A program made the position numbers and the translations under genes. Positions 1 to 64,000 of a DNA stretch of 64,000 bases are shown here, in pieces. How positions within the stretch are numbered: position 1 is the stretch's first letter; each line of letters begins with the position of its first letter. The notes below the pieces were generated by a model. The model had not been told where the DNA came from. It worked only from the letters and a program-made list of their open reading frames with translations, and made no database searches. Source of the stretch: Candidatus Poribacteria bacterium (lineage in GTDB: Bacteria; Poribacteria; WGA-4E; PCPOR2b); the NCBI GenBank assembly GCA_965208325.1, contig OZ242326.1, positions 1,792,001-1,856,000 of the forward strand. Reading direction: 5' to 3'.

Positions 1-416
1 CTGTAAAACTCGCCGCGCGACGCATCGGTCAACGCAAAGTGCGCCATATAGATTTGATAGGCAGCAAAGTTCGATGACCGTTCCTGTACCTGCGGCGTTA
101 ACGCACTGCGGAAAAACGTCAGTTGGTAGCCAAAATCTTTACCGCTGTCCGATTTTAAATTTCCGGTATAATACCACCATTCTATTTTATAGCGAGGATG
201 CGGCCCGTGGTCTCGTGGAAATTCAAATTCCATCGGCTCGAACGCGCGCGCAAATCCAGCATCGGCGTCGCCGCGCATCACGCTGAGGAAGTTGGAGGCG
301 TCTTCCGCTCCGGCTCCGAACGCTGAACAGAGACTCAATAAAATCGACGCTAAGAATATGAAGAATATCAAACGCAAAACCTGAATTCTGGATTTCGTTA
401 ATTGGATAGCTGGCAT
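1..416 (-). CDS. Secreted lipocalin-like (AttH/CrtC-type) protein, 5' part; runs off the window start
   Basis: Manual translation from ATG at 416 gives a signal peptide and then FPRDHGPHPRYKIEWWYYTGNL...FGYQLTFFR, the typical AttH/CrtC N-terminal motif. Absent from the ORF track because it is truncated. Confidence 0.85.
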   Translation of the reverse strand, partial: MPAIQLTKSRIQVLRLIFFIFLASILLSLCSAFGAGAEDASNFLSVMRGDADAGFARAFEPMEFEFPRDHGPHPRYKIEWWYYTGNLKSDSGKDFGYQLTFFRSALTPQVQERSSNFAAYQIYMAHFALTDASRGEFY

Positions 417-742
417 CTCAATCTCACGATAGCATCGCCCGTGTTGTGCGTAAACCGTTATCTAATTCCGCCGCACCAACCGGAAGTGCATTAATTTTAA
501 TTATATCAAAATGCGGTTATATGTTCAACCTCCAACCCGTGCCGAACTACCTGACGTGAATCACAACGGATTGGACGCCTAGCATGAACCTTTTCGATCC
601 GCGCGCACCAAGATTATCCAATTATCTCCTCGCAAAATTCTGCTTGAACGCGCCGCACGGTTCCCATTCGCTTTTTTCTTGACACGGCACGGAATTCTGA
701 TACAATATTTTCGCCTTAATTTTTATGCTACGTCCATGGTAC

Positions 743-1218
743 GCGGGGAATCTTGCCGCGAATTCGTTATGAATCACCGAAACACAACACATAATCGTTC
801 GATTGCGTAAAACACCCATCGTAGGCGCGGCATCTTGCCGCGAATTCGTTATGAACCACAGAATAACAACACATAATCGTACACTGCGTAAAACACCCAT
901 CGCAGGCGCGGCATCTTGCCGCGAATTCATTATGAACCATCGAACTACAACACATAATCGTTCAACTCCCTAACACACCCTTCGTAGGCGCGGCATCTTG
1001 CCGCGAATTCATTATGAACCATTGAACTACAACACATAATCGTTCAACTCCCTAACACACCCTTCGTAGGCGCGGCATCTTGCCGCGAATTCATTATGAA
1101 CCATTGAACTACAACACATAATCGTTCAACTGCGTAACACACCCATCGTAGGCGCGGCATCTTGCCGCGAATTCGTTATGAATCACCGAAACACAACACA
1201 TAACCGTGTAACTGCGTA
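743..1218. repeat. Tandem array of about 6 copies of an 81-82 bp unit, each with a GTAG-type REP hairpin
   Basis: TCTTGCCGCGAATTC recurs at 751, 833, 914, 996, 1078 and 1160. Core is GTAG-G-CGCGGCA-TCT-TGCCGCG. Inter-core sequences are near-identical. Confidence 0.95.
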
Positions 1219-1268
1219 AGACCTTTTCAGACTTATTTTACTCAAAATATTAGCTAAGGAATCTAAAC

Positions 1269-2465
1269 ATGAAAAAGTATGTTGCAATATCAATACTCTT
1301 CATCTGGGTTGTTGGCATCGGGTGCGAGCAAAAACAGCGGGTCGACAATCTCAAAGTTGGGCGCATAAAGTTGCTTAATTCAGGACTCGCGCTCGAAGCA
1401 GTCGAACCGCTTAAAATCGCGGTTACAGAAGAATACGACAAAACCGAACCCCGAACCCTCTTAATCCTCGCTTACTACCATGGACTGTCGTCCGGCAGCG
1501 CTAAAACTCACGGTCTGGAAGAAAAGTTCAATCTCGAACGGGAGAAAAGGCTTGAAGCGCTCGGCGATGCGGAGATGAAATTTCTCCTCGACCTCTTGGT
1601 AAAACGCTCCCGCGTCCAGAAAGATGCTATGCAAGTCCTGACTGACAAAGGCGCTGGCGCTACCCCCCTGCTCATCAATGCACTTGGCAAGGTCGAATAT
1701 CAAAACATCCAAAACGATGTCAAAGACATGCTGGCAACCATCGGTTCCGATGCGCTCAATCCGATAATATCTGCGATTCGTAATCCCGATACAGCGCCAT
1801 CCGTGAAGGTTTCGCTTGTCCGGTTGATTGGAAGGATAGGCGATACCGGGGTGGTTTCTGATGTGGAGGCGCTCGGGGATAGTACGACCGATGCCGGCTT
1901 GAAGATGGAAATCAACGCAGCGCTCTATAAACTAGGGAAGAGCAACTATAAATCTCAGATTCTGAAAGGTTTAAGAGCTAGTGATGTGAAGGTGCGCCGC
2001 GCCGCTGCGAAAGCGATTATTGATTTTGATGAATATTCTGCGTCGGATGTCATCAAAGCGCTTGGAGATTCAGACGATCGGGTTCGAGAATATGTTGCGG
2101 CTGTCCTTCAGAAGCGCCCGGATAAGGCTGCGGTTCAGCCGCTTGTAGAAGTCCTGAAGAGTGGTGCGGACCACGCCGCGAAACAGGCGGCGTTCGATGC
2201 GCTGAAGGTACACGTGGCGAACGGGTTGGCGAGGCGGTTGGCGGCTGATTTAATCCGTAAGGAGTTATTAGGCGGGAACATCAGCAATCCTGAGGATAGG
2301 CTTCGCATTGTTCAACTGCTTCGGGAAAAGGAGTTAATACGCCAAATTGAGGCTGCGCCCGTGGAGTTGCAATTGAAATATGACCTCGAACAATACCGCC
2401 AAAACACCGAACAGCATGGACTAGTGAAGAGCGAGTTGGGACGGCTGCTAGAGGTATTGAAGTAA
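1269..2465 (+). CDS. HEAT-repeat lipoprotein
   Basis: Signal peptide with lipobox-like GIGC. Repeated VRRAAAKAI / VREYVAAVL helical units. RBS AAGGA. Confidence 0.8.
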   Translation: MKKYVAISILFIWVVGIGCEQKQRVDNLKVGRIKLLNSGLALEAVEPLKIAVTEEYDKTEPRTLLILAYYHGLSSGSAKTHGLEEKFNLEREKRLEALGDAEMKFLLDLLVKRSRVQKDAMQVLTDKGAGATPLLINALGKVEYQNIQNDVKDMLATIGSDALNPIISAIRNPDTAPSVKVSLVRLIGRIGDTGVVSDVEALGDSTTDAGLKMEINAALYKLGKSNYKSQILKGLRASDVKVRRAAAKAIIDFDEYSASDVIKALGDSDDRVREYVAAVLQKRPDKAAVQPLVEVLKSGADHAAKQAAFDALKVHVANGLARRLAADLIRKELLGGNISNPEDRLRIVQLLREKELIRQIEAAPVELQLKYDLEQYRQNTEQHGLVKSELGRLLEVLK

Positions 2466-2516
2466 TCGTCACGCGGAATTAAGTCAAACGGGAATACGTT
2501 CATCAGGAAGAGATTC

Positions 2517-3542
2517 ATGATTGGCACAGATCGAGGTCCTCTTATGCAGGCTGAAAACCGCGCTCACACACCCTATCGAGTCAGCGTTAATCAATACAGC
2601 GAATTTCGGGAACGTGGGTTCCTGACAGTGCGCGGCTTAATCTCGCACGACGATGTCCAAGAACTGAACAATCACATGGAAGACGTGTTGGCAGGCCGTG
2701 AGTCGTTCCCCGGAGTCCCGCCGGCGCCCGAACACCTGCCGCCCAACGAAATTGCCAGCTACTGGGAGCGCGTCCACATGCTGCACCGGGTTTCGCCGCT
2801 GCACGAGCGGTATCTCCTCCACCCCCGTATCCTCGACGTGCTTGAGGCAATTATCGGTCCGGATGTGCTCGCGCTCCAGACGATGTTGTTCTTCAAACAG
2901 CCGGGTCAACCCGGCCAGGGTTATCACCAGGATTCTTATTACATCCCGACGTTGCCGGACACATTGTGCGGAGCATGGCTCGCCCTTGAGCCGGCGACCG
3001 AGGAAAACGGCTGCATGTGGATGGTCGCCGGGTCACAATGCGAGCCAATCTACCCGGACTTAGATGGCGTCACCGAGAACGGCGACTGGGGGCTGCGCGA
3101 TATCCAACCGATTGCAGCCGCGAGCCATCCTGACGTATCGCTCAACGGTTTGGCGCGGGTGGCGCACAAGTATGCCGGGAAAGAGGTGCAAGTCGAAGCA
3201 CAACCTGGAGATGTGGTCTTCTTCAACGGTCATATTCTGCACCGTTCACATGCCAACCGATCGAAGACGCAGTCCCGCCACACGTTCGTCGGCCACTACT
3301 GCAACGCCCGTTCGCTAGTGCCCTGGAACTACAAGAAGAACTCCTACGAAGGCGAGTCAGCAAACTATCTGCATATCCTCGCGCGCGGATCGACTCACCT
3401 GCCCTACGCGCAACCAAACTTCGATACGCCCTGCGCCGCGAACCGCCCCGACCTTTACGGCAAACGCCCCAGCCGCGTTCAACCTGTTTCGATGACGCCG
3501 ACCGACAAGGGAATTGGCGTGCTAGAGCCAGATTTAGAATGA
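2517..3542 (+). CDS. Phytanoyl-CoA dioxygenase (PhyH) family 2OG-Fe(II) oxygenase
   Basis: HQD motif, ENGCMWMVAGS, and GDVVFFNGHILHRSHAN-x5-R. Confidence 0.92.
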   Translation: MIGTDRGPLMQAENRAHTPYRVSVNQYSEFRERGFLTVRGLISHDDVQELNNHMEDVLAGRESFPGVPPAPEHLPPNEIASYWERVHMLHRVSPLHERYLLHPRILDVLEAIIGPDVLALQTMLFFKQPGQPGQGYHQDSYYIPTLPDTLCGAWLALEPATEENGCMWMVAGSQCEPIYPDLDGVTENGDWGLRDIQPIAAASHPDVSLNGLARVAHKYAGKEVQVEAQPGDVVFFNGHILHRSHANRSKTQSRHTFVGHYCNARSLVPWNYKKNSYEGESANYLHILARGSTHLPYAQPNFDTPCAANRPDLYGKRPSRVQPVSMTPTDKGIGVLEPDLE

Positions 3543-3767
3543 ACTGCCGTCATCACCGCTTAACCCAACCTACAAAAGCTGTCGGGACCGGCCTCCTGTA
3601 AAATCAATCTCCAAATCGAGACACATAACCATGGCAACCCCACCCCTCAATCTCCCCTTATAAAGGGGGGATCAACGGACTGAATAGGGAAGCCGATAGT
3701 CTTCTCCACCCCAGCTTGTCCGTAACGCTTCCAACAAACCAATCGCGCCGCAATATCCAAAAATTAC

Positions 3768-4076
3768 TGTAGGTTGGGTAGAGCGAATAATCCCAAATCG
3801 GTTCCGGTAGGATTTAACCTTTCCGAATGTCCAAGGATGCTACTGTCAAAATACACGGAGCGAAACCCAACGTATTTGTAACCTCCCGCAACCCTAACGG
3901 GTTCAGACTTCAATACACCGCTCCGAATTTCAAATATTCCCTTTGCATTTCCCTGTTCCTATCGTTCTGGCGATGATGTCTACCGTTAGGCTTTCCGAAC
4001 ATTTCAAAAACGTTGGGTTTCGCAGAAGACTATCGCCTTCCCTATTCGGTCAGTTGATCGCTCTACCCAACCTACA
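3768..4076. repeat. REPIN-like inverted doublet of GTAG REPs
   Basis: GTAGGTTGGGTAGAGCGA (3769-3786) and its exact reverse complement (4058-4075). Inner inverted pair GCGAAACCCAACGT (about 3860) and ACGTTGGGTTTCGC (about 4010). Confidence 0.85.
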
Positions 4077-4158
4077 AAAACCATGCGCGAACCTGCCCAA
4101 TTTTCGAATGTCTTTAATCCACGCCGTCATCGTTAATTGACATACCATCATAATATAT

Positions 4159-6177
4159 GTGAATATGAATGTAGATGACTATTTCTGCCCCCGGAACGAT
4201 TTTATGAACCTACCGAACCAATCACACACAAATTTAACAAAAGGGCTCACTCTCAGGGCACTCGGCATTGGCGTGGTCCTGATGGTTTTAAACGCATACT
4301 GGTTGAATGATGCCGCTTGGGGCGGTCGGACGTTGCACACCTACATCTCCTTGTTCGTCAATACGGTATTCTGCCTATTTGTGCTTGTTCTGTTGAATCT
4401 TGTATTGAAGCGAGCGTTCCCCCGCCACGCACTCCACAACACCGAAATCTTCGTTGTCTACGTCATGCTGGTCACGGTTTCCACGCTTGGCGGAAACACA
4501 AATATGGGCTATCTGATATATCATTTGGCGCATCCGTTCTGGTTCGCCACCGCAGAAAATGACTGGATTCGGCTTTTCGGCGGACATATCCCCGACTGGT
4601 TCGCTGTCCGCGACGGAAATGTCCTACGCGGATTTTACGAGGGGGAGTCATCCTTTTTTGCCGCCCAAAACCTCTACGGCTGGCTGGTTCCGGCGCTCGC
4701 TTGGTCCGCCTTCATATTTGTCCTTTACTTCGTCCTAATCTGCATGAATGTAATCCTCAGAAGACAGTTCACAAACCATGAGCGGCTGACCTATCCCATC
4801 GCCCAACTGCCGTTGGAGATGGGACGCACACAGGCACGCTTTTTTCGCAACCGCCTGATGTGGATAGGGTTCGGCATCGCAGGCGGGATTGAGCTAGTCA
4901 ACGGATTTCATTTCCTGTACCCCGCCATCCCGTCTATCCCTGTGGGTCAACGCGTGTTCTCAGGCATATTTCAGGAAAAACCGTGGGACGCTGTCGGCAG
5001 CGTGCTTTTTTCGGTTTGGCCTTCAGTGGTCGGCCTCGCGTTTTTCCTGCCCTTAGATTTAGCGTTCTCCGCGCTGTTCTTTTACTTTTTCGGGAAAATC
5101 CAACTCGTCGCGTGCAGTGCGTTCGGGTGGCATACAACCCCTTACCTTGATGAACAATCGCAGGGGGGCTGGATCGGATTGGGGCTGCTCGCTTTATGGA
5201 TTAGCCGCCGACACCTGAAAACCGTCTTCTCCGCGGTGGCGGGAAGGCGCCCCAAACCGCCGGGTATGCCTGACCTAAAGGAAACCGCGCAGAGCCGGGT
5301 AGACGATTCTTCGGAGCCGATGCCGTACCGGTACGCCGTTTGGGGAATAATAGGAGGGTTACTCCTTATCATGCTGTTCGGCTACAAAGCCGGGGCTTCG
5401 CTTTGGGCGATTGCGGTCTTCTTTTCCATCTATTTTATTATCGCCATTAGTCTGACTAAGGTTCGGGCGGGACTTGGACCGCCCCTGCACGAGATGTACG
5501 GAAAAGACCCTGGAGCCATAATGGTCTCCGCCTTTGGTGCGCGGCGCATTGGCGCTGCGAACTTAACTGTCTTGTCATTCTTTTTCTGGTTGAACCGCGT
5601 CAACACTGCCCATCCGATGCCCAATCAATTGGAGGCATTTCACATCGGCCGCCAAACCGGGATAAATGGGAGACACCTGATCATTGCGATGTTAATTGCG
5701 CTAGGCGTCGGCATACCGTTGACATTTATCACCTACCTCCAACTCTCATACAATTTCGGCGGGTTCGGCGCATTTCACACGCATTTTCCCATGGCGTGGG
5801 GATTCAATAGCTTAGAAAAGCGGCTGGCCCATCCCGCGGGCACCGACTATGCCGCCGTGACCGCCATGGGAATAGGCTTCGGTTTCACCATGTTCCTCAC
5901 CGCCATGAAGATGCGGTTTCTCTGGTGGGGACTCCATCCAATCGGTTACGTGCTCGGCACAGGGCGTTTGGGCGGGGATATGAATTTCTTCTGGTTCCCC
6001 GTCCTTGTCGGTTGGGCAATTAAATCTATCGTGCTGCGGTACGGCGGCCTGCGCACTTATCGAAGCGCAATCCCGTTCTTCGCCGGGCTAATCCTTGGCG
6101 ACTACGTAATCGGCGCCGTATGGAGCCTCATCGGCATCACCTTCCAAATCCCGACCTATAAGATTCTGATTGAGTGA
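4159..6177 (+). CDS. Polytopic membrane protein, DUF6785/DUF6784-type putative peptide transporter (start may be ATG 4204)
   Basis: More than 14 hydrophobic segments. Motifs ERLTYPIAQLP, WWGLHPIGY and GLILGDY are typical of this family. Confidence 0.75.
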   Translation: MNMNVDDYFCPRNDFMNLPNQSHTNLTKGLTLRALGIGVVLMVLNAYWLNDAAWGGRTLHTYISLFVNTVFCLFVLVLLNLVLKRAFPRHALHNTEIFVVYVMLVTVSTLGGNTNMGYLIYHLAHPFWFATAENDWIRLFGGHIPDWFAVRDGNVLRGFYEGESSFFAAQNLYGWLVPALAWSAFIFVLYFVLICMNVILRRQFTNHERLTYPIAQLPLEMGRTQARFFRNRLMWIGFGIAGGIELVNGFHFLYPAIPSIPVGQRVFSGIFQEKPWDAVGSVLFSVWPSVVGLAFFLPLDLAFSALFFYFFGKIQLVACSAFGWHTTPYLDEQSQGGWIGLGLLALWISRRHLKTVFSAVAGRRPKPPGMPDLKETAQSRVDDSSEPMPYRYAVWGIIGGLLLIMLFGYKAGASLWAIAVFFSIYFIIAISLTKVRAGLGPPLHEMYGKDPGAIMVSAFGARRIGAANLTVLSFFFWLNRVNTAHPMPNQLEAFHIGRQTGINGRHLIIAMLIALGVGIPLTFITYLQLSYNFGGFGAFHTHFPMAWGFNSLEKRLAHPAGTDYAAVTAMGIGFGFTMFLTAMKMRFLWWGLHPIGYVLGTGRLGGDMNFFWFPVLVGWAIKSIVLRYGGLRTYRSAIPFFAGLILGDYVIGAVWSLIGITFQIPTYKILIE

Positions 6178-6426
6178 ATTCTACTGCATATAGCACTACA
6201 CTATCATCAGTCTTTGTAGGACGGGTAGAGACCGACGCAGCGAATGTTGACGGCGATAGAATTAAGTTTTTTTAGGTTGGGTAGTTTACTTACCCCATTT
6301 GTTTGGACACAAAAGCCGTTGTCAGAGGTCGAGGCAATGGCTTTTTGTTTATGGATTTTTACTAAGGAAGGTTAATCTTGAAAATGTTAGAACGGTGTGG
6401 TATATTGCCAATATAAGGAGGCTAAA

Positions 6427-6729
6427 ATGCAAATTTGAGGCGAACCTATTCATTTGTGCTTGCTCTCTACTGAAACGGAGACTGAGACTTTTACATTGTC
6501 AACCAAGTATCAGCAATATAATGTCCACGTACTGTCAACCAGTTAGGAAGAATCACCAAGTGAGATTAAAGTTTTTCGTGCCGCATCTGCGGAGGCGTGT
6601 TTGACTTTGAGTTGGGACGAAAATAGGCGTATTTACAGGTATTTCAATAAGGATAATGATAGAGACATCATTAGGATTTGGGCGGGCGATTATCGAATCT
6701 CGATTAGTAAAGCTGGGGCGATTGAATAA
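6427..6729 (+). pseudogene. Possible decayed 100-codon gene with two internal stops
   Basis: Strong RBS AAGGAGG before ATG 6427. The frame stays open to TAA 6727-6729 apart from TGA at codon 4 and one TAG. Its stop abuts the ATG of the next ORF. Confidence 0.35.
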
Positions 6730-6894
6730 ATGACGCCTGCGATAGTCGGGGATTATGACTATTCAGAGGGCTTTATGCTTATGGAAAATGCTGCTGTTAT
6801 GTCGCAACTCAGAATCAATAAACTCGAGACGTATGTGGAAGAACTAAGAGCTAGAATTGAACAGATAGAGGCGGAATTACCAGATAGAAAGTAG
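6730..6894 (+). CDS. 54-aa hypothetical protein with a coiled-coil-like C-terminus
   Basis: MTPAIVGDYDY...RINKLETYVEELRARIEQIEAELPDRK. Starts immediately after the upstream TAA. Confidence 0.35.
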   Translation: MTPAIVGDYDYSEGFMLMENAAVMSQLRINKLETYVEELRARIEQIEAELPDRK

Positions 6895-6960
6895 CATTAA
6901 AAAGGCGTAGAGCGTGTAGCGTTACGTCCGCACGATAATGTTAACTTTATCTAACAGGAA

Positions 6961-7333
6961 GTGGTTATTATGGATATTATAGAAACGGATAGTAGACTTT
7001 TACGACAATATAAAGGGGTAACTCGCTTTACCCTATGCACTCATATTACATCATCCGGTAATAGCCCCTTTAATAAATGGTTTAGTAAATTAGATGGAAC
7101 ACAGAAGAATCAGGTGCGAACTCGTTTAGACCGGGTACAGAATGGACAAATGGGCCACAGTAAATCTGTTAGACAGAACATGGAGGCGATTTTATTCAAA
7201 AGTGGGATGAGAATTTACTTTAACACGTGAGTCCCCAAACGTTATAATTTTGTTATGTGGAGGCAACAAAGCTTCACAAGATAGGGACATTAACCAAGCT
7301 CTAAAATTTATAGGTGAAAGATATGGAAAATAA
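6961..7333 (+). pseudogene. Frameshifted RelE/ParE-type addiction-module toxin (HI1419-like)
   Basis: N part SPFNKWFSKLD...RTRLDRVQNG...GMRIYF stops at 7230. The +1 frame continues TRESPNVIILLCGGNKASQDRDINQALKF to TAA 7331-7333. Removing one A at about 7222 restores a full toxin. Confidence 0.85.
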
Positions 7334-7562
7334 CACGCAAGACTATAGAGAACATCAAATTCAAGACTTGTGGGAAGATCCTTATGCTATACTTGATTAC
7401 TTAAAAGCCTCTCTTGAAGCGTATAACGAAGACGGAAACCATGAAGCTCTAATAATTGCCTTATACACTATTGATAAGGCACTAGATGAACCTTTAGGGA
7501 CAGTCATTATACAAACAATGCAGAAGTTACATGAGCAACCTAAGCCGCTGATAGAAGTCTAA
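7323..7562 (+). CDS. Addiction-module antidote (HI1420-like), N-terminal domain only, no obvious HTH
   Basis: EDPYAILDYLKASLE...DGNHEALIIALYTIDKA. Overlaps the restored toxin stop. Confidence 0.65.
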   Translation: MENNTQDYREHQIQDLWEDPYAILDYLKASLEAYNEDGNHEALIIALYTIDKALDEPLGTVIIQTMQKLHEQPKPLIEV

Positions 7563-7598
7563 CCTTTAATTCCTTAAAAGTTTTATAAGGAGCATATT

Positions 7599-7892
7599 AT
7601 GTCTAAGCATGATGAAATAGCCAGAGAAATTGCTACGAAACATGGGGTGAGATACAATAAAGGAAAAGGGGTTGACGTAGTTACTTCAACGAAAGCAATT
7701 GAGGTGGAAACTGAAAATTCGGTGTCGGAAGCAAAAGGGCAGTTATCCCACTATAAAACTCGTACACCCTATGTCGCGGGCGTAGATAGTAAAACTGTAA
7801 AGAAAGCGAAAGAAGTTTATAAAGGTACGGGGATCGGGGTAATGGATAGTAAGGGTAAGATAGTTAAGCGTGGGCGTCGTAAACGCAACTAA
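7599..7892 (+). CDS. Small basic protein, possibly PD-(D/E)xK nuclease fold
   Basis: RBS AAGGAG. Pattern GVDVVT..KAIEVET...KGQLSHY. Followed by a terminator. Confidence 0.6.
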   Translation: MSKHDEIAREIATKHGVRYNKGKGVDVVTSTKAIEVETENSVSEAKGQLSHYKTRTPYVAGVDSKTVKKAKEVYKGTGIGVMDSKGKIVKRGRRKRN

Positions 7893-7913
7893 CAACAATC
7901 TTAAATATCATTG

Positions 7914-7943
7914 GGGCAGGGTCAGTATTCCTGCCCTTTTTTT
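7914..7943 (+). terminator. Intrinsic terminator
   Basis: GGGCAGG-loop-CCTGCCC followed by T7. Confidence 0.85.
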
Positions 7944-8353
7944 GCAGACATTTTACTACGCACCTAAAAGACTACGCGGGATTAAGGATCCGTCAAGGAT
8001 TTAGTAGTGGGGGTGTTGGGCCGAATCTTTGAGGGATGAGTTACACTTGGGTCGTCAGATAGCCCTCACTAGTATTCTCCGTACCGTCCACCAAACCGCG
8101 CCTTTGCCTTAGGTCAATTTTAGAATTTCAACTCTTGTGACGTGTGCATTAACCGGTTCGATGGTTGTATTTACCAAGTGCCTTAGTCTTAAGATTAGAC
8201 TATCATGCGGGGAATTCTATCGGCCTCGCAACGGGTTAGGCAGCTCGGCCAGTCCAACGAATAACAAGAGCGGCGCCAAAAGTCTATCCAACACATTCCT
8301 CACAGAATGTCTAGCCAAGAATTAGGCAGTGACCCCAATTGGTTGGACCGTAA

Positions 8354-8524
8354 AAAAAACTTGCCGAGAATCCCTACGCGCCAAACAACAATGTAACTCG
8401 CTTAAGAGGCAAGTCTAGATATCGGCTGAGAGTAGGCGATTGGCGGGTACTTTATGAAATTGATGACGACCTCCACATCATTGAAGTCATAAAAATTGGA
8501 ACTGTAGTCGGTGTTTATAGATGA
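8354..8524 (+). pseudogene. 5'-truncated RelE-family toxin
   Basis: KLAENPYAPNNNVTRLRGKSRYRLRVGDWRVLYEIDDDLHIIEVIKIG...VYR* matches the RelE C-terminal half. In-frame TAA at 8351 and no start codon. Stop overlaps the next ATG (ATGA). Confidence 0.85.
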
Positions 8525-8886
8525 ACCTAGAAACCATCGAAAGAAACGGCCAGAAATTTGTTCTTGTACCGATAGACCAGTATAATCGAGTTTTAGAAGA
8601 TTTGGAAATGCTTGAAGACAATCGTGACATCGAAAGGATAATAGCCCTTGATGAGGAGGCATTCCCCAGTGAGTTGATTGATCGGTTGGTTCTTGAAGAC
8701 GAAAACCCGATTAAGGTGTTCCGCGAGTATCGTGGACTCACGCAGGAACAACTTGCAGAAAAATCCGGCATTCAACTCACGGATTTAGCAACAATTGAAA
8801 CAGAACAAGCGTCCGGATCTGTCGAATTGCGGAACCTGATTGCCGACGCACTCAATCTTGATGTCGATCTGATTTCAATTTCTTAG
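8521..8886 (+). CDS. XRE-family HTH antitoxin (HigA-like)
   Basis: NPIKVFREYRGLTQEQLAEKSGI...IETE HTH. N-terminal FVLVPIDQY segment. Coupled to the relE remnant. Confidence 0.88.
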   Translation: MNLETIERNGQKFVLVPIDQYNRVLEDLEMLEDNRDIERIIALDEEAFPSELIDRLVLEDENPIKVFREYRGLTQEQLAEKSGIQLTDLATIETEQASGSVELRNLIADALNLDVDLISIS

Positions 8887-8980
8887 TCATCACGTTACTT
8901 GCCTCGTCTTTCCCGTCCCCATCGTGTAAAAGAACTTGCGGCAATACAAAAGCCGAGAGCATTCCCCCTCGGCTGAACGA

Positions 8981-9166
8981 TTAGATGCTTGGTATTCCTA
9001 AATACCTACAAATTTTTTGAGCAGTTATATCAGCTATCTCCGTGTGCCGCGGTACAGTAGTTTTCGAATCAGATTCCGGGTTAATCCATATGGAGTGGTT
9101 TCTTCATTCTCTATGCAATTTACAGTTGTTCGTGCGTAAATGCTTTAGTAGTTTCTGTCGTTTCAT
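8981..9166 (-). pseudogene. hicA: HicA toxin with a nonsense codon
   Basis: MKRQKLLKHLRTNNCKLHRE*RNHSIWINP...TTVPRHTEIADITAQKICRYLGI. TGA at 9104-9106 replaces the conserved Gly of the REGxxH motif. Confidence 0.88.
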
Positions 9167-9622
9167 TCATAAATCGACTCATAGGTAAATTGGCACTTCC
9201 TGATAATCGTTATCAGATATGTTTCTTCTTGGTTTCTCGCTATCACAGTCTAGAATATCCGCTAACCCCAAATGTAATGATTCGATAAGCTCCTCATAAG
9301 TATGTTCTTGGCAAACTACGCCCGGAATTTCCTTAATCCAGCATATCCACCATTTATCGTGTTGCTGGATAATGGCGGTATATTCTTTCTGGTTTGTGCT
9401 TGTCACATCACGTTCCCCCATTTTAGCTGCTGCGCAATGTTGCAATAATGCCGCATAACATGAGCATTTCTACTGTATTCTTTAGTATACTATATATATA
9501 TCTTTGTAAGTGTCAAATAATTTCTTGTGATCTTTCCCCCATCCATTAGATAGTTTTGAAAAAGATTAAAGGTGGAGATCTGTGCCAATTCAATGCAATC
9601 CCGTTATTTCTTCGTTAATAGC
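9091..9622. repeat. 532-bp direct repeat, left copy (partner 10935-11466)
   Basis: Manual alignment gives about 11 substitutions and no indels. Ends exactly at the IS left end. Confidence 0.95.
9179..9445 (-). CDS. hicB: HicB-family antitoxin, copy 1 (likely start GTG 9406)
   Basis: YTAIIQQHDKWWICWIKEIPGVVCQEHTYEELIESL. Lies directly upstream of hicA. Confidence 0.85.
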   Translation of the reverse strand: MQHCAAAKMGERDVTSTNQKEYTAIIQQHDKWWICWIKEIPGVVCQEHTYEELIESLHLGLADILDCDSEKPRRNISDNDYQEVPIYL

Positions 9623-9742
9623 TGTAATTACCCCCAAAAACTAGACAATTGAATAAGAGATCTTTTCGACTAGAAAAATGGTCATCATCTGAGCGAAAAT
9701 AGGACTCGGAAACGCCAAGAAAAAGAAAGGAGTTTCTCCACC

Positions 9743-10030
9743 ATGTCCCGTAGAATACAGCGTGATGGCCGATTCAAAGCGCAAGTGGCTCTTGAAGCTA
9801 TCAAGAATCAGCAGACTATCAGTCAAATTGCCAGTGAATACGGTGTCAATCCGGCACAAGTTAGCCAATGGAAAAAACAAGTGCTTGAGGAATTACCTCA
9901 ACTCTTTGCGAAGGGACGTTCGAAAACAGCTTCCGACAACGACGAGCTAGTGTCTGAACTGTATCGCCAGATTGGTCAGTTGAAGGTAGAACTGGACTGG
10001 CTTCAAAAAAAAACGTCCCGCCTCCGTTGA
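9743..10030 (+). CDS. IS3 transposase OrfA (HTH)
   Basis: FKAQVALEAIK...TISQIASEYGVNPAQVSQWKK...LYRQIGQLKVELDWLQKK. Confidence 0.95.
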   Translation: MSRRIQRDGRFKAQVALEAIKNQQTISQIASEYGVNPAQVSQWKKQVLEELPQLFAKGRSKTASDNDELVSELYRQIGQLKVELDWLQKKTSRLR

Positions 10031-10067
10031 ACAGCAGCGGCAGCTTGTTGAACCGGAGTGCCGTTCA

Positions 10068-10847
10068 TTGTCGATTGCAAGACAGTGCGAGCTCTTAGGC
10101 TTGCCTAGAGCATCGTTCTATTACACTCCTGTAGGGGAGTCTTCACAAAATCTGCTGTATATGCGTCTGTTAGACGAACAGTACACCAAGACGCCGTGGT
10201 GTGGGGTGCCTAAGTTAACGGATTGGCTTCGTCGTCAAGGATATGTGGTCAATCCGAAACGAGTCGCACGGTTAATGCGGAAGATGGGATTAGTTGCCAT
10301 TTATCCCAAGCCCAAGACCTCCAGAATGGGCAAGCCGTCGAAAGTGTACCCCTATCTGTTGAACGGATTAAGTATTACCAGACCGAACCATGTCTGGGCA
10401 ACTGATATCACCTATATTCGTTTAAGCCATGGCTTTGTTTATCTGGTAGCCATTATGGATTGGTTTTCCCGCTATGTGTTGTCATGGGAACTTTCAAACT
10501 CCCTTGACGTGTTCTTTTGCCTATCGGCGCTGGAACGGGCGCTTGGTAAAGCGAGTCCATTAATATTCAACAACGACCAAGGAAGTCAATTTACTTCCGA
10601 GGCGTTTACTGCTAGACTTGAAGCCTCTGGCATAGCCATTAGTTGGAACGGCAGAGGCCGTTACTTTGACAACATCTTCGTTGAACGACTTTGGCGCAGT
10701 GTTAAGTATGAGGAGGTTTACCTCAACGACTATGACTCAATGAACACGGCTCGGCGCCGCTTGAGACATTATTTCAACTATTACAACCGAGAGCGGTCAC
10801 ATCAATCGCTCGAATACCGTACACCTTACGAGGTGTATTTTCACTAA
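10068..10847 (+). CDS. IS3 transposase OrfB (DDE), probably expressed by -1 frameshift
   Basis: WATDITYI, DQGSQFTS, DNIFVERLWRSVKYE, YYNRERSHQSL. Confidence 0.95.
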   Translation: MSIARQCELLGLPRASFYYTPVGESSQNLLYMRLLDEQYTKTPWCGVPKLTDWLRRQGYVVNPKRVARLMRKMGLVAIYPKPKTSRMGKPSKVYPYLLNGLSITRPNHVWATDITYIRLSHGFVYLVAIMDWFSRYVLSWELSNSLDVFFCLSALERALGKASPLIFNNDQGSQFTSEAFTARLEASGIAISWNGRGRYFDNIFVERLWRSVKYEEVYLNDYDSMNTARRRLRHYFNYYNRERSHQSLEYRTPYEVYFH

Positions 10848-10934
10848 CTTCAGGCGTTGAAAATTGACCAGAATTAGTCAGGTTTTATTACTTAAATCTC
10901 GTTAGTTTCTGTCTAAAGGATGGGGGTAAGTTAT

Positions 10935-11466
10935 TGGAGTGGTTTCTTCATTCTCTATGCAATTTACAGTTGTTCGTGCGTAAATGCTTTAGTAGTTTTT
11001 GTCGTTTCATTCATAAATCGACTCATAGGTAAATTGGCACTTCCTGATAATCGTTATCAGATATGTTTCTTCTTGGTTTCTCGCTATCACAGTCTAGAAT
11101 ACCCTCTAACCCCAAATGTAGTGATTCGATAAGCTCCTCATAAGTATGTTCTTGGCAAACTACGCCCGGAATTTCCTTAATCCAGCCTATCCACCATTTA
11201 TCGTGTTGCTGGATAATGGCGGTATATTCTTTCTGGTTTGTACTTGTCACGCCACGTTCCCCCATGTTAGCTGCTGCGCAATGTTGCAATAATGCCGCAT
11301 TACATGAGCATTTCTACTGTATTCTTTAGTATACTATATATATATCTTTGTAAGTGTCAAATAATTTCTTGTGATCTTTCACCCATCCATTAGATAGTTT
11401 TGAAAAAGATTAAAGGTGGAGATCTGTGCCAATTCAATGCAATCCCGTTATTTCTTCGTTAATAGC
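10935..11466. repeat. 532-bp direct repeat, right copy (5' stub of hicA, hicB, and 3' tip of the WG-repeat gene)
   Basis: Matches 9091-9622 and begins immediately after the IS right end. Confidence 0.95.
11023..11289 (-). CDS. hicB: HicB-family antitoxin, copy 2
   Basis: Near-identical to 9179-9445 (WWIGW instead of WWICW). Confidence 0.85.
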   Translation of the reverse strand: MQHCAAANMGERGVTSTNQKEYTAIIQQHDKWWIGWIKEIPGVVCQEHTYEELIESLHLGLEGILDCDSEKPRRNISDNDYQEVPIYL

Positions 11467-12725
11467 CTTCCACGCGCGTCAATGAATCCCCATTTCCCAT
11501 TTAGTCGAATCGCTGCTAACCCTTCTGAAAAATCGCGGGCCATTTGGTATTTAGGTTCAATGATGTATTTGCCCGTTTTATCGATATATCCCCATTTGCC
11601 GATACTTTCGCCCAGAAGTTCTGCCCATGCATGAGCGGGTTTGCCAGCATTTACTTTTGCCAATCCCTCCGAAAAATCTCCTGCTCCGTTGAACTGGGGC
11701 CTGATTTTTACCGATCCCGTTTTATCAATGTATCCATATTTGTCACCGACTTTAACCCATGCTAATCCTTCAGAGAAACTTCCGGCATCATTAAATTCAG
11801 GGCCAATCACAACCGTCCCTTTTTTGTTGATAAATACATGCCTCCAATCTCCAGTAAAGAACTCATTAGTATTTACGTCCCACATCATACAATGTGCTAA
11901 TCCCTCTGAAAAATTGGACACCAGATTGAACTGCGGCTCAACAGCTATATTTCCGGATTTGTCAATGAATCCCCATAGTGTCGGTTCACCCGTTTCAGCA
12001 GGCGGAGCGATAGCCGCCAAGCCGTCCCGGAAATTCCGTGCGTGATTGAACACAGCTTCAATAACTACGCTGCCTGTCTTATCAATATACCCCCATATGC
12101 GATACCCATCCGCATCCGTCTGTTCCAAAGGCGCAACGCCTTCTGAAAATGATGGAGCGAATACAGACGGAAATTTCGGAACGTCAGTAAGTTCAGACTT
12201 GTCATGAGTTTTCAGATTTTTTTCAACATATCGAGCAAAATTTAAAGGAAACTCAAGACTATCTAACTGGATAACCATTTCACCTTGTTTATTAATATAA
12301 CCGGGCCTGCCATTTTTCGAGACCCAAGCAAGTCCATCTGCGAACGCCTTCGCTGAATCAAATTGAGGAGTGATTGCTATAACGCCTTGCTTATTCACGT
12401 ACCCGTACTTTCCGTTAAGAACAACAACAGCTAACCCCCCAGAAAATGAAATTGCACTGGCGCCATCCCATTTCGCCAAGGAAGGATCTGGCAATTCAAA
12501 CTTGGGACTGATAACTGTCCGACCTGTCGTGTCTATGTATCCGTATTTGTTATCAACGACAATAACAGCTAAACCCTCAGAAAAAGTACCTGCCTCATCG
12601 AACCATAACCCATCACCCAGATTAAAGGCACCGTAAAGGAACGCCGTAAACAGGAAAACTGAGCATAATGTCCATAAATATTTCATTCGGTAGAGCTTCG
12701 GACGCGGTGCAATATTTAAGCGCAT
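11448..12725 (-). CDS. WG-repeat (KWG-type) secreted protein
   Basis: About 9 repeats of FSEGLA-x-V...K(W/Y)G(Y/F)IDKTG. N-terminal hydrophobic signal. Confidence 0.93.
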   Translation of the reverse strand: MRLNIAPRPKLYRMKYLWTLCSVFLFTAFLYGAFNLGDGLWFDEAGTFSEGLAVIVVDNKYGYIDTTGRTVISPKFELPDPSLAKWDGASAISFSGGLAVVVLNGKYGYVNKQGVIAITPQFDSAKAFADGLAWVSKNGRPGYINKQGEMVIQLDSLEFPLNFARYVEKNLKTHDKSELTDVPKFPSVFAPSFSEGVAPLEQTDADGYRIWGYIDKTGSVVIEAVFNHARNFRDGLAAIAPPAETGEPTLWGFIDKSGNIAVEPQFNLVSNFSEGLAHCMMWDVNTNEFFTGDWRHVFINKKGTVVIGPEFNDAGSFSEGLAWVKVGDKYGYIDKTGSVKIRPQFNGAGDFSEGLAKVNAGKPAHAWAELLGESIGKWGYIDKTGKYIIEPKYQMARDFSEGLAAIRLNGKWGFIDARGRLLTKK

Positions 12726-12912
12726 AATCTGCCTCCAAATCGAATTGTTATATACAATTTTCGGTTAACTTAATTTCAATTGAGACCTGTCCTATTGACT
12801 CTAACGCCATTAGACACCTTACCTAATTAACTCAATGTGGTTGACAATACTGATGCGACATCCGACTCTGGAATTATTTTGGAAAGTTGCCAAATACGTT
12901 TTCTAAACACGC

Positions 12913-13189
12913 CTGAAAAAACTATCATTGATTTAACGAACGAAGATTCGCTCTGGGGCTTTGGCTTGTGACTGCTGATGCGGCGTTAAGGGCAGGCACA
13001 AGACCTGCCCTTACATAATCCTTGCAGGGGCAACCACAAGGGTTGCCCCTACAGCGTATTAGCCAAATGTGAGAGTAGTCCTTTTTCACCTGCCGCCCCG
13101 CTGGGGCTAGATGTTGATGTGTAACAGTGATTTCTATTTTTCTGAAAAAACTATCTTCGATTTGACGATCGAAGATCCCGTCTGGGGCT
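12913..13189. repeat. Two degenerate 48-bp direct repeats enclosing REP-like hairpins
   Basis: CTGAAAAAACTATC...GAAGAT...CTGGGGCT at 12913 and 13142. Hairpins GGGCAGG-CACAAGA-CCTGCCC-TTAC and GGGGCAACC-ACAAG-GGTTGCCCC-TAC lie between them. Confidence 0.7.
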
Positions 13190-13834
13190 ATCGGGCGGCG
13201 GAATTATTTTGGAAAGGTGTCTGTTGTAAGGTACATGCCTTACGTCAAGATTAGGGTTTAGATGGCAAATTCTTTGTCGTCTTTGATTGAAAGCCGCGGT
13301 TAACGACCTACTACGCTCATTTTACAACGTGTTCTCTACGGCTTAACACCTCGGTCGTTTCGCGGTTTATCCTTCAGGCGATACAGATTTCGGAGTCACT
13401 TGTGATACCGGTTTCTTTTGCCGCATTATCAGTAGGCGACGTAGAACCATATTTGCATCGTTACTCGTGCAGGGTGATAAATCACTAAAATTTCCAGGCT
13501 GGATTGTTCGAATGAGTTACGAATGTCGTCCACATCGTCGCAAGTATTAAAACGATACACTCTATTGCTATCCGGAGTTCCGATCGGACGTTGCGTGCGA
13601 GTCTGCTTCGCTTGATTGAGCAATAAACCAACGTCCCCATAACAATTTGGATTCACAACACCGGGTTCGGTGCAAGTAACATCGGGTTAATAATTGGTTT
13701 TAAGGAATCTGATATAAACACCAAAACACCCAATTGGATTACTACGGTTGACAAAAATCACAAACATAGTAGCGGGCAGATAGCTTCAAGCCAAAAAATC
13801 AAACCGCGCCCAACTTAATATGTAAACAAAATAC

Positions 13835-14050
13835 CTACTGCGATCGAGGCATAACGCCTGACATGGGTCGCCCCTTGTGCATTCTAGGTAACGGTCTTGA
13901 ACGTTTTTTGCGTAACTGTCCGAATAACATCATTACCCCGTCAAATAGATAACTTAACATTAGGGCAATCGTCAAAGACATCGCATAAACAATCACGAGG
14001 TGAATAAGGCTGCGCATTTTCCAGTCCCCAAATTTAATTCCGAGAGTCAA
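13835..14050 (-). CDS. Small putative membrane protein
   Basis: One hydrophobic stretch followed by a basic tail. No family recognised. Confidence 0.3.
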   Translation of the reverse strand: MTLGIKFGDWKMRSLIHLVIVYAMSLTIALMLSYLFDGVMMLFGQLRKKRSRPLPRMHKGRPMSGVMPRSQ

Positions 14051-15153
14051 AAGTTAGTCGAAATAGTCGTTGTAGCTAGGCCCGTCGTCCATAGCCACTA
14101 GAATCAATCCAATCACCGCCCCAATCGCCAGCGCCGCTAAAATCGCGGCGTCCTCTTTAGGGTCATTGAGAAACCTTTTTGGACTTTATCGTTATAAAGA
14201 ACGGCGCGTGTCCTTCGATCTGAAGTGTTATATGATGGAAATCATCACGAACAAGTTTTACTATCGCGGGGTGTATCCATCATATATAATATATGGCGGC
14301 GGTACTAGGGCAACAGGAGGTTCGGTGAAAACAAGAAGCATCAAAAACTTCACCGTAGACAGTGTCCCTGAGTTCACTAAGCTCAGGTTGAATGACACAA
14401 TCTGATACCTAACCCTAGCACCGCCATGGGTTTTATTGGTGACGGAAACAGAACGTGGAGGCGCGATAAAATAATCAAAAATTTGCTGCCACTTTAATAA
14501 TGAAGTCGCCCAGCTCCTCAACTGAGCACGTTGACCTTATTAGCTTGATTGTCCTACTTACGCCATTTATTAGTGTTAGTGGGAATTCCTCCAGTCCGTG
14601 AATACATTGTCAAAACGGCGTTGAAGGCGCCAGCTGAATATCGCAAAATCTTGCTTTCGGCCGCCTACAACTGCGGCGCAACCTGTAACGATATGAACCA
14701 AGGCCAATAAACTGACTGTTTGAATAAATTTCATAGCGCTGCTTTCTTTGTAATTCGCCATTCATCGGCTTCCGCGTATTTAATACGCATCAGTTTTCTT
14801 GCCGCAGTTCCATTACGTATTCGCTGGCATTTTTCTTTTTCACGGTTGCACTCCTACAAAAATACGAGCATTTCGTGAAAAAAACTAGCTGAACGTACAG
14901 CCTTGGGTATTCCCCTAAATCCAAAAGAGAAAACTAGAATCCGTCCATTATATGTTAATATATCATAATGATCGTATGTTAAGTATAATATGTTAGTATG
15001 GAAATGTCAAGTTTTTTTGTTAGCAACAATAATCGAATTATCTTTACCGGATTCGGAGGAATTTAATGTATATCTGGTGTTTTTTGATAAAGTCTCCGAA
15101 TCAGGATTAGGCGGGATGTCTGAATCGCGTCGAAACGGCAGGGCGAAGTTCTT

Positions 15154-15380
15154 GTAGGTTGGGTAGAGCCAAAATAGTAATTTCCACGCTCCAATATACG
15201 GCGAAATTTCACAGTAAGGTTTTCCACTATTTTGGGTAAAAACAGATAAGTATACAGTCCCAGACTGCCTTCTACGGCTGTCGTATCGCAGTTTTCTGTC
15301 CGGTTCGGCGTCAATTTACTGTGAAAACTGTGAAATGAAAAATGTTACCTGGTAAGAATTCTTGTAGGTTGGGTAGAGCC
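15154..15380 (+). repeat. Two further GTAGGTTGGGTAGAGCC REP copies, 210 bp apart
   Basis: Identical 17-mers at 15154 and 15364. Same family as 3769/4075. Confidence 0.85.
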
Positions 15381-15481
15381 GAAGGTGTATCCCAGCGCTT
15401 TTACTACGAGGCCCCCTCTCGCTCACCCTTGGCAAGGGGGAAAATCATCGTGTGATTCGCGTGAACAGAATTTGATATATG

Positions 15482-15576
15482 GTCATTTAGGTTCATGTTT
15501 ACGCAAGGAGGGAGCGACTGATTGATTATCGAGGCTAGGAAGCCTCTCCCACAAACCAATGAGTAGAAGAATAATT
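15482..15576 (-). repeat. 95-bp dispersed element with a GTGG-type REP core (partner 59837-59931)
   Basis: Shares GACTGATTGAT..TC.AGGCTAGGAAGCCTCTCCCACAAACCAATG with the second copy. Confidence 0.85.
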
Positions 15577-15640
15577 CCAATTTCGTCAGGTTGAATTGCG
15601 GCTTGGGTTTGCAGCTTGGCGGGTAGGTTGAGAATTGGAC

Positions 15641-17440
15641 TCAGGCGATTTCTTGGCCCTTGTATTGAAGCTGATAGAGCCGATAATAGATGCCTTGCCG
15701 TTTAAGCAGTTCGGTGTGCGTGCCAATTTCGCGGATTTTGCCCCGGTGCATGACGAGAATTTTGTCCGCATTCTGGATGGTTGACAACCTGTGGGCAACA
15801 ACGATGGATGTCCGGTTTGCCATGAGACGTTTGATCCCGTCTTGGATTAAACGTTCAGTTTCAGTGTCTACACTTGATGTAGCTTCGTCGAGGATGAGAA
15901 TGTCGGGATTATACGCCAAGGCGCGGGCGAAAGCGACGAGCTGTTTTTGACCCACGGAGAGTGCGCTGCCGCCCTCTTTGACCTCGGTGGCATATCCGTC
16001 CGGCATTTTTTGAACGAAGGGGTCAAGATGTACGTCTTTTGCTGCGGCGACCGCTTGATCCGGCGTTATATCCTCGGCGCCGAGGCGTAGGTTATTGTCA
16101 ACTGTGTCTGAAAACAGAAAGATGTTTTGTTGAACGATACTGATGGCGCGGCGCAGGTCATATAGTCTCAGATCTCGGATTTCTACCCCATCAATTAAAA
16201 TTCTCCCGCGGTTGACCTCGTAGAAACGGCACAGTAGGTTGATAATCGAGGTCTTGCCGGAGCCGGTTTGACCGACGATTGCGACCGTTTCGCCGGGGTT
16301 GATTTTGAAGGAGATATCGCGAAGGACATAGTTATCACCTTCATAAGCAAACCAGACATTTTGAAATTCAATTTCGCCTTTCACGGCTTCCAACCCTTTT
16401 GGTTCATCCGCATTGCAAATTGCCGGCCGCCTATCCAAGAGGTCGAAGATTCTTTCGGACGACGCCATCGCGGATTGAAAAATCGTATATTGTTCGCTTA
16501 ACTCGCGGATGGGCCAGAACAGGCGTTGACCGTATTGGATGAAGGCGACTAAATCGCCGAATGTCACCAAGCCCTTCAGGATTTGCACGCCGCCGTACCA
16601 GACGATAATTGCGGTGCCTAGTGATCCGGCGACCTCAATCAACGGGAAGAAAATCGAGAAGTAGAATACACTGCGCAGTCCCGCCTGCAAGTAAGCCTGA
16701 TTGCGCTGATCGAATTTTAAGAAGTTCCGCCGCTCTTGGGCGAACAACTGGACTGTCGTCATGCCAACGATATTTTCTTGTAGAAAGGCGTTGATGCGTG
16801 CCAGATATTTTCGCTGATCACGAAAGGCGCGGCGCGAATAAATTTGATAAACCGTCGTGGCGCCAAAAATAATCGGGAACACTACGAACATCGCCAAGGC
16901 AAGTTTCCAGTTCATGTACAGCATTATCACCATAATGCCGACGATTTTAATTATATTGGTGAAGACCGTGATAACCCCTGACGTGAACAGCTCATTGAGT
17001 ACCTGGACATCGCCCATCACGCGTGTCATGAGACGCCCGACGGGGTTGCGGTCGAAGAAGGCGACCTCCAACTTCTGGAGATGTGAGAATATCCCCATAC
17101 GCATGTCATACATAACCCGCTGCCCTAACATTTGCAACCGGTATTCTTCAAAATAGCTGAAAACCATGTCTGCCAACATCGCGAGAATCATGAGAAGTGC
17201 AATCCCGCTCAAACCGTCTAGCGACCCGACTTTTATGTAGTGGTCAATGCCATACCCCATAAGCAGGGGACCCGCCAATTGCCCACACGTGCTTCCGAGG
17301 TTTAGGAGCAAGATTAACACGACTTGAAGCCGGTACGGCTTCATGTAGGCGTAGAGTCGTTTAATCAACACGCGATCGTAGATTTTGCCGAGGTCGTCCT
17401 CTTCTTTGCTGTAATCGTGAAGATCTTCGCCGTGAAACAC
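15641..17440 (-). CDS. ABC exporter, fused permease/ATPase (MsbA/MdlB-like)
   Basis: Six TM segments, Walker A GQTGSGKT, signature LSVGQKQ, Walker B ILILDEATS, AHRLST. Confidence 0.96.
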   Translation of the reverse strand: MFHGEDLHDYSKEEDDLGKIYDRVLIKRLYAYMKPYRLQVVLILLLNLGSTCGQLAGPLLMGYGIDHYIKVGSLDGLSGIALLMILAMLADMVFSYFEEYRLQMLGQRVMYDMRMGIFSHLQKLEVAFFDRNPVGRLMTRVMGDVQVLNELFTSGVITVFTNIIKIVGIMVIMLYMNWKLALAMFVVFPIIFGATTVYQIYSRRAFRDQRKYLARINAFLQENIVGMTTVQLFAQERRNFLKFDQRNQAYLQAGLRSVFYFSIFFPLIEVAGSLGTAIIVWYGGVQILKGLVTFGDLVAFIQYGQRLFWPIRELSEQYTIFQSAMASSERIFDLLDRRPAICNADEPKGLEAVKGEIEFQNVWFAYEGDNYVLRDISFKINPGETVAIVGQTGSGKTSIINLLCRFYEVNRGRILIDGVEIRDLRLYDLRRAISIVQQNIFLFSDTVDNNLRLGAEDITPDQAVAAAKDVHLDPFVQKMPDGYATEVKEGGSALSVGQKQLVAFARALAYNPDILILDEATSSVDTETERLIQDGIKRLMANRTSIVVAHRLSTIQNADKILVMHRGKIREIGTHTELLKRQGIYYRLYQLQYKGQEIA

Positions 17441-17462
17441 GGGTTACGCCTCCCAATAAAAT

Positions 17463-18266
17463 TCAAGTGCGGTTAATGCGGTGTTCATGGAAATAGAAGT
17501 GGTTTGTTGGACCCTGACCGCGCCCAATATCAAGAGAATACCGGATAGCATTTGTAATATAATCCTTCGCAGCGTCTATAGCGTCAATCAGGTCTTTGCC
17601 CTGTCCGAGCTGGGCAGCAATGGCAGCGGAATATGTGCATCCGGTGCCGTGCGTATTTTTTGTTTCAATGCGATCGGCTTCAAAAATGGTAAACTCGCCG
17701 TCGGATAACAAGACATCCGACGCACGCTTATCGGCAAGGTGACCGCCTTTTACCAGCACGCCTCCGCACCCGCAAGCCGATATTTTCTTCGCAGCTCGCT
17801 TTGCGTCCGCTATCGTGTTAATTTCACAATTTGCGAGCAGTTGGGCTTCGTCAACGTTAGGGGTAATCACCGTTGCCAGCGGCATCAGTTCGGAATATAG
17901 GCTATTCACCGCATCCGGATTGAGGAGGGGGAACTTGCATTTCGAAAGCATGACCGGATCGACGACGACGTTCATCGGTGAATAACGGCGTAATTTCTTG
18001 GCGACAGCCTGAACAATTGCCGGGGAAGACAACATGCCGGTTTTTAGGGCTGCTACGTCGAAGTCTGAAAAGACGGCATCGATTTGCGCACCAATTATGT
18101 CGGTGGGCAGGTCAAAGGCGCGAATCACTTCTTTTGTGTTCTGTGCCGTGATTGAGGTAATGACGGACAGCCCGAAACCGCCATTGGCGTGGATGGCTTT
18201 AATATCGGCTTGAATGCCCGCGCCGCCTCCAGAATCAGAGCCGGCAATTGTCAAGATTTGTTTCAT
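17463..18266 (-). CDS. thiD: Hydroxymethylpyrimidine/phosphomethylpyrimidine kinase
   Basis: LTIAGSDSGGGAGIQADIK, KTGML, VVDPVM, THGTGCTYSAAIAA. Confidence 0.97.
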   Translation of the reverse strand: MKQILTIAGSDSGGGAGIQADIKAIHANGGFGLSVITSITAQNTKEVIRAFDLPTDIIGAQIDAVFSDFDVAALKTGMLSSPAIVQAVAKKLRRYSPMNVVVDPVMLSKCKFPLLNPDAVNSLYSELMPLATVITPNVDEAQLLANCEINTIADAKRAAKKISACGCGGVLVKGGHLADKRASDVLLSDGEFTIFEADRIETKNTHGTGCTYSAAIAAQLGQGKDLIDAIDAAKDYITNAIRYSLDIGRGQGPTNHFYFHEHRINRT

Positions 18267-18268
18267 CG

Positions 18269-18940
18269 CTAAGCGCCTACATTATCTTGGACACGATTGA
18301 GCTGCCGAAGATATGCTCGTGCGTTCTGAATCCCGGTTTTGGCGGACATGACGCTGGACATCACCGCAACTCCATGCGCCCCGGCACCAATACACTCCGG
18401 AACCCGTTCGGGTGTTATACCGCCCAATGCGAAAACGGGAATTTCCACGCTTGCTGCAACTTTCCGGAGTTTTTCTAATCCAACAGCCGGGCCGTATCCA
18501 GGCTTGCTTGCTGTCGGGAAGATGGGGCTATAGGTCAAGAAATCCGCTCCTTCCAGTTCCCTCGTCCGCGCTTCATCACGGCTATGGACCGAACAACCTA
18601 CAATGAGCCGGTTATCCGATTGCGGGACGACCTTCTCAACGGACGCTGAATCCCCGGGCAGGTGCACACCATTCGCCCCTAGTTCGGCTGCAATTGCCGT
18701 GCGTGAGTTAATGAAGAGTTGAGCGGCATAGGTTCGGCAAAGCTTGGCGGTCGGTTTTGCTAAATTGATGAATTCGACATCGCTCAAGTCTTTTTCCCGA
18801 AATTGAATGGCGGACACTCCCGCATCCAAGAGGTCATGGATTACGTCGTACAGTAAACGCGGGGAACAGCGAAACCTGTCCGTGATGATGTACAGCCTGA
18901 ATGGTATCACGCTTCGTACCGAATCTAAAGCTGACTCCAA
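18269..18940 (-). CDS. thiE: Thiamine-phosphate synthase (ThiE/TenI family)
   Basis: LYIITD, IQFREKD, GVHLP, GCSVHS, PIFPTASK, VFALGGIT. Adjacent to thiD. Confidence 0.88.
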   Translation of the reverse strand: MESALDSVRSVIPFRLYIITDRFRCSPRLLYDVIHDLLDAGVSAIQFREKDLSDVEFINLAKPTAKLCRTYAAQLFINSRTAIAAELGANGVHLPGDSASVEKVVPQSDNRLIVGCSVHSRDEARTRELEGADFLTYSPIFPTASKPGYGPAVGLEKLRKVAASVEIPVFALGGITPERVPECIGAGAHGVAVMSSVMSAKTGIQNARAYLRQLNRVQDNVGA

Positions 18941-19971
18941 TCGAATACAACACCTAGATAGGTGTCCTTCCGTTCGTGCAGGCCTAGGTAGGCGTTTTGG
19001 CAGGCCGTGGGCGAAAGCAGGTGTGTCAACAGCAGATCCGTCTTGAGGGCGCCGGATTCAATCCAACCGAGAATCTGCTGATAGTTGCGCGTGATACTAT
19101 GCCCTGAATCACCGGTATCGGGGATGGTATAAAGCCATTCAAGCGCGCCAATTAGTCGAATACCCAGCAAGTGGATTCGGCTCAACATAGGTGTGACATC
19201 CATTGTGACACGCGCACGCGGGCTCCCCAGCAGAATAACCTCACCCTTTCGCCGTGTCATCTGAACCGCTTGCGCGGCGAGTTCCGACTTGCCGATGGCT
19301 TCAACGCTGATGTCTGCGCCGCGCCCAGCGGTCCAATCCATCACGGCACCTTCCATTTGAGTATCCCCGGAATTTATTGCGTTTGCGATGCCGCACTGTT
19401 CGGCAACTTTTATCCGAAAGTCTGACAGATCGACCCCCATTACCTCGGCACCGGCAAGCCTAAAAAGTTGCGCAGCGAAATTCCCTACTAGACCGAGTCC
19501 GATGACGAGCACCTTGTCCCCCGGGGAAACGGACGCGGCGCGCAACGCGGTGATTGCCACGCCTGCCATCCGCGTGAAAACGGCTTTTTTCCCATCAAGT
19601 TTGGACGGCGTCTTCAGGCAAAACCGCCGCGCATCCACCTTGACATGAGAGGCGTGATTGGAAAAACTCAGGACGCGATCTCCCGCACGAAGGTCGCCGC
19701 AGTTATCGCCCAAGGCGATAATTTCTCCGTAATTTCCATACCCCGTCTGCATGGGGTAGGAAAAGGGCCGGTCTCCTAAAGCGGGGTGTTCTGCCTCCAG
19801 ACCGGAATAGTGCGCCCCCTCTGTACCCGCGCTAATGATGGAATACACAGTTTTAACAAGAACCTGACCGTTACCGAGTTCTTCATCGCGTCTAAACGGC
19901 TCCAATACCGCCTGTAACGGCGCTGTGAACGTTACCCGATGCCCTTCCTGCATGTGTGGCTCCGAACCCAT
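18925..19971 (-). CDS. MDR-family (zinc-binding alcohol dehydrogenase-like) oxidoreductase
   Basis: YSIISAGTE, GYGNYG and Rossmann GLGLVG motifs. Confidence 0.9.
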   Translation of the reverse strand: MGSEPHMQEGHRVTFTAPLQAVLEPFRRDEELGNGQVLVKTVYSIISAGTEGAHYSGLEAEHPALGDRPFSYPMQTGYGNYGEIIALGDNCGDLRAGDRVLSFSNHASHVKVDARRFCLKTPSKLDGKKAVFTRMAGVAITALRAASVSPGDKVLVIGLGLVGNFAAQLFRLAGAEVMGVDLSDFRIKVAEQCGIANAINSGDTQMEGAVMDWTAGRGADISVEAIGKSELAAQAVQMTRRKGEVILLGSPRARVTMDVTPMLSRIHLLGIRLIGALEWLYTIPDTGDSGHSITRNYQQILGWIESGALKTDLLLTHLLSPTACQNAYLGLHERKDTYLGVVFDWSQL

Positions 19972-19972
19972 T

Positions 19973-20053
19973 AAGAAACCGAGTTTTGAAGAAAAAACTC
20001 GGTTTCAAGGACTACTGAAGAAACCGGGGTTTGGGGAAAAACTCGGTTTCAAG
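19973..20053. repeat. Two tandem palindromic repeats of about 37 bp
   Basis: GAAACCGAGTTTT-GAAGAA-AAAACTCGGTTTC and GAAACCGGGGTTT-GGGGA-AAAACTCGGTTTC. Confidence 0.8.
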
Positions 20054-20126
20054 TACCTCATTCTGCTCCGTTGGAACGCAAGAACAATACTGTTGCGTGT
20101 GTCTGCATTCTACTTTGCCATTACAT

Positions 20127-21140
20127 TCATCCTTTGAATGGCGGCAACAGTTGCGGCTTTTCAACAAGCCAAAATTCACCGCGGCTGGTGTCCGCGAGCA
20201 TTTTCAACAACACCGCGCCGGGGAAATCTTCAGCCATTTCGGTCGCCATCGCAAATATTTTCGTCTTGCCGCCAGTTTGTTTTTCGACTGCCTTGATATC
20301 TGGGAAACCCGACGTCAAAATGCCGTCAGTGAATAGGACGATGATTGTCGGTTGTATTTTATTCGCGTCATGAAGCGCTTCGAACATATCCTTGTCGACA
20401 TAACGCGCGCTTTTCTTGGGTTTCGCGGCTTCGAGGTACGCTATCGCGCTGGAGACATTTTCATCAGTCACAGCAAGAAAATCAGGTTGATAAAATTCGA
20501 CCTCCCTACTGAACGTCATGATGTTAAACTGGTCGTGCAGCTCAAGAAACGCCAACGAATCCTGCAAAATAGCAATTATCTTCTTTAGTTTACGCGGTTT
20601 TAAACCGAGCATGCTTGATGACAGGTCCACACAATAAATGATCTGTTGCGGATTCGGCTGTTTCTCAATGAATTTCACCAATCGGCTTTTTGGAGGCCCT
20701 TCCTCGACGGGCGCTGACTTTACAGGAGAATTGGCCGTTTTGCGCACGGGCGGCGCGATTCTCACAGTGTTGGCAGTTAAGTTGCCGCCGCTGAAATCAA
20801 GCGAGCCGAGATCGCCTAACTTTGTCGGCGCTGCCGCCGAAACAACGCCTCGCTGCGTCACCGGAGCGTTACTCGTCAGGATTTTTAGGTTCGGTTGGTT
20901 CGTTGTAATGTTTGTCTCGGTACGATTCCGTATTCGAGCCCTTTTGGGACGGCTTATCCTTTTGACTCGCGGTTTTTCGACCTTCATCAGCACAGCGTTC
21001 ACTGCTCCTTCATCCAACCGCAGGTCAGCGTTGGGCCAGAAAAAGAACCCAACGATACCGGCAATAATATGCACGAAAACCGATACGGCAAACGCGCTGC
21101 TTGCTTTGTGTCGTGATCTCATTCGGGATAACCTTGTCAT
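20127..21140 (-). CDS. Membrane-anchored VWA domain protein
   Basis: N-terminal TM SVFVHII, MIDAS motif DLSSSM, DQFNIMTFS, IVLFTDG. Confidence 0.88.
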   Translation of the reverse strand: MTRLSRMRSRHKASSAFAVSVFVHIIAGIVGFFFWPNADLRLDEGAVNAVLMKVEKPRVKRISRPKRARIRNRTETNITTNQPNLKILTSNAPVTQRGVVSAAAPTKLGDLGSLDFSGGNLTANTVRIAPPVRKTANSPVKSAPVEEGPPKSRLVKFIEKQPNPQQIIYCVDLSSSMLGLKPRKLKKIIAILQDSLAFLELHDQFNIMTFSREVEFYQPDFLAVTDENVSSAIAYLEAAKPKKSARYVDKDMFEALHDANKIQPTIIVLFTDGILTSGFPDIKAVEKQTGGKTKIFAMATEMAEDFPGAVLLKMLADTSRGEFWLVEKPQLLPPFKG

Positions 21141-21303
21141 GAAATGGCGCTCGAATGCACTCGCATTTTTCCCTTCGAACGCAAGTAATTCCTCAAAACT
21201 CGAGCGCAGTTTTTCTTTTGATTCAGGGTGTGGTTTCGAGTATAATCGTGATTGCCGATACGTATTATAAACCTTTTATCGACAATGAAACAAGGAGAAA
21301 ATT

Positions 21304-22359
21304 ATGGGGCGAACAGGCAGAGCAGTTATAGCACAGGGACAGGATTTCGAGGTTCGCGAGTATCCCGTGCCAGACCCGGAACCGGGTACCGTTCTACTGC
21401 GCCAGGAATTGGCGGGCATTTGCGGTACTGACCTACACTTCTGGCAAAAAGGGTTCGACGAAGAGGTTTTATTGGGGCACGAGAATGTAGGGATTGTCGA
21501 AGCGCTCGGGAAGGGCGTAAAGACTGACTACGTCGGCAAGCCCATCCGTGAAGGGGATCGTGTCATATTCGCACCGGCAGCAGACGACGGCGGGTACGGT
21601 TTCCAATATAATCCCGATAAGCCGCCGCATTTTCGCGGCGGGTTCGCCGATTTCATTTACCTCTGTTGTCCGCGTACCTGTTTCATCAAAACAGACCTGC
21701 CGCAAGAAGCAGCTGTGATGACGGAGCCGTTCACCATCGGCGTACATGCCGTGATGCGCGCCAAACTGCAGTTTGGAGATACGGTTGTGATTCAGGGTTC
21801 CGGCGCAATCGGGTTAGTGACGTTGGCGTGCGCAAAGGTTAGTGGTGCTGCGAAGCTGATTATGGTTGGCGGGCCCGCCGAGCGGCTTGAACTCGCCAGC
21901 CGGATGGGCGCCGATGTTACTATTGACATTGAGAAGGTAACGTCGGTGGCTGAACGTACCGAGCTAGTCAAATCACATACGCCCAAAAACGCCGGCGCAG
22001 ATGTTGTCTTTGAGTGCGCCGGGTTCCTACCAGCCATCCCCGAGGGATTGGGCTACGTTAAGCACAGCGGCACATTTTGTGAGGTCGGTCATTTTGTCGA
22101 TGTCGGTTCAATAGACTTCAATCCGAACCAATTGCTGATGGTTAATAATATCCGTTTAGAGGCGGTATGGGGAAGCTGGGATGAGCATTTTGTACGCGGG
22201 TTCCCAATACTTGAGAAAAACGAGTTTCCGTTCGCCGACATGGTGAGCCATAAACTGCCGCTTTCCCGCGTCTGCGAGGGTTTTGATGCGCTGGACGGAA
22301 AGTATCGGTTAGGCGGGGAAACGGTCATAAAAATCGCCGTTGATGCGCAAGCGGAGTAA
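21304..22359 (+). CDS. Zinc-binding alcohol dehydrogenase family protein
   Basis: GICGTDLH, LGHENVG, GSGAIG. Confidence 0.93.
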   Translation: MGRTGRAVIAQGQDFEVREYPVPDPEPGTVLLRQELAGICGTDLHFWQKGFDEEVLLGHENVGIVEALGKGVKTDYVGKPIREGDRVIFAPAADDGGYGFQYNPDKPPHFRGGFADFIYLCCPRTCFIKTDLPQEAAVMTEPFTIGVHAVMRAKLQFGDTVVIQGSGAIGLVTLACAKVSGAAKLIMVGGPAERLELASRMGADVTIDIEKVTSVAERTELVKSHTPKNAGADVVFECAGFLPAIPEGLGYVKHSGTFCEVGHFVDVGSIDFNPNQLLMVNNIRLEAVWGSWDEHFVRGFPILEKNEFPFADMVSHKLPLSRVCEGFDALDGKYRLGGETVIKIAVDAQAE

Positions 22360-22426
22360 TGGACAATTTCAGATCGGCCATGTCCCCAAGTTTGCTCGTT
22401 GCGCTTTCAAGCCATTGCGGCGCCGG

Positions 22427-23464
22427 CTACTCTGTGCTTTCGCCTATTCTCTCAACAATGGCGCCAGCCAAAAGCGGAATCATGATTTCGTGGTGTCCGG
22501 TAAAGGTAAACCCCTTTCCGCCGATGGTAGTCGGGCGTTTGACGACGTTTTCTAAGGGGCGGTACTGCTGAATCATATCGAAATCTGCTGTGGTGAAGTG
22601 GGTGACGTGATGACCGAGATTTCGCGCGATCGTTAGCGCCTTGAGAAAGACTTCGGGCAATATCACTGCGGAACCGAGGTTTAGAATTACGCCCCCATTT
22701 CCGAGTTCAGCGACGACCGCAGTCAATATGCGAAAATCGGTGAAACTAGTCTCTCCGATTGCTGCACCATTTGCCGTCGGGTGTTGATGAATAATATCTG
22801 TCCCAATTGCCACATGCACGGTTACGGGAATGCCGAGCCGGCAAGCTGCGGCGAGTAGGCTTTTATCCTGAAAATGCGCCTCCAGTTCAATCAACTTTAG
22901 TCCCAGACCTTCTCCCATGCCGACACCCTTGGCGGCTGCGTCACTGAAGGCTTCATTCATGTATCGCCCGGTTTCTTCAACCATGCCAAACTCGCCGGAC
23001 TGAAGGTATCGACCGACATCTTCAGATGTCTCTCCGATGAGGGCGATTTCAAAATCGTGGATGCTCGTTGCGCCGTTGCACACAAGGGCAGTGACAATGC
23101 CGCGCTCCATCAGATCGATTAGCACTGTGCTTAATCCACACTTGACCACATGCCCGCCCGCCATGACGATGATTGGTTTTTGCCGCCGATAAGCCTCAGC
23201 GATTAGATTGGCGAGTTCTAAGAGATCGGCAGCTTTAAGGATTTTGGGCAATCTCGACAGATATTCGTGAATTCCCGTTTGCGATGAAATAGGAGCGGCA
23301 AAATCGCGGACTGACACCTTGTTAATTCGATTCCGAATGGGATAGGTCTTTACGTCGTCGAGATTAACAGGCTTCCAATTTCTATTCTCTTTCATTGCGC
23401 ATAAGGGGGGCGGTTTCATTTTCACGATTCCTGATTTCTTGTTTAACAATGCGGCGGATTGCAT
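22427..23464 (-). CDS. Deoxyhypusine-synthase-like protein of unknown function (likely start ATG 23395)
   Basis: MAGGHVVKCGLS, NGATSIHDFE, TSEDV...GEFGMVEETG, GSAVILPEVFLKAL, GHHEIMIPLL. Confidence 0.7.
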   Translation of the reverse strand: MQSAALLNKKSGIVKMKPPPLCAMKENRNWKPVNLDDVKTYPIRNRINKVSVRDFAAPISSQTGIHEYLSRLPKILKAADLLELANLIAEAYRRQKPIIVMAGGHVVKCGLSTVLIDLMERGIVTALVCNGATSIHDFEIALIGETSEDVGRYLQSGEFGMVEETGRYMNEAFSDAAAKGVGMGEGLGLKLIELEAHFQDKSLLAAACRLGIPVTVHVAIGTDIIHQHPTANGAAIGETSFTDFRILTAVVAELGNGGVILNLGSAVILPEVFLKALTIARNLGHHVTHFTTADFDMIQQYRPLENVVKRPTTIGGKGFTFTGHHEIMIPLLAGAIVERIGESTE

Positions 23465-24213
23465 TAACGTTTCCCTGTCAACGGAACAAACCGGACGGGA
23501 AATATCTGTTTGGTTATGACGGAACCGTCGGCTTCTTTTTTAACAAGCATCAGCGTTTGCACTTGAAACCGCCCGCCGACGGGTATGCACATAATTCCGC
23601 CGGGCTTGAGTTGGCGCACGAGAGGCGGCGGAATGTGATCCGCAGCGGCGGTGACGATAATGGCGTCGAACGGCGCATGTTTTTCCCAACCGTAGTAGCC
23701 GTCTCCAATCTTTACCGTCAGGTTTTTATATCCGAGTCGTTCCAGCCGTTTTTTTGCTTTTTCACCCAATTTTTCAATAATCTCAATTGTGTAGACGTGG
23801 TTGACCAACTCAGCCAAAACCGCCGCTTGATACCCTGAACCCGTACCAACTTCAAGCACTTTGTGCTCCTTGTTGGGTTTCAACAGTTCCGTCATATATG
23901 CGACAATGTACGGCTGTGAGATTGTCTGATCGTATCCGATCGGCAGTGGGTGATCGGCGTAGGCGCGGTGTTTGTCCAGGTCACGGACAAATTCATGGCG
24001 AAGCACGCGCCGCATGGCGTCTAAAACCCGTTCGTTTTCCACACCCTTGCGGCCATCCCTGACACCGCGCTGGTCGATCTGTGTCGCCACCATTTTTTCG
24101 CGCTCGGTTTTGTAATGCGCATCACCGCTATCGCCAAAGCTGAGTTGCGGTATGGCCGCAAATAGAGAACACCCAAGCAGAATAAAGATGTAGTTTGCGT
24201 ACCTCGAATTCAT
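23464..24213 (-). CDS. pcm: Protein-L-isoaspartate O-methyltransferase with an N-terminal signal-like segment
   Basis: QTISQPYIVAYM, VLEVGTGSGYQAAVLA, GDGYYGW...APFDAIIVTAA, VRFVPL. Confidence 0.96.
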   Translation of the reverse strand: MNSRYANYIFILLGCSLFAAIPQLSFGDSGDAHYKTEREKMVATQIDQRGVRDGRKGVENERVLDAMRRVLRHEFVRDLDKHRAYADHPLPIGYDQTISQPYIVAYMTELLKPNKEHKVLEVGTGSGYQAAVLAELVNHVYTIEIIEKLGEKAKKRLERLGYKNLTVKIGDGYYGWEKHAPFDAIIVTAAADHIPPPLVRQLKPGGIMCIPVGGRFQVQTLMLVKKEADGSVITKQIFPVRFVPLTGKR

Positions 24214-24316
24214 GTCATACCTTATTTATTATTTATTAAGTGACTGGTGATTGGTGCAGACCAGACCTAGAGAATCCTGGTTAACCTACTAAGGTTCTAT
24301 GGGATTATAGAAGCGC

Positions 24317-24687
24317 TTGAGTTGGGAATAAGCCGGGTTCTGTCCCCTAATTTGCTTTCGCGCATCAGGGTGATGATCATTCATCTGGGATTGATGTTTC
24401 CATCAACCTCATGCGGCTCACCCGAGGACTAGGCGGGCGCACCCATACACGTCCTTCTATTTGGCCTTGCTCCAGGCGGGGTTTACCTAGCTCCCGATGT
24501 CGCCACCGGGACTGGTGCGCTTTTACCGCACCGTTTCACCTGTACAACGCATAGCGCGTTGTAGTCTACTCTCTGTTGCACTTTCCATAGCGTCACCGCT
24601 CCTGGGAGTTACCCAGCGCCTCGCCCTGCGGAGCCCGGACTTTCCTCATCCCGATTTTATCGGAACGCGACCATCTACCCAACTCAA
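24317..24687 (-). ncRNA. rnpB: RNase P RNA (type A)
   Basis: Minus strand has GAGGAAAGTCCGGGCTCC near the 5' end, AGGGTGCAACAGAG-like, GGTGAAACGGTGCGGTAAAAGCGCACC and GGTAAACCCCGCCTGGAGCAAG internally, and ACAGAACCCGGCTTAT at the 3' end. Terminal helix GCTTGAGTTGGG/CCCAACTCAAGC. Confidence 0.98.
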
Positions 24688-24696
24688 GCTGCATAA

Positions 24697-24725
24697 ATAA
24701 TAACATACCGCACTTTACACGTCAA
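24697..24725 (-). promoter_or_regulatory. Sigma70-type promoter of rnpB
   Basis: TTGACG-17 nt-TATTAT ending about 8 nt before the P1 helix. Confidence 0.75.
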
Positions 24726-25234
24726 CTTCCCGGCTGTGTACGGCGAATTATATTGCATGAGAGGTTCGCCTGCTTGCGTCAGCACTTGGTGAGAACGGCG
24801 GTTCATTTCATCGTTAGTTGCACAAAAAAGAACATTATTCGTCAAAAGTGCACCGTTTAGTGCAAGATCCATGAAGAATGTGGATTTGCCTGTCATACCG
24901 CTTGAAGGCTATTTCCGGCGCCGAAAAACGTAATCCTGCCCGTATGCTTTGTTAGATCATGCCTTTCAATCTCGAACAGCGACTAATTTGAAGGCACTTT
25001 TGGGTTTTGGCATATAATTTGCGCTTAATCCTATTCTAGCACCTGATTCAGTTTCGACAGCTTAGGCAACCGTGCAATTTAAACCATTTAAATTAGCGGG
25101 ACGCCGCGTTTCCAGTTCAGAATCACCCTTGTACACATGACGGGGCGTGCGGAAAATGTCCTATGGGCAAGCAAAACGCCATGGTTACATTTTTTGCCTA
25201 ATCACATAGCTGCACCTAATGAAAGGAGAATACG

Positions 25235-26032
25235 ATGAAATGTGTATTTGTCGCCTTGGTAATTTGTCTATTAGGTTGCGGACATGAACATCCTGAATAT
25301 ATTTTGACTGATCAGGATCGCGACTTAATTGAACATACACATGATTATGCGTCAATAGGTCATGAACACGATTTAACTGAACACGATCACGACTATGCCT
25401 CGATTTCTCATAAACATGAATCCACCCTGATTGAACACACTCACCCCGCAGTTCGTTCACGGCTAAATAGGCTTGAGTTAAACCGCGACCATACCCACAC
25501 CGATTTACAGTCACGGATAAACACTCACGATCATGAGGTACCTCAGTTAACATTTGATACATGCCCAATTCCGCATTTAAATACGGATTGGAAAGGAAGA
25601 TCTACATTCTTCTTTTTCCCTGATAACTCCGGTAATGTATTGCTGTCAAATGGCGAATACGGCGCGTTAGCGATAAGCAGTTACGGGAGACGCGGGGATT
25701 ACGATTACGTGGTTGGTGGACGGGTGATTAACTCTATTAGCATTTCGGTAAGCCATAGGGGTACCGACAGCGGTAATGAACGCGGGGAACCGGTCCCAGA
25801 CGGCAAATTGGCAGATGCTGAGGTAACCAAGTATGGCGGCAATAATTCTTGGGTTGGTTTGGACCGGGATCATGAAATCCTGTTGTATAATTTGGCAAGC
25901 CAAGGTGACGTAAGTGGAGCGTCAGCATCAATTACGTGCGTGCCTGAAGAGGAAAAAGAGGCGCCCGAGCTTGCTTTAAAGCTAACTAATTTAGCAAAGG
26001 ATTTAATCAATATAATGGAGAGAAGTGAATGA
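25235..26032 (+). CDS. Lipoprotein with N-terminal HxH repeats
   Basis: RBS AAAGGAG. Lipobox LLGC. Eight HxH motifs (HEH, HTHDYA, HEH, HDHDYA, HKH, HTH, HTH, HDH) in the first 101 aa. Confidence 0.8.
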   Translation: MKCVFVALVICLLGCGHEHPEYILTDQDRDLIEHTHDYASIGHEHDLTEHDHDYASISHKHESTLIEHTHPAVRSRLNRLELNRDHTHTDLQSRINTHDHEVPQLTFDTCPIPHLNTDWKGRSTFFFFPDNSGNVLLSNGEYGALAISSYGRRGDYDYVVGGRVINSISISVSHRGTDSGNERGEPVPDGKLADAEVTKYGGNNSWVGLDRDHEILLYNLASQGDVSGASASITCVPEEEKEAPELALKLTNLAKDLINIMERSE

Positions 26033-26479
26033 GTGATATGGTGTACAAATTCGGATAGCCGTGCGTGTGGCGAATAAACCAGATTGTGACGCAGCATAGG
26101 GGATGGCGCACAGATTTAGTCCCTTCCTCGCCGACTAAAACCCCTGTCCTAGTCGCCGAAATACCTATTTTTCCGCTTGGCATGGGTGTTCGCAGTTTCA
26201 TACTGATGGCCGTCCGTGAGAAAAATAAATTGCGCAAGTAATGCCGAGAGTTGTTCTTGGCCTCGGAGCAGTCTGTCCACAACTCTTTTATTGCCGAACT
26301 GTTGGCGGCAAGGAAGTTGGGCAGTCTCGTTGACCGACGGGTTGCCCCCTTGTGTCTGCACCGGATTGTCACTCGGCACGGCATGGCGACGCCGGCTAGT
26401 TTTTTGCGAAACAGTGCAACCCGTCTTTACTTAGTGATTCCGCCTCATCAGAAACCAGAATCCGATCTATCTTCTCCCT

Positions 26480-27517
26480 CTATCGCTTCTGCATTTCCGG
26501 ATACAACGGTTGAATTTCCACCCCATATTGAAACTCTGCGACCGATCGATAACGTCTAGCGAGGTCGATGACGAGATAGGACGGTTCGCCGGGCGATGCG
26601 CCGTAACCGGTGGTTAAAATAAGTTGGCGCTCGCCTAGCCTCGCCACGCCATCGTTGATTATTTTTTTTGGAAAGTACCCCAGCGGCGTGTGCCCAACAA
26701 TCAACACGCTGCCGCCGATGTGTTTAAGAAAGGTGTCCGTTTCTGTAGGCGTGTGCCCGCCAGCCTGAACAACGATTGAGCGGCCCCAAAGCAATTCTTC
26801 AAGCACCTTTGAACTCGGCATGACAAGGCTAGAAAGGCTTTTAACGGCACGTGAAATACCAGCGTGAATGCCAACGAAACCGTTTTTTGCAACGACAGCG
26901 GTTGGAAGGGTATGCAAGAACTTGTAGTGTTCGTCCGTCATCCGCTCGATAAAATTGAACTGCTGGAAATATGCGCCTTGCGGACTACGATAAAGAGCAC
27001 CAATCAGTTGTTCACGGTTGGCTGCGTTCAATCCGTGTTGCTTAAGCAGCGCATAGGTGTTCGCGGCTTCGAACTCGTGATTGCCTTTGATGCAAATCAA
27101 CCGCTCTCCTAATGCGCCAAGCTGTTTCTTGAGTTTCATCAACTTGTCAACAATCTTCGTATCGCCGTCCGGTTCAAAAACCGGATCGCCCGGTTTGTGG
27201 TCTACAACATCACCGATAATCAGTCCGTAGACATCCGCCCCTGATTCAATGCGCGAAATTAAGTCCGTTCGGTCAAGCCACTGATTAAAGTCACGCCAAT
27301 GCGCATGAAAATCCGCCGCAATGTACACCGTTCCGTGATCTGGGAGGATAATCAACCCGCCGTCGCGCACCAGTTCATTCGGGTAATCGGCAAGCTGCTT
27401 ATTACGTTGGGACGGGTTTGATTCCAAAACTTTGGTGGAAGCGCTCAATCCCATTGCTAACAGGCAGCAGAGCGCCATCCAAGTGGATAGATGGAATCGA
27501 AGCGACGCAGATGTCAT
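26480..27517 (-). CDS. Secreted calcineurin-like metallophosphoesterase
   Basis: DFH, GDVVD, GNHE, HAG and GHTP motifs. Signal peptide. Confidence 0.9.
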   Translation of the reverse strand: MTSASLRFHLSTWMALCCLLAMGLSASTKVLESNPSQRNKQLADYPNELVRDGGLIILPDHGTVYIAADFHAHWRDFNQWLDRTDLISRIESGADVYGLIIGDVVDHKPGDPVFEPDGDTKIVDKLMKLKKQLGALGERLICIKGNHEFEAANTYALLKQHGLNAANREQLIGALYRSPQGAYFQQFNFIERMTDEHYKFLHTLPTAVVAKNGFVGIHAGISRAVKSLSSLVMPSSKVLEELLWGRSIVVQAGGHTPTETDTFLKHIGGSVLIVGHTPLGYFPKKIINDGVARLGERQLILTTGYGASPGEPSYLVIDLARRYRSVAEFQYGVEIQPLYPEMQKR

Positions 27518-27740
27518 CGAATTGTTCTCCTTTACGCCAATTGAACGGAGGATGAGTTTTTCGGCACGACTAGCGACGCAACGTAATGCGATCGACCTGT
27601 GCTCAATACCGTTATGGCCGAGTAAATTATATCCTAGCCGAACGCCTTAATCAACAAGTTCGATGCGCCTTCGAAAAGATTGACCATGTCTCCGGTTCCG
27701 GAAACGCCGCTTGCTTTTTCGCTTTGCCCTTTAATATACC

Positions 27741-27769
27741 TTGACATACTTTTTCTACTGAAGTATTCT
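27741..27769 (+). promoter_or_regulatory. Sigma70-type promoter
   Basis: TTGACA-17 nt-TATTCT upstream of the 27897 gene. Confidence 0.6.
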
Positions 27770-27896
27770 GAATTGCTAAATCTGAATCCACCGGGAACAC
27801 ACCGAAAAGGTTTTTCATGCAAACAACCCGCTGCCAATTTTCGCCCATTTTCCCAATTCAGATAATCCTAACGGTCAAGTGTAGAAAGGGGAACTC

Positions 27897-29177
27897 ATGA
27901 AAGTTATTGATGTGGAACGCACTATTGTCGATGTACCGTATACGCCGCGGCAGAGCCAGATTACCATAGAGAGTGTATCGACAGTTTATAACTGGTCTGT
28001 TTTAGAGATGTGTAAAGTAACCACCGATACCGGACATGTTGGATGGGGCGAGACGGTGATTCACTACACCTATGGACGCACCACTGACGAGAGTGTACAG
28101 CGTGTCTTGGGCGAGAGTCCTGCCAAATGGATGAACGACGATTCAATTGGCGCAGGTTTGCAGATGGCGCTTTTCGATGTTGTCGGAAAAATCCTGGAAG
28201 TGCCGGTCCACGAACTGATTGGGACGAAAGTTAGGGATACGGTGCCAATTTCGTGGTGGTCGATAGACGCTTCACCGCAAAAATGGGCGGATGAAGCCAA
28301 AGATGCCGTGGCGCGCGGTTATACCAGCTTCAAGAATAAGGTGCGTCCATGGTGGGACATCGTCGAGCAGGTTGATGCAATTTGCAATGTTGTCCCGCCG
28401 GATTTCAAACTCGATTTAGATCCAAACGCTTCTTTCCGAGATGCAGCGACCGCCAAACCTATCATGGAGAAGTTGGCTAAATACGACAACGTAGCCATGT
28501 TTGAAACACCGATACCGCAGGAACACATAGCAGACAATAAACAAATTCGAGCGGAGACAGACCGTCCCATCGCGATGCACTTCGGATCGCCGCCGTACAC
28601 CGTAAACGTCCGGGAATCCGTGTGCGACGGGTTTGTTATCAGTGGCGGAAAATCCGATGTCGTGCGGCAAGGGCTGTTAAGCGCTGAGGCAGATTTGCCT
28701 TTCTGGTTGCAGATAGTGGGAACCGGATTGACGACTACTTGGGCGGGGCATCTGGGCGCAGTTCTCACCCACGCCACTTGGCCTGCGATTACGTGCTTAA
28801 ACATCTACAACCATCATTTGCTGACAAAGCCTGTTGAAGTCGTCGACGGATGCCACAGAATTCCGGACACTCCCGGTCTGGGCGTCGAAGTTGACGAAGA
28901 TGCCGTTGAAAGGTACCGCGCGCCCGATGAAAAACTTGACGCCGAGGGGCTTTACATACACCCCGAGCCTCGGATTATCAAGACGGCCGTATATTCAGAT
29001 GGCAGTTGTATCCATATGGAGGGCGACCGCCTAGAATATTTCAATAGCGGCGAAGGAGAAGCCCAAGTAGAGGGTGCGCGTTTGGAGGTGTGGTACGACG
29101 ATGGCTCAAGTGAGTGGGCAGATTTGTTCCAGCGAGTGCAAAAGTGTCCGGAACCAGGCCTGTGGCAGGAACGATAA
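27897..29177 (+). CDS. Mandelate racemase/muconate lactonizing enzyme (enolase superfamily) protein
   Basis: TDTGHVGWGE, MALFDVVGK, GYTSFKNK (KxK), LDPN, FETP, PGLGVEVDE. Confidence 0.92.
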   Translation: MKVIDVERTIVDVPYTPRQSQITIESVSTVYNWSVLEMCKVTTDTGHVGWGETVIHYTYGRTTDESVQRVLGESPAKWMNDDSIGAGLQMALFDVVGKILEVPVHELIGTKVRDTVPISWWSIDASPQKWADEAKDAVARGYTSFKNKVRPWWDIVEQVDAICNVVPPDFKLDLDPNASFRDAATAKPIMEKLAKYDNVAMFETPIPQEHIADNKQIRAETDRPIAMHFGSPPYTVNVRESVCDGFVISGGKSDVVRQGLLSAEADLPFWLQIVGTGLTTTWAGHLGAVLTHATWPAITCLNIYNHHLLTKPVEVVDGCHRIPDTPGLGVEVDEDAVERYRAPDEKLDAEGLYIHPEPRIIKTAVYSDGSCIHMEGDRLEYFNSGEGEAQVEGARLEVWYDDGSSEWADLFQRVQKCPEPGLWQER

Positions 29178-29469
29178 GATAGTCGGAAAATCTATTACTT
29201 CGTCCGCGTTTTTTGTTGTGCGGCAAATTAATTTTCGCGTGGACCAATTCAGATTAAACTCTCTACCCTCCCAATCGTCCATGTTAATAACACCAGTTCA
29301 ACCAGACGGAATTAGCAGTTCACTGCAAGGAAGCCGCGCGCGCTAAGCGCAGTCCCGCCTAATAGTCCTAATTCAAGGATTTGTAACTGTAAAATCCGCG
29401 GTTGGATTCTCGCCCAAAATTTGGCACGATTCGCCAAACCACAACAAAAAACACAATGAGGTAGAAAAA

Positions 29470-32400
29470 ATGTCTGGACTGAATACGTTAATGACCGTGA
29501 GTCTACTCGGCGGCATCGCCTTCGCACAGGCGCCGCAGCCAATTGAGCCGATGGAAGAGGATGTCACCCAAGGCGCATTGCGCGTTGATACCGAGGATGG
29601 AATCGTTGAATGCCCGCTGAAACACACGGATGTCAAGGCGAGCATCTCTGGCTTCATTGCCCGCGTGACAGTGACACAAACGTTCGACAACCCGTTCGAC
29701 GAAAATATCGAGGCAGTTTATGTGTTCCCGCTGCCGCATACCGCCGCCGTGGATGATATGACAATGGTCATCGGCGAACGGCGGATCGTGGGCTTGATCA
29801 AGCGTCGAGATGAAGCTCGTGCGATGTATGAACAGGCAATTAAGCAGGGATCGACAGCAAGCCTGCTAGAACAGGAACGCCCTAACATCTTTACCCAGTC
29901 GGTCGGCAACATTAAGCCGGGCAAAGAAATCCACATCGAAATTTCCTATGTTGATGTTCTCAACTACGACATGGGAACTTACGAATTTCATTTCCCGATG
30001 GTGGTCGGCCCCCGTTATATCCCGGGTGCGCCGATTTCCAAGAAACCGGAGTTGCCGAGCGAATTGAAGGGCAAGGTTGGCGAAATAGAAGAAACATTGA
30101 GCCCCGCAGAAGAGGGAGACCCGTCCGGCACAGGATGGTCGCCGGACACAACGCGGGTGACTGACGCCTCGCGAATAACTCCGCCGACGCTCAAGCCGGG
30201 CTACCGAACCGGACATGATATTAGTCTTTCACTGTTGCTCGAAGCGGGTGTGCCGGTTGGGGACATAAATATTATCAATCATGAAGCAACGATTAAGCGC
30301 ACGGGAGCATCAAGCGCCACGGCGGAAATTTCGCCTTCGGATTCAATTCCAAACAAGGATTTTGTGATGAAATACGCTGTCGCCGGTGAAAAGCCGGAAA
30401 TGGCGGTATTGACGCACTCCAAAGGCACTGGCCAAGGTTATTTCATGCTCATGATCCAGCCAAAACTGGACGCAGAACTCGCCCAAGCTCCGCCGCGCGA
30501 CCTTGTTTTTCTTGTTGATGCTTCCGGTTCGATGAGCGGGGAACCTTTGGATAAAGCGAAAGAGACGATGCGCCACTTTTTCCGCCTCAGTAAACCGAGC
30601 GACACTGTGCAGGTCATCACCTTTGCCAACCGCGCTGAGAATTTGTTTGAAAAACCGCTGCCGGCGACTCAAGACAACGTCGAACGCGCCCTGAACTTCA
30701 CACAGCAGATTCGAGCTAGCGGCGGAACGGAGATGCTCACGGGTATCCGAAAAGTGCTCAACGAGCCGGCGGACCCAAATAGGGTGCGAATTGTCGTAAT
30801 GCTCACGGATGGCCAAATCGGCAACGAGGCGGAGATAATTGAAGAGGTCGGCAAATGCGCTGGAGACCAGATTCGTTTTTGGACAATCGGCATCGGTTCG
30901 TCACCCAACCGCTTCCTAATTGACGGCGTGGCGAAACTGGGCGGCGGAATGTCCGGCGTACTTGATCTGGCCACCGATCCGAAGGAATTGGTTTCGCGGA
31001 TTGTTTACCGAATCCATCGGGCACAGCTCGCGAACATACAGATTGATTGGAACGATCTGTCCGTCTACGAAATCTTTCCTCGCCGCATCCCTGAACTGTG
31101 GGCGGGAAGTCCGGTCATCTTGCATGGACGTTACGCGGGCGGCGGAGAAACTCAAATTGAGTTGTCAGGTGCCGCGGAGGGAAAGCCGCTGACTTTTTCA
31201 CTGAACGTAACGCTTCCGAACGTGAACTCAGAGCACGGCGTGCTTTCCACCGTGTGGGCGCGGAAGAAGATTGAGGACATCTCGGCGCAGATGTATTATG
31301 CCGATACACCTGAAGTCGTTGAAGAAATTACGCGGGTCGCGCTGACGCATCGGCTGATTAGCCAATACACCAGTTTCGTCGCGGTGGATGAAAGCGAGGC
31401 ACAACTCGTTAGCCGACAGGCGAATCCGCCCCGGCAGGTCGTTGTCCCCGTGCCGATGCCCGCGGGAACTGATTTTGAGGGCGTGTTCGGCCGCAGACGT
31501 TTGGTGCGATTCGAAGCGGATTTTGCGGATTTTGAAATGGTTAATAGCCCAGTCCTTAGGGACACTTCGCCGTCAGCTCCAATGAATGTCCCATTATCCG
31601 AACCGGTCATGGCTCCGCATCAATCACGCCGCATGCACCATTTCGAGCAACCGGTACGGCGAAAATTAGCTGCGGCGAAGAATACCTGGAAAGCATCAGT
31701 GAACGCTTCAAGATTTTCGCACACGCCAGCCACACACATGAATACCGCAAACACTATCAGTCGAGCGGACTTCAGCGAATTGCACTCTCCAAACTATGCA
31801 CCGCCGAAATCCGATGTCATTGATGCAAGGGATGACTACTATGAACCAAGACATCGCACAATTGCGGATGCGGACGCGTGGCTCAACGATGGCTTGTATG
31901 AAGATGCGCATGTGGTTTTCGCAGACGCTGAAAAACTTCAGAATCACGGCAATCTCGAAGCGGCGCGACTCCGTTATCAACATGTGTTGGGGTTGCTAGC
32001 AGGCATCGACGATGCGGATGAAATATACCCCGCCGCTGCCAAAGCCATCTTCGCCATTACGGAAGAAATAGGCCGCAATCGCGCCGGAACCCATCCGCGA
32101 TTGAACCGAAAACTCGACCTCGTTATTCGGCATCAGCCGCTCGGCGATGCAATTCGCACGGTGGTCAAAGAAGGCGGATTCAAACTTGAGCTCATTGACG
32201 GCAGCCTCGAAGATGCCGGAGATTTACTGAATTTGACAGACCTTCGGGTGACGTATCTAGACTTGCGCAATGCCACAGTGATTCAAGCCCTTGATTGGCT
32301 GCTCGCGCCGTACCATCTGACGTGGGAAATGAAAGGCGCAGACACCATTACCGTCGGCACATCGCGGCGCCTACATGCCGCCTCCGCATGGGGATACGAA

Positions 32401-33438
32401 ATTGCCCATCTCGCAATACCTTCGGAAACTGAATTCAAGAAATTCAAGTCCGAGGAAGACGTTGAGAACGCGCTAAGCGATTTCCTTCAAGGAGTCAGAA
32501 TTGTCATCGACCAGAAGGACGATTCGGGACTCAATCCGGGGTCCGCGGTGTTGATTGACACGTCGCGATTGCTCGTCTACGGCGAGCCGCACATTCACGC
32601 GAAAGTAAAGATGTTGCTCGAAGCGTTGCGCGACAATCAACTAGACATCGCGGCAACCGCGGGGCGCAACCTGTCAAAGAAGGAGCGCACATCACTGAAA
32701 GCCCTGCAGCAACTAACGGCGAAACGTTGGGAAATGGGGGCTAAGGATCGAGAAGAAGCGGCGGCAAAAGGCGCGCGTGAGCACGTCGAAAGCAGCATGG
32801 TCGACACGCCTTGGCAGTTGCTTGCTGAAGCGGTTCGGGGTAGTGTTGACCTTGAGGCACTCACTCTTCTCCAACCGGCTTGGGACAACCCGCATCTCGG
32901 AGAAATAGATTCGAAACTTTTGGTCCGCGCTGCTTGGTGCATTGGCATGGCAGCGATAGCAATTCCCGACGATGCTGAACTGACAACTCTTGCCGATAAA
33001 GCCCTATCCACGGTGAAAGCGAAAAAAGTGTTGAACCCAAACCACATCGATGACTCCTCCGGTCTCACGCCTCTATACGCAGCGTTGTTGCTTCAAGACG
33101 GTGACGCTCAAAACAAGCAGGTTGGTAATGCTGTCAAGTCTCTAGCGATGATGAGCCAAAGGTCCTGGGATGGGACGACGCGCCTCATCGCAAAAGGTTG
33201 GCTTAGCACTTCGCCGGAAGTAGATCGCAAGTTATCGAATGCCATTTCAGCGCATGAAATTGAGGGCGACGATAATGTTCTTTTGACTAGCCTGCTAGCC
33301 AAACGCCGCGGCGGCGGGTTGTGGCAGACCTTCCGCGAGGAGATGCCATCCATCGTTGGAAAACAGCGGTTGAACGGTCATTTAGTGGTTCTCGTCAATC
33401 GGCTTGAGTCAGGGCCGCTGGCGTTTAACTCGAAATGA
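29470..33438 (+). CDS. VIT + VWA domain protein (ITIH-like) with a long C-terminal extension
   Basis: VTVTQTFDNP...EAVYVFPLP, LLEQERPNIFT, MIDAS DASGSM, GGTEM, LTDG, YTSFVAVD. Confidence 0.92.
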   Translation: MSGLNTLMTVSLLGGIAFAQAPQPIEPMEEDVTQGALRVDTEDGIVECPLKHTDVKASISGFIARVTVTQTFDNPFDENIEAVYVFPLPHTAAVDDMTMVIGERRIVGLIKRRDEARAMYEQAIKQGSTASLLEQERPNIFTQSVGNIKPGKEIHIEISYVDVLNYDMGTYEFHFPMVVGPRYIPGAPISKKPELPSELKGKVGEIEETLSPAEEGDPSGTGWSPDTTRVTDASRITPPTLKPGYRTGHDISLSLLLEAGVPVGDINIINHEATIKRTGASSATAEISPSDSIPNKDFVMKYAVAGEKPEMAVLTHSKGTGQGYFMLMIQPKLDAELAQAPPRDLVFLVDASGSMSGEPLDKAKETMRHFFRLSKPSDTVQVITFANRAENLFEKPLPATQDNVERALNFTQQIRASGGTEMLTGIRKVLNEPADPNRVRIVVMLTDGQIGNEAEIIEEVGKCAGDQIRFWTIGIGSSPNRFLIDGVAKLGGGMSGVLDLATDPKELVSRIVYRIHRAQLANIQIDWNDLSVYEIFPRRIPELWAGSPVILHGRYAGGGETQIELSGAAEGKPLTFSLNVTLPNVNSEHGVLSTVWARKKIEDISAQMYYADTPEVVEEITRVALTHRLISQYTSFVAVDESEAQLVSRQANPPRQVVVPVPMPAGTDFEGVFGRRRLVRFEADFADFEMVNSPVLRDTSPSAPMNVPLSEPVMAPHQSRRMHHFEQPVRRKLAAAKNTWKASVNASRFSHTPATHMNTANTISRADFSELHSPNYAPPKSDVIDARDDYYEPRHRTIADADAWLNDGLYEDAHVVFADAEKLQNHGNLEAARLRYQHVLGLLAGIDDADEIYPAAAKAIFAITEEIGRNRAGTHPRLNRKLDLVIRHQPLGDAIRTVVKEGGFKLELIDGSLEDAGDLLNLTDLRVTYLDLRNATVIQALDWLLAPYHLTWEMKGADTITVGTSRRLHAASAWGYEIAHLAIPSETEFKKFKSEEDVENALSDFLQGVRIVIDQKDDSGLNPGSAVLIDTSRLLVYGEPHIHAKVKMLLEALRDNQLDIAATAGRNLSKKERTSLKALQQLTAKRWEMGAKDREEAAAKGAREHVESSMVDTPWQLLAEAVRGSVDLEALTLLQPAWDNPHLGEIDSKLLVRAAWCIGMAAIAIPDDAELTTLADKALSTVKAKKVLNPNHIDDSSGLTPLYAALLLQDGDAQNKQVGNAVKSLAMMSQRSWDGTTRLIAKGWLSTSPEVDRKLSNAISAHEIEGDDNVLLTSLLAKRRGGGLWQTFREEMPSIVGKQRLNGHLVVLVNRLESGPLAFNSK

Positions 33439-33530
33439 CCGGAGTATTAGATTTGACTGGTTCTGAATTTCGAAAATTTAGCACTCACATAGGATGGCAC
33501 CCTTGAAGTGTGAGCGCTCAATGCCAATGG

Positions 33531-33564
33531 AAAAGCCCTGCTGGAGAATTCAACAGGGCTTTTT
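33531..33564. terminator. Intrinsic terminator, possibly bidirectional
   Basis: AAAAGCCCTG-loop-CAGGGCTTTTT. Confidence 0.75.
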
Positions 33565-33621
33565 CTAATGCATTGCGAATTTTAACCCAGCATCACCGTT
33601 CTCACATCAAGAGGGCATGCC

Positions 33622-34071
33622 ATGAAAATGACCCGCTTCCAAATTCCTCAACAAATCTTGTGGTTCGCCGCAATACTCAGCCTGACGCACTGTCTCGGTT
33701 GCCTGAACGTCATTGATAAAATCCTCGACAGCGGCGACGAAACATCAAACGGAGACAGCGTTGATGATAGCTGGATTATAACCGATATGTCAGTTAGAAA
33801 GGTTTCGGTGCTAATCGCCGAGAGCCAACCCGTCCAAGTTACGGTTGAGGTCGTTGGGTACCTGCCGGACGGTTGTACCACACGCCATGAGACGCATCAA
33901 TCAAGAGAAGGAAACACTGTTACCATTCAGATGACGATGAAACGCAGCAAGGATAGAATATGCACGAAGGTTGTGACAGACGTTCGAGAGCAGATTTATA
34001 TCGGGACTTTTGCGCCCGGCGATTACCTGGTCACCGTTAACGGTGTGAAAAAGAAATTTCGCGTTGATTAA
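33622..34071 (+). CDS. Putative lipoprotein with a small beta-rich domain
   Basis: Lipobox CLGC. ESQPVQVTVEVVGYLPDGCT...CTKV...GDYLVTVNG. Cys pair. Confidence 0.75.
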   Translation: MKMTRFQIPQQILWFAAILSLTHCLGCLNVIDKILDSGDETSNGDSVDDSWIITDMSVRKVSVLIAESQPVQVTVEVVGYLPDGCTTRHETHQSREGNTVTIQMTMKRSKDRICTKVVTDVREQIYIGTFAPGDYLVTVNGVKKKFRVD

Positions 34072-34102
34072 CCTTACGCCTTCCCGGCTCTAAGAATCTT
34101 CC

Positions 34103-36970
34103 CTAAAACAACGTCCGAAATAGAAACTTGATGTTACGCCCCGGCTCAGGCATGACCGATTTGATTCTCGAAAGGTGTTGGCGATATTCGGAGTCGAGGA
34201 GGTTTTCGATTGCGAACACCGCTTGATGTTGGAGCCCCCAAATCGAAAATAAATACTGGCAGCCCAAATCATAGGCGATGTATCCGTCGGTAGGCTCCTC
34301 AAATTCGCCTAACCGATGCTGCGAATTCGCGAATCTTGCCGTCAAATGGAGGTTCAACGGCTCAGTCACGTATCGGAGCGCTATTTTCCCGTTGAGGGGC
34401 GGCATCCGTTCAATGGGCAGTTCACTATCTTTTAAAGTCCCTCTGACGTAACTCGTGCGCACTTGCGCGTGCACTCGCGGCACAATCTCGGCGTCAACGG
34501 TCAACTCGGCGCCGTCAAGGACGGCATCCAGTCCGCGGTATTGGTAAATCCACAACCAGCCCGCGGCACCGCTGCCCCATTCCTTTTCACCGGTGTTTGC
34601 CGGAATCAGGTAACCGTAAATCTGGTTGCTGAAAATTGCTAGATTCAGTTTTAGCCGATTCCCCTTATAGCGCAGAAACGCCTCTGTTCCCCAGCCGTTC
34701 TCGGTGCCGAGTTCAGAGTTGCCGATTTCGTAGGAGTAGGCTGCCAGGTGAGGGCCATCCGAGAAAAGTTCCTCAATTCCTGGAGCGCGGAAGGTTTTCA
34801 TCATCGTTGCGCCCGCCTTCAAACCGCCGGTCCAATGGTAGATGCTAGACACGGCGCCTGACACGCCTCCGAAGTTTCGGCGACGGACTATTCCCGCCGC
34901 GGTCACTGTTCCCGTCGTGAATGGTTCAACTCGCTTGAAGTCGTAGCGAACCGCACCTTGCAGCGTGAAATCGCTAACTTTCTTCTGATTGAAGTAGAAG
35001 CCTGCGATAGACATTTCCCGCGCGTGCGGCGTCCAGTAGAATCCGCCGGTTGAATGATCGCGATATTCGCTCCACACTCCGGTTATGGCGTCATCAGACA
35101 GATGAGCCAGCGCGGACACATTGGTGGTCAACGCAATAAATTCGACGCCGAGCGTCTTGTTGGATTCAAACTCTTGATGTTGATATCGCGTGTGAGTTGA
35201 ATGAATTTTCAACTTCTCAAAGAACGAGCCATTGATTGAATACTCAAAGTTACCTTCATACCGTTGTCGATCGAGTTCGATATTGACTCCGGAGATGTGT
35301 CCTTCCGGCGATCCGGGGATACCGTAATCTGATCGGTTTCGCCCACCCGAAATACCAAGGTGCCCCCAATTCTTGACCACGGAAGCGCCGCTTGAAAAAT
35401 TGGTGTTTGATAGTGAGGTGTTCTCCAAGATACCAACGGGAGTGCGCGTATCGTCGGCATAGCGGCGATTCCATGCCAATCGCCACGCAAGGTCCCCGAT
35501 TGGAATCGTCAATCCTGTTGTCGCGGTAATTCCAGAATTGACAGATTCGCCCTGAAACTTGAGGTCTACGGAAGGGTGATGAGGCAAAGTCCGCGGGACG
35601 GTTTCGCGTTTGACATCTACGACGCCGCCGAGCGTGTTTGAACCGTAGATAAGCGATGCGGGTCCGCGGATGACCTTGATATTTTTTGCGGTGCTCGGAT
35701 CTATCACGACCGCATGGTCGGCTGCGGACGCCGATTTATCGCCGGTGCGCTCGCCATCCTCAAGAATGAGCAATCGGTCACCGCCCATACCCCGGATGAC
35801 CGGTCGCGCCACGGCGCGCCCCATCGACCGCTGTGCGACACTCACCTCATCGCGGAGTGCATCGGCGATGGTTATTCCCATCTTCGCATCCAGCTGTTCC
35901 TCTGAGAGTACGAGGCTAGTAGTTATTTCAAGCTGAGCGAGGACATCATCGTCAGGCGTGACCAAAATCTCTTGCAGTTGTACCACGCTGCCGTCCATCG
36001 AAACGGTTAATGCCGGTAGATTCGGTGCGAGTCTCGCGAAAAACCCGTGCCTGCGCCCATCCGCCGAATCATAGTGTCCGACGATAGACCCGTCCTGATT
36101 GATATTCCAGCCCTCCGTGCTAATGCTGTTCGGAACCGTAAATTCCTGCAGTCCGTCGCGGAACGTTCCGACATAGGTACGTGTGACACCATCCGCCGGT
36201 TTGGCCCGGGAAACGACAACCGTTGCATCGTTGATACCGTGCACAAAATAGAATTCCAGTCTTTCGGCATGTGAAATGTCGAGCGATACAAACGTGCCTT
36301 TCGGGGTACGAATGTATGGATGAAACAAGCCATCAGCGTCTACGTAGCTTCCCACCATACCACCGCTCGCGTTCACGAAATCGGCGTATGTTTCTGACGC
36401 CCCGGGGAACTCAATTACTTCGTCTCCCGAGAATCCGCGGCGAATCCCGGAAGCATCTATATAATTACCCGTCAGTGCCCCGGTCGTATCACTAATACCG
36501 TAAATCTCCGTTTGGACCGCACCTGGAAAATCGTATTGCCGCAACACGCCATTTTCCAAGATTACACCGTGGTACAGACCATCGCTATTCTGGTAGTGGC
36601 CTGCAGCTATCCCTGTGTTACCGAGTGCATAAAAATAGGTGTTCAGCGAGTCGGGGAAATCGTGCGTTAAAAATTCACCGTCAATTAGCGTAAAGCCGAT
36701 TATTTTTTCACCATCAGCGCTTTTTGTGTTGCCCGCGAAATCGCCGCGGTCGCTACTCGCAGTCAACTCTAAAAACTCCACACCGGGAACATCAATCGTC
36801 TCGACAGTATAGTTGGTGCCGCCGATTGCAACAACGGGATTATCGCCGTCCTGCGCATCAGTGCTTTTTAAGAAAAATGAATTGAGGTACATTATCAATA
36901 CAAACGTGCAATACCAAGTTGCATTCGGAGGTGTTGTTTTCATCATGCGAAACGTCCTCTTCAGTTTCAT
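34103..36970 (-). CDS. TonB-dependent receptor (ZnuD-like) with an N-terminal extracellular repeat domain
   Basis: Plug ARPVIRGMGGDRLLILEDG...RGPASLIYGS, FRAPGIEELFSDGPH, C-terminal MPEPGRNIKFLFRTLF. N-terminus has about 6 (D/E)FPGA..T...IN..G..G.Y...G..HGF repeats. Confidence 0.93.
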   Translation of the reverse strand: MKLKRTFRMMKTTPPNATWYCTFVLIMYLNSFFLKSTDAQDGDNPVVAIGGTNYTVETIDVPGVEFLELTASSDRGDFAGNTKSADGEKIIGFTLIDGEFLTHDFPDSLNTYFYALGNTGIAAGHYQNSDGLYHGVILENGVLRQYDFPGAVQTEIYGISDTTGALTGNYIDASGIRRGFSGDEVIEFPGASETYADFVNASGGMVGSYVDADGLFHPYIRTPKGTFVSLDISHAERLEFYFVHGINDATVVVSRAKPADGVTRTYVGTFRDGLQEFTVPNSISTEGWNINQDGSIVGHYDSADGRRHGFFARLAPNLPALTVSMDGSVVQLQEILVTPDDDVLAQLEITTSLVLSEEQLDAKMGITIADALRDEVSVAQRSMGRAVARPVIRGMGGDRLLILEDGERTGDKSASAADHAVVIDPSTAKNIKVIRGPASLIYGSNTLGGVVDVKRETVPRTLPHHPSVDLKFQGESVNSGITATTGLTIPIGDLAWRLAWNRRYADDTRTPVGILENTSLSNTNFSSGASVVKNWGHLGISGGRNRSDYGIPGSPEGHISGVNIELDRQRYEGNFEYSINGSFFEKLKIHSTHTRYQHQEFESNKTLGVEFIALTTNVSALAHLSDDAITGVWSEYRDHSTGGFYWTPHAREMSIAGFYFNQKKVSDFTLQGAVRYDFKRVEPFTTGTVTAAGIVRRRNFGGVSGAVSSIYHWTGGLKAGATMMKTFRAPGIEELFSDGPHLAAYSYEIGNSELGTENGWGTEAFLRYKGNRLKLNLAIFSNQIYGYLIPANTGEKEWGSGAAGWLWIYQYRGLDAVLDGAELTVDAEIVPRVHAQVRTSYVRGTLKDSELPIERMPPLNGKIALRYVTEPLNLHLTARFANSQHRLGEFEEPTDGYIAYDLGCQYLFSIWGLQHQAVFAIENLLDSEYRQHLSRIKSVMPEPGRNIKFLFRTLF

Positions 36971-37087
36971 TTTTTTAATTCTCGTTGGTTGCCAGTGAAC
37001 TTATCCCCATTGTTTAGACTGTCATCAACGGAAATTTAGGTGTAATGGCTACCCAATCCGGCTACGCTTCAACACCATCGAAATTAG

Positions 37088-37202
37088 GATTTGCACGAAG
37101 GTTGTGACCGAAATTCGAGAACAGATTTTTATCGGGACTTTTGCTAACGGTAATTACCTTGCAATCGTTAACGATTTGAAAACGAAGTTCAGCGTTTACT
37201 AA
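37088..37202 (+). pseudogene. Relic 3' end of a paralogue of the 33622-34071 lipoprotein gene
   Basis: Translates ICTKVVTEIREQIFIGTFANGNYLAIVNDLKTKFSVY* versus ICTKVVTDVREQIYIGTFAPGDYLVTVNGVKKKFRVD*. Confidence 0.88.
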
Positions 37203-37232
37203 TTTTACACCGTCTCGCTCTATTTGTCCTTC

Positions 37233-39851
37233 CTAAAACAACGTCCGATATAGAATCTTGACGTTACGCCCCGGCTCCGGCATCACCGATTTGATTCTAG
37301 AAAGGTGTTGACGGAATTCAGTATTGAATATATTCTCGACAGTGGCTACAAATTGATGTTGAAGTTGCCACATTGAGAACACTACCTGCAAGCCGGCGTC
37401 GTAGACGAGGTACCCGTCTGTCTTTTCTTCAAATTCGCCTAGCCGCTGCTGGTCGTCCGAATACCGCGCTGTCAAATGCAAATTTAACGGTAGGGTAACG
37501 TAGCGCAATGCCACTCGTCCGTTGAGCGGCGGGATGCGTTCGAGCGGCAACCCGCTTGCCGCCAAAGACCCTTTGACGTAACTCATGTGCGACTCTACAT
37601 GAATTCGCGGGAAAATTTCGGCGTCAATACTGATTTCGGCACCGTCGAGGATAGCGTCTTGCCCCTGGTATTGATATATCCACAGCCACCCTGCTGCGCC
37701 GCTACCCCATTCCTTTTCCCCGGTTTGGGTCGGGCTCAGATAGCCGTAAATCTGGTTGCGAAAAACGGCGAGATTGAACTTCATACGGTTGCCTGAATAG
37801 CGCAGAAATGCTTCCGTACCGAAGCCATCCTCCGAACCGAGTTCAGCGTTGCCGATTTCATATGAAAATACCGCGAGATGCGGACCGTCGGAAAAGAGTT
37901 CTTCAATTCCGGGCGTGCGGAATGTTCTCATGAACGTGGCGCCCAACCCAAGGTTTTCGTTCCATTGATAGATGCTTGAGACTGCGCCTGACGCGCCTCC
38001 GAAGTCGCGCTGCTGTACCTTTCCTGCACGTATTTCGACACCTTCAACAAACGGCTCAACCCTTTTCGCGTCGTAACGAAGCGCTGCCTGTAGTGTGAAG
38101 TGGTTGTATCGCTTCTGTTTGAAGAAGAACCCCGCCAAAGATATCTCCCGGGTGTGAGGTGTCCAGTAAAACCCACCCGTCGCATGGTCGCGATACTCGC
38201 TCCAAATTCCTGCAACTGCATCGCCGCGCAAGTGCAGCAGTGCGGTTGTGTTGTATGTCAATACACCGAACTCCACGCCGAGCGTGTTGTTGGATTCATA
38301 CTCTTGGTGTTGATAGCGCGCGTAGGTCGAGTGCAGCTTAATTTTTTCGAGAAACGATCCCTCAAACGCGTATTCCAGATTGCCCTCATACCGTTGGCGA
38401 TCGAGGTCAATGGTAACACCTTGGATGTGGCCTTCGGGCGAGCCGGGGATTCCATAGTCTGAACGGTAGCGGCCGCCGGAAATCCCGATGTGCCCCCAAT
38501 CCTTTACCACTGAAGCACCGGTTGAAAAATTGGTGTTTGATAACGACGTGTTTTCCAAAGTACCGACAGGTGTTTGAATATCGCCGGCGCGGCGGCGGTT
38601 CAGCTCCAACCGCCACGCGAGGTTACCGACCGGAATCGTTACTCCTGTTGTTCCGGTCAGCCCTGAGTTTACCGATTCACTCTGAAACGTGAAGTTCATC
38701 GTCGGCTGGTTGGGGAGAGTTTGCGGGATGGTCTCGCGCTTGACGTTGACTACGCCGCCGAGTGTGCTTGAACCGTAAAGCAGCGACGCTGGACCACGCG
38801 TGATCTCAATCTTTGCCGCGGTAGTTGGGTCAATCGCAACGGCATGGTCAGCAGAGGATGCCGATTTATCGCCTGAGCGCCCGCCGTCTTCGAGGATGAG
38901 CAGACGGTTACCGCCCATTCCCCGGACAACCGGCCGTGCTGCCGATCGCCCCATCGTGCGCTGGGCGATTCCTAGCTCTCCACTAAGGGTCTCGGCAATA
39001 GTTGCGCCCATTTGTTGATTTAGCTTCTGATCAGAGAGTTTGAAATCGGTTGTTTTCTCAAACCGAGCGAGTTCGTCATCGTCAGCCGTGACAATGATTT
39101 CACCGAGCTGGACCGTGCTAGGTTTTAATTTTACATCCAGCCTTATCGGATCCGCATTGACAGCAATTTTCTGATTTAATGTCTCATAACCAACGCACAT
39201 GAATTGCATTCCATGTGTCCCCAACACAATTTGACCAAACTGAAACAGCCCAGTTTCATCAGTTCGCGATTGGATAGTCTTCCCCGCGGCAACAAGGGTA
39301 ACCTCGACGTCCGAGATTGGATTTTTCGTCTCAGCGTCAATCACTTGTCCTGAAACGGAAACGGTGCGGGGCGCGGACAATCCGTCTACATTATGCGTCA
39401 AGAGAATGGCAAAAAGAGAGAACGTAAAAAGTTTAATTGGAGTTATTTCTTTGACCTTGTTCGACAATTTGCAGAGTTGACACATACGGCAGAGATGGCG
39501 ATTGATGAGGTGAACAACTGCTAGCAGAAGTCCGCCCATAGCTATGAAGATTACTTCGCTCCCCTCTGATGCGTGAAACCGTGCAATGTAGATGAGTGTT
39601 AATGCACCACCGAGCATTAGAAACACTCGCCATTTTCGGTGGTGCCGATAGCCCCACGTGAAACTGCCGACAGCAACTCCCACTGCGCCGACAACCAACG
39701 CCAACTCCGCTGACTCGCTGAGAATAAACCCAAGCCCAACCAGAGGCAATACGGTCATCAAGAGCGGGGCTGCCATACAGTGGACGGCACACGCAAACGA
39801 CAAGCATGCGCCTACATTGTCCACGACTGTGTGATTCAGATATCTGTTCAA
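37233..39851 (-). CDS. MerC domain fused to a carboxypeptidase-regulatory-like domain and a TonB-dependent receptor
   Basis: aa 1-131 are near-identical to the stand-alone MerC at 61993-62391. Then a signal-like segment, VSGQVIDAETKNPI...TDETGLF, a plug, and a barrel paralogous to 34103-36970. Confidence 0.9.
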   Translation of the reverse strand: MNRYLNHTVVDNVGACLSFACAVHCMAAPLLMTVLPLVGLGFILSESAELALVVGAVGVAVGSFTWGYRHHRKWRVFLMLGGALTLIYIARFHASEGSEVIFIAMGGLLLAVVHLINRHLCRMCQLCKLSNKVKEITPIKLFTFSLFAILLTHNVDGLSAPRTVSVSGQVIDAETKNPISDVEVTLVAAGKTIQSRTDETGLFQFGQIVLGTHGMQFMCVGYETLNQKIAVNADPIRLDVKLKPSTVQLGEIIVTADDDELARFEKTTDFKLSDQKLNQQMGATIAETLSGELGIAQRTMGRSAARPVVRGMGGNRLLILEDGGRSGDKSASSADHAVAIDPTTAAKIEITRGPASLLYGSSTLGGVVNVKRETIPQTLPNQPTMNFTFQSESVNSGLTGTTGVTIPVGNLAWRLELNRRRAGDIQTPVGTLENTSLSNTNFSTGASVVKDWGHIGISGGRYRSDYGIPGSPEGHIQGVTIDLDRQRYEGNLEYAFEGSFLEKIKLHSTYARYQHQEYESNNTLGVEFGVLTYNTTALLHLRGDAVAGIWSEYRDHATGGFYWTPHTREISLAGFFFKQKRYNHFTLQAALRYDAKRVEPFVEGVEIRAGKVQQRDFGGASGAVSSIYQWNENLGLGATFMRTFRTPGIEELFSDGPHLAVFSYEIGNAELGSEDGFGTEAFLRYSGNRMKFNLAVFRNQIYGYLSPTQTGEKEWGSGAAGWLWIYQYQGQDAILDGAEISIDAEIFPRIHVESHMSYVKGSLAASGLPLERIPPLNGRVALRYVTLPLNLHLTARYSDDQQRLGEFEEKTDGYLVYDAGLQVVFSMWQLQHQFVATVENIFNTEFRQHLSRIKSVMPEPGRNVKILYRTLF

Positions 39852-39968
39852 TTATTGGCTCCTAACGTCATACGTTACTTTTACCGGTTTCCGCTTTGCC
39901 GGTCCGGCATGCCAAATCCGAATTAATCGCTAGATTTGGCACGCTGACAGGCAAACTTATGTCTTCGG

Positions 39969-40601
39969 TTACGGCGTAACCGTTACGGGAATCAAGAGCG
40001 CCGCCGTGAAATCGGGATGGTCGCCGTGCATGAGTTGGAGCTTGATTTGCGTTTGACCGGCTTTAAGCCCTTTTACCTCAAAGGTGAATTGCTCGGCAAG
40101 CTCATCGCCGTGTTCATCGTGTTCCTCATGCTCATCATGTTCCTCATGCTCATCGTCATCGTCATGCTCATCGTCATCGTCGTGATCATCATGCTCATCG
40201 TGTTCGTCGTGATCGTCGTGGTAAAGGTGTACCTCAATGATTGATGAATCATATCCGCTGAGCGCTAAAGCAAACACCTCTTCCTCGCCATGTTCGTGGT
40301 CGTGGTCGTCTTCCTCTTCCGGATTCTCAGGAAAAAATTCATGGCTGTCGTGGTCAAGGAACGCGGTCAGAACGTCGAGTTCCTCTCCGACTTTGAGCGT
40401 GATACCTCCCGAATGCTCCCCTTCAAATTGACGGTATATCTCGTTCCCGTCAACCTTGAGGACAAAACCGTCTGCATCGGCGTGAAAGGGTTCATCGTCA
40501 TGGCCATTGTCGACAATAGGATTGTCGTCTTCACCGCAAGCAGCGAAAAGTGCAACAGATATGAGTAACAACAACGTAAAACGTAAAACAGGTGTAAACA
40601 T
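39969..40601 (-). CDS. His/Asp/Glu-rich lipoprotein, putative metal scavenger/chaperone, copy 1
   Basis: RBS GGAGG before ATG 40601. Lipobox LFAAC. About 40-aa HDE low-complexity tract. C-terminal LMHGDHPDF. Confidence 0.85.
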   Translation of the reverse strand: MFTPVLRFTLLLLISVALFAACGEDDNPIVDNGHDDEPFHADADGFVLKVDGNEIYRQFEGEHSGGITLKVGEELDVLTAFLDHDSHEFFPENPEEEDDHDHEHGEEEVFALALSGYDSSIIEVHLYHDDHDEHDEHDDHDDDDEHDDDDEHEEHDEHEEHDEHGDELAEQFTFEVKGLKAGQTQIKLQLMHGDHPDFTAALLIPVTVTP

Positions 40602-40760
40602 AATTTCCTCCAGACATAGATAGACTGTATTTCCCAAGCATCACGACTGATGAAACAGTGAAAAATAGGCAGACTACTGCCGAGACTATACACAAGTCAG
40701 CCGGGAAAGACAGATAAAGATTTGGTCAATAAAGACAGCGATATGAGATAAATGAGCAGT

Positions 40761-41066
40761 TTAAACGGGGATAGTCGGCGGGGCGCGACTCCGGACGCAT
40801 TTGTCAAGAATCGTAGAAATGAAAGGTAAGGTGATTGGTCGGCGAATTGAGATGCAGATGTCGAGATTGGTGACATCAACGGGGGTGAGTTCGATACCGA
40901 CGTGGTTGGCATTGAAGAAACAGGCGGAGCAGTGTTCTGAACAGCAATCAACATGCTCATGGTCGTGCGCAAGCGAGATAAGGTTTACCGTTATCAGGTA
41001 ATAGACGATTCCAATCGCTATTGCCCAGGCCACGCTGTTTGGGTGGATTCTAATCTTCTGCAACAC
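40761..41066 (-). CDS. DUF2946/CruR-like leader protein (TM, HDHEH, CxxC, RAPP), copy 1
   Basis: Hydrophobic N-terminus, AHDHEHVDCCSEHCSACFF, C-terminal RSRAPPTIPV. First ORF after the promoter. Conserved in copy 2. Confidence 0.85.
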   Translation of the reverse strand: MLQKIRIHPNSVAWAIAIGIVYYLITVNLISLAHDHEHVDCCSEHCSACFFNANHVGIELTPVDVTNLDICISIRRPITLPFISTILDKCVRSRAPPTIPV

Positions 41067-41112
41067 TCCTCACCTCATTCATACGTACGAAAATTCGCCA
41101 ACACAGGACAGT

Positions 41113-41141
41113 ATATTAGCACAACCGATCGGTTTTGTCCA
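41113..41141 (-). promoter_or_regulatory. Sigma70-type promoter with a palindromic spacer
   Basis: TGGACA-17 nt-TAATAT with extended TGn. Spacer contains AACCGATCGGTT. Conserved in copy 2. Confidence 0.7.
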
Positions 41142-41321
41142 ATTTTTCTGTTTCAAAAAATCGAACCCAGTGGGTATGACCGCCAATTCATCGCACTGAT
41201 TGAGCTAATGATATTGTTGATTCACCCGTCATCGGTAGTAAAGTTTAGATTAAAAGATTTCTATCCAGTCTCTCCTAAAATGCTGTACTATTTCCAATTT
41301 GGATTTGGCTTGCGCGTTGGC

Positions 41322-42611
41322 TCATTGGGGCTGTCTTTCGACCCCGATGGTGTGGACAATCAGGTTAACGCCCCATTCTAGCCACCTTTCATTCTCGGAA
41401 TTTTCTCCCCATTTTAATCCAATTCCAGCGGCGTCGTAGAACACGGCGGTTCGTCCATTGAGCCTAAGCGCATAAAATTCGCCGCGCTTTTTGACGACAC
41501 GCGGCGCCCCTTTCTTAAATTCAAAAAAGCTGCGGCAGACGGCATCCTTTCGATTTATCGGCACGAAATGTGCTTTCTGACCGACAATCTTCCAAACCTC
41601 GAATCGAATGGAGTTTGCCACGGGACCTTCAGTCCCCCATGCGGTGGATATGTCCGAAAAAAGGAGCGTTCCGCCGCTCTGCAGGTAGGTTCGCAGGTTC
41701 GCGCGCTCCGTTTCGGAGAAGGTAAACGCATCTCTGGCTGCGATGTAGACTAGCGGAATGCGGTGAATATCGGGCGAAGCAAGCGGCATCGTCTCAGGCA
41801 AAAGTTGCGTCCGTACCTTCGTCCATCTATTCATCGCATACACCAAGCGATTCAAAGCTTGGGCACGAATGGCATCTGCCGCGTCCTCGTATTGGACAAC
41901 GACGATATTGTAATACCCTGTAATCGCACGTCCGGAACCGCGTACCTCCACCTGAGCCGTGTTTCCCGCGTTACTTTGAATTTTGTCAAGGATGCCGGCG
42001 GCACGGCTTGGCGCAATTACCTTTCCCTCAGAAGCCATTCGTCCATCTATCGGCGAACTGCTCACTGACAAGTTGGGTTGGGAAACCGCATCCGCACTTA
42101 GCTCAACGTTCGTTTGGAATTCGGTCTCCGCCACCGGATTCAAGCTTACCCGAGCGGGGGAGTGCACGACTGTTGCTGATTGCGTTGCCAGGGGTCCCGT
42201 GCGAATCGGCACCGCAGCGACACGCCGGTTAATTGGATTCTTTCGATCCATGTCAACCGCGGCAATCTGCCGGTGCGGCCGTTTTCGGCGTTTGAGCGGC
42301 GATGGGTTCGGCAACGACACAACCGCCACTTGTATGGCAGACTCCGCAACTGGGTGCGGAGTAGGCAACATCGCCACCCATAAAAGGATAAAGGCGTTCA
42401 GCACAAGTGATAACAGCCAAGCTGTTGCGGCAATTCTCCGCCGACGGGCGACTGTAGGTAAGCGCGGCGCGGCTAACACTTCCTTTTTGCGTCCGGCAGT
42501 GAACTTGGGGCGTGACGGGAGCGATTCGGAATATTGGCGTACCTTACGGCGTCTACGCTTTGCCCTAGTGTAATTCAAGCGAGCAATTTGCCGATAACGT
42601 GAGTGATTCAT
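41322..42611 (-). CDS. Membrane-anchored DUF4159 domain protein
   Basis: TM segment, low-complexity linker, then PLVYI...FTFSETERANLRTYLQSGGTLLFSD...WGVNLIVH. Confidence 0.8.
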   Translation of the reverse strand: MNHSRYRQIARLNYTRAKRRRRKVRQYSESLPSRPKFTAGRKKEVLAAPRLPTVARRRRIAATAWLLSLVLNAFILLWVAMLPTPHPVAESAIQVAVVSLPNPSPLKRRKRPHRQIAAVDMDRKNPINRRVAAVPIRTGPLATQSATVVHSPARVSLNPVAETEFQTNVELSADAVSQPNLSVSSSPIDGRMASEGKVIAPSRAAGILDKIQSNAGNTAQVEVRGSGRAITGYYNIVVVQYEDAADAIRAQALNRLVYAMNRWTKVRTQLLPETMPLASPDIHRIPLVYIAARDAFTFSETERANLRTYLQSGGTLLFSDISTAWGTEGPVANSIRFEVWKIVGQKAHFVPINRKDAVCRSFFEFKKGAPRVVKKRGEFYALRLNGRTAVFYDAAGIGLKWGENSENERWLEWGVNLIVHTIGVERQPQ

Positions 42612-42875
42612 AAGTTAAATCCAAAGACGCTTCTGTTTTTCGGTTCCCTGCCGTGAGTACCGCGTTTAACATGCTAGGAACGGTTGTAATGTTCCGCCGC
42701 CAGGTGGGTACTCGCGTCCCGAGTATTGGGTGCAAGGACATCGCCTTTGTAAACATCGTCAAGACTTTTCCGGTGCTGTATAATCCTGTTCCCTGAGAAA
42801 CGGATTGAAAAATCAATCCGTTTTCACGCTTCAGATTCTGATTGTGTCCATGTAGACGGCGAACAGAACAAGACA

Positions 42876-45800
42876 CTATTTTTCGCTTGCGTACGCGCGA
42901 TAATCCTCGGTGCGGAATATTGTCCACAGTTCTGTAGACAGATCATAACGACACACACCAGCAGAAAACGTACCTACCCACACGTATTTGCCGTCCAGGC
43001 TAATGCTGCGGATGTTGTTGTCGGATAAGCCATTATCAATGTTGAATCTATCCCACCGTTCTTCGGCGCGGTTGTATCGGCTGAGTCCTTCGCCAGCGGT
43101 GCCAACCCAGACGTATTTTTCGCCTGCAGTGATTGTACTGATGTCGTTTCCGATGAGTCCGTCTAACACTGTTAGCGTTCCCCACCGCCCTTGCGGCGCA
43201 TTGTACCGGAATACGCCTTGTCTCGTGCCGACCCACATGTTTTCGGGGTCAGAAGCCAGTGCAGTGATTTCGGCATTCTTAAGATATGAAGGCACTTCAA
43301 ACGTGTTCGCCGGCGCCAGTCGTTGAGAATCTATTTCAAAAACTTTCAATCCGATTTCCCGTCCAAGCCAGAGTTGATTGTTTAGAAACGCCATCGCGGT
43401 GCAGCCTACAATCCCTAAATCTTCGGGCGTGGTTTCTAAGCTTTCAGTCAATCCAGCCCCGGTCTGCACGCGTGTATGTTCAACGATTTGAGCGTTCGTT
43501 ATCAAAAGCCAAGAGTCCGCTTTCCGGTCATAAATTGCGATTTGGTTGTCGCTGAGCACCCAAACCTTACTGTCTCGCGGCTGAATATGGCGCACCCACG
43601 GGAGAAGTGGGTGGATTTCCCTAGCCGCATTTGCGGCTTTATCGTAGATGATGACGCCCGCGTCCGTGCCAAGCCAGAGCTGGCCGAGGACGGGGGCGAT
43701 TGCTCGCACGGTCGGCATCGGCGGGAATTCGACGTTTACTGTTATGAGCGGCGACGGCACAGTCGGGTCGCCGGGTTGCGGGGTTCTGCCTTCAACTATT
43801 CGTTGAATGATTGCAATCGCCTCCTCGCGCGCGACATCTGGATGGTAATCAACGTAAACCTTGCGCGTCCGGGCGGGATTGTTAGCTTGCAAAGCGGATT
43901 CAACCGCCCGTGCATTTTCATCTACACGCCGTTGTAAATTGGCAAACTCCTCATTTTCGGCGTCATCAAGTGGAAAACCTAAATTCGCAATTCGCCAAGA
44001 GTGCGAGATCTTGTCGTATTTGGCTAAACCGAGACGAGTACCCACCCACAGAAAATCGCCATCCGACGCAACGGCTTTGATGTTGTTGCTAATCAAAGCC
44101 GAGGCATTTGATTCGATGTCTTCGAGGGCTTCCGAATAGGTTGTCCAATCGCCCTTAACCCAGTGATGCCGCGCTAATCCGGCATTCGTACCGAACCAGA
44201 TTTCATCTCCGTCAATCGCGACGACCTGTACGTGGTTGGAGGGGAGCCCATGCGCCTCGGTGAAATCGCTGGACAGGTCAGTGATCTGATTGTAAAGCGT
44301 TATGCCGTCGGAGGTGCCAATCCAGTGATATTTCTCCATTGAACCGATGCTTTTGGCGTCGTTGGCAGCGAGGCCATCCGCCTGAGAATACGGCGTCATG
44401 GATTCGACCTCCTTGTCGTACATGGTGACGCCGCCCGGCGTGGCGAGGAAGATGTACTTCTCTTCGACATTTATTGAGGTGACGATGTTGTTGATCAAGC
44501 CGTCGTCGGTGGTGTAGACCGCCCACTGACTCTCATCGGGCATGTATTTCGCCGCTCCCTGATTTGTGCCGAACCAGACGTAATCCCCATCAACCGCGAC
44601 CGACCAAACAACATCATCGGGAAGCCCGTCTTTTTTTGTCAACGTTTGCCAGGTCCCCGCCTTGGTGTCGAATCGAGAGACACCGCTCTGTGTGGTTATC
44701 CACACGCTGTTTCCGTCTCGCGCGAGCGCGTTTACGCGATTATCGCAAAGCCCATCGGCAGTGGTTAGGGATGTCCACCTATCTAAGACCCAGTTGTATC
44801 GGCTGACACCGCCGTGCGTTCCGACCCACAGTTCGTTTTCCAACAGCAACAGACTCGACACGTAATTGTGTTGAAGCCCATCTCGATTTGTATAGTTGAG
44901 CCAAGTATCCGCCGTTTTATCGTACCGGCTGATTCCCCGCGGCGTGCCGAAAAAAGCGTAATCATCGTTGATGACGATGGCGCGAATATCTTTGGCGACA
45001 AGCACTTCTTCATGACCGCGCTCGCGGCTTGGGGCGTATGCCCACCACGAATCGTTGGGCTTGTTGTACCGGTAGATACCGCCATCCGTCGCAACCCAGA
45101 CGTATTCATGCGACGGGTGAATATCATGAATGCGTACTGTTGAAAGACCCGGCGCATCATCGTCCGTGAACTCCCGTGTTTGCCCGGATGCCAAGTCGTA
45201 CCGTATCAGATTTCGCCAACCACCGCCCCAAATTTCCCTGTCGTCCAGGGCGACGACATCAATACTCGCTTCGCGGCCGATTTCCAGCTTTTGCCAGTTT
45301 TCACCTGATTTATCGTCGTGTAGATAAACGCCTGTTTCAGTGGCGACACAGGTGGTACCGCCGGATTGATCTAAAGCCAGAATAGGCATGCCTTCAAAGG
45401 CATGCGTGGTGCGCCATTTCTGCGCCGATTTTTCGTACCGAGACAGCCCACTACCTGTGCCAACCCAGAGGTATTGCGAACCCGCGGCGAGGTCTGTGAT
45501 TTTGTCATTGGCTAACCCTAACCGACTTGAGAACGCGGTCCACTCTTGCGTCGAATTGTCGTATCGGTTTAAGCCGCGTGTGGTGCCGACCCAAATCGAC
45601 TTACCATCAACCCGGATTTTCGTAATTTCATCGGCAACCAATCCACTTTTCGCCGCGCGAAAGTAATCCCACGTTTTGTTGAATTTTTCGAACCGCGAAA
45701 TTCCACGGTCGCTGCCTATCCATACGTAGTTGCCCACGACATCAAGACAGGAGATAGCCCCGGCGCCCAAGCCATCTTCGTTAGTATAGGATTTCCACCG

Positions 45801-47225
45801 TTCGGTTTTTGGATTAAACCGACTTATTGCTTTCTGAGTCACCAGCCAAACGCCGTCGGTGTCCTCACCAACTGCCAGCACATACGCGGAGGGAAGCGCT
45901 TTCTCTTTACGGTACGTTTTCCACCGGCCGGAAACCGAGTGAAACTGTGAAAGTCCGTGTATAGTTCCAATCCAGATGGTGTTTCCCTTGATCGCGAGAG
46001 AATTAATTTCGTTTGATGCCAATCCCATATCTTGATGGAACCACTGCATGGTTCCGAGTTTTGTGTCGAAATTGAGGAGTCCGTTTCCCGTCGCCATCCA
46101 GACTCGGCCCGCCGAGATTGCCAGGGCTGCAATTTGATTCGGTATCAACTCCTGGGTATCACGATTCTGTACGGCGTTCGACGGGACGAAGACCTCCCAG
46201 CCGAGCGTTTTCCATGTGTCGACCTCCCGTTTGTTGAAAGCACGCATAGCGCGTTCATACTCCGAATCGGCAGCGCGCGCCTGAGCCCGCGTTGGATTCC
46301 GCGAAAATTGCCGATTTCTTGCCCGCACGGAGGCCGAGAAATGTTGCGGTTCTTTCAGTTTGCTATAGGCTTTATCCTCATTGGCGAGGTCGGTGGTGTT
46401 CATAAATTTCTTGCTGATAGTGCGGACAAGCCCCGATTTCGTCGCAATATAGACACTATCGCCATTCGCTTCAATGTCCGTAATTGAATCGCCCAGAATG
46501 TCCATAATCGAATTAGGCACTATCTCCCGGCCGGGGCGCGGGACCGAGCGATTGCCGCCCCGGGTGCTCACCCAAAAGGCACTCTGTTTGGTGAAATACT
46601 CCCACTTATCATACTTAACGTTATATCTCGATAGTCCGCCGGGGGTTCCCAGCCACACGTACTTTGAATCGTGATGAATCGCTGTTACGGACGGAGTTTT
46701 AATTCCCAAAAAGTCTGTGTATGAACGCCACCGATTCTTCTTCAATTGAAACGCACTCGCCCCCTTTTCAGTGCCCACCCAGATCCAGTCGCCGCGCGCT
46801 GAAATACACCGAATCTTGTTTGCAACCAGCCCGTCCTTGACGGTATAGCTTCTCCATTCGTCTCGGTTCATGTCAAAAACCGATAGCCCGGAATCTGTCC
46901 CGAACCACACGCGCCCGGACGGCTTTCGATCGAACACGCCCTGCTTCCACTCGATAGCGATGCAATTCACCTTATTGCTGACGAGCCCATCCTTCGTTGT
47001 GAAATAATCCCATGTTTTCGCGTCAAAATTGTACCTGCTGACGCCGGCACCGGTTGAAAGCCACAGATAATCACCGCCAATCTCGACCCCGCGCACATCC
47101 TCGCCAATTAACACCTCGCCCATCTCGTCTTCATCGGACTCTGTCTCCGGCACGTCCATGGTGAACAGTAGGCTCAACAAAATAAACATTTTGCATACAC
47201 ATTTGATTGACCTCGGAAAAGTCAT
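42876..47225 (-). CDS. Large secreted multi-beta-propeller protein (Reg_prop-like repeats)
   Basis: More than 20 repeats of (D/E)GLxxNxIxxIxxDGxxLWxGTxxGLSRYD. Signal peptide. No kinase domain. Confidence 0.9.
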   Translation of the reverse strand: MTFPRSIKCVCKMFILLSLLFTMDVPETESDEDEMGEVLIGEDVRGVEIGGDYLWLSTGAGVSRYNFDAKTWDYFTTKDGLVSNKVNCIAIEWKQGVFDRKPSGRVWFGTDSGLSVFDMNRDEWRSYTVKDGLVANKIRCISARGDWIWVGTEKGASAFQLKKNRWRSYTDFLGIKTPSVTAIHHDSKYVWLGTPGGLSRYNVKYDKWEYFTKQSAFWVSTRGGNRSVPRPGREIVPNSIMDILGDSITDIEANGDSVYIATKSGLVRTISKKFMNTTDLANEDKAYSKLKEPQHFSASVRARNRQFSRNPTRAQARAADSEYERAMRAFNKREVDTWKTLGWEVFVPSNAVQNRDTQELIPNQIAALAISAGRVWMATGNGLLNFDTKLGTMQWFHQDMGLASNEINSLAIKGNTIWIGTIHGLSQFHSVSGRWKTYRKEKALPSAYVLAVGEDTDGVWLVTQKAISRFNPKTERWKSYTNEDGLGAGAISCLDVVGNYVWIGSDRGISRFEKFNKTWDYFRAAKSGLVADEITKIRVDGKSIWVGTTRGLNRYDNSTQEWTAFSSRLGLANDKITDLAAGSQYLWVGTGSGLSRYEKSAQKWRTTHAFEGMPILALDQSGGTTCVATETGVYLHDDKSGENWQKLEIGREASIDVVALDDREIWGGGWRNLIRYDLASGQTREFTDDDAPGLSTVRIHDIHPSHEYVWVATDGGIYRYNKPNDSWWAYAPSRERGHEEVLVAKDIRAIVINDDYAFFGTPRGISRYDKTADTWLNYTNRDGLQHNYVSSLLLLENELWVGTHGGVSRYNWVLDRWTSLTTADGLCDNRVNALARDGNSVWITTQSGVSRFDTKAGTWQTLTKKDGLPDDVVWSVAVDGDYVWFGTNQGAAKYMPDESQWAVYTTDDGLINNIVTSINVEEKYIFLATPGGVTMYDKEVESMTPYSQADGLAANDAKSIGSMEKYHWIGTSDGITLYNQITDLSSDFTEAHGLPSNHVQVVAIDGDEIWFGTNAGLARHHWVKGDWTTYSEALEDIESNASALISNNIKAVASDGDFLWVGTRLGLAKYDKISHSWRIANLGFPLDDAENEEFANLQRRVDENARAVESALQANNPARTRKVYVDYHPDVAREEAIAIIQRIVEGRTPQPGDPTVPSPLITVNVEFPPMPTVRAIAPVLGQLWLGTDAGVIIYDKAANAAREIHPLLPWVRHIQPRDSKVWVLSDNQIAIYDRKADSWLLITNAQIVEHTRVQTGAGLTESLETTPEDLGIVGCTAMAFLNNQLWLGREIGLKVFEIDSQRLAPANTFEVPSYLKNAEITALASDPENMWVGTRQGVFRYNAPQGRWGTLTVLDGLIGNDISTITAGEKYVWVGTAGEGLSRYNRAEERWDRFNIDNGLSDNNIRSISLDGKYVWVGTFSAGVCRYDLSTELWTIFRTEDYRAYASEK

Positions 47226-47961
47226 GTATGTCTCCCGTATTCGTTATTGGATCGTATTCGCTTATGGATAGATTAAGTTATTTGCCGACAGCCGGAACAT
47301 GCGCACAAGCCTGTGCGGGTTTAATTGACCAGCCCTCATCCGGATAACCGAATTAGACCGTAAACCCATCATACCACCATACGCTCCGGTTTTAGACGTT
47401 CGCCGGATACTGAGCAATAGTGATGCCAATATCATTCTCAAAGCTAACCGAAGCGATATTGAACGCGGGATTTATGCGGCCGGTGTGCAAGAATCAAGGG
47501 TTAGACTACACGACGAAGTTCACCGCGGAACGGCTCAACCACAAGAACAAGCGTAATATCAAGGGCAGCCGTGCTACCCCGTCACTGCAAAGATCTTTGA
47601 TTCGCCCTCGAATTTGGCAAGATGCAATTAAGAAATGTAGACAAGGTTTTACCGGAAGCGGGCGGTATTAGTGTGGTATAAATTAGGCACATCTGTTTTA
47701 TTGCCGATACACCTAATATTAGTTTACGAACCCTATCTACAGAACGGCTACCCGGAATCTCCCGACCTATAGATTACACTTTGCTACCGACTGTGGCATG
47801 GCCGTTTGTCTTCGAGGACAGTTCGCCTGAATTACGGCAACTGCGTAAGAGGATACCTGAAAAAGAACATCTCGACGTATTAAATTAGAACGGATTTAGG
47901 CGGCAATGTCAAGTTAAAAGCAGGATTTACCTATAATCGTAATCGAAGGGCACCGTGCATA

Positions 47962-50900
47962 CTACCTTCGTTTTTCGACAACGTAGTAAAGCACTGGTAG
48001 GACGAGCAGCGTCAAGAGCGTTGCGGTTATCATGCCGCCGCTGATGACGATTGCGAGCGGCTTCTGAAGTTCTGCGCCTGAACCGTGGGCGAGCGCAAGC
48101 GGCAGCATTCCTAACCCGGTGGTCAAGGCTGTCATCAACACTGGGCTGATGCGTTCTCCGGCGCCTTTCAACACGGCGTCGTACAGCGAGATGCCTTCCG
48201 CACGAAGGCTGTTTATGTGCGTCACCAATATAATGCCATTTCGCACAGCGATGCCGAACAGGAGGATGAATCCCACCATAGATGGAATACTCAAAACGCC
48301 GCCAGTGAGAAAAACGCTGATGACGCCGCCGATTAACGCGAGCGGCAGGTTCAGCATCACCAACAATGAAAGCCGCATTGAACCCGTCGCAAGATACAAC
48401 AGGATACAGATGCCGACGAGGACAAAGCCGGTTTGAACCAGAATCCGTTTTTGCGCCGCTTGTTGGCTTTCAAACTGTCCGCCGTAGGTGAGGAAATACG
48501 CTTCGGGCAGGTTAATATTTTCGTTAATCTCCCGTTGAGCTTGAGCAATAAAGTTGCCTAAGTCTCGATTTTGAACGTTACACTGAATTACAATCCGCCG
48601 AGATACGTTTTCTCGGTTGATGGTATTCGGCCCGAACCCGTATCCGACATCGGCAACCTGTTTTAACTGAACGAAAGTTCCGGCAGGCGTTCTTAGTTTT
48701 AAGTCTCCGACAGATTCAATAGTGTTGACAAGCGTCGGGTCAATTCGAATCACGAGCGCATACTGCCGTTGCCCTTGAATGACTTGACTCACCGCTTCGC
48801 CTTTGAACGCTGTCTCTGCGAAATGCGTCACATCTTCAACGCGTAAGCCGTAGCGAGCTGCTTCACGCCGCTTGACCTTGATTTGGAGTTGCTCGACTTG
48901 CGCCTGTTGCTCCACCCACAGGTCCACCACGCCGGGAATTTCCGCGATAACCGACCGAATCTCTTCGGCCTTTTGCCTGAGGGTGTTTAGATTTGGCCCA
49001 AACAGTTTCAACGCTACTTGTGCGTTTACACCCGACAGGAGGTGGTCAAGGCGATGCTGAATGGGTTGACCAATGGAGACGTGCACACCGGGGAAATTTT
49101 CCGCGGATAGCAAAGAACGCACTTCGGCAAGTAGTTCCTCACGAGTTTTATCTCTCTCATCGGGGGGAATAAAGTTCACTACCATTTCGTGGGTATCCAC
49201 GCTGTGAGCATGTTCATCGGTTTCTGCCCTCCCGGTACGGCTGCTGACGCTTGTCACTTCCGGAAGCGTCAGGAGTCTGGATTCCATCTCACGACCGATG
49301 CGCGTGGATTCTCCCAACGAAGTTCCCGGCGGCGAGTGGACCGCCACAGAAAAGGTTGCTTCATCCATAACCGGAAGGAATTCGCGGCCCAAGCGGGGTA
49401 TCGACATTATAGTCAAGGTAATCAGCAACAACGCCAACGCAACAACAAGCCACCGCAGCCTCATGACCCAAGAGAGAACAGGTCGATATGCCAGTTTAAT
49501 CCATACAACCACGGGGCTTTCCTTCGCGGCCGGAATTCCTGATTGGGATTCATTTTGCGAACGCCGCATTCGGAAACGTGTCAACAGCAGGTCACTTAGT
49601 ACGGGAACCACGGTTAGCGCGACGAGCAGCGATGCCGCCATTGAAATGACCACCGCCCAACCAAGGGGGCGGAACATACTGCCCTCCATACCGCTCAAGT
49701 TGAAAAGCGGTACGAAAACGAGGATGATAATCAGCGTCGCGAAGACAATTGATGACCGAATCTCATTACTTGCGCGTGTTACAACCTGCGTCGGCGTCTC
49801 GCCGTTTGCTTCGCCCCGGGCGCGGCGCCGGAAGTGCTCCTGCAATCGGCGGTAGATGTTTTCGACGTAGACAATGGCGTCGTCAACTACCATACCAACA
49901 GCGATCGCCAAGCCAGCGAGCGTCATGATATTGAGAGTACCACCCTGAGAAATCAGGGCAATGACAGCTATGATTAGAGAGAGCGGAATGGCTGTCAGTG
50001 TAATTAAGGCGGTGCGAATGTTGAATAGAAAGATAGCCAAGATTATAACGACGAGAATTGCGCCGTCACGCAACGCATCTTTAACAGTATCTACGGCGCG
50101 CCGTATCAGATCGGCTTGCGCATACTCGATTTTAACCTCAACGCCTTCCGGCAGCGACCTTTCCAGCGATTTTAGGACGGAAACAACTTTGTCGTTAAGG
50201 TTTAACGTATTGATCCCCGGTTGCTTAACCACCTTGCCCAAAACCGTCTCTTTCGCATTGCGGCTCCCTGCGCCGCGGCGTATTTCTGGCAGTTCGCCTA
50301 TCTTCAACCTCCCGATATCTTTGACCAGAATCGGCGTGCTGTGCCCCCGCACATCAATGACAACGTTTTCGATGTCGGCAACTGTAGAGATACGCCCCAA
50401 CCCGCGAATCATCAACTCGCGCGTATCCTTGATGAGAAATCCGCCCGCTGAGTTTTCGTTGCTTTTCGCAAGGGCATCTGCAACATCTTCCAGCGAAAGA
50501 TTATAGTTTACCAACTGGGCAGGATTAACGAAGACTTGGTATTGCTTCACGTAGCCGCCAATGTTAATTACATTTGCGATACCGCCCTGGGACTGGAGTT
50601 GATAGCGGATGACCCAATCTGCGAGATCCCGCATTTCCATTTCGTCAAATTCCCCGGTTTCATCAACAACAGCGTACTCTAAGATTTCGCCCAAAAGGGA
50701 GGAAGTCGGCAAGATAATCGGCGCATCCACGCCGTGAGGTAGATTCGGGGCAACGAGTTGAAGCCGTTCAGAGACCATTTGCCGCGCCAGAAAAATATCC
50801 ATTCCCCAATCAAATTCAACGAATACCAGCGACAGGCCAACGGCGGAGGAAGACCGAACTCGCGAGACATACGGTGCACCGTTCATCGCACTTTCGATTG

Positions 50901-51102
50901 GTAACGTGACTAAGGTTTCCATCTCCTCAGGAGACCAGCCGTGCGCCTCGGTAAGAATAGTAATGCGGGGCGGATTGATGTCGGGATAGACATCAATCGG
51001 CGCCGAACGGAATACCCGAAAGCCGATGACAACTATCACAATGGTACACGCGATTGTTAGGAGTCTATTTCTGAGCGAAATTTCCGTGATTTTCGACCAC
51101 AT
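47962..51102 (-). CDS. Heavy-metal efflux RND permease (CzcA/CusA family)
   Basis: PIDVYPD, GMVVDDAIVYVEN, FGIAVRNGI, PVLMTALTTGLGMLPLA. 1046 aa. Confidence 0.96.
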   Translation of the reverse strand: MWSKITEISLRNRLLTIACTIVIVVIGFRVFRSAPIDVYPDINPPRITILTEAHGWSPEEMETLVTLPIESAMNGAPYVSRVRSSSAVGLSLVFVEFDWGMDIFLARQMVSERLQLVAPNLPHGVDAPIILPTSSLLGEILEYAVVDETGEFDEMEMRDLADWVIRYQLQSQGGIANVINIGGYVKQYQVFVNPAQLVNYNLSLEDVADALAKSNENSAGGFLIKDTRELMIRGLGRISTVADIENVVIDVRGHSTPILVKDIGRLKIGELPEIRRGAGSRNAKETVLGKVVKQPGINTLNLNDKVVSVLKSLERSLPEGVEVKIEYAQADLIRRAVDTVKDALRDGAILVVIILAIFLFNIRTALITLTAIPLSLIIAVIALISQGGTLNIMTLAGLAIAVGMVVDDAIVYVENIYRRLQEHFRRRARGEANGETPTQVVTRASNEIRSSIVFATLIIILVFVPLFNLSGMEGSMFRPLGWAVVISMAASLLVALTVVPVLSDLLLTRFRMRRSQNESQSGIPAAKESPVVVWIKLAYRPVLSWVMRLRWLVVALALLLITLTIMSIPRLGREFLPVMDEATFSVAVHSPPGTSLGESTRIGREMESRLLTLPEVTSVSSRTGRAETDEHAHSVDTHEMVVNFIPPDERDKTREELLAEVRSLLSAENFPGVHVSIGQPIQHRLDHLLSGVNAQVALKLFGPNLNTLRQKAEEIRSVIAEIPGVVDLWVEQQAQVEQLQIKVKRREAARYGLRVEDVTHFAETAFKGEAVSQVIQGQRQYALVIRIDPTLVNTIESVGDLKLRTPAGTFVQLKQVADVGYGFGPNTINRENVSRRIVIQCNVQNRDLGNFIAQAQREINENINLPEAYFLTYGGQFESQQAAQKRILVQTGFVLVGICILLYLATGSMRLSLLVMLNLPLALIGGVISVFLTGGVLSIPSMVGFILLFGIAVRNGIILVTHINSLRAEGISLYDAVLKGAGERISPVLMTALTTGLGMLPLALAHGSGAELQKPLAIVISGGMITATLLTLLVLPVLYYVVEKRR

Positions 51103-51123
51103 TTATTTGCCTCCTTGGTGCAC

Positions 51124-53151
51124 CTAATGAGAGTGCCCCGCGTGCGAATGACCCCCTTCGGTAACCTTTACGTTTGCGCGTAACAACTGGTGCTGTCCGT
51201 GAATTACCACGCGCTCGCCCGCGGACAGACCGTCCTTTATCTCAATATACCGGTCATCGGCGGCACCTGCCGCGATTTCACGCTTCGTGTAAGTGGATCC
51301 GTGTTCGACGAAAACAAACCGGCTCCCAGCCTCTTCAATCACCGCATTCAACGGAACGCTCAAAACCGGCGCCGCTTTTTCGAGGACGATTGTCTGTTCT
51401 GCGAACATCCCCGGCTTGAGCTGATGGGCCGGATTTGCCACCTCCGCCCAAAATTGGACGGTGCGTTTATCGGGATCCATTTCATCTGAAATGTGGGAGA
51501 TTTTACCGGTGAAAGTCGTATCGGGATACGCCGGTACGCGAATGCGTACCAAGCGGCCCGTCTGGAAATTTTCCTGAATGACTGCGAGCGCGCTTTCATA
51601 CGCGTCGCCTTCAACCCAGACGATGTCGGTGTCCAGTATTGAGAAGAGTATATCACTTTTTTCAACCGTGGCGCCGAGTGTCACGTGTTGGTTGACGATT
51701 TGTCCAGAAGCCGGCGCCTTGACGTAGAAAGTTGGTGATGGCTGACCGGTTTGCGCAATCTTTTCAATTTCGGCGGGTGTGAGTCCGGACACTTGAAGTT
51801 TTTGGCGAATTTTGTTCAAAGTGATTACAGCACTGCGCAGTTCATCTTCAATGTTAAGCATTCCTTCCAATGCTTCCGAACTGGCTACGAAGGCGAGGTA
51901 AATTTCAATCAATTCCTCAGCGGATAATTCGTCGAAAGACACAATTGAACCGGTTTCAGCCAGAGTGTCAAGAAGTGATTCACGCAAGCCTGCAGCCAGT
52001 GCGCGCTGTTTGTTTGCCGCAACCTTGATAGCCGCAATGTTGTACGCCGCAATGGCATCAACCAACTCCGCCCCTGCCTCACTGAGCATGGCGAATTTAC
52101 CAAGCAAGAATTCGCCATCACGCTCCGCCTTCAAATCTGAGTCTAATGTTTCTAAATTTAGCAGCGAAAGGATTGGGGTTTCTCCTCCGTCCATAAGGAT
52201 ATTTTCCAGTGACTGCCCGCTGAATCCGAGGATTTGGAATTGCCGCTTCGCGTCTGCCAGTTCAATTTTCCCTTTCCGGTATTCTGCCTGCTGCGCCACC
52301 AAGTCCTTTTGCGCCGAGATACGCTTTTCCGCAAGGGTTTCTGTCCTGTTGAGTGTAGCCTTTAGCAATCTGAGTTCAACGTCCGCTTTGACTAATCTGA
52401 AACGCATCTGTTCCAACACGGAGGTGGTCTTCGCTACAGCAAGAACATTTCGTTTATCAACTGCAGTTTTCATCTGTTTCAACTCGGATAGCGATTCCAA
52501 GTAATCAATTTGTCGAGTTTGCAATTCGCGGCGAATCTGCTTGGCGAAAACTTCCGTCAATCTCCCTAATTCATCGACTAAAGATTTCTGTTGAGCCTCC
52601 GCTTCAATGAGTTCAATCTGCACCATCTGCAGGTCAAGGCTTTCTAATTCAACTAATACATCCCCCTTCTTTAGTGAGTCACCGAGACTAAAATGGATGC
52701 GCTTTACAATCCCGCCGATTCTAGGTGTGATAACGCTCCGCCTACCGGGGTGAGCGATTACATTGCCGGAAACGTGTACACCCTTCTCAATTGTGCGGAC
52801 ATCAGTCTCGGCTGTTTTCAAACCGATGTTGGCTTTTGCTTTATCGGTAAGGGTCACCGTGTTTTCTTGGCTGTGCGCATGACCTGCGTGTTCGCTGTGA
52901 GGGTGTCCATGCGTGGGAGTGGCATGTTCATCGTGGGAGTGGCCGTGATCGTCTTTTGCATGTGAGTGATTCGCGTGTTCGCCGTGCGAGTGACCATGAT
53001 TTGACGTGTTGTGCGTGTGATCCCCACTTCCCTCATGGACACCTTCACCTTGCGCCCAAATAAATGTTCTAGCGGCATTAAATGAAACCAAACATCCTGT
53101 CACGATACCAGTGATTGCCACAATTCGTGCGAGACGAGAGCTACGCAGCAT
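51124..53151 (-). CDS. RND periplasmic adaptor (CzcB-like), His-rich and unusually long
   Basis: Lipoyl halves ITPRIGGIVK and VKAPASGQIV, LKPGMFA, IEIKDGLSAGERVV. His-rich N-terminus and C-terminal HSHAGHSH. Confidence 0.92.
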   Translation of the reverse strand: MLRSSRLARIVAITGIVTGCLVSFNAARTFIWAQGEGVHEGSGDHTHNTSNHGHSHGEHANHSHAKDDHGHSHDEHATPTHGHPHSEHAGHAHSQENTVTLTDKAKANIGLKTAETDVRTIEKGVHVSGNVIAHPGRRSVITPRIGGIVKRIHFSLGDSLKKGDVLVELESLDLQMVQIELIEAEAQQKSLVDELGRLTEVFAKQIRRELQTRQIDYLESLSELKQMKTAVDKRNVLAVAKTTSVLEQMRFRLVKADVELRLLKATLNRTETLAEKRISAQKDLVAQQAEYRKGKIELADAKRQFQILGFSGQSLENILMDGGETPILSLLNLETLDSDLKAERDGEFLLGKFAMLSEAGAELVDAIAAYNIAAIKVAANKQRALAAGLRESLLDTLAETGSIVSFDELSAEELIEIYLAFVASSEALEGMLNIEDELRSAVITLNKIRQKLQVSGLTPAEIEKIAQTGQPSPTFYVKAPASGQIVNQHVTLGATVEKSDILFSILDTDIVWVEGDAYESALAVIQENFQTGRLVRIRVPAYPDTTFTGKISHISDEMDPDKRTVQFWAEVANPAHQLKPGMFAEQTIVLEKAAPVLSVPLNAVIEEAGSRFVFVEHGSTYTKREIAAGAADDRYIEIKDGLSAGERVVIHGQHQLLRANVKVTEGGHSHAGHSH

Positions 53152-53237
53152 TTTCTTTCTCCTTGTCCTTTTTGGATAAAAAAATCCTTCAATATTGACT
53201 CACAAGATGATCGGCGGCCGGCACAGTCTGTATTCTG

Positions 53238-54518
53238 TCAGCCTCCTATGCTGTTCGACTGTTGAAACATTTCTACGGAAATTCCGATTGCGGCTTCAAG
53301 TTCTATCAACGCCTTGTGGAACGCCGCCAGCGCGTCGAGGTGCGCGAACCGAATCTTGATAAACTCATTCTGAATTAGTATAACCTCTAAAATCCCGGTT
53401 TGACCTAATTCGTACGCGGCGCGCGTCAGTTTAAGATTTTCATTTAGCAAATCCAACATATCGCCTTCATAAAACTTGAGTTTTTTTTGCGCAGCCTTCA
53501 AAGAAATGAATGCCCCCATCACCTCGCGGGTAATTTGCCGTTCTTTGTTACTAATTTCGATGGCGTTGACCCCCTGTTCGGCTTTTACAACATCAATCTT
53601 GGCACGATTTCGGTCAAAAACCGGCAATTGAAATGAAAACTTTACACCGAATGCCCGCTCATCTGGGCTGCGCTGAGCTATACCTGCTATATTCAGGACG
53701 GGGATATTTGCAGATTTTGCCAGGCGAAGTTCCCTGTCAGTCAACTGCGCGTTTAATCGGAGCGACTTTAGGTCGCCTCGATTTGCCAGAGCGCGAGCCG
53801 TTAATGCGTCGAGTGTCAGGCTTTGAAGCTGGTTCAGCGGCATCTTTTCTGACAAACTCACGACTGCGATAGGTACTGCTTCAAGTGAGGCGCCCATCAG
53901 ATTGTTGATTTCAAGTTGTGCGAGCTGCAATTCGCCCTCTAATGCAGCCGCGCCGCGCAGCGCCGCTTGCAATTGAACCCTCGCCAGATTTAGCTGTGTT
54001 ACCGAAATGTCTCCTGTTTCAAATTGAACCTGAGCGATGTTACGCATGCGTTCGTAGTGCTGAATGACTGCTTCGGTCAGTTTTAGTTTCTCTTGGACAA
54101 GCGCCAAATCGTAAAAACCGAGTTTCACCGACGTAGTAAGCAACCGGGATGCATCTGCGAGCTCAGCATTCACCTTTTCAAGTAAAATATTTGCGATTCG
54201 TTTCCGGTGTCCGTGCTGCCCACCGAGTTCAAAGGGTTTTGATAGTTCAAATACCTGATCACCATCTATCCCCCCAACAAACTCGGTTTCCAGTTCAGGG
54301 TTGCCGAGCAACGCAATGCCATCAATTCGGGCACGGGCGACCTTGAGTCTCTCACGAATCGCGCTAAGTTCCGGGTTGTCACGCAGCGCCGTCTGGATTG
54401 CAGTATCAAGCGCAATTTTGCCTTCCCCCTCCGAAAAGGCAGCTGGAATTTTCACGGTGCTTAATATGAATAGGTACATGCTCACCATTATGAGAATGCG
54501 GCTAGGTGTGGTTTTCAT
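53238..54518 (-). CDS. TolC-family outer membrane factor (CzcC-like)
   Basis: ALRDNPEL, NPELE, FELGG, QLPVFDRNR, YELGQTGILEV. Confidence 0.93.
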   Translation of the reverse strand: MKTTPSRILIMVSMYLFILSTVKIPAAFSEGEGKIALDTAIQTALRDNPELSAIRERLKVARARIDGIALLGNPELETEFVGGIDGDQVFELSKPFELGGQHGHRKRIANILLEKVNAELADASRLLTTSVKLGFYDLALVQEKLKLTEAVIQHYERMRNIAQVQFETGDISVTQLNLARVQLQAALRGAAALEGELQLAQLEINNLMGASLEAVPIAVVSLSEKMPLNQLQSLTLDALTARALANRGDLKSLRLNAQLTDRELRLAKSANIPVLNIAGIAQRSPDERAFGVKFSFQLPVFDRNRAKIDVVKAEQGVNAIEISNKERQITREVMGAFISLKAAQKKLKFYEGDMLDLLNENLKLTRAAYELGQTGILEVILIQNEFIKIRFAHLDALAAFHKALIELEAAIGISVEMFQQSNSIGG

Positions 54519-54579
54519 GCGTGATGTTCTCCTCCAAGTGGAATGGACAGATAGACCTATATTTTATTCCGTACGTTTG

Positions 54580-54672
54580 GGGCTGTCAACCGCTGCGGGA
54601 TTCTACTGAACGCCGCTGTTGCGCCTACATACAGAACGACGCACGGTTGAATAAGGCTCATCAAGGCAGCCC
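54580..54672 (-). promoter_or_regulatory. Long imperfect stem-loop between the leader ORF and the czcC-like gene
   Basis: Nested pairings GGGCTG/CAGCCC, TCAACCG/CGGTTGA, TGCG/CGCA and TTCT/AGAA. Confidence 0.55.
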
Positions 54673-54735
54673 ACCGCACAATTTGTGATTAAGCCAGAAG
54701 CGATGAAACCTGCGGGTAGATTTTATGAAATAAGT

Positions 54736-55167
54736 TCAAATGAGGAGGGTTGAAATACGAAGGGATACTAGTGTTGAATTGATTAACGCCGGTGCGTGGA
54801 AAGACGGCGTGCAGATTGGAATAGTAGGGAAAGGCGGTTGAGATGCCGTTAGACCGACAGCGGAAACCGCGTGGAGAGATTGCATGTCTTTGGCGGGAAT
54901 GACATGTGGGTGTTTGTCTAAGGGGAAAAAGATGGCGAGATCGACACATGAATCACAGTGGTAAGTTTCCGATGCCGCTTCAGCGTGCATAACATCTTCT
55001 TCCGAGTCAAAAGGGTGGTTGTCGGTACACCGCCCGTTAGCACCCACTTCAAGTTCGACGTGATCGTCCGAACCGATACACAGCACATAGTTGGACAGCG
55101 ACACCGGTGTGGCAACGATATAAAGAAGTAACCAAATCAGAGGGATGGGCGTGCCCTTCTTAAACAT
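54736..55167 (-). CDS. Exported Cys/His-rich leader protein upstream of the czcCBA-like operon
   Basis: Signal peptide, VLCIGSDDHVELE, HCDSCVD (CxxC), Pro-rich linker, C-terminal SLRISTLLI. Confidence 0.75.
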   Translation of the reverse strand: MFKKGTPIPLIWLLLYIVATPVSLSNYVLCIGSDDHVELEVGANGRCTDNHPFDSEEDVMHAEAASETYHCDSCVDLAIFFPLDKHPHVIPAKDMQSLHAVSAVGLTASQPPFPTIPICTPSFHAPALINSTLVSLRISTLLI

Positions 55168-55280
55168 AAGAAAAAGACTCCATTCTGGTTGACTTGGTAA
55201 ATGGCTAAAGATTCAGTGATACTCATTTCGACGGCGGTTGTTGAAGGCGCGGCTGGACGCACAGGTCGTGTTTATCTTGA

Positions 55281-55308
55281 ATTATAGATCGATGTCGTCA
55301 TTGGTCAA
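55281..55308 (-). promoter_or_regulatory. Sigma70-type promoter of the leader-czcCBA operon
   Basis: TTGACC-16 nt-TATAAT. Confidence 0.7.
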
Positions 55309-55568
55309 GAACAACAAGTACACAGGGCTCGGAATGAAATCTCTAAATCCCGCTTGTGTGCATTTTCATGGATTTCCGCTCGTTTCAATGTAAACGTTAC
55401 ATGAGCAACGGTGTTGAACACAGCTGTAACGGATCGCGGATTGGCGCTGATGGCCACATGACAACCCACTCCCGATGGAGGTTGACAGGTTAGTAAAAAA
55501 TTTGGAATACTCGTGGTTTTGAAGGCTACGAATACAAGCAGTTCCGGTTTTTATGTTCACAATTAAAG

Positions 55569-56876
55569 TTAGCATCTTTGTAAGCGTTCAAAGAGCTTAA
55601 GCTGCCGATCCAAACACTCAGCTTGAGGGAAATATTGTGGTTCGTAATTTCGGGTTTCGTTCCATGTAGCATAAACACAGTATTCAAAAAGCTCTTTTTT
55701 GCTATTGCGTTTCCTAACGACCTTGCTACCAATATTCGTGAATCCAAGAGATCTCAAAGAATCCTCAAGTAGCTTCTCCGTATGAACTTGCACACCGTAG
55801 AAGCTAGAGTTTCCCACAATGTATGCCAAAACTGCGCCTTTCTTCAGGCTTTTTCGCAAATTCTGTAGATGCAGGTGCATGTCATGGAAATATTTCCAAA
55901 CATAATTTGCCATTAGTAAGGCATTCTTTTTTTTCGTTTCCAAAATTTGGCAAACAACAATGTCCAATGATTTCGGGAGTTCACGTTCTTTTGATGTCCA
56001 ATCTTGAAGCCTGCTAGTTGCAACACCCCAGGTTCCGCCAATTGCCTTCCAATCCAATTCACCCGCTTCCCTAGCGGAGTCAAGAAACTTCGTCCAGTAC
56101 ATGTACGGGCGAAGTTCACGAATATAACTTATGCGGTTGGGATATGGCGGAGATGTGATAACGTATGAATATCTCACATTATTGATTGATACTGGCGCCC
56201 GTGAATCCTCAAAATGCACAGACGCAGAACCAGATATTTCATCACCAGCACTTTCGATGATTGATTTTGATATTTTTCCATACAATGCCCCAATTTGCTC
56301 AATTTTATAAGTCACTACTTCATTTTGAAACGACATGGAAACATGGTTGAATGCCGCCGAAGATGTTTCAATTATTAAGCGACAAAATGCAATCCACGCC
56401 AAATTAGCAACATGGTTTTCTTTCGGTTCTCCAAACTGATTAACAAGCGCCTCACGAAATGCAGCAAGCGCTGACAAAGTATGGCCGCACCACCACCGCG
56501 TAATATTATGTATTTCGGGTATCCAGTTGTCTCCGTTCGCAATCTTTTTGCAATCGGCAAGGACTTTAATGTTTTCTAATTTCAGCCATTCCAACTCAGC
56601 ACTTGAGTAGTTCCGGCATTTGGCATTTCCAAACCAAATGAGAAATGGGTTTATATCAAGACAATGTGCAGATAGCCCATGTTCCGCAGCGACCAATCCG
56701 CTTGTAGCTGTCCCAGAAAAAGGATCGAGAATAAACGCATCCTCGGGGACACTATCAATAATCTCCTTTACTAGCTTGACCGAATAAGCGGGCGTCAAAC
56801 GTAGCCACCCATGCCTGCCGAGTTTATTGTTGTATTTGAATGTATAGTCTGACCGTTGCTGAAATCTCTCGTTCAT
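55569..56876 (-). CDS. DNA amino-methyltransferase, probably N4-cytosine
   Basis: ILDPFSGTATS (motif I) precedes VITSPPY (motif IV). HGWLRLTPAYS N-terminus. Confidence 0.92.
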   Translation of the reverse strand: MNERFQQRSDYTFKYNNKLGRHGWLRLTPAYSVKLVKEIIDSVPEDAFILDPFSGTATSGLVAAEHGLSAHCLDINPFLIWFGNAKCRNYSSAELEWLKLENIKVLADCKKIANGDNWIPEIHNITRWWCGHTLSALAAFREALVNQFGEPKENHVANLAWIAFCRLIIETSSAAFNHVSMSFQNEVVTYKIEQIGALYGKISKSIIESAGDEISGSASVHFEDSRAPVSINNVRYSYVITSPPYPNRISYIRELRPYMYWTKFLDSAREAGELDWKAIGGTWGVATSRLQDWTSKERELPKSLDIVVCQILETKKKNALLMANYVWKYFHDMHLHLQNLRKSLKKGAVLAYIVGNSSFYGVQVHTEKLLEDSLRSLGFTNIGSKVVRKRNSKKELFEYCVYATWNETRNYEPQYFPQAECLDRQLKLFERLQRC

Positions 56877-57676
56877 TTCTCAGCATTCCGTAGTGTGTCT
56901 AATACATCATGTATTTCTTTCTTGATTCTCGTTGTGTGATGTTTGAAGAAACCCGCTAAGTCGTACGTTAAAACTTGTTCACAGAATGCATACAAGGATA
57001 CGTTATTGTTTCCGCAAGTCGTACCGATGAGAATCCCGCAACGATTGTTACGGTATCTTAAAACGATATCAGCGTCAATTTGAGAAGAAAAAACTGCAAA
57101 CACAGGTAAGTAATTGTTTGCCCATGCGACTGTAGCGTTGTCAATGTCCGCATTTTGACGTTTAGAATCTTTGCTCTTGTAGCCCTGTCGAACTTCAAAA
57201 ACAATTCCGCTAGTGGGTTCGGAAACTTCACCCAATTCCGAGCAATACCGCTCTGTCCACTGCTTAACGTTGGTCAGTACCCGTTTATTTTGGATCTCTG
57301 AAAGTTCTAATCTGCCATCTAGAGATAACTTCTTCAATTTCCCGGAAGGTGTTTTGGCAGTGTACGACCATGTGGCGAACTCAGCATTTTTGTAACCAGT
57401 CGTATCCACCAGCACTGCGCGAAATAACCGTTCGCAGCCAATCCCAATCTGGCGGTACACAGAAGTCATCCCACCCGCAAGGCGGTGGGCGGCATACATA
57501 AGATCGGTATCAAGGCCGGTCCATGAATAGAAAGGATCTGAACTGTAAAGTGTCTTGAACTCGTTCAGAGAAAATCCTTCTTCTTTGTTCGCATGACCGA
57601 ATTTTGGTCGGTATCGTTTGCACCTCTGAATTGGGTCCAAAAATGTATCAAGGTATCGTCCTTCGTCTCTCGTCAC
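56873..57676 (-). CDS. Putative type II restriction endonuclease
   Basis: Overlaps the MTase start (ATGA). IGIGCE...SLDGRL...VFEVRQGYKSKDSKRQNAD fits a PD-(D/E)xK-like pattern. Confidence 0.7.
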   Translation of the reverse strand: MTRDEGRYLDTFLDPIQRCKRYRPKFGHANKEEGFSLNEFKTLYSSDPFYSWTGLDTDLMYAAHRLAGGMTSVYRQIGIGCERLFRAVLVDTTGYKNAEFATWSYTAKTPSGKLKKLSLDGRLELSEIQNKRVLTNVKQWTERYCSELGEVSEPTSGIVFEVRQGYKSKDSKRQNADIDNATVAWANNYLPVFAVFSSQIDADIVLRYRNNRCGILIGTTCGNNNVSLYAFCEQVLTYDLAGFFKHHTTRIKKEIHDVLDTLRNAEK

Positions 57677-58185
57677 ATCATCCTCAATGCGAGTTTTTGT
57701 ATTCGTTTAACTGACATAGCTAACTGCAGAATAGGGAAAACCTGTTTGAAACTTGTTCAATCGCTTTAATCCTAAAGCCAATTCCGAGCTAATTCATAAT
57801 GACCGTAGTCAATTCCAACACCAATTCGCCGATTAATGTGCACCTCGACTACGTAGGCCATTAAATTCTCCTGTAAACAGATCGGGTTGACAAGTGTCTC
57901 CATTGATTATATACACACCTACTTCCTCAAATAAAGGCGCGACTCTGAAATGAGTGTGTCTATCCAATTCTGAAATTTGCATACCAGGCAGTTTCCCAAT
58001 CTGGTTACAGTTGAACCCATTAAAGGGTTTAGCGGGTTGCTTCATCCCTGAATATATTACATCAGATTTACCCCCGGTTGTCAATGATTCCTTCTGCACA
58101 TGCACAATTCCGCCTTACGAAATCAATCCTCACTTCAAACTCCTTCAAGACGTCCGTATCGTAGCACACAATGAATTAGGCGACT

Positions 58186-58959
58186 TTAGGATTTACGAAG
58201 TTTGAGTGAATCTGCTTTTAAACGATCGAGCTCAAGATGGTAGATGCCGACAAGTATATCGCCCTCAAACTTTTGCCCAACACGAAAGGTGCCGCGAAGC
58301 GAAATTGGCACATCTTGATAACTGCGGATTTTCTTTTTTTGCGGAACCTCTACATACACCCATTCGTTAAGGAGCGGGATTGCGCCGAAACAGCATGCCA
58401 TTTGGTCTTTGAGCAACACGAAAGTTCGAACGTTATCGAATTCACCTTCAAGCGGCAACATGAACCCTTCAATCTCAATTTTCGACCCGTTCAACGCTCT
58501 GATTTGCGGCGGAATTTCTTCGTCTAGGTTCAGCGCGGAGACGTATTCCGGATCGTCCAATCTAGCCCAGTTCGGCTCCCTGATTCGAAAGCTAGTGAGG
58601 GTGTCAAAGGTCAGTGATTCATAATCGCCCGTGCGCTTGCCGCTCCGTTGACTTTCAACTCTTGGCGGCTGGGAGTCCGGCACCGCGCCCGGCTGTAAAT
58701 CCACGCTGATCTCCGGTGTGGTGTTCACCTCCTCGCGCGGATTGGCATCGCCAGATTCTGCGACCGCCAGCGGGGCACCCTGCACCTCAAAACGTCCAGC
58801 GTTCGACGCTGATTGCTCGCTTACCTTCCTAAGGGCGCGAATCGGATGTGGTTCCGGTAACATTTGAGAAAGACCGAGCGCCAGCGCAACAACAACTACA
58901 CTCGTAATTGCAAAAGGAAGCCAAGAGCTTCGTCGTTTCTCCGTTTTAAGCTGCTTCAT
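58186..58959 (-). CDS. DUF3299 domain protein (ZrgD-like)
   Basis: IRALNGSKIEIEGFMLPL, FVLLKDQMACCFG..P..NEWVYV, GIYHL. N-terminal TM. Confidence 0.85.
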   Translation of the reverse strand: MKQLKTEKRRSSWLPFAITSVVVVALALGLSQMLPEPHPIRALRKVSEQSASNAGRFEVQGAPLAVAESGDANPREEVNTTPEISVDLQPGAVPDSQPPRVESQRSGKRTGDYESLTFDTLTSFRIREPNWARLDDPEYVSALNLDEEIPPQIRALNGSKIEIEGFMLPLEGEFDNVRTFVLLKDQMACCFGAIPLLNEWVYVEVPQKKKIRSYQDVPISLRGTFRVGQKFEGDILVGIYHLELDRLKADSLKLRKS

Positions 58960-58975
58960 CGCATTCGCCTCCTAA

Positions 58976-59509
58976 CTAATGGTGATGATGTTCACCGTGC
59001 CCACCCTCGTTGCCTTCGGGAAAATCAAAATCAACGTCAGTGAAGTGCTGCCCCTTCACCGAAATTGACGTGATTTGCGCGTGAAAATCCGTCACGCCCT
59101 TGAGCACGTCGGATTGTCCCTCATATTGAGAGGTATCACCTTCGGTTTCTCCTGTTAAAACGTTTGCAGCGGCTTTGAGTTGCAAAGTAATTGACTGCCC
59201 AGATTTCAACCGATTTAATTTGAGTTCGATGGTGTTCTGCGTGAGGCGCACCGGTTTTTCCGCCTCGCTATCTAGGACATAACCAGTGAGTTTTCCGGTT
59301 GATTCTTCCAGCACAAATTCGAGGTGCGCGAACTCTTTGCCCAACACCACGAGTGCTCCACCGTGCGGCGCCGTATGATGATGGTCGGCGTGTGTTCCAT
59401 GTGTCTCACTCTGATTACCGTGGTGAGCGTCTTTTTTCTCACAACCGAATTGGACAAATGCAATTGTAAAAATTGTCATCAATGTCACGATGGTTTTTTG
59501 GAATTTCAT
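58976..59509 (-). CDS. His-rich lipoprotein, putative metal binding
   Basis: Lipobox QFGC, HADHHHTAPHGGALVVLG..AHLEFV, C-terminal HGEHHH. Confidence 0.85.
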   Translation of the reverse strand: MKFQKTIVTLMTIFTIAFVQFGCEKKDAHHGNQSETHGTHADHHHTAPHGGALVVLGKEFAHLEFVLEESTGKLTGYVLDSEAEKPVRLTQNTIELKLNRLKSGQSITLQLKAAANVLTGETEGDTSQYEGQSDVLKGVTDFHAQITSISVKGQHFTDVDFDFPEGNEGGHGEHHHH

Positions 59510-59632
59510 GATGGTTTTTCCTACTCCAAATTTGAGTTAATGGAAACGTCAAATTCTTCGTTATGATTCAGACGTTCCCACACGTTTATGTGGTATCCTT
59601 AGCATATGGATATGCGTCCAAAGGTGAACTCA

Positions 59633-59767
59633 ATGATTAAGGACTCGCCCATGGTTGAAGAAATTCGCCGCATCAGGTGTGCCCTTTCGGCGCAATTTGA
59701 CCGTGATGTGGATAAATATATTTACTACTTGACAAAGGGAACAACGGGGCAAACGGACCTCGTGTAA
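59633..59767 (+). CDS. 44-aa orphan protein resembling small PIN-toxin partner proteins
   Basis: RBS AAGGTG. MIKDSPMVEEIRRIRCALSAQFDRDVDKYI resembles the DPIVEEIRxxR...FxxD pattern. Confidence 0.45.
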   Translation: MIKDSPMVEEIRRIRCALSAQFDRDVDKYIYYLTKGTTGQTDLV

Positions 59768-59836
59768 CTACGGCCGGAATCCCCACCGAATGAGACACAA
59801 GACACGTACGATAAGGGTTAGCTAATTGGCGTTATC

Positions 59837-59931
59837 GTCATTTGGGTTCATATTTGCACAAGGAGAGATTGACTGATTGATAATCAAGGCTAGGAAGCCT
59901 CTCCCACAAACCAATGCGTAAATGTATAATT
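59837..59931 (-). repeat. 95-bp dispersed REP-containing element, second copy
   Basis: Aligns without gaps to 15482-15576. Confidence 0.85.
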
Positions 59932-59945
59932 TTTAGTTGCAATGC

Positions 59946-61199
59946 CTATAAGTTTGCCGCAACATCCGTCCGATACGCTTTGACGGCGGGCAAAACGCCC
60001 GCAACTGCCCCTAAGATTATAACACAAACTGGTGCGATGATAAACGCAGGATGAAAACTTAACAGGTCCAATACGATTCCGGTTTGTGCACGAACAATCG
60101 CCGACGCTGCCGTGAAGATTATTCCGTAAACGATGAAACCAATGACGACGCCCATTGCGGCGATAGATGCGGCTTCCAACACGATTACGGAAAAAACCGT
60201 TTTCCGACGCGCACCGAGCGACCGCAAAATGGCGAACTCACGCCGCCGTTCGTTAATCGAATTATACACGCTTGCGAGAATTGAGCCTGCCGCCACCACA
60301 ACGACAAGATAGGAAACCAGCGCCAAAATTTGATTCATCCAACCAATTTTATCAAACAGTCTCGCCATCACCGCGCCTATCGGCCATGCGAGAGTTGCCG
60401 CCTTACCCTGTTTATTTATTGTGGCGTCCATCATGAAGCCAATCTGCGGATTGCGAAACTTCAGCATAACGGCACTGACCTCTTTGTGCTCGTCGGGAAT
60501 CTCTCGTCCTGGTTCAGCCACATAATCCTCCCCACTTCCGCGCAACACATGCCCCTCCATCCGGTAAATCCCTTCAATCGGAATCCAGATGACGCGGTCA
60601 GACGGAGAATTGGTCGGTTTAAGCACACCGACGACGGTATATTGCTCGTCATGCCGCATCGACTCATCAAATACTAATCCGTGATAGGGGTTAAAGTTAT
60701 CGCCTACCTTCAAGCCTAACTTATCCGCGGTGTAGCTGCCCAAAACCGCTTCTTGCCGAGCCGGATTGAAAAAACGTCCGCCGCCTTGAGTTTGAAACCG
60801 AACGCCATCACGGTACTCAAACTCTGTGAATAACGTCCGCGTCGTGCCGACGATGCGGAATCCGTGATAGTTGTCTCCGAGTGCGTAAGGCACGGCGAGT
60901 TCGACGCGAGGGTCGTCTCTCATCGCCTGATACATCGCCCATGGTATATTGCCGGGTGAGGTTTCGAGATGAAAGACAGTGTTCAATACCAGTTGCAGCG
61001 GACTGCCGCGCGCACCGAGAACCGCATCAAAGCCGATCTGACCGCCCGTGAATGCGGCTACAGATTGCGCCTTGATGCCGATGACTGCCATGACGAGTCC
61101 GGTTCCGAGCGCTATCGACAGCGCAGCGATAAGCGTCGATAGGGCGTGTTGCCGCAGGCTGCGTCGAACGATGAATAACAAACTCATGCGCTTTTTCAT
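59946..61199 (-). CDS. ABC permease, MacB/FtsX type (ZrgC-like)
   Basis: VLGARGSPLQLVLNTVFH, AVPYALGDNYHGFRIVGT, ERRREFAILRSLGA. Confidence 0.92.
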   Translation of the reverse strand: MKKRMSLLFIVRRSLRQHALSTLIAALSIALGTGLVMAVIGIKAQSVAAFTGGQIGFDAVLGARGSPLQLVLNTVFHLETSPGNIPWAMYQAMRDDPRVELAVPYALGDNYHGFRIVGTTRTLFTEFEYRDGVRFQTQGGGRFFNPARQEAVLGSYTADKLGLKVGDNFNPYHGLVFDESMRHDEQYTVVGVLKPTNSPSDRVIWIPIEGIYRMEGHVLRGSGEDYVAEPGREIPDEHKEVSAVMLKFRNPQIGFMMDATINKQGKAATLAWPIGAVMARLFDKIGWMNQILALVSYLVVVVAAGSILASVYNSINERRREFAILRSLGARRKTVFSVIVLEAASIAAMGVVIGFIVYGIIFTAASAIVRAQTGIVLDLLSFHPAFIIAPVCVIILGAVAGVLPAVKAYRTDVAANL

Positions 61200-61317
61200 T
61201 TTTCCACGTGAATATTGTGCCGCAGGATTTTCAGTACGGTGTCACATGTTCGTGCTCAATGCGGGATTCGGATATGCACACTCGCCGGCTGATGCGGCGG
61301 GCGCATTTTTTATGCGA

Positions 61318-61980
61318 TCACGCACGATTCACATGTGCGAAATCTGTTGCCTTCTCAAACTGCTCCAATATTCCGACATCGTGGCTAACGGTGAGCAACG
61401 CGGCGTTGTTTTCATGGCAAATCTCGCGGATAAGCGCTATCGCTTCGTTAGCGCGGTGATAATCCAGATTTCCAGTCGGTTCGTCGGCAAGCACCAAGCG
61501 CGGACGGTTGGCGATAGCTCGGGCAACCGCAACACGCTGCTGTTGCCCGACGGATAATTGCGACGGCGGATATCCCATTCGATCGCCCAATCCGACCCGT
61601 TCAAGCAGGTGTTGGGCGAACTCTACATCAACGCCCTTCCCAAACATCATGCCGAGCACGACATTTTCCAATGCGGTGTAACCGTGGAGCAGATTGAAGG
61701 TCTGGAAGATGTAGCCTATATGGCTGGCGCGCAGTGAATCCCGCCCAGACTCGGAGAGGCCAGTCATCTCCTCACCATTAATGACGATCTGTCCGCTATC
61801 GGCGTGCAGAATTCCAGCGACAAGATTAAGAAACGTGGTTTTACCCGTGCCGCTGCTTCCCTTGAGCGCCGTCTGCGAACCTGCCTCCAGCTCGAAATGA
61901 GGCACATCAACGACCCGAGTCTGCGTGCCTTCAGGCGAGCAATAGGCTTTTTCGAGATTAGCGACTGTCAAGAGCGGCAT
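61318..61980 (-). CDS. ABC ATP-binding protein (ZrgB/LolD-like)
   Basis: GSSGTGKT, LSVGQQQRVAVARA, LADEPTGNLD, VSHD. Confidence 0.95.
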   Translation of the reverse strand: MPLLTVANLEKAYCSPEGTQTRVVDVPHFELEAGSQTALKGSSGTGKTTFLNLVAGILHADSGQIVINGEEMTGLSESGRDSLRASHIGYIFQTFNLLHGYTALENVVLGMMFGKGVDVEFAQHLLERVGLGDRMGYPPSQLSVGQQQRVAVARAIANRPRLVLADEPTGNLDYHRANEAIALIREICHENNAALLTVSHDVGILEQFEKATDFAHVNRA

Positions 61981-61992
61981 AACACACCGTGA

Positions 61993-62391
61993 TTAGTTGT
62001 TCGACGTTTCGCAGTGTTGACACATACGGCAGAGGCGGCGATTGATGAGGTGAACAACTGCTAGCAGAAGTCCGCCCATAGCCATGAAGATTACTTCGCT
62101 CCCCTCTGATGCGTGAAACCGTGCAATGTAGATGAGTGTTAATGCACCACCGAGCATCAGAAACACTCGCCATTTTCGGTGGTTTCTATAGCCCCATGTG
62201 AAACTGCCTACAGCAACTCCCACTGCGCCGAATACCAGCGTCAACTCCGCTGACTCGCTGAGAATAAACCCAAGCCCAACCAGCGGCAATACGGTCATCA
62301 AGAGCGGGGCTGCCATACAGTGGACGGCACACGCAAACGACAAGCATGCGCCTACATTGTCCACGACTGTGTGATTCAGATATCTGTTCAA
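61993..62391 (-). CDS. MerC-domain membrane protein, stand-alone copy
   Basis: DNVGACLSFACAVHCMAAPLL (CxxHC), four TM segments, GYRNHR, HLIN..LC. Confidence 0.9.
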   Translation of the reverse strand: MNRYLNHTVVDNVGACLSFACAVHCMAAPLLMTVLPLVGLGFILSESAELTLVFGAVGVAVGSFTWGYRNHRKWRVFLMLGGALTLIYIARFHASEGSEVIFMAMGGLLLAVVHLINRRLCRMCQHCETSNN

Positions 62392-62508
62392 TTATTGGCT
62401 CCTAACGTCATACGTTACTTTTACCGGTTTCCGCTTTGCCGGTCCGGCATGCCAAATCCGAATTAATCGCTAGATTTGGCACGCTGACAGGCAAACTTAT
62501 GTCTTCGG

Positions 62509-63150
62509 TTACGGCGTAACCGTTACGGGAATCAAGAGCGCCGCCGTGAAATCGGGATGGTCGCCGTGCATGAGTTGGAGCTTGATTTGCGTTTGACCGG
62601 CTTTAAGCCCCGCCACCTCAAAGGTGAATTGCTCGGCAAGCTCATCGCCGTGTTCATCGTGTTCCTCATGCTCATCGTCATCGTCGTGATCATCGCCCTC
62701 ATCGTGATCGTCATCATCGTCGTGATCGTCATCGTGTTCATCATGCTCACCGTGATCGTCGTGGTAAAGGTGTACCTCAATGATTGATGAATCATATCCG
62801 CTGAGCGCTAAAGCAAACACCTCTTCCTCGCCATGTTCGTGGTCGTGGTCGTGGTCGTCTTCCTCTTCCGGATTCTCAGGAAAAAATTCATGGCTGTCGT
62901 GGTCAAGGAACGCGGTCAGAACGTCGAGTTCCTCTCCGACTTTGAGCGTGATACCTCCCGTATGCGCCCCCTCAAATTGACGGTATATCTCGTTCCCGTC
63001 AACCTTGAGCACAAAACCGTCTGCATCGGCGTGAAATGGTTCATCGTCATGGCCATTGTCGACAATAGGATTGTCGTCTTCACCGCACGCGGCGAACAGT
63101 GCAACAGATACAAGTAACAACAACGTAAAACGTAAAACAGGCCTAAACAT
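62509..63150 (-). CDS. His/Asp/Glu-rich lipoprotein, copy 2
   Basis: Near-identical to 39969-40601 apart from the His tracts. RBS GGAGG before ATG 63150. Confidence 0.85.
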   Translation of the reverse strand: MFRPVLRFTLLLLVSVALFAACGEDDNPIVDNGHDDEPFHADADGFVLKVDGNEIYRQFEGAHTGGITLKVGEELDVLTAFLDHDSHEFFPENPEEEDDHDHDHEHGEEEVFALALSGYDSSIIEVHLYHDDHGEHDEHDDDHDDDDDHDEGDDHDDDDEHEEHDEHGDELAEQFTFEVAGLKAGQTQIKLQLMHGDHPDFTAALLIPVTVTP

Positions 63151-63308
63151 TATTTCCTCCAGATATAGATAGACTGTATTTCCCAAGCATCAAGACTGAC
63201 GAAACAACGTAAAACAAGCAGACTACTGCCGAGACTGTATAAAACTCAGCCGGGAAAGACAGATAAAGATTTGGTCAAAAAAACAGAGATATGAGATTAT
63301 TGAGCAAC

Positions 63309-63611
63309 TTAAACGGGGATAGTCGGCGGGGCACGACTCCGGACGCCCTTGTCAAGAATCGCAGAAATGAAAGATACGGTGATAGGTTGTTGAATTGAGA
63401 TGCAGGCAGCAAGATTGGTGACGTCAACGGCGTTGAGTTCAATACCGACGTGGTTGGCATTGAAAAAGCAGGCAGAGCAGTGTTCTGAATTGACATCAAC
63501 ATGCTCATGGTCGTGTACAAGTGCAACAAGGTTAACCGTTATCAGATAATAAACGATTCCAATCAATACCCCCCAGCGAATGGGAGTAAAATGGATTTTA
63601 ACCTTTTGCAA
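63309..63611 (-). CDS. DUF2946/CruR-like leader protein, copy 2
   Basis: TTG start after AAGGAG. VHDHEHVDVNSEHCSACFF...VRSRAPPTIPV. Confidence 0.85.
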   Translation of the reverse strand: MQKVKIHFTPIRWGVLIGIVYYLITVNLVALVHDHEHVDVNSEHCSACFFNANHVGIELNAVDVTNLAACISIQQPITVSFISAILDKGVRSRAPPTIPV

Positions 63612-63660
63612 GACTCCTTACCTCATTCAAACGTTCAAAAATTCGCCAACACAGCATTGT

Positions 63661-63689
63661 ATTTTAGCACAACCAATTGGCTTTGTCCA
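63661..63689 (-). promoter_or_regulatory. Sigma70-type promoter with a palindromic spacer, copy 2
   Basis: TGGACA-17 nt-TAAAAT. Spacer contains CCAATTGG. Confidence 0.7.
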
Positions 63690-63864
63690 ATTTTTTTGAT
63701 TCAAAATCGACAGGAATGGGTATCAAACCAAATCCATCGTACTGCCGCTAGGCACCTTGACAAAACTGGTAATAATCGTTTATTCTAAACTACAGCGAGG
63801 CCTTGGAATGTAATGGACCGAAACTGATTTCATTCATGATGACAAGAAAGGACTGTAATCCAGA

Positions 63865-64000
63865 ATGGATAGATTCTTCGCTGTTTTGATGGTTGTTTGC
63901 ATTGTGACTTTTACAAGTATTTCAGATTACGCGGTAAGCGATGAAGGTGAAGCATCAGCCGAAAAATGCCACGTCCCCGGGTGGTTCCGAGTCGATACGG
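63865..64000 (+). CDS. Start of a secreted protein; runs off the window end
   Basis: MDRFFAVLMVVCIVTFTSISDYAVSDEGEASAEKCHVPGWFRVDT, open to the edge. AAAGGA upstream. Confidence 0.6.
   Translation, partial: MDRFFAVLMVVCIVTFTSISDYAVSDEGEASAEKCHVPGWFRVDT

Follow-up and report, generated by a model that had tools for sequence, protein, structure and literature searches.

A duplicated leader-peptide cassette with RAPP motifs stands before two predicted zinc-starvation transport modules in a Candidatus Poribacteria genome

Metal-sensing arrest leaders have been demonstrated for copper only in the literature surveyed. CruR (Bp2923) of Bordetella pertussis, a DUF2946/PF11162 protein, is the first gene of its operon, has a signal-like N-terminus, a CxxC motif and a C-terminal RAPP, and is followed by a 162-nt spacer and the TonB receptor gene bfrG (PMC9426467); its arrest has been shown experimentally (PMC12992588). 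CutF-like proteins are likewise small exported leaders with Cys/His sites that precede metal genes, their commonest neighbours being RND outer-membrane genes and TonB receptors, and CutF itself is copper-induced and unmasks a Shine-Dalgarno sequence (SD), as described in bioRxiv 2022.11.11.516240 and 2025.02.05.636593. For zinc, Neisseria ZnuD (PMC4557270; PDB 4rdr) has a plug and barrel with the high-affinity ligands D99/H100/E340/H499, and the Zur-regulated operons zrgABCDE of Vibrio and PA4063-PA4066 of Pseudomonas encode a His-rich periplasmic protein, a DUF3299 protein and a split MacB-type ATPase/permease (PMC9817125, PMC11481552). In the open literature, subscription papers aside, neither a RAPP leader that senses zinc nor a fusion of MerC with a receptor was found, nor any account of the poribacterial cluster described below, and the supplementary gene lists of PMC12992588 and of the CutF preprints may include these leaders.

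The DNA analysed, a stretch of 64,000 nucleotides called here the window, comes from a sponge-symbiont bacterium, and the relatives compared with it are Ca. Poribacteria. All genes, promoters and spacers given below lie on the minus strand. Comparison of the window with itself by blastn yields a repeat pair (39457-41198 and 61997-63744) with 90.6% identity over 1751 columns, which confirms an earlier note's report of a block at 39457-41146 repeated at 61997-63694 and extends it by about 50 bp at the promoter end. Each cassette of about 1.7 kb contains, in order, a promoter, a RAPP leader, a His/Asp-rich lipoprotein and merC, and the 4.7-Mb genome holds these two copies and no others. Between copies W1 and W2, identity is 80.2% in the promoter, 81.7% in the leader, 87.3% in the leader-lipoprotein spacer, 94.5% in the lipoprotein, 95.4% in merC and 100% (117/117) in the lipoprotein-merC spacer, bearing out the description of nearly identical lipoprotein and merC genes behind a more diverged leader and promoter. 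The longest identical tract (326 bp, 39745-40070 = 62285-62610, unstranded) is read as a gene-conversion tract. An assembly artefact, raised earlier as a possible source of the duplication, was rejected on the evidence of contigs bridging the junctions of both copies in independent runs: the copy-1 junction is spanned by independent contigs in 4/4 runs and the copy-2 junction in 3/4, among those listed. Samples X5 and X6 belong to other studies, and X1 may be the source sample. The identical tract is assembled as a single collapsed contig at about twice the flank depth (41 vs ~20 in X1, 44 vs ~25 in X5). Unrelated genes (DUF4159, a 1449-aa propeller protein and a methyltransferase pair) take up about 8 kb of the 22.5 kb between the copies. 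The reuse of one leader cassette before different transport modules, proposed for this genome, recurs repeatedly in the relatives.

The copy-1 leader (100 aa, 40761-41063) has an N-terminal hydrophobic stretch followed by HDHEH, CC at 40-41, CxxC at 45-48 and RAPP at 93-96; the copy-2 leader (63309-63611) has VN in place of CC. Among 33 aligned leaders, H35, C45, C48, R93, P95 and P96 are invariant and the CxxC-RAPP spacing is near-fixed. The leader is present in 40/61 genomes, with dN/dS of 0.14-0.44. Putative sigma70-type promoters, recognised as sequence motifs, precede both copies (TGGACA-17-TG-n-TAATAT at 41113-41141 in copy 1; 63661-63689 in copy 2), and the -35 and extended -10 are found again upstream of the leaders in most relatives. 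Downstream of the copy-1 leader lies a 159-nt spacer (40602-40760) with a pyrimidine-rich 5' part, a conserved long stem and a strong SD; the excess of C over G past the leader stop, 8 and 6 in the two copies, is unremarkable for this genome, a value of 8 being reached by 10.7% of genes, and Rho is encoded in the genome. Riboswitch control was considered and rejected, the Rfam scan of the window having returned RNase P alone. The window leaders resemble CruR in operon position, signal-like N-terminus, both motifs, downstream TonB receptor and spacer length. They differ from it in the His patch ahead of CxxC, the zinc-type cargo, the lipoprotein as next gene, the presence of two differently equipped copies per genome and a weak similarity to DUF2946, which 11/33 aligned leaders match weakly (best E 3e-4, 16-20 bits) and the window leaders do not match at the PF11162 gathering cut-off of 23.7.

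By analogy with CruR, we consider it likely that the duplicated cassette activates a ZnuD-type receptor and a Zrg-type MacB ABC system, both of them zinc-starvation modules, through a leader predicted to stall at RAPP under zinc scarcity. A strong sigma70 promoter would fire at each cassette; without metal, the ribosome would stall at RAPP, the pyrimidine-rich spacer would be shielded from Rho and the operon would be transcribed, and binding of zinc to the His patch and CxxC would free the stall and shut the operon, as has been shown for copper and CruR. A translational leader of the CutF/SecM kind, in which the stalled ribosome opens a structure hiding the ribosome-binding site of the lipoprotein, possibly with the opposite sign (metal induces), appears improbable to us. 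It would fit the signal-like leader N-terminus, which CutF requires, and the SD, which is predicted to be mostly paired (mean 0.90), and with a block at the RAPP footprint the opening energy drops by over 0.5 kcal/mol in 12/26 leaders vs 4/26 in the control, strongly in G005, G006 and G019. However, results among relatives are mixed and neither window copy gains from the block (4.8 to 4.8; 7.4 to 6.4, control 5.8), so that the unmasking known from CutF is not predicted here. The consensus fold energy of the spacer is also near zero, its length (130-164 nt) conflicts with the short spacers that ribosome-driven unfolding is thought to require, and a zinc-uptake cargo speaks for metal-off logic and against a metal-induced leader.

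The assignment of the cargo to zinc begins with the receptors. ZnuD is the top NCBIfam and PDB match of the receptor (E 5e-56; 4rdr, E 5e-32), and its four zinc ligands are all kept, as D335/H336/E517/H658, in a mapping obtained by counting along the HMMER alignment with an offset of 14 at all four sites; the three motifs that hold them are present in 29/30, 29/30 and 30/30 of the relatives' receptors. The plug and barrel homology with Neisseria ZnuD is accompanied by clear differences, namely the absence of the His-rich loop 3, an N-terminal CarbopepD_reg_2 or repeat domain, the MerC fusion and the lack of a Zur box here, and the window receptors score far under the ZnuD cut-off (191 and 185 bits vs 950, NCBIfam NF038289). 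The second receptor (34103-36970), the one with the repeat domain, seems to be a recent horizontal import: it is 81-86% identical in nucleotides to receptors of genus g11, nests in the g11 clade (100/99) and is missing from the same place in G001-G003. Behind copy 2 follow a permease with MacB_PCD and FtsX domains and a LolD-like ATPase (59946-61980), then a DUF3299 protein and a second His-rich lipoprotein (58186-59509). Judged by these domains, the ABC system is of MacB/LolCDE type and no classical importer, and a LolD-like ATPase, a MacB_PCD/FtsX permease and DUF3299 stand together in one operon as in zrg and PA4063-66, with a His-rich protein as a further shared feature. Unlike those operons, this one has other lipoproteins, neither of which has any Pfam hit, that of ZrgA (DUF2796) included, contains merC, carries a RAPP leader at its head and has no Zur box in this genome.

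Receptors that keep the ZnuD ligands and an ABC system like Zrg/PA4064-66 mark the cargo, on sequence grounds, as being of the zinc-starvation type. Neighbouring genes in relatives point the same way: one leader (L111) heads, in a by-eye reading, a lipoprotein, a receptor, merC, a ZnuA-like protein and a CobW-like GTPase, the leader is followed by ZnuA in G004, and lipoprotein-receptor-merC is followed by a CobW GTPase in G054. We regard as unlikely the alternative that the leader senses Cu, Ni or Co or that the cluster serves divalent metals in general without zinc specificity, even though the family members characterised so far are copper sensors, His-rich CutF-like clusters stand before Ni/Co transporters, PA4064-65 has been linked to cobalt-pyochelin export, and MerC and the RND pump give no pointer to zinc. 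It is opposed by the four conserved ligands, by the scores of OprC and TIGR01778, which lie far below that of ZnuD on the receptors, by the ZnuA and CobW-like neighbours and by the recruitment of a Zur promoter to the cassette in relatives.

This recruitment also bears on the question of a conventional regulator. No regulator family was found among the 25 ORFs scanned, as the earlier note had it for the region, but Zur, a second Fur-family gene and one ArsR-type HTH are encoded elsewhere in the genome. MerR_1 was not found in the genome (95.6% complete) and no mer genes were found among the ORFs scanned, leaving merC without a mer operon context. A Zur matrix gives 2.1, -1.7 and -4.4 bits at the three window promoters, whereas the zur locus itself scores 32.8 and the 95th percentile of the background is 4.0; the best match to the Fur consensus at these promoters has 6-8 mismatches of 19. 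A palindrome between the -35 and -10, tried as an operator, was dropped since it is not kept in relatives. These results make it very doubtful that the leader is secondary to a transcription factor acting as the main switch, whether Zur bound to a degenerate site, the other Fur-family protein, an ArsR protein or a two-component system. In favour of such a switch, besides the Zur and Fur-family genes themselves, at 7/11 loci of the related genus g11 the zur-znuA promoter is found copied (78-83%, 320-376 columns) to a place some 190 bp ahead of the ABC-side leader, and weak Zur-box scores occur in G041, G054, G038 and G004. In some relatives the same cassette therefore appears to be under Zur control, and the placement of the Zur promoter there provides independent grounds for zinc. 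The conventional Zur regulon that had been named as a competing explanation finds no box at either cassette of this genome, which nevertheless encodes Zur.

In FbcH of Bradyrhizobium japonicum, the cytochrome b/c1 polyprotein, a polytopic inner-membrane protein is joined through an internal signal sequence to a second protein. A similar layout is encoded here. The gene content given previously holds with one exception: merC of copy 1 has no stop and, instead of being a gene by itself, reads through a signal peptide into the receptor, forming one 872-aa ORF (37233-39851) of MerC, retained signal peptide, CarbopepD_reg_2, plug and ZnuD-like TonB barrel. The copy-2 merC (61993-62391) stands alone, with 132 aa and its own stop. 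Both MerC parts match PF03203 (74.5 and 82.3 bits, cut-off 27.6) and show four hydrophobic segments by hydropathy. The signal-peptide-like segment at the junction (residues 132-157, 39381-39458) matches the native signal peptide of the unfused receptors in G001 and G006, the linker has 6 K/R, the positive-inside pattern agrees with the proposed reading, and no internal start with an SD is conserved in G000, G002 and G005. An even number of helices ahead of the retained signal in a single ORF corresponds to the FbcH layout, and an AlphaFold model, poor as a whole (mean pLDDT 45.5), agrees on five N-terminal helices. The product is predicted to be cut into MerC and receptor. The receptor would be translated from the merC start, MerC would insert with both ends inside, the former signal peptide would serve as fifth helix, and signal peptidase would release the receptor for outer-membrane assembly. 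FbcH differs in that the second product here would be a beta-barrel of the outer membrane, released by a cleavage that is so far a prediction.

The identical fusion type occurs in G002, G005 and 16 full-length database sequences; among the 176 genomes surveyed, it was found in 3/101 of those bearing merC. According to the receptor tree, whose supported branches force this conclusion, MerC-receptor fusion arose at least twice. Three in-frame deletion variants (P0108, P0110, P0120) retain the merC start and signal peptide, and elsewhere the same receptor start is joined to an ATPase fragment or a lipoprotein. With its two origins and natural deletion variants, the fusion offers a clean case for asking whether a polytopic protein of the inner membrane can carry an outer-membrane barrel as its tail. 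It is conceivable, though we lean against it, that a recombination-prone repeat gave rise to both the fusion and the leader differences as accidents that are tolerated, with MerC providing just a start codon, the gradient reflecting just the reach of conversion tracts and the leaders being equal; this would be compatible with leader control. At least five different upstream pieces have been joined to the start of this receptor family, some variants have lost most of MerC, and it is at its 5' edge that the repeat diverges. Some fused MerC parts are altered at invariant sites; the counts (4 changes among 5 fused sequences, against 8 in a leave-one-out set of 20, excluding the frameshifted G001 and the deleted G003 merC) give no clear sign for or against relaxed selection. 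On the other side, fused MerC has dN/dS of 0.14-0.23 against stand-alone copies, similar to stand-alone pairs (0.20-0.32), and the fused copy is the only merC found in G005.

Informative sites group by locus rather than by genome above 41016, at the 5' end (28:0), and by genome in the spacer and merC (39969-39460; 0:25), which supports the gene conversion of the cargo suggested in the earlier note; an older leader pair with later copying and conversion of lipoprotein-merC would account for much of the identity gradient. A leader-lipoprotein-receptor operon may have acquired a second leader for the ABC module, and in this genus lipoprotein-merC would then have been copied before the receptor, fused in frame and kept similar by gene conversion. 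Two observations on the leaders speak against mere accident. Within the mosaic stretch, CC vs VN stays locus-specific in two genomes. In two-leader genomes, an extra Cys is present in 24/24 receptor-side leaders vs 3/24 on the ABC side. The pattern, first noticed post hoc in a discovery set (14/14 vs 1/14), was predicted beforehand for a hold-out set and repeated there (10/10 vs 2/10); it covers four genera, with the residue at differing positions. Several single-leader receptor operons (G006, G014, G019) are missing it, and overall leader similarity across genera is 0.652 for the same and 0.654 for different back ends. The other earlier suggestion, tuning of the sensors, is supported by this locus-specific difference. 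The extra Cys would shift the set point of the receptor-side leader, most likely through tighter binding, so that production of the receptor would await deeper starvation. Within a single cell the two leaders share CxxC and RAPP and differ in one ligand, a difference that goes with the downstream module in four genera. They thus form a natural matched pair on which the selectivity of arrest peptides and the tuning of their set points can be tested directly. As a tentative and rather speculative extension, a portable ribosome-stalling zinc sensor might replace Zur in Poribacteria for part of the zinc-starvation response, one copy per transport module, with an extra receptor-side Cys that arose separately in four genera shifting the threshold to give a graded response from paralogous arrest peptides, and with two lineages having gained, by the same copying, a working polyprotein, a single translation of which yields MerC for the inner membrane and a zinc receptor for the outer.

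Between the cassettes lie czcCBA-type heavy-metal RND efflux genes (47962-54518; TIGR00914, 902 bits vs cut-off 701, and Pfam), with OEP, MFP and RND components all present. The CzcA TM4 motif may be HME5-like, and no subclass is claimed. Their leader (54736-55167) is of a different type, with CxxC and the ending LRISTLLI (LRxxxLLI), no RAPP and its own promoter (55281-55308); it matched no Pfam or NCBIfam family and has atlas look-alikes in Planctomycetota and in DUF8199. CzcI of Cupriavidus, a CutF-like protein, similarly has no proline motif (bioRxiv 2022.11.11.516240, 2025.02.05.636593). Because this leader is unrelated to the RAPP leaders and has its own promoter, the complete co-regulated metal import and export system envisaged earlier is not supported; CzcCBA moreover sits elsewhere in many relatives, and the ABC system is not an importer of the classical kind. 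A methyltransferase and an unassigned 267-aa gene with 43% GC (55569-57676), inserted nearby and outside the metal system, are missing from the same place in G033, G042 and G045. The His/Asp-rich lipoproteins lie at 39969-40601 (copy 1, with 575 homologues) and 62509-63150 (copy 2), and a lipoprotein-receptor complex prediction scored 0.00, no call either way. For the copy-1 protein, an Ig-like beta-sandwich with two low-confidence His/acidic loops is predicted, whose best match is an S-layer Ig domain (Z 9.6, rmsd 2.6, 87 aligned).

The promoter, leader, lipoprotein and merC cassette occurs twice in the window, and self-comparison gives direct copies at 39457-41198 (copy 1, on the side of the ZnuD-like TonB receptors) and 61997-63744 (copy 2, on the side of a MacB-type ABC module) with 90.6% identity. 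Each copy runs in the order promoter, 100-aa leader, 159-nt spacer, His/Asp-rich lipoprotein, 117-nt spacer and merC, and no third copy was found in the single-contig, 95.6% complete genome. Short-read contigs, from runs that are sponge and reef metagenomes where a habitat is stated, span the copy-1 junction in four of four runs and the copy-2 junction in three of four, and a 326-bp identical tract merges into one contig at about twofold depth (two runs). With both junctions bridged, the duplicated sensing front end claimed in the earlier note is borne out: the duplicated metal-leader cassette is real and well supported, and it is most likely zinc-responsive.

Identity between the copies is about 80% in promoter and leader, 94.5% in the lipoprotein, 100% in the second spacer and 95.4% in merC. 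The relative G002 carries the same two copies, which allows a comparison of four sequences. Counts of informative sites that unite sequences by locus, by genome or crosswise are 28:0:0 above position 41016, 5:8:7 over the remaining leader, 5:11:6 over the first spacer with the lipoprotein, and 0:25:5 over the second spacer with merC. The duplication is therefore older than the divergence of the two species, and its 3' part was later homogenised within each genome; gene conversion, one of two explanations already proposed for the gradient, is thereby demonstrated. The other, a locus-specific difference between the sensors, is supported as well. Relatives generally have the layout leader-lipoprotein-merC-ABC-DUF3299 followed by leader-receptor, with leaders grouping by genus and not by back end. 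In both G002 and the window's genome, CC in copy 1 versus VN in copy 2 is locus-specific, though within the converted stretch. An additional cysteine, placed between His patch and CxxC, occurs in 14/14 receptor-side versus 1/14 ABC-side leaders of a discovery set and, as predicted beforehand, in 10/10 versus 2/10 leaders of ten further genomes (the receptor-side leader of G039 being assigned by position). The comparison excludes three relatives that have several leaders without an ABC back end (G003, G006, G021); all genomes in it belong to four genera only, as kin and not independent cases, and the hold-out set to two of them. The asymmetry between the two putative sensors is reproducible, and several single-leader receptor operons are without the extra cysteine.

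The RAPP leader is present in 40 of 61 genomes, ends in RSRAPPTIPV in both window copies, and keeps H35, C45, C48, R93, P95 and P96 invariant across 33 aligned sequences. It resembles CruR, in which CxxC and RAPP are described as controlling Rho termination within a 162-nt spacer (PMC9426467), and the CruR family DUF2946 is matched, weakly, by 11 of the 33. RAPP uORFs ahead of TonB receptors have already been reported as widespread. Rho is encoded in the genome and the base bias of the leader-lipoprotein spacer is not exceptional; a CruR mode of action is favoured for the window leaders. Unmasking of the Shine-Dalgarno (SD) sequence by a stalled ribosome was also modelled and failed on both copies. 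In the spacer at 40602-40760 and its counterparts in relatives, a long-range stem of the TTTCCC..GGGAAA type is predicted with a probability of at least 0.69 in 19/26, its partner letters varying. Just outside the window (contig positions 1855865-1856551), a 228-aa exported protein with an aromatic C-terminal residue lies divergent from the ABC-side leader and is kept there in many relatives; its homologue in G036 has no Pfam match.

The genome does encode a Zur-like protein, at 2.53 Mb. Its gene points away from a ZnuA-like gene and CobW-like GTPases (neighbours judged by eye), and a perfect inverted repeat there agrees with published Zur boxes. A matrix derived from 19 zur loci (23 sites) gives this site 32.8 bits, against 2.1 and -1.7 bits for the cassette promoters and -4.4 bits for the czc promoter; no Zur box was found at either cassette. 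In genus g11 a Zur box lies upstream of 7/11 ABC-side leaders and, at three aligned loci, belongs to a duplicated stretch of zur-znuA intergenic DNA, which ties the cassette to zinc and indicates that control by Zur can be combined with control by the leader. In G036, G051 and G053 (L085:2390-2680, L090 and L091), this zur-znuA promoter copy of about 300 bp precedes the leader's own promoter, an instance of promoter capture.

Copy-1 merC, previously read as a separate gene before the receptors, lacks a stop codon, and a single frame of 872 aa (37233-39851) encodes MerC, CarbopepD_reg_2, plug and barrel. MerC is followed by a segment that corresponds to the signal peptide native to unfused relatives, minus its start codon. 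The merC start is preceded by a 5-base SD in all three of G000 (the window's genome), G002 and G005, and no conserved in-frame start with an SD was found near the junction in these three. The MerC part has four hydrophobic segments; its loops at 66-76 and 116-140 are basic, and the alternate ones are uncharged or acidic. This fits a MerC with both ends inside and an outward-directed signal helix after it, and signal peptidase would cut the fused product at the retained signal peptide. FbcH is reportedly a precedent for such a cleaved polyprotein. Two database searches, both word-seeded so that distant cases can escape, returned this architecture in no more than five clusters, one of them partial, comprising 16 full-length fused sequences (one probably the window's own) and three more members that have lost most of MerC in frame; across the phylum, MerC was matched in 101 of 176 genomes and lies inside a frame >800 aa in 3. 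Supported branches in a tree of 38 receptor barrels force two origins, so that this fusion of inner- and outer-membrane genes appears to have evolved twice. The same receptor start is also fused, in frame, with an ATPase fragment in G003, with the lipoprotein N-terminal half, its lipobox Cys changed to Tyr, in G021 (L081:6786-9260), and with the first lipoprotein codons in genera g5 and g11; use of a start taken over from an upstream piece is thus a recurrent feature of this receptor.

For both receptors ZnuD is the best match, at a score far under the family cut-off; they retain all four ligands described for its zinc site (PMC4557270) but lack its His-rich loop. The second (34103-36970) is 81-86% identical in DNA to g11 receptors and is missing at this place from the three congeners, and is, judging from these comparisons, a recent import. 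Its N-terminal 280 aa form a fused repeat domain without Pfam or NCBIfam match. There are about ten more copies of this possibly zinc-linked domain in the genome, including one within the zur-znuA-CobW operon; in relatives, further copies border the cluster. The ABC module, a LolD-like ATPase and MacB_PCD/FtsX permease with DUF3299, is laid out like the zrg and PA4063-66 operons, which Zur regulates; PA4063-66 is reported to be a MacB-type exporter (PMC9817125, PMC11481552). The lipoprotein is modelled as a sandwich of Ig-like type that bears His/acidic loops (pLDDT 74.8; Z 9.6, rmsd 2.6, 87 aligned) and may capture zinc.

The idea of one co-regulated import-export system including czcCBA, which exceeds the TIGR00914 cut-off, is not supported. 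Part of the group does have the two linked, with czc directly after DUF3299 in G033, G042 and G045 and elsewhere in other relatives, but the czc leader is a separate type (CxxC and LRxxxLLI end; 29/61 genomes, frameshifted in G002) with its own 11/12 promoter. CzcI-type leaders without a proline motif have been described (bioRxiv 2022.11.11.516240, 2025.02.05.636593). The window's czc leader (54736-55167) belongs to a family marked by CxGxDGHxE and CxxC, with LRxxxLLI conserved at the C-terminus as a candidate non-RAPP arrest or termination motif, and has look-alikes in Planctomycetota and DUF8199. A second 11/12 sigma70-like promoter at 54561-54589 (minus strand), between this leader and czcC, could bypass the leader, and was not found in the spacers of 11 relatives.

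The individual parts belong to known kinds, and literature searches returned no report of their combination, the zinc wiring or the MerC-receptor fusion. In several genomes, methyltransferase or restriction-type genes lie inside the metal cluster or immediately after it (window 55569-57676, L069, L068), which suggests an insertion hot spot. Elsewhere in the window, self-comparison identified a tandem array of an approximately 82-bp repeat (734-1222) and a 532-bp direct repeat (9091-9622 and 10935-11466, 97.9%), and Rfam a class A RNase P RNA (24314-24686, minus strand).

Follow-up and report, generated by a model that had tools for sequence, protein, structure and literature searches.

Within the 64,000-nt stretch of a Candidatus Poribacteria contig that was analysed here (hereafter, the window), a small gene encoding a membrane-anchored protein with a His/Cys site and a RAPP ending heads two operons of this sponge-symbiont genome; all features given with coordinates below are located on the minus strand. 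The first copy of this leader ORF (40761..41063) comprises 100 codons, from a conserved TTG to a TAA stop codon. While the listing of this ORF begins at a GTG at 41066 (101 aa), relatives conserve the start at position 41063, which is a TTG here and is occupied by GTG in locus L027 and by ATG in locus L031 in the alignment of relatives. The second copy (63309..63611) also has 100 codons and a TTG start, with CxxC encoded at 63468–63479 and RAPP at 63324–63335. The two 100-aa proteins are 74% identical (74/100), with 14 synonymous and 25 non-synonymous codon differences between their genes. A preliminary description of this DNA had reported an ORF of about 100 aa with a transmembrane segment, HDHEH, CxxC, and a terminal RAPP as the first gene after the promoter, present twice, and we found both minus-strand ORFs as described; the comparison of the two copies also reproduced the reported identity of HDHEHVD, SEHCSACFFNANHVGIEL, and VRSRAPPTIPV, as well as the synonymous change in the Arg codon of RAPP (CGC in copy 1, CGT in copy 2).

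In copy 1, a hydrophobic signal-anchor preceded by Lys and Arg (approximately residues 11–32; 40968..41033) presented a hydropathy maximum of 2.11 over 19 residues; across both copies, the 19-residue mean was 2.1–2.3 within residues 11–32, which fits a predicted Nin-Cout helix or export signal. The histidine cluster HDHEH (40953..40967) adjoins this anchor and is followed by CSAC, the CxxC motif (40920..40931), and, near the C-terminus, by the RAPP codons (40776..40787), after which only four codons (TIPV) and TAA remain. Because the residue preceding the His cluster varies among members of the leader family (A, V, T, P, S, L, or M), cleavage of the signal is doubtful.

In both copies, the leader is the first gene of its operon and is followed by a long intergenic region. 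Near-consensus promoter-like sites are located 47–50 nt upstream of the two leader start codons; these consist of TGGACA, 17 nt, and TAATAT with a TG ahead of the −10 element for copy 1 (41113..41141), and of TGGACA, 17 nt, and TAAAAT, also with a TG, for copy 2 (63661..63689). Most relatives align their promoter as TTGTCA/TTGACA-17-TGnTATAAT with an A-tract ahead. One operator candidate, the palindrome AACCGATCGGTT at 41123–41134 (AGCCAATTGGTT in copy 2), was rejected, as it is lost outside the genus, and no conserved operator-like palindrome was seen at the promoter in the alignment of relatives. The genome contains two Fur-family genes; Zur may therefore also act.

Gene content of the two operons

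Copy 1 is followed by a gene encoding a His/Asp/Glu-rich lipoprotein (39969..40601) with the lipobox LFAAC and conserved HADADG and HGDHPDF motifs, by one open frame (37233..39851) that encodes a MerC-like domain (residues 11–118; Pfam MerC, 74.5 bits) together with the plug and barrel of a ZnuD-like TonB-dependent receptor, and by a gene for a second ZnuD-like TonB-dependent receptor (34103..36970). ZnuD was the best NCBIfam match of both receptors (190.7 and 184.5 bits, respectively, with a cut-off of 950), as compared to 53 and 55 bits with the TonB-copper model. Copy 2 is followed by genes encoding a His-rich lipoprotein (62509..63150) and a MerC-like membrane protein (61993..62391; Pfam MerC, 82.3 bits) and by three genes classified in the family scan, which encode an ABC ATPase that is ZrgC-like in role (61318..61980), a MacB/FtsX-type permease with a periplasmic domain that is ZrgB-like in architecture (59946..61199), and a DUF3299 protein, i.e., a member of the family of ZrgE (58186..58959).

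The content of the copy 2 operon parallels that described for the zrg operon, which includes a His-rich periplasmic zinc-binding protein, an ABC ATPase, a MacB-like permease, and a DUF3299 protein (PMC9817125); ZrgB is described as MacB-like (PMC9820375), and zrgE is listed as encoding a DUF3299 protein (PMC9817125). However, the operon found here has an additional MerC-like gene, and its His-rich protein differs in fold from ZrgA. The lipoprotein showed no match in Pfam and only low-complexity acidic matches, none of them specific, in a sequence comparison with solved structures; its AlphaFold2 model (mean pLDDT of 74) is a beta-sandwich, for which Foldseek returned only generic Ig-like sandwiches (best E = 1.1e-3). 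We do not regard the lipoprotein as a ZrgA homologue, given the lack of a Pfam match and the predicted Ig-like sandwich, as compared to the ferredoxin-like fold of ZrgA.

Both operon types recur in relatives. Sister-family operons that carry the same leader contain CobW/COG0523 genes in 5/5 loci and ZnuA in 3/5 loci; the sole ZnuA-type protein scanned (L071) has AztC as its best NCBIfam match. Scores in the sister family were 213 for AztC (cut-off of 350) and 193 for ZigA (cut-off of 600), and manganese binding-protein models score nearly level with AztC. Among 132 neighbouring proteins scanned, none matched CopC, YcnI, PCuAC, PepSY, or cupredoxin, and MbnPH was not found among the neighbours scanned; a CusA/CzcA-family efflux pump (902 bits, above the cut-off) is encoded between the two copies. 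The earlier suggestion of a non-copper cargo, based on ZnuD-, Zrg-, and MerC-like genes, was upheld, the cargo being zinc-type rather than copper-type, and the ZnuA/AztC-like and COG0523 genes of the sister operons add to it. Both operons are probably involved in zinc uptake, as judged from their gene content, and zinc is the metal that we favour, with some reserve, for the leader itself.

The leader family and its relatives

Conservation of the leader extends over an order of sponge symbionts, with family members present in 43/61 related genomes (named relatives being Candidatus Poribacteria); a search with an 11-row alignment returned four loci, all in Candidatus Poribacteria MAGs. In an alignment of 36 members drawn from two sister families, the sole invariant columns are the two Cys of CxxC and the R, A, P, and P of RAPP (36/36). 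The gap between CxxC and RAPP is 44 residues in 34 members and 45 in the other two, while the tail after RAPP has four residues in 33/36. In all 36 members, the stretch of 30 residues ahead of CxxC contains between 2 and 10 His, and the last HxH is located seven residues before CxxC in 25 of them. RAPP codons vary synonymously among homologues (CGC/CGT, GCC/GCG/GCT, and CCG/CCA/CCC/CCT), and selection therefore acts on the peptide. The nucleotide pattern RAPP-x4-TAA occurs five times in the genome as compared to three times for a reversed control, and evidence that RAPP is present beyond chance comes not from this motif count but from the 36/36 homologues that keep R-A-P-P through many synonymous changes. 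A search with the family profile reached 62 remote representatives (at least 62 sequence clusters), of which 56 carry RAPP; among the 59 with both motifs, the gap is 44 residues in 42 and 43–45 residues in 54. The leader profile showed no sequence match to solved structures.

An HMM comparison with Pfam DUF2946 (PF11162; gathering threshold of 23.7 bits), the family to which the leaders had been likened, gave a divided result. Neither leader protein of the window matched DUF2946 at E ≤ 1, and a six-frame scan of the genome found nothing at the place of the two leaders; their sister-family homologues, by comparison, reach the cut-off. When 176 genomes of the phylum were scanned in six frames, five sister-family leaders were matched (23.3–28.4 bits), including four that reach the cut-off (one of these only together with its frame neighbours) and one below it. 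DUF2946 was also matched at E ≤ 1 by 10/36 members, more than for any other family, and at E ≤ 0.01 by 18/62 remote representatives, and DUF2946 clusters were nearest in a language-model search (11/30 matches; score of 0.94). We call the leaders of the window divergent, His-rich CruR-like leaders with sequences that fall below the DUF2946 threshold, and they probably represent RAPP-arrest regulatory leaders related to DUF2946/CruR.

CruR (Bp2923) of Bordetella pertussis is the prototype of DUF2946 (PMC9426467) and has been described to arrest in vitro with one of the two Pro codons in the P-site and the other in the A-site (PMC12992588). Like the leader studied here, cruR is the first gene of a TonB-receptor operon and encodes an N-terminal export signal or anchor as well as CxxC; in both, RAPP is located 3–4 residues before the stop, and a tract with more C than G (C>G) lies inside the leader, the rut site of cruR having been mapped to such a C>G bubble (PMC9426467). 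The CxxC-RAPP gap is 45 residues in CruR (45 ± 1–2 in its family) and 44 here, and the intergenic region measures 162 nt at cruR and 159/158 nt here. Differences include the length of the leader (145 residues in CruR, 100 here), the His cluster seven residues ahead of CxxC, a feature that the published description of the DUF2946 logo does not include, the cargo (copper-type versus zinc-type), the G+C content (71% at the cruR locus versus moderate in this genome), and the phylum (Proteobacteria versus Poribacteria). The CruR/CutF-like architecture ascribed to the leaders (anchor, CxxC, 44-residue gap, C-terminal RAPP, first position in the operon, and long spacer) is thus present.

CutF of Rhodobacter capsulatus (see also PMC8456105), which its authors place in DUF2946, is described as an exported nascent-chain metal sensor that stalls on a proline-based motif at its C-terminus and thereby controls the next gene (bioRxiv 10.1101/2025.02.05.636593), all of which are predicted here as well. 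However, according to this account CutF presents CxxxC and an EF-P-dependent PPP motif instead of CxxC and RAPP, its stalling is induced by copper, and its target is a detoxifying oxidase, the ribosome-binding site of which is covered by a stem-loop, whereas here the cargo is for uptake and a conserved helix masking the Shine-Dalgarno (SD) sequence was not found. ApdA, ApdP (see also PMC7897499 and PMC10951233), and a Streptomyces lividans set are described as small secretory or membrane proteins with RAPP or RGPP near the C-terminus, encoded upstream of a regulated gene (PMC12992588), as is the leader here. An enrichment of RAPP uORFs ahead of genes for TonB-dependent receptors and metal homeostasis is reported (PMC12992588), and the general idea that they precede such genes in many phyla is already published. 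Unlike the metal sensing proposed here, ApdA and ApdP are described as monitoring Sec/YidC activity, and PMC12992588, the main text of which does not contain the word “zinc”, treats those S. lividans examples that are linked to metals as copper sites; no publication joining CruR with zinc was found in the literature searched.

ZrgD (DUF2607) of Vibrio parahaemolyticus may also resemble the leader, as it is described as a protein of about 100 residues with a single helix that heads its operon; it is listed at the end of the Zur-regulated VP_RS01475–VP_RS01455, next to zrgA (PMC9817125, PMC9820375). A six-frame genome scan with DUF2607 (PF10795) at E ≤ 10 found nothing at the leaders, word-index searches, for which the protein P0049 and the family profile were used, yielded nothing annotated as DUF2607, and DUF2607 matches were obtained for 1/36 members (E = 0.041) and 1/62 representatives (E = 0.0026).

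The spacer and the C-rich tract

The spacer between leader and lipoprotein gene had been described as about 160 nt long and conserved, with two possible pairings. We identified untranslated spacers of 159 nt (40602..40760; copy 1) and 158 nt (63151..63308; copy 2), which align nearly gap-free and in which the ATG of the next gene is preceded by GGAGG (for copy 1, SD at 40607..40611 and ATG at 40601). Spacer length is 129–164 nt in 27 relatives without insertions; the 27-row spacer alignment omits four of 31 loci (L014, L016, L021, and L031), which have insertions or an unalignable spacer.

A C-rich, G-poor tract that represents a candidate Rho-utilisation site takes up the last two-thirds of the leader on its 3′ side and continues into the first part of the spacer (40740..40950). 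The skew (C−G)/(C+G) over 220 nt is 0.364 for copy 1, a value reached by 0/1297 coding windows in the 64-kb window, and 0.275 for copy 2, reached by 3/1297; this C excess may partly reflect the codons of a peptide rich in Ser, Thr, Pro, Ile, and His. In 31/31 relatives, the last 150 nt of the leader contain about 27–39% C and 13–21% G. Rho is encoded in the genome.

Both pairings proposed for the spacer could be found in both copies, the outer one (TTTCCC/GGGAAA) in the minimum-energy fold and the inner one (GGCAG-TAGT-CTGCC/T plus a T-run) as a terminator-like site; the latter is not conserved. For copy 1, the outer helix pairs UUUCCC (40703..40708) with GGGAAA (40630..40635), while the inner hairpin, GGCAG-TAGT-CTGCC, is located at 40668..40681 and followed by TATTTTT. 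Covariation folding of 27 relatives with RNAalifold retained only the six-pair outer helix, with almost no covariation (double change in 2/6 pairs; covariation term of −0.11 kcal/mol). Fold energies of the two spacers are ordinary (z = −1.26 and +0.33), and a search of Rfam with 39800–41400 at E ≤ 1 yielded only a chance-level miRNA match outside the spacer. The spacer was consequently rejected as a structured RNA, given the lack of a relevant Rfam match, the ordinary fold energies, and the single helix with scant covariation; an RNA switch is not supported in the window by these sequence comparisons.

Of the 22 sequencing runs listed, two, both from metatranscriptomes, contained 4% of the sampled words. 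Contigs from these data (all <95% identical) cover parts of 39469–40634 only, where they represent a relative's lipoprotein and MerC region; as such contigs cannot show transcription, ends, or attenuation, they provide nothing for or against read-through.

Proposed regulation and rival explanations

We propose, with a probability of roughly 0.6, that both ORFs are CruR-type regulatory leaders in which a stall at RAPP shields the C>G tract from Rho and in which metal frees the stall. The strong promoter would fire constitutively, with sparse translation of the leader from its TTG. Under scarcity of the metal (likeliest zinc), the lead ribosome would arrest while its P-site is occupied by the first Pro codon and its A-site by the second. 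The footprint of this ribosome would extend to the stop codon and, together with queued ribosomes, would cover the C-rich, G-poor tract. With the tract covered, Rho would be unable to load or to catch the polymerase, and the downstream genes would be transcribed, providing the His-rich lipoprotein, the MerC-like permease, and the ZnuD-like receptors from copy 1, and the lipoprotein, MerC, and the Zrg-like ABC importer from copy 2. When plentiful, the metal would bind, outside the tunnel, to the His/Cys site that the nascent chain carries, i.e., (H-x)n-H, seven residues, and C-x-x-C, 44 residues upstream of RAPP; the metal-bound chain would then compact, pull, and free the arrest, the ribosome would terminate, and Rho would end transcription within the 159-nt spacer once the C>G tract is bared. 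That Zn rather than Ni, Co, or Cu is sensed, and that sensing occurs at the translocon, is something we infer. The tnaC-tnaA region of Escherichia coli provides a parallel, as a ribosome arrested near the end of that leader blocks Rho in a long spacer; unlike the leader proposed here, TnaC is not exported, senses free tryptophan inside the ribosome, and arrests at the stop codon.

RAPP has been described to arrest ribosomes in several contexts (PMC12992588). Against a CruR-like zinc sensor stand the missing DUF2946 matches of the window's proteins, the zinc-family scores of the window's genes, which are far below curated cut-offs, and the CxxC motif, which is a classic copper(I) ligand set in a group whose characterised relatives sense copper. 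In addition, shielding of a rut site is not assured, because the G-poor first ~50 nt of the spacer lie beyond a RAPP-stalled ribosome. We give a Rho-type read-out, rather than one by SD unmasking, a chance that falls slightly short of even.

A translational read-out like that of CutF, in which the RAPP stall would unmask a lipoprotein SD paired to the pyrimidine-rich last codons of the leader or to the tract after its stop, seems unlikely to us. CutF is described to work in this way (bioRxiv 10.1101/2025.02.05.636593), the tail codons of most relatives read UUCUCC or UCCUCC, which is anti-SD-like and inside the footprint of a RAPP-stalled ribosome, and partition-function calculations pair the SD with RAPP plus tail at a probability of ≥0.5 in 7/27 relatives (mean of 0.26). 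However, this probability is only 0.06 and 0.08 in the copies of the window, blocking the stalled footprint shifts the predicted SD accessibility merely from 0.12 to 0.14 (mean of 27 loci), the best partner of the SD changes between loci, the partner required by this read-out would be ~150 nt off, and the consensus fold does not include any SD helix. Attenuation, with GGCAG-TAGT-CTGCC and its U-run as an intrinsic terminator and the outer helix as the alternative structure, is highly improbable; while a hairpin followed by a T-run is present in both copies, the stem has just five pairs, the number of such sites is within chance (one found versus a shuffle mean of 1.6), the T-run is deleted in the short spacers of 13/27 aligned relatives, and the stem is missing in the L026–L032 group; the terminator was rejected for this lack of conservation.

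The leaders may, with a low probability, be functional CruR orthologues that sense copper, with operons for the import of copper, either as such or in chelated form. They agree with CruR, a copper sensor, in CxxC and in the 44-residue gap, CruR likewise heads a TonB-receptor operon, His-rich segments bind Cu(II) too, and the CusA/CzcA-family pump is encoded between the copies; nevertheless, YcnI, CopC, PCuAC, PepSY, and MbnPH, which are found in cruR operons or with RAPP uORFs, were not among the scanned neighbours, both receptors score higher on ZnuD than on TonB-copper, and the sister-family operon includes ZnuA/AztC-like and COG0523 genes. We consider it quite improbable that the product is a stable small membrane protein, such as a periplasm-facing metal-binding accessory protein or chaperone of the importer (for which CutF was first taken, and as which ZrgD is annotated), in which RAPP merely slows translation. 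In favour of such a protein, the centre FFNANHVGIEL...CISI...FISTIL is conserved beyond the needs of arrest, ZrgD of Vibrio is described as a 101-residue single-helix protein that is first in the zrg operon (PMC9817125, PMC9820375), and DUF2607 clusters were among the nearest in the language-model search (4/30 matches). On the other hand, proteomes are reported to show a strong avoidance of RAPP except where it serves arrest (PMC12992588), nothing but the two motifs and the distance between them is invariant, the start has remained a weak TTG, and the long spacer is conserved without a coding role; zrgD knock-outs are reported to grow unaffected under zinc chelation (PMC9820375), which fits a regulator at least equally.

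The CruR-like arrest leader proposed here appears to represent a relative, linked to zinc, of CruR and CutF, the leader peptides that sense copper. A more far-reaching version, which we regard as possible at best, would make it a nascent-chain zinc sensor in which the His run and CxxC, located 44 residues from the peptidyl-transferase centre of a ribosome at RAPP, form a Cys2His2-like site that closes on leaving the ribosome or translocon; the resulting pull would free the arrest, with Rho ending the transcript, and in these Poribacteria this device, and not a Zur operator, would chiefly control two complementary zinc-import operons, one providing an outer-membrane route and the other an ABC route. 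ZrgD (DUF2607) of Vibrio and Pseudomonas would then represent the same kind of element, previously overlooked.

In CruR and CutF, a nascent exported peptide reports copper through its own ribosome arrest, and according to Roy et al. no riboswitch is known for copper or zinc. If the proposed regulation is true, a version with His and Cys ahead of zinc-type importers would extend nascent-peptide sensing to a second metal, zinc would gain a post-transcriptional sensor that riboswitch searches have not found, and control of zinc uptake without an obvious Zur operator would be explained. The promoter, 100-codon leader, and 159-nt spacer represent a compact cassette for the question of how metal binding by a nascent chain becomes force on the ribosome, a question to which the nearly fixed 44-residue ruler between CxxC and RAPP offers a direct handle.

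Leader copies and their upstream regions

The genome from which the window derives contains exactly two leader copies, copy 1 (40761-41066, minus strand; 101 codons in the ORF listing) and copy 2 (63309-63611, minus strand; 100 codons). Upstream regions of 31 homologous loci keep a purine-rich Shine-Dalgarno sequence (SD) followed by TTG, with exceptions in two homologous leader loci, L027 (GTG) and L031 (ATG); this weak start is conserved, and in copy 1 it lies at 41063, which gives each leader 100 codons. At 74% identity, the two proteins differ mostly in the N-terminal third and share HDHEHVD, SEHCSACFFNANHVGIEL, and VRSRAPPTIPV unchanged; their genes differ by 14 synonymous and 25 non-synonymous codons, and one copy encodes the arginine of RAPP with CGC, the other with CGT. 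A hydrophobic segment (residues 11-32, mean hydropathy 2.1-2.3) is preceded by lysine and arginine. The promoter-like site upstream of each ORF is near consensus (TGGACA, 17 nt, TAATAT or TAAAAT, with TG preceding the -10 hexamer), while an untranslated spacer of 159 or 158 bases follows each ORF and leads to GGAGG, ATG, and a lipoprotein gene. The preliminary description of two leader ORFs with a promoter, a spacer, shared motifs, and a CGC/CGT change inside RAPP was thus borne out in all particulars.

No conserved operator was seen at the leader promoter in the 31-locus upstream alignment. In the copy 1 promoter, the interval separating the -35 and -10 hexamers contains AACCGATCGGTT (41123-41134, minus strand), a palindrome of 12 bp without mismatches, and copy 2 carries AGCCAATTGGTT at the matching place, with central changes that preserve the symmetry; this palindrome is not conserved beyond the genus. 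Upstream of copy 1, 41322-42611 and 42876-47225 (minus strand) encode a DUF4159 protein and a 1449-residue protein with two-component-regulator propeller repeats and a PorZ-like N-terminal propeller.

Conserved leader anatomy and relation to DUF2946

A word-index search with a single leader protein as query recovered only 9 clusters, and a profile scan of whole genomes placed the leader gene in 43 of 61 related genomes (genome G000 included), often in two copies and often with about 6 kb between them; the named records among these relatives are Candidatus Poribacteria MAGs. We aligned 36 leaders, 31 from loci in three families of the order and five from a sister family. The only invariant columns are the two cysteines of CxxC and the residues R, A, P, and P; CxxC and RAPP are 44 residues apart in 34 leaders and 45 in the other two, and the tail after RAPP is exactly four residues long in 33. 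All 36 leaders have 2 to 10 histidines in the 30 residues N-terminal to CxxC; the last HxH lies seven residues ahead of the first cysteine in 25, and the histidine run varies in length on its membrane side. The stop codon is TAA in 30 of the 31 close loci. RAPP is spelled by many synonymous codons across the aligned loci, so it is the peptide and not the RNA that selection maintains. A leader-profile search of 1.84 billion representatives returned 62 clusters at E ≤ 0.001 (RAPP in 56, RGPP in three, RSPP in one, and two fragments without the motif); at least two histidines precede CxxC in 59 of the 62, and among the 59 clusters with both motifs the gap is 44 residues in 42 and 43-45 in 54.

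Roy et al. (PMC9426467) describe members of the DUF2946/CruR family as ending three residues after RAPP, carrying an export signal or an Nin-Cout helix in more than 95% of cases, standing first in the operon, and being followed by a long intergenic region (162 bp between cruR and bfrG); the window leaders show every architectural feature of this family. However, neither of the window's own proteins matched Pfam PF11162 at E ≤ 1, and a PF11162 scan of the genome gave nothing at their position; homologous sister-family leaders do score on this model (23.3-28.4 bits; cut-off 23.7). PF11162 was also the top family for the 36 aligned leaders (10 matches at E ≤ 1). Among the 62 remote representatives it matched 18 at E ≤ 0.01, and two of these matches exceeded the cut-off; no other family matched more than one representative. 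In a language-model search from the leader, DUF2946 clusters were nearest (11 of 30 matches, score 0.94), followed by DUF2607 (4 of 30). Judged by sequence, the leaders are homologous to DUF2946 by transitivity, yet non-members by the curated threshold, and they are read here as a histidine-bearing branch that has diverged to the margin of this family.

Operon content and the candidate metal

The first gene after the copy 1 leader (39969-40601) encodes a His/Asp/Glu-rich lipoprotein; it is followed by a single frame with a MerC-like domain and a TonB-dependent receptor (37233-39851, minus strand) and by a second receptor (34103-36970). Among NCBIfam models, both receptors score highest on ZnuD (190.7 and 184.5 bits), well short of its cut-off of 950; on the copper-receptor model they score 53 and 55. 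The copy 2 operon contains the same lipoprotein, MerC, an ABC ATPase, a MacB/FtsX-type permease, an unassigned 177-residue ORF, and a DUF3299 protein, in this order, and parallels in gene content the Zur-regulated zrg operon of Vibrio, in which zrgB is MacB-like and zrgE encodes a DUF3299 protein; ZrgD (DUF2607), a 101-residue single-helix protein, is listed at the end of that operon, adjoining zrgA (PMC9820375, PMC9817125). Our literature search found nothing on regulation for DUF2607. The lipoprotein was considered as a ZrgA homologue and rejected: it has no Pfam match, and its model (mean pLDDT 74) predicts an Ig-like sandwich with two disordered acidic histidine-rich loops and no specific PDB match, whereas the ZrgA fold is ferredoxin-like (PMC9820375).

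In relatives, too, the leader heads each of the two operon types (14 loci, 69 proteins scanned). The sister-family order is leader, lipoprotein, receptor, MerC, ZnuA-type binding protein, and CobW/COG0523 GTPase, with COG0523 in 5/5 loci and ZnuA in 3/5. At one homologous locus, L071, the best NCBIfam models were AztC (213 bits), with manganese binding-protein models close behind, and, among named metallochaperones, ZigA (193 bits), both below their cut-offs. Zinc-type neighbours and the lack of any copper-linked family among 132 neighbouring proteins scanned point to zinc as the metal of these operons, by association and not as proof. From sequence comparison, the leader is a histidine-bearing, sub-threshold CruR relative heading two complementary zinc-type import operons.

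The MerC-like gene of copy 1 has no stop before the receptor gene, giving one 872-codon frame in which a four-helix inner-membrane domain precedes an outer-membrane receptor with a signal-peptide-like start (VKEITPIKLF...); in-frame versions are also found in relatives of two genera (L045:4450-7041, 864 codons; L059:8758-11352, 865 codons), and a stop codon closes MerC in copy 2 and in the other relatives that have it separate. The region 47962-54518 (minus strand), which lies between the uptake operons and shares their orientation, encodes a heavy-metal RND pump of the CusA/CzcA family (902 bits, above cut-off) together with an adaptor resembling CzcB/CusB and an outer-membrane factor; in relatives L050 and L061, an OEP and a CusB-type adaptor lie directly 3′ of a decayed ABC-type operon, and L050 has truncated MerC and ATPase genes. 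Several relatives (L048, L059, L046) carry restriction-modification genes (N6/N4 methylase, HNH, BsaWI-type endonuclease, Mrr) in or just after this operon type. Contigs from two sponge metatranscriptome runs, less than 95% identical, cover parts of 39469-40634 (lipoprotein and MerC region) from a related strain, and DNA runs of several sponge and reef metagenome studies contain part of this stretch.

Proposed arrest geometry and read-out, and the spacer

RAPP is a versatile arrest core, the two proline codons occupy the P- and A-sites during in vitro arrest on CruR, and, across many phyla, RAPP uORFs show enrichment ahead of TonB-receptor and metal genes (Fujiwara et al., PMC12992588). Both the nascent-peptide principle (CruR, CutF) and the broad distribution of RAPP uORFs ahead of TonB receptors have already been published; among the papers searched, none was found to link zinc with a leader of this kind, and the main text of PMC12992588 does not contain the word "zinc". 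A table of a Caulobacter Zur-regulon paper places two DUF2946 genes among Zur-affected genes, one of them before czrCBA, and makes no comment on mechanism.

For a ribosome on RAPP, geometry and the published toeprint put the stop codon 15 nt past the A-site codon, where the footprint has its leading edge. Measured from the peptidyl-transferase centre, CxxC would then lie at 45-48 residues and the histidine run at 56-60 residues or beyond, so that both would be outside the tunnel and the anchor long emerged. The invariant CxxC-RAPP spacing speaks for a requirement that metal be bound at a fixed position with respect to the ribosome or translocon; in CruR, a 5-residue insertion abolishes control, which Roy et al. 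(PMC9426467) interpret likewise. In that system, copper sensed via CxxC relieves arrest and Rho can then terminate transcription; the rut site lies within cruR, in a C>G bubble (PMC9426467). Over 220 nt, from the last 150 nt of the leader into the first 70 nt of the spacer, the (C-G)/(C+G) skew amounts to 0.364 for copy 1 and 0.275 for copy 2; among 1297 equally long coding segments of the window, 0 and 3, respectively, attain these levels. The C excess is present in 31/31 relatives, and the genome encodes rho. The CruR scheme is the simplest reading of how these cassettes are read out: under metal scarcity, arrest at RAPP would shield the C>G tract and polymerase would proceed, while metal would release the arrest and Rho would terminate transcription in the spacer, so that repression by metal would be expected for an uptake operon.

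The main rival, a CutF-like read-out in which the last leader codons mask the SD of the next gene, seems unlikely. Tail codons often read UUCUCC or UCCUCC, and the SD-tail pairing probability is at least 0.5 in 7 of 27 relatives; however, it is 0.06 and 0.08 in the window copies, and the predicted accessibility of the SD barely moves (from 0.12 to 0.14) when the footprint of a stalled ribosome is blocked. The case for an RNA switch in the spacer is weak. Of the pairings proposed from the sequence, the 6-pair outer helix alone is kept in the consensus fold, almost without covariation, and the small hairpin with its U-run is absent from many relatives; fold energies of the window's two spacers are ordinary. 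The spacer sequence is conserved in blocks (UUUCCCGGC, GCCGGGAAA, and AUCUAUCUAUAUCUGGAGGAAAUUAUG), and leader and spacer together form, on comparative grounds, a real, conserved, duplicated regulatory cassette.

In L014, L016, and L021, the spacer is 261-385 nt long with inserted sequence containing its own inverted repeats, and in L031 the region downstream of the leader is no longer alignable; these may be small mobile insertions. Within 40602-40640 (minus strand), the 25 bases ahead of the lipoprotein SD are conserved as ACGAUCUAUCUAUAUCU in most relatives, as are the first 15 codons of the gene after the leader (MFTCFFRFTLLLL); both are also kept where a receptor replaces the lipoprotein (L011, L022, L023, L025), so the initiation region moves with the leader as one cassette.
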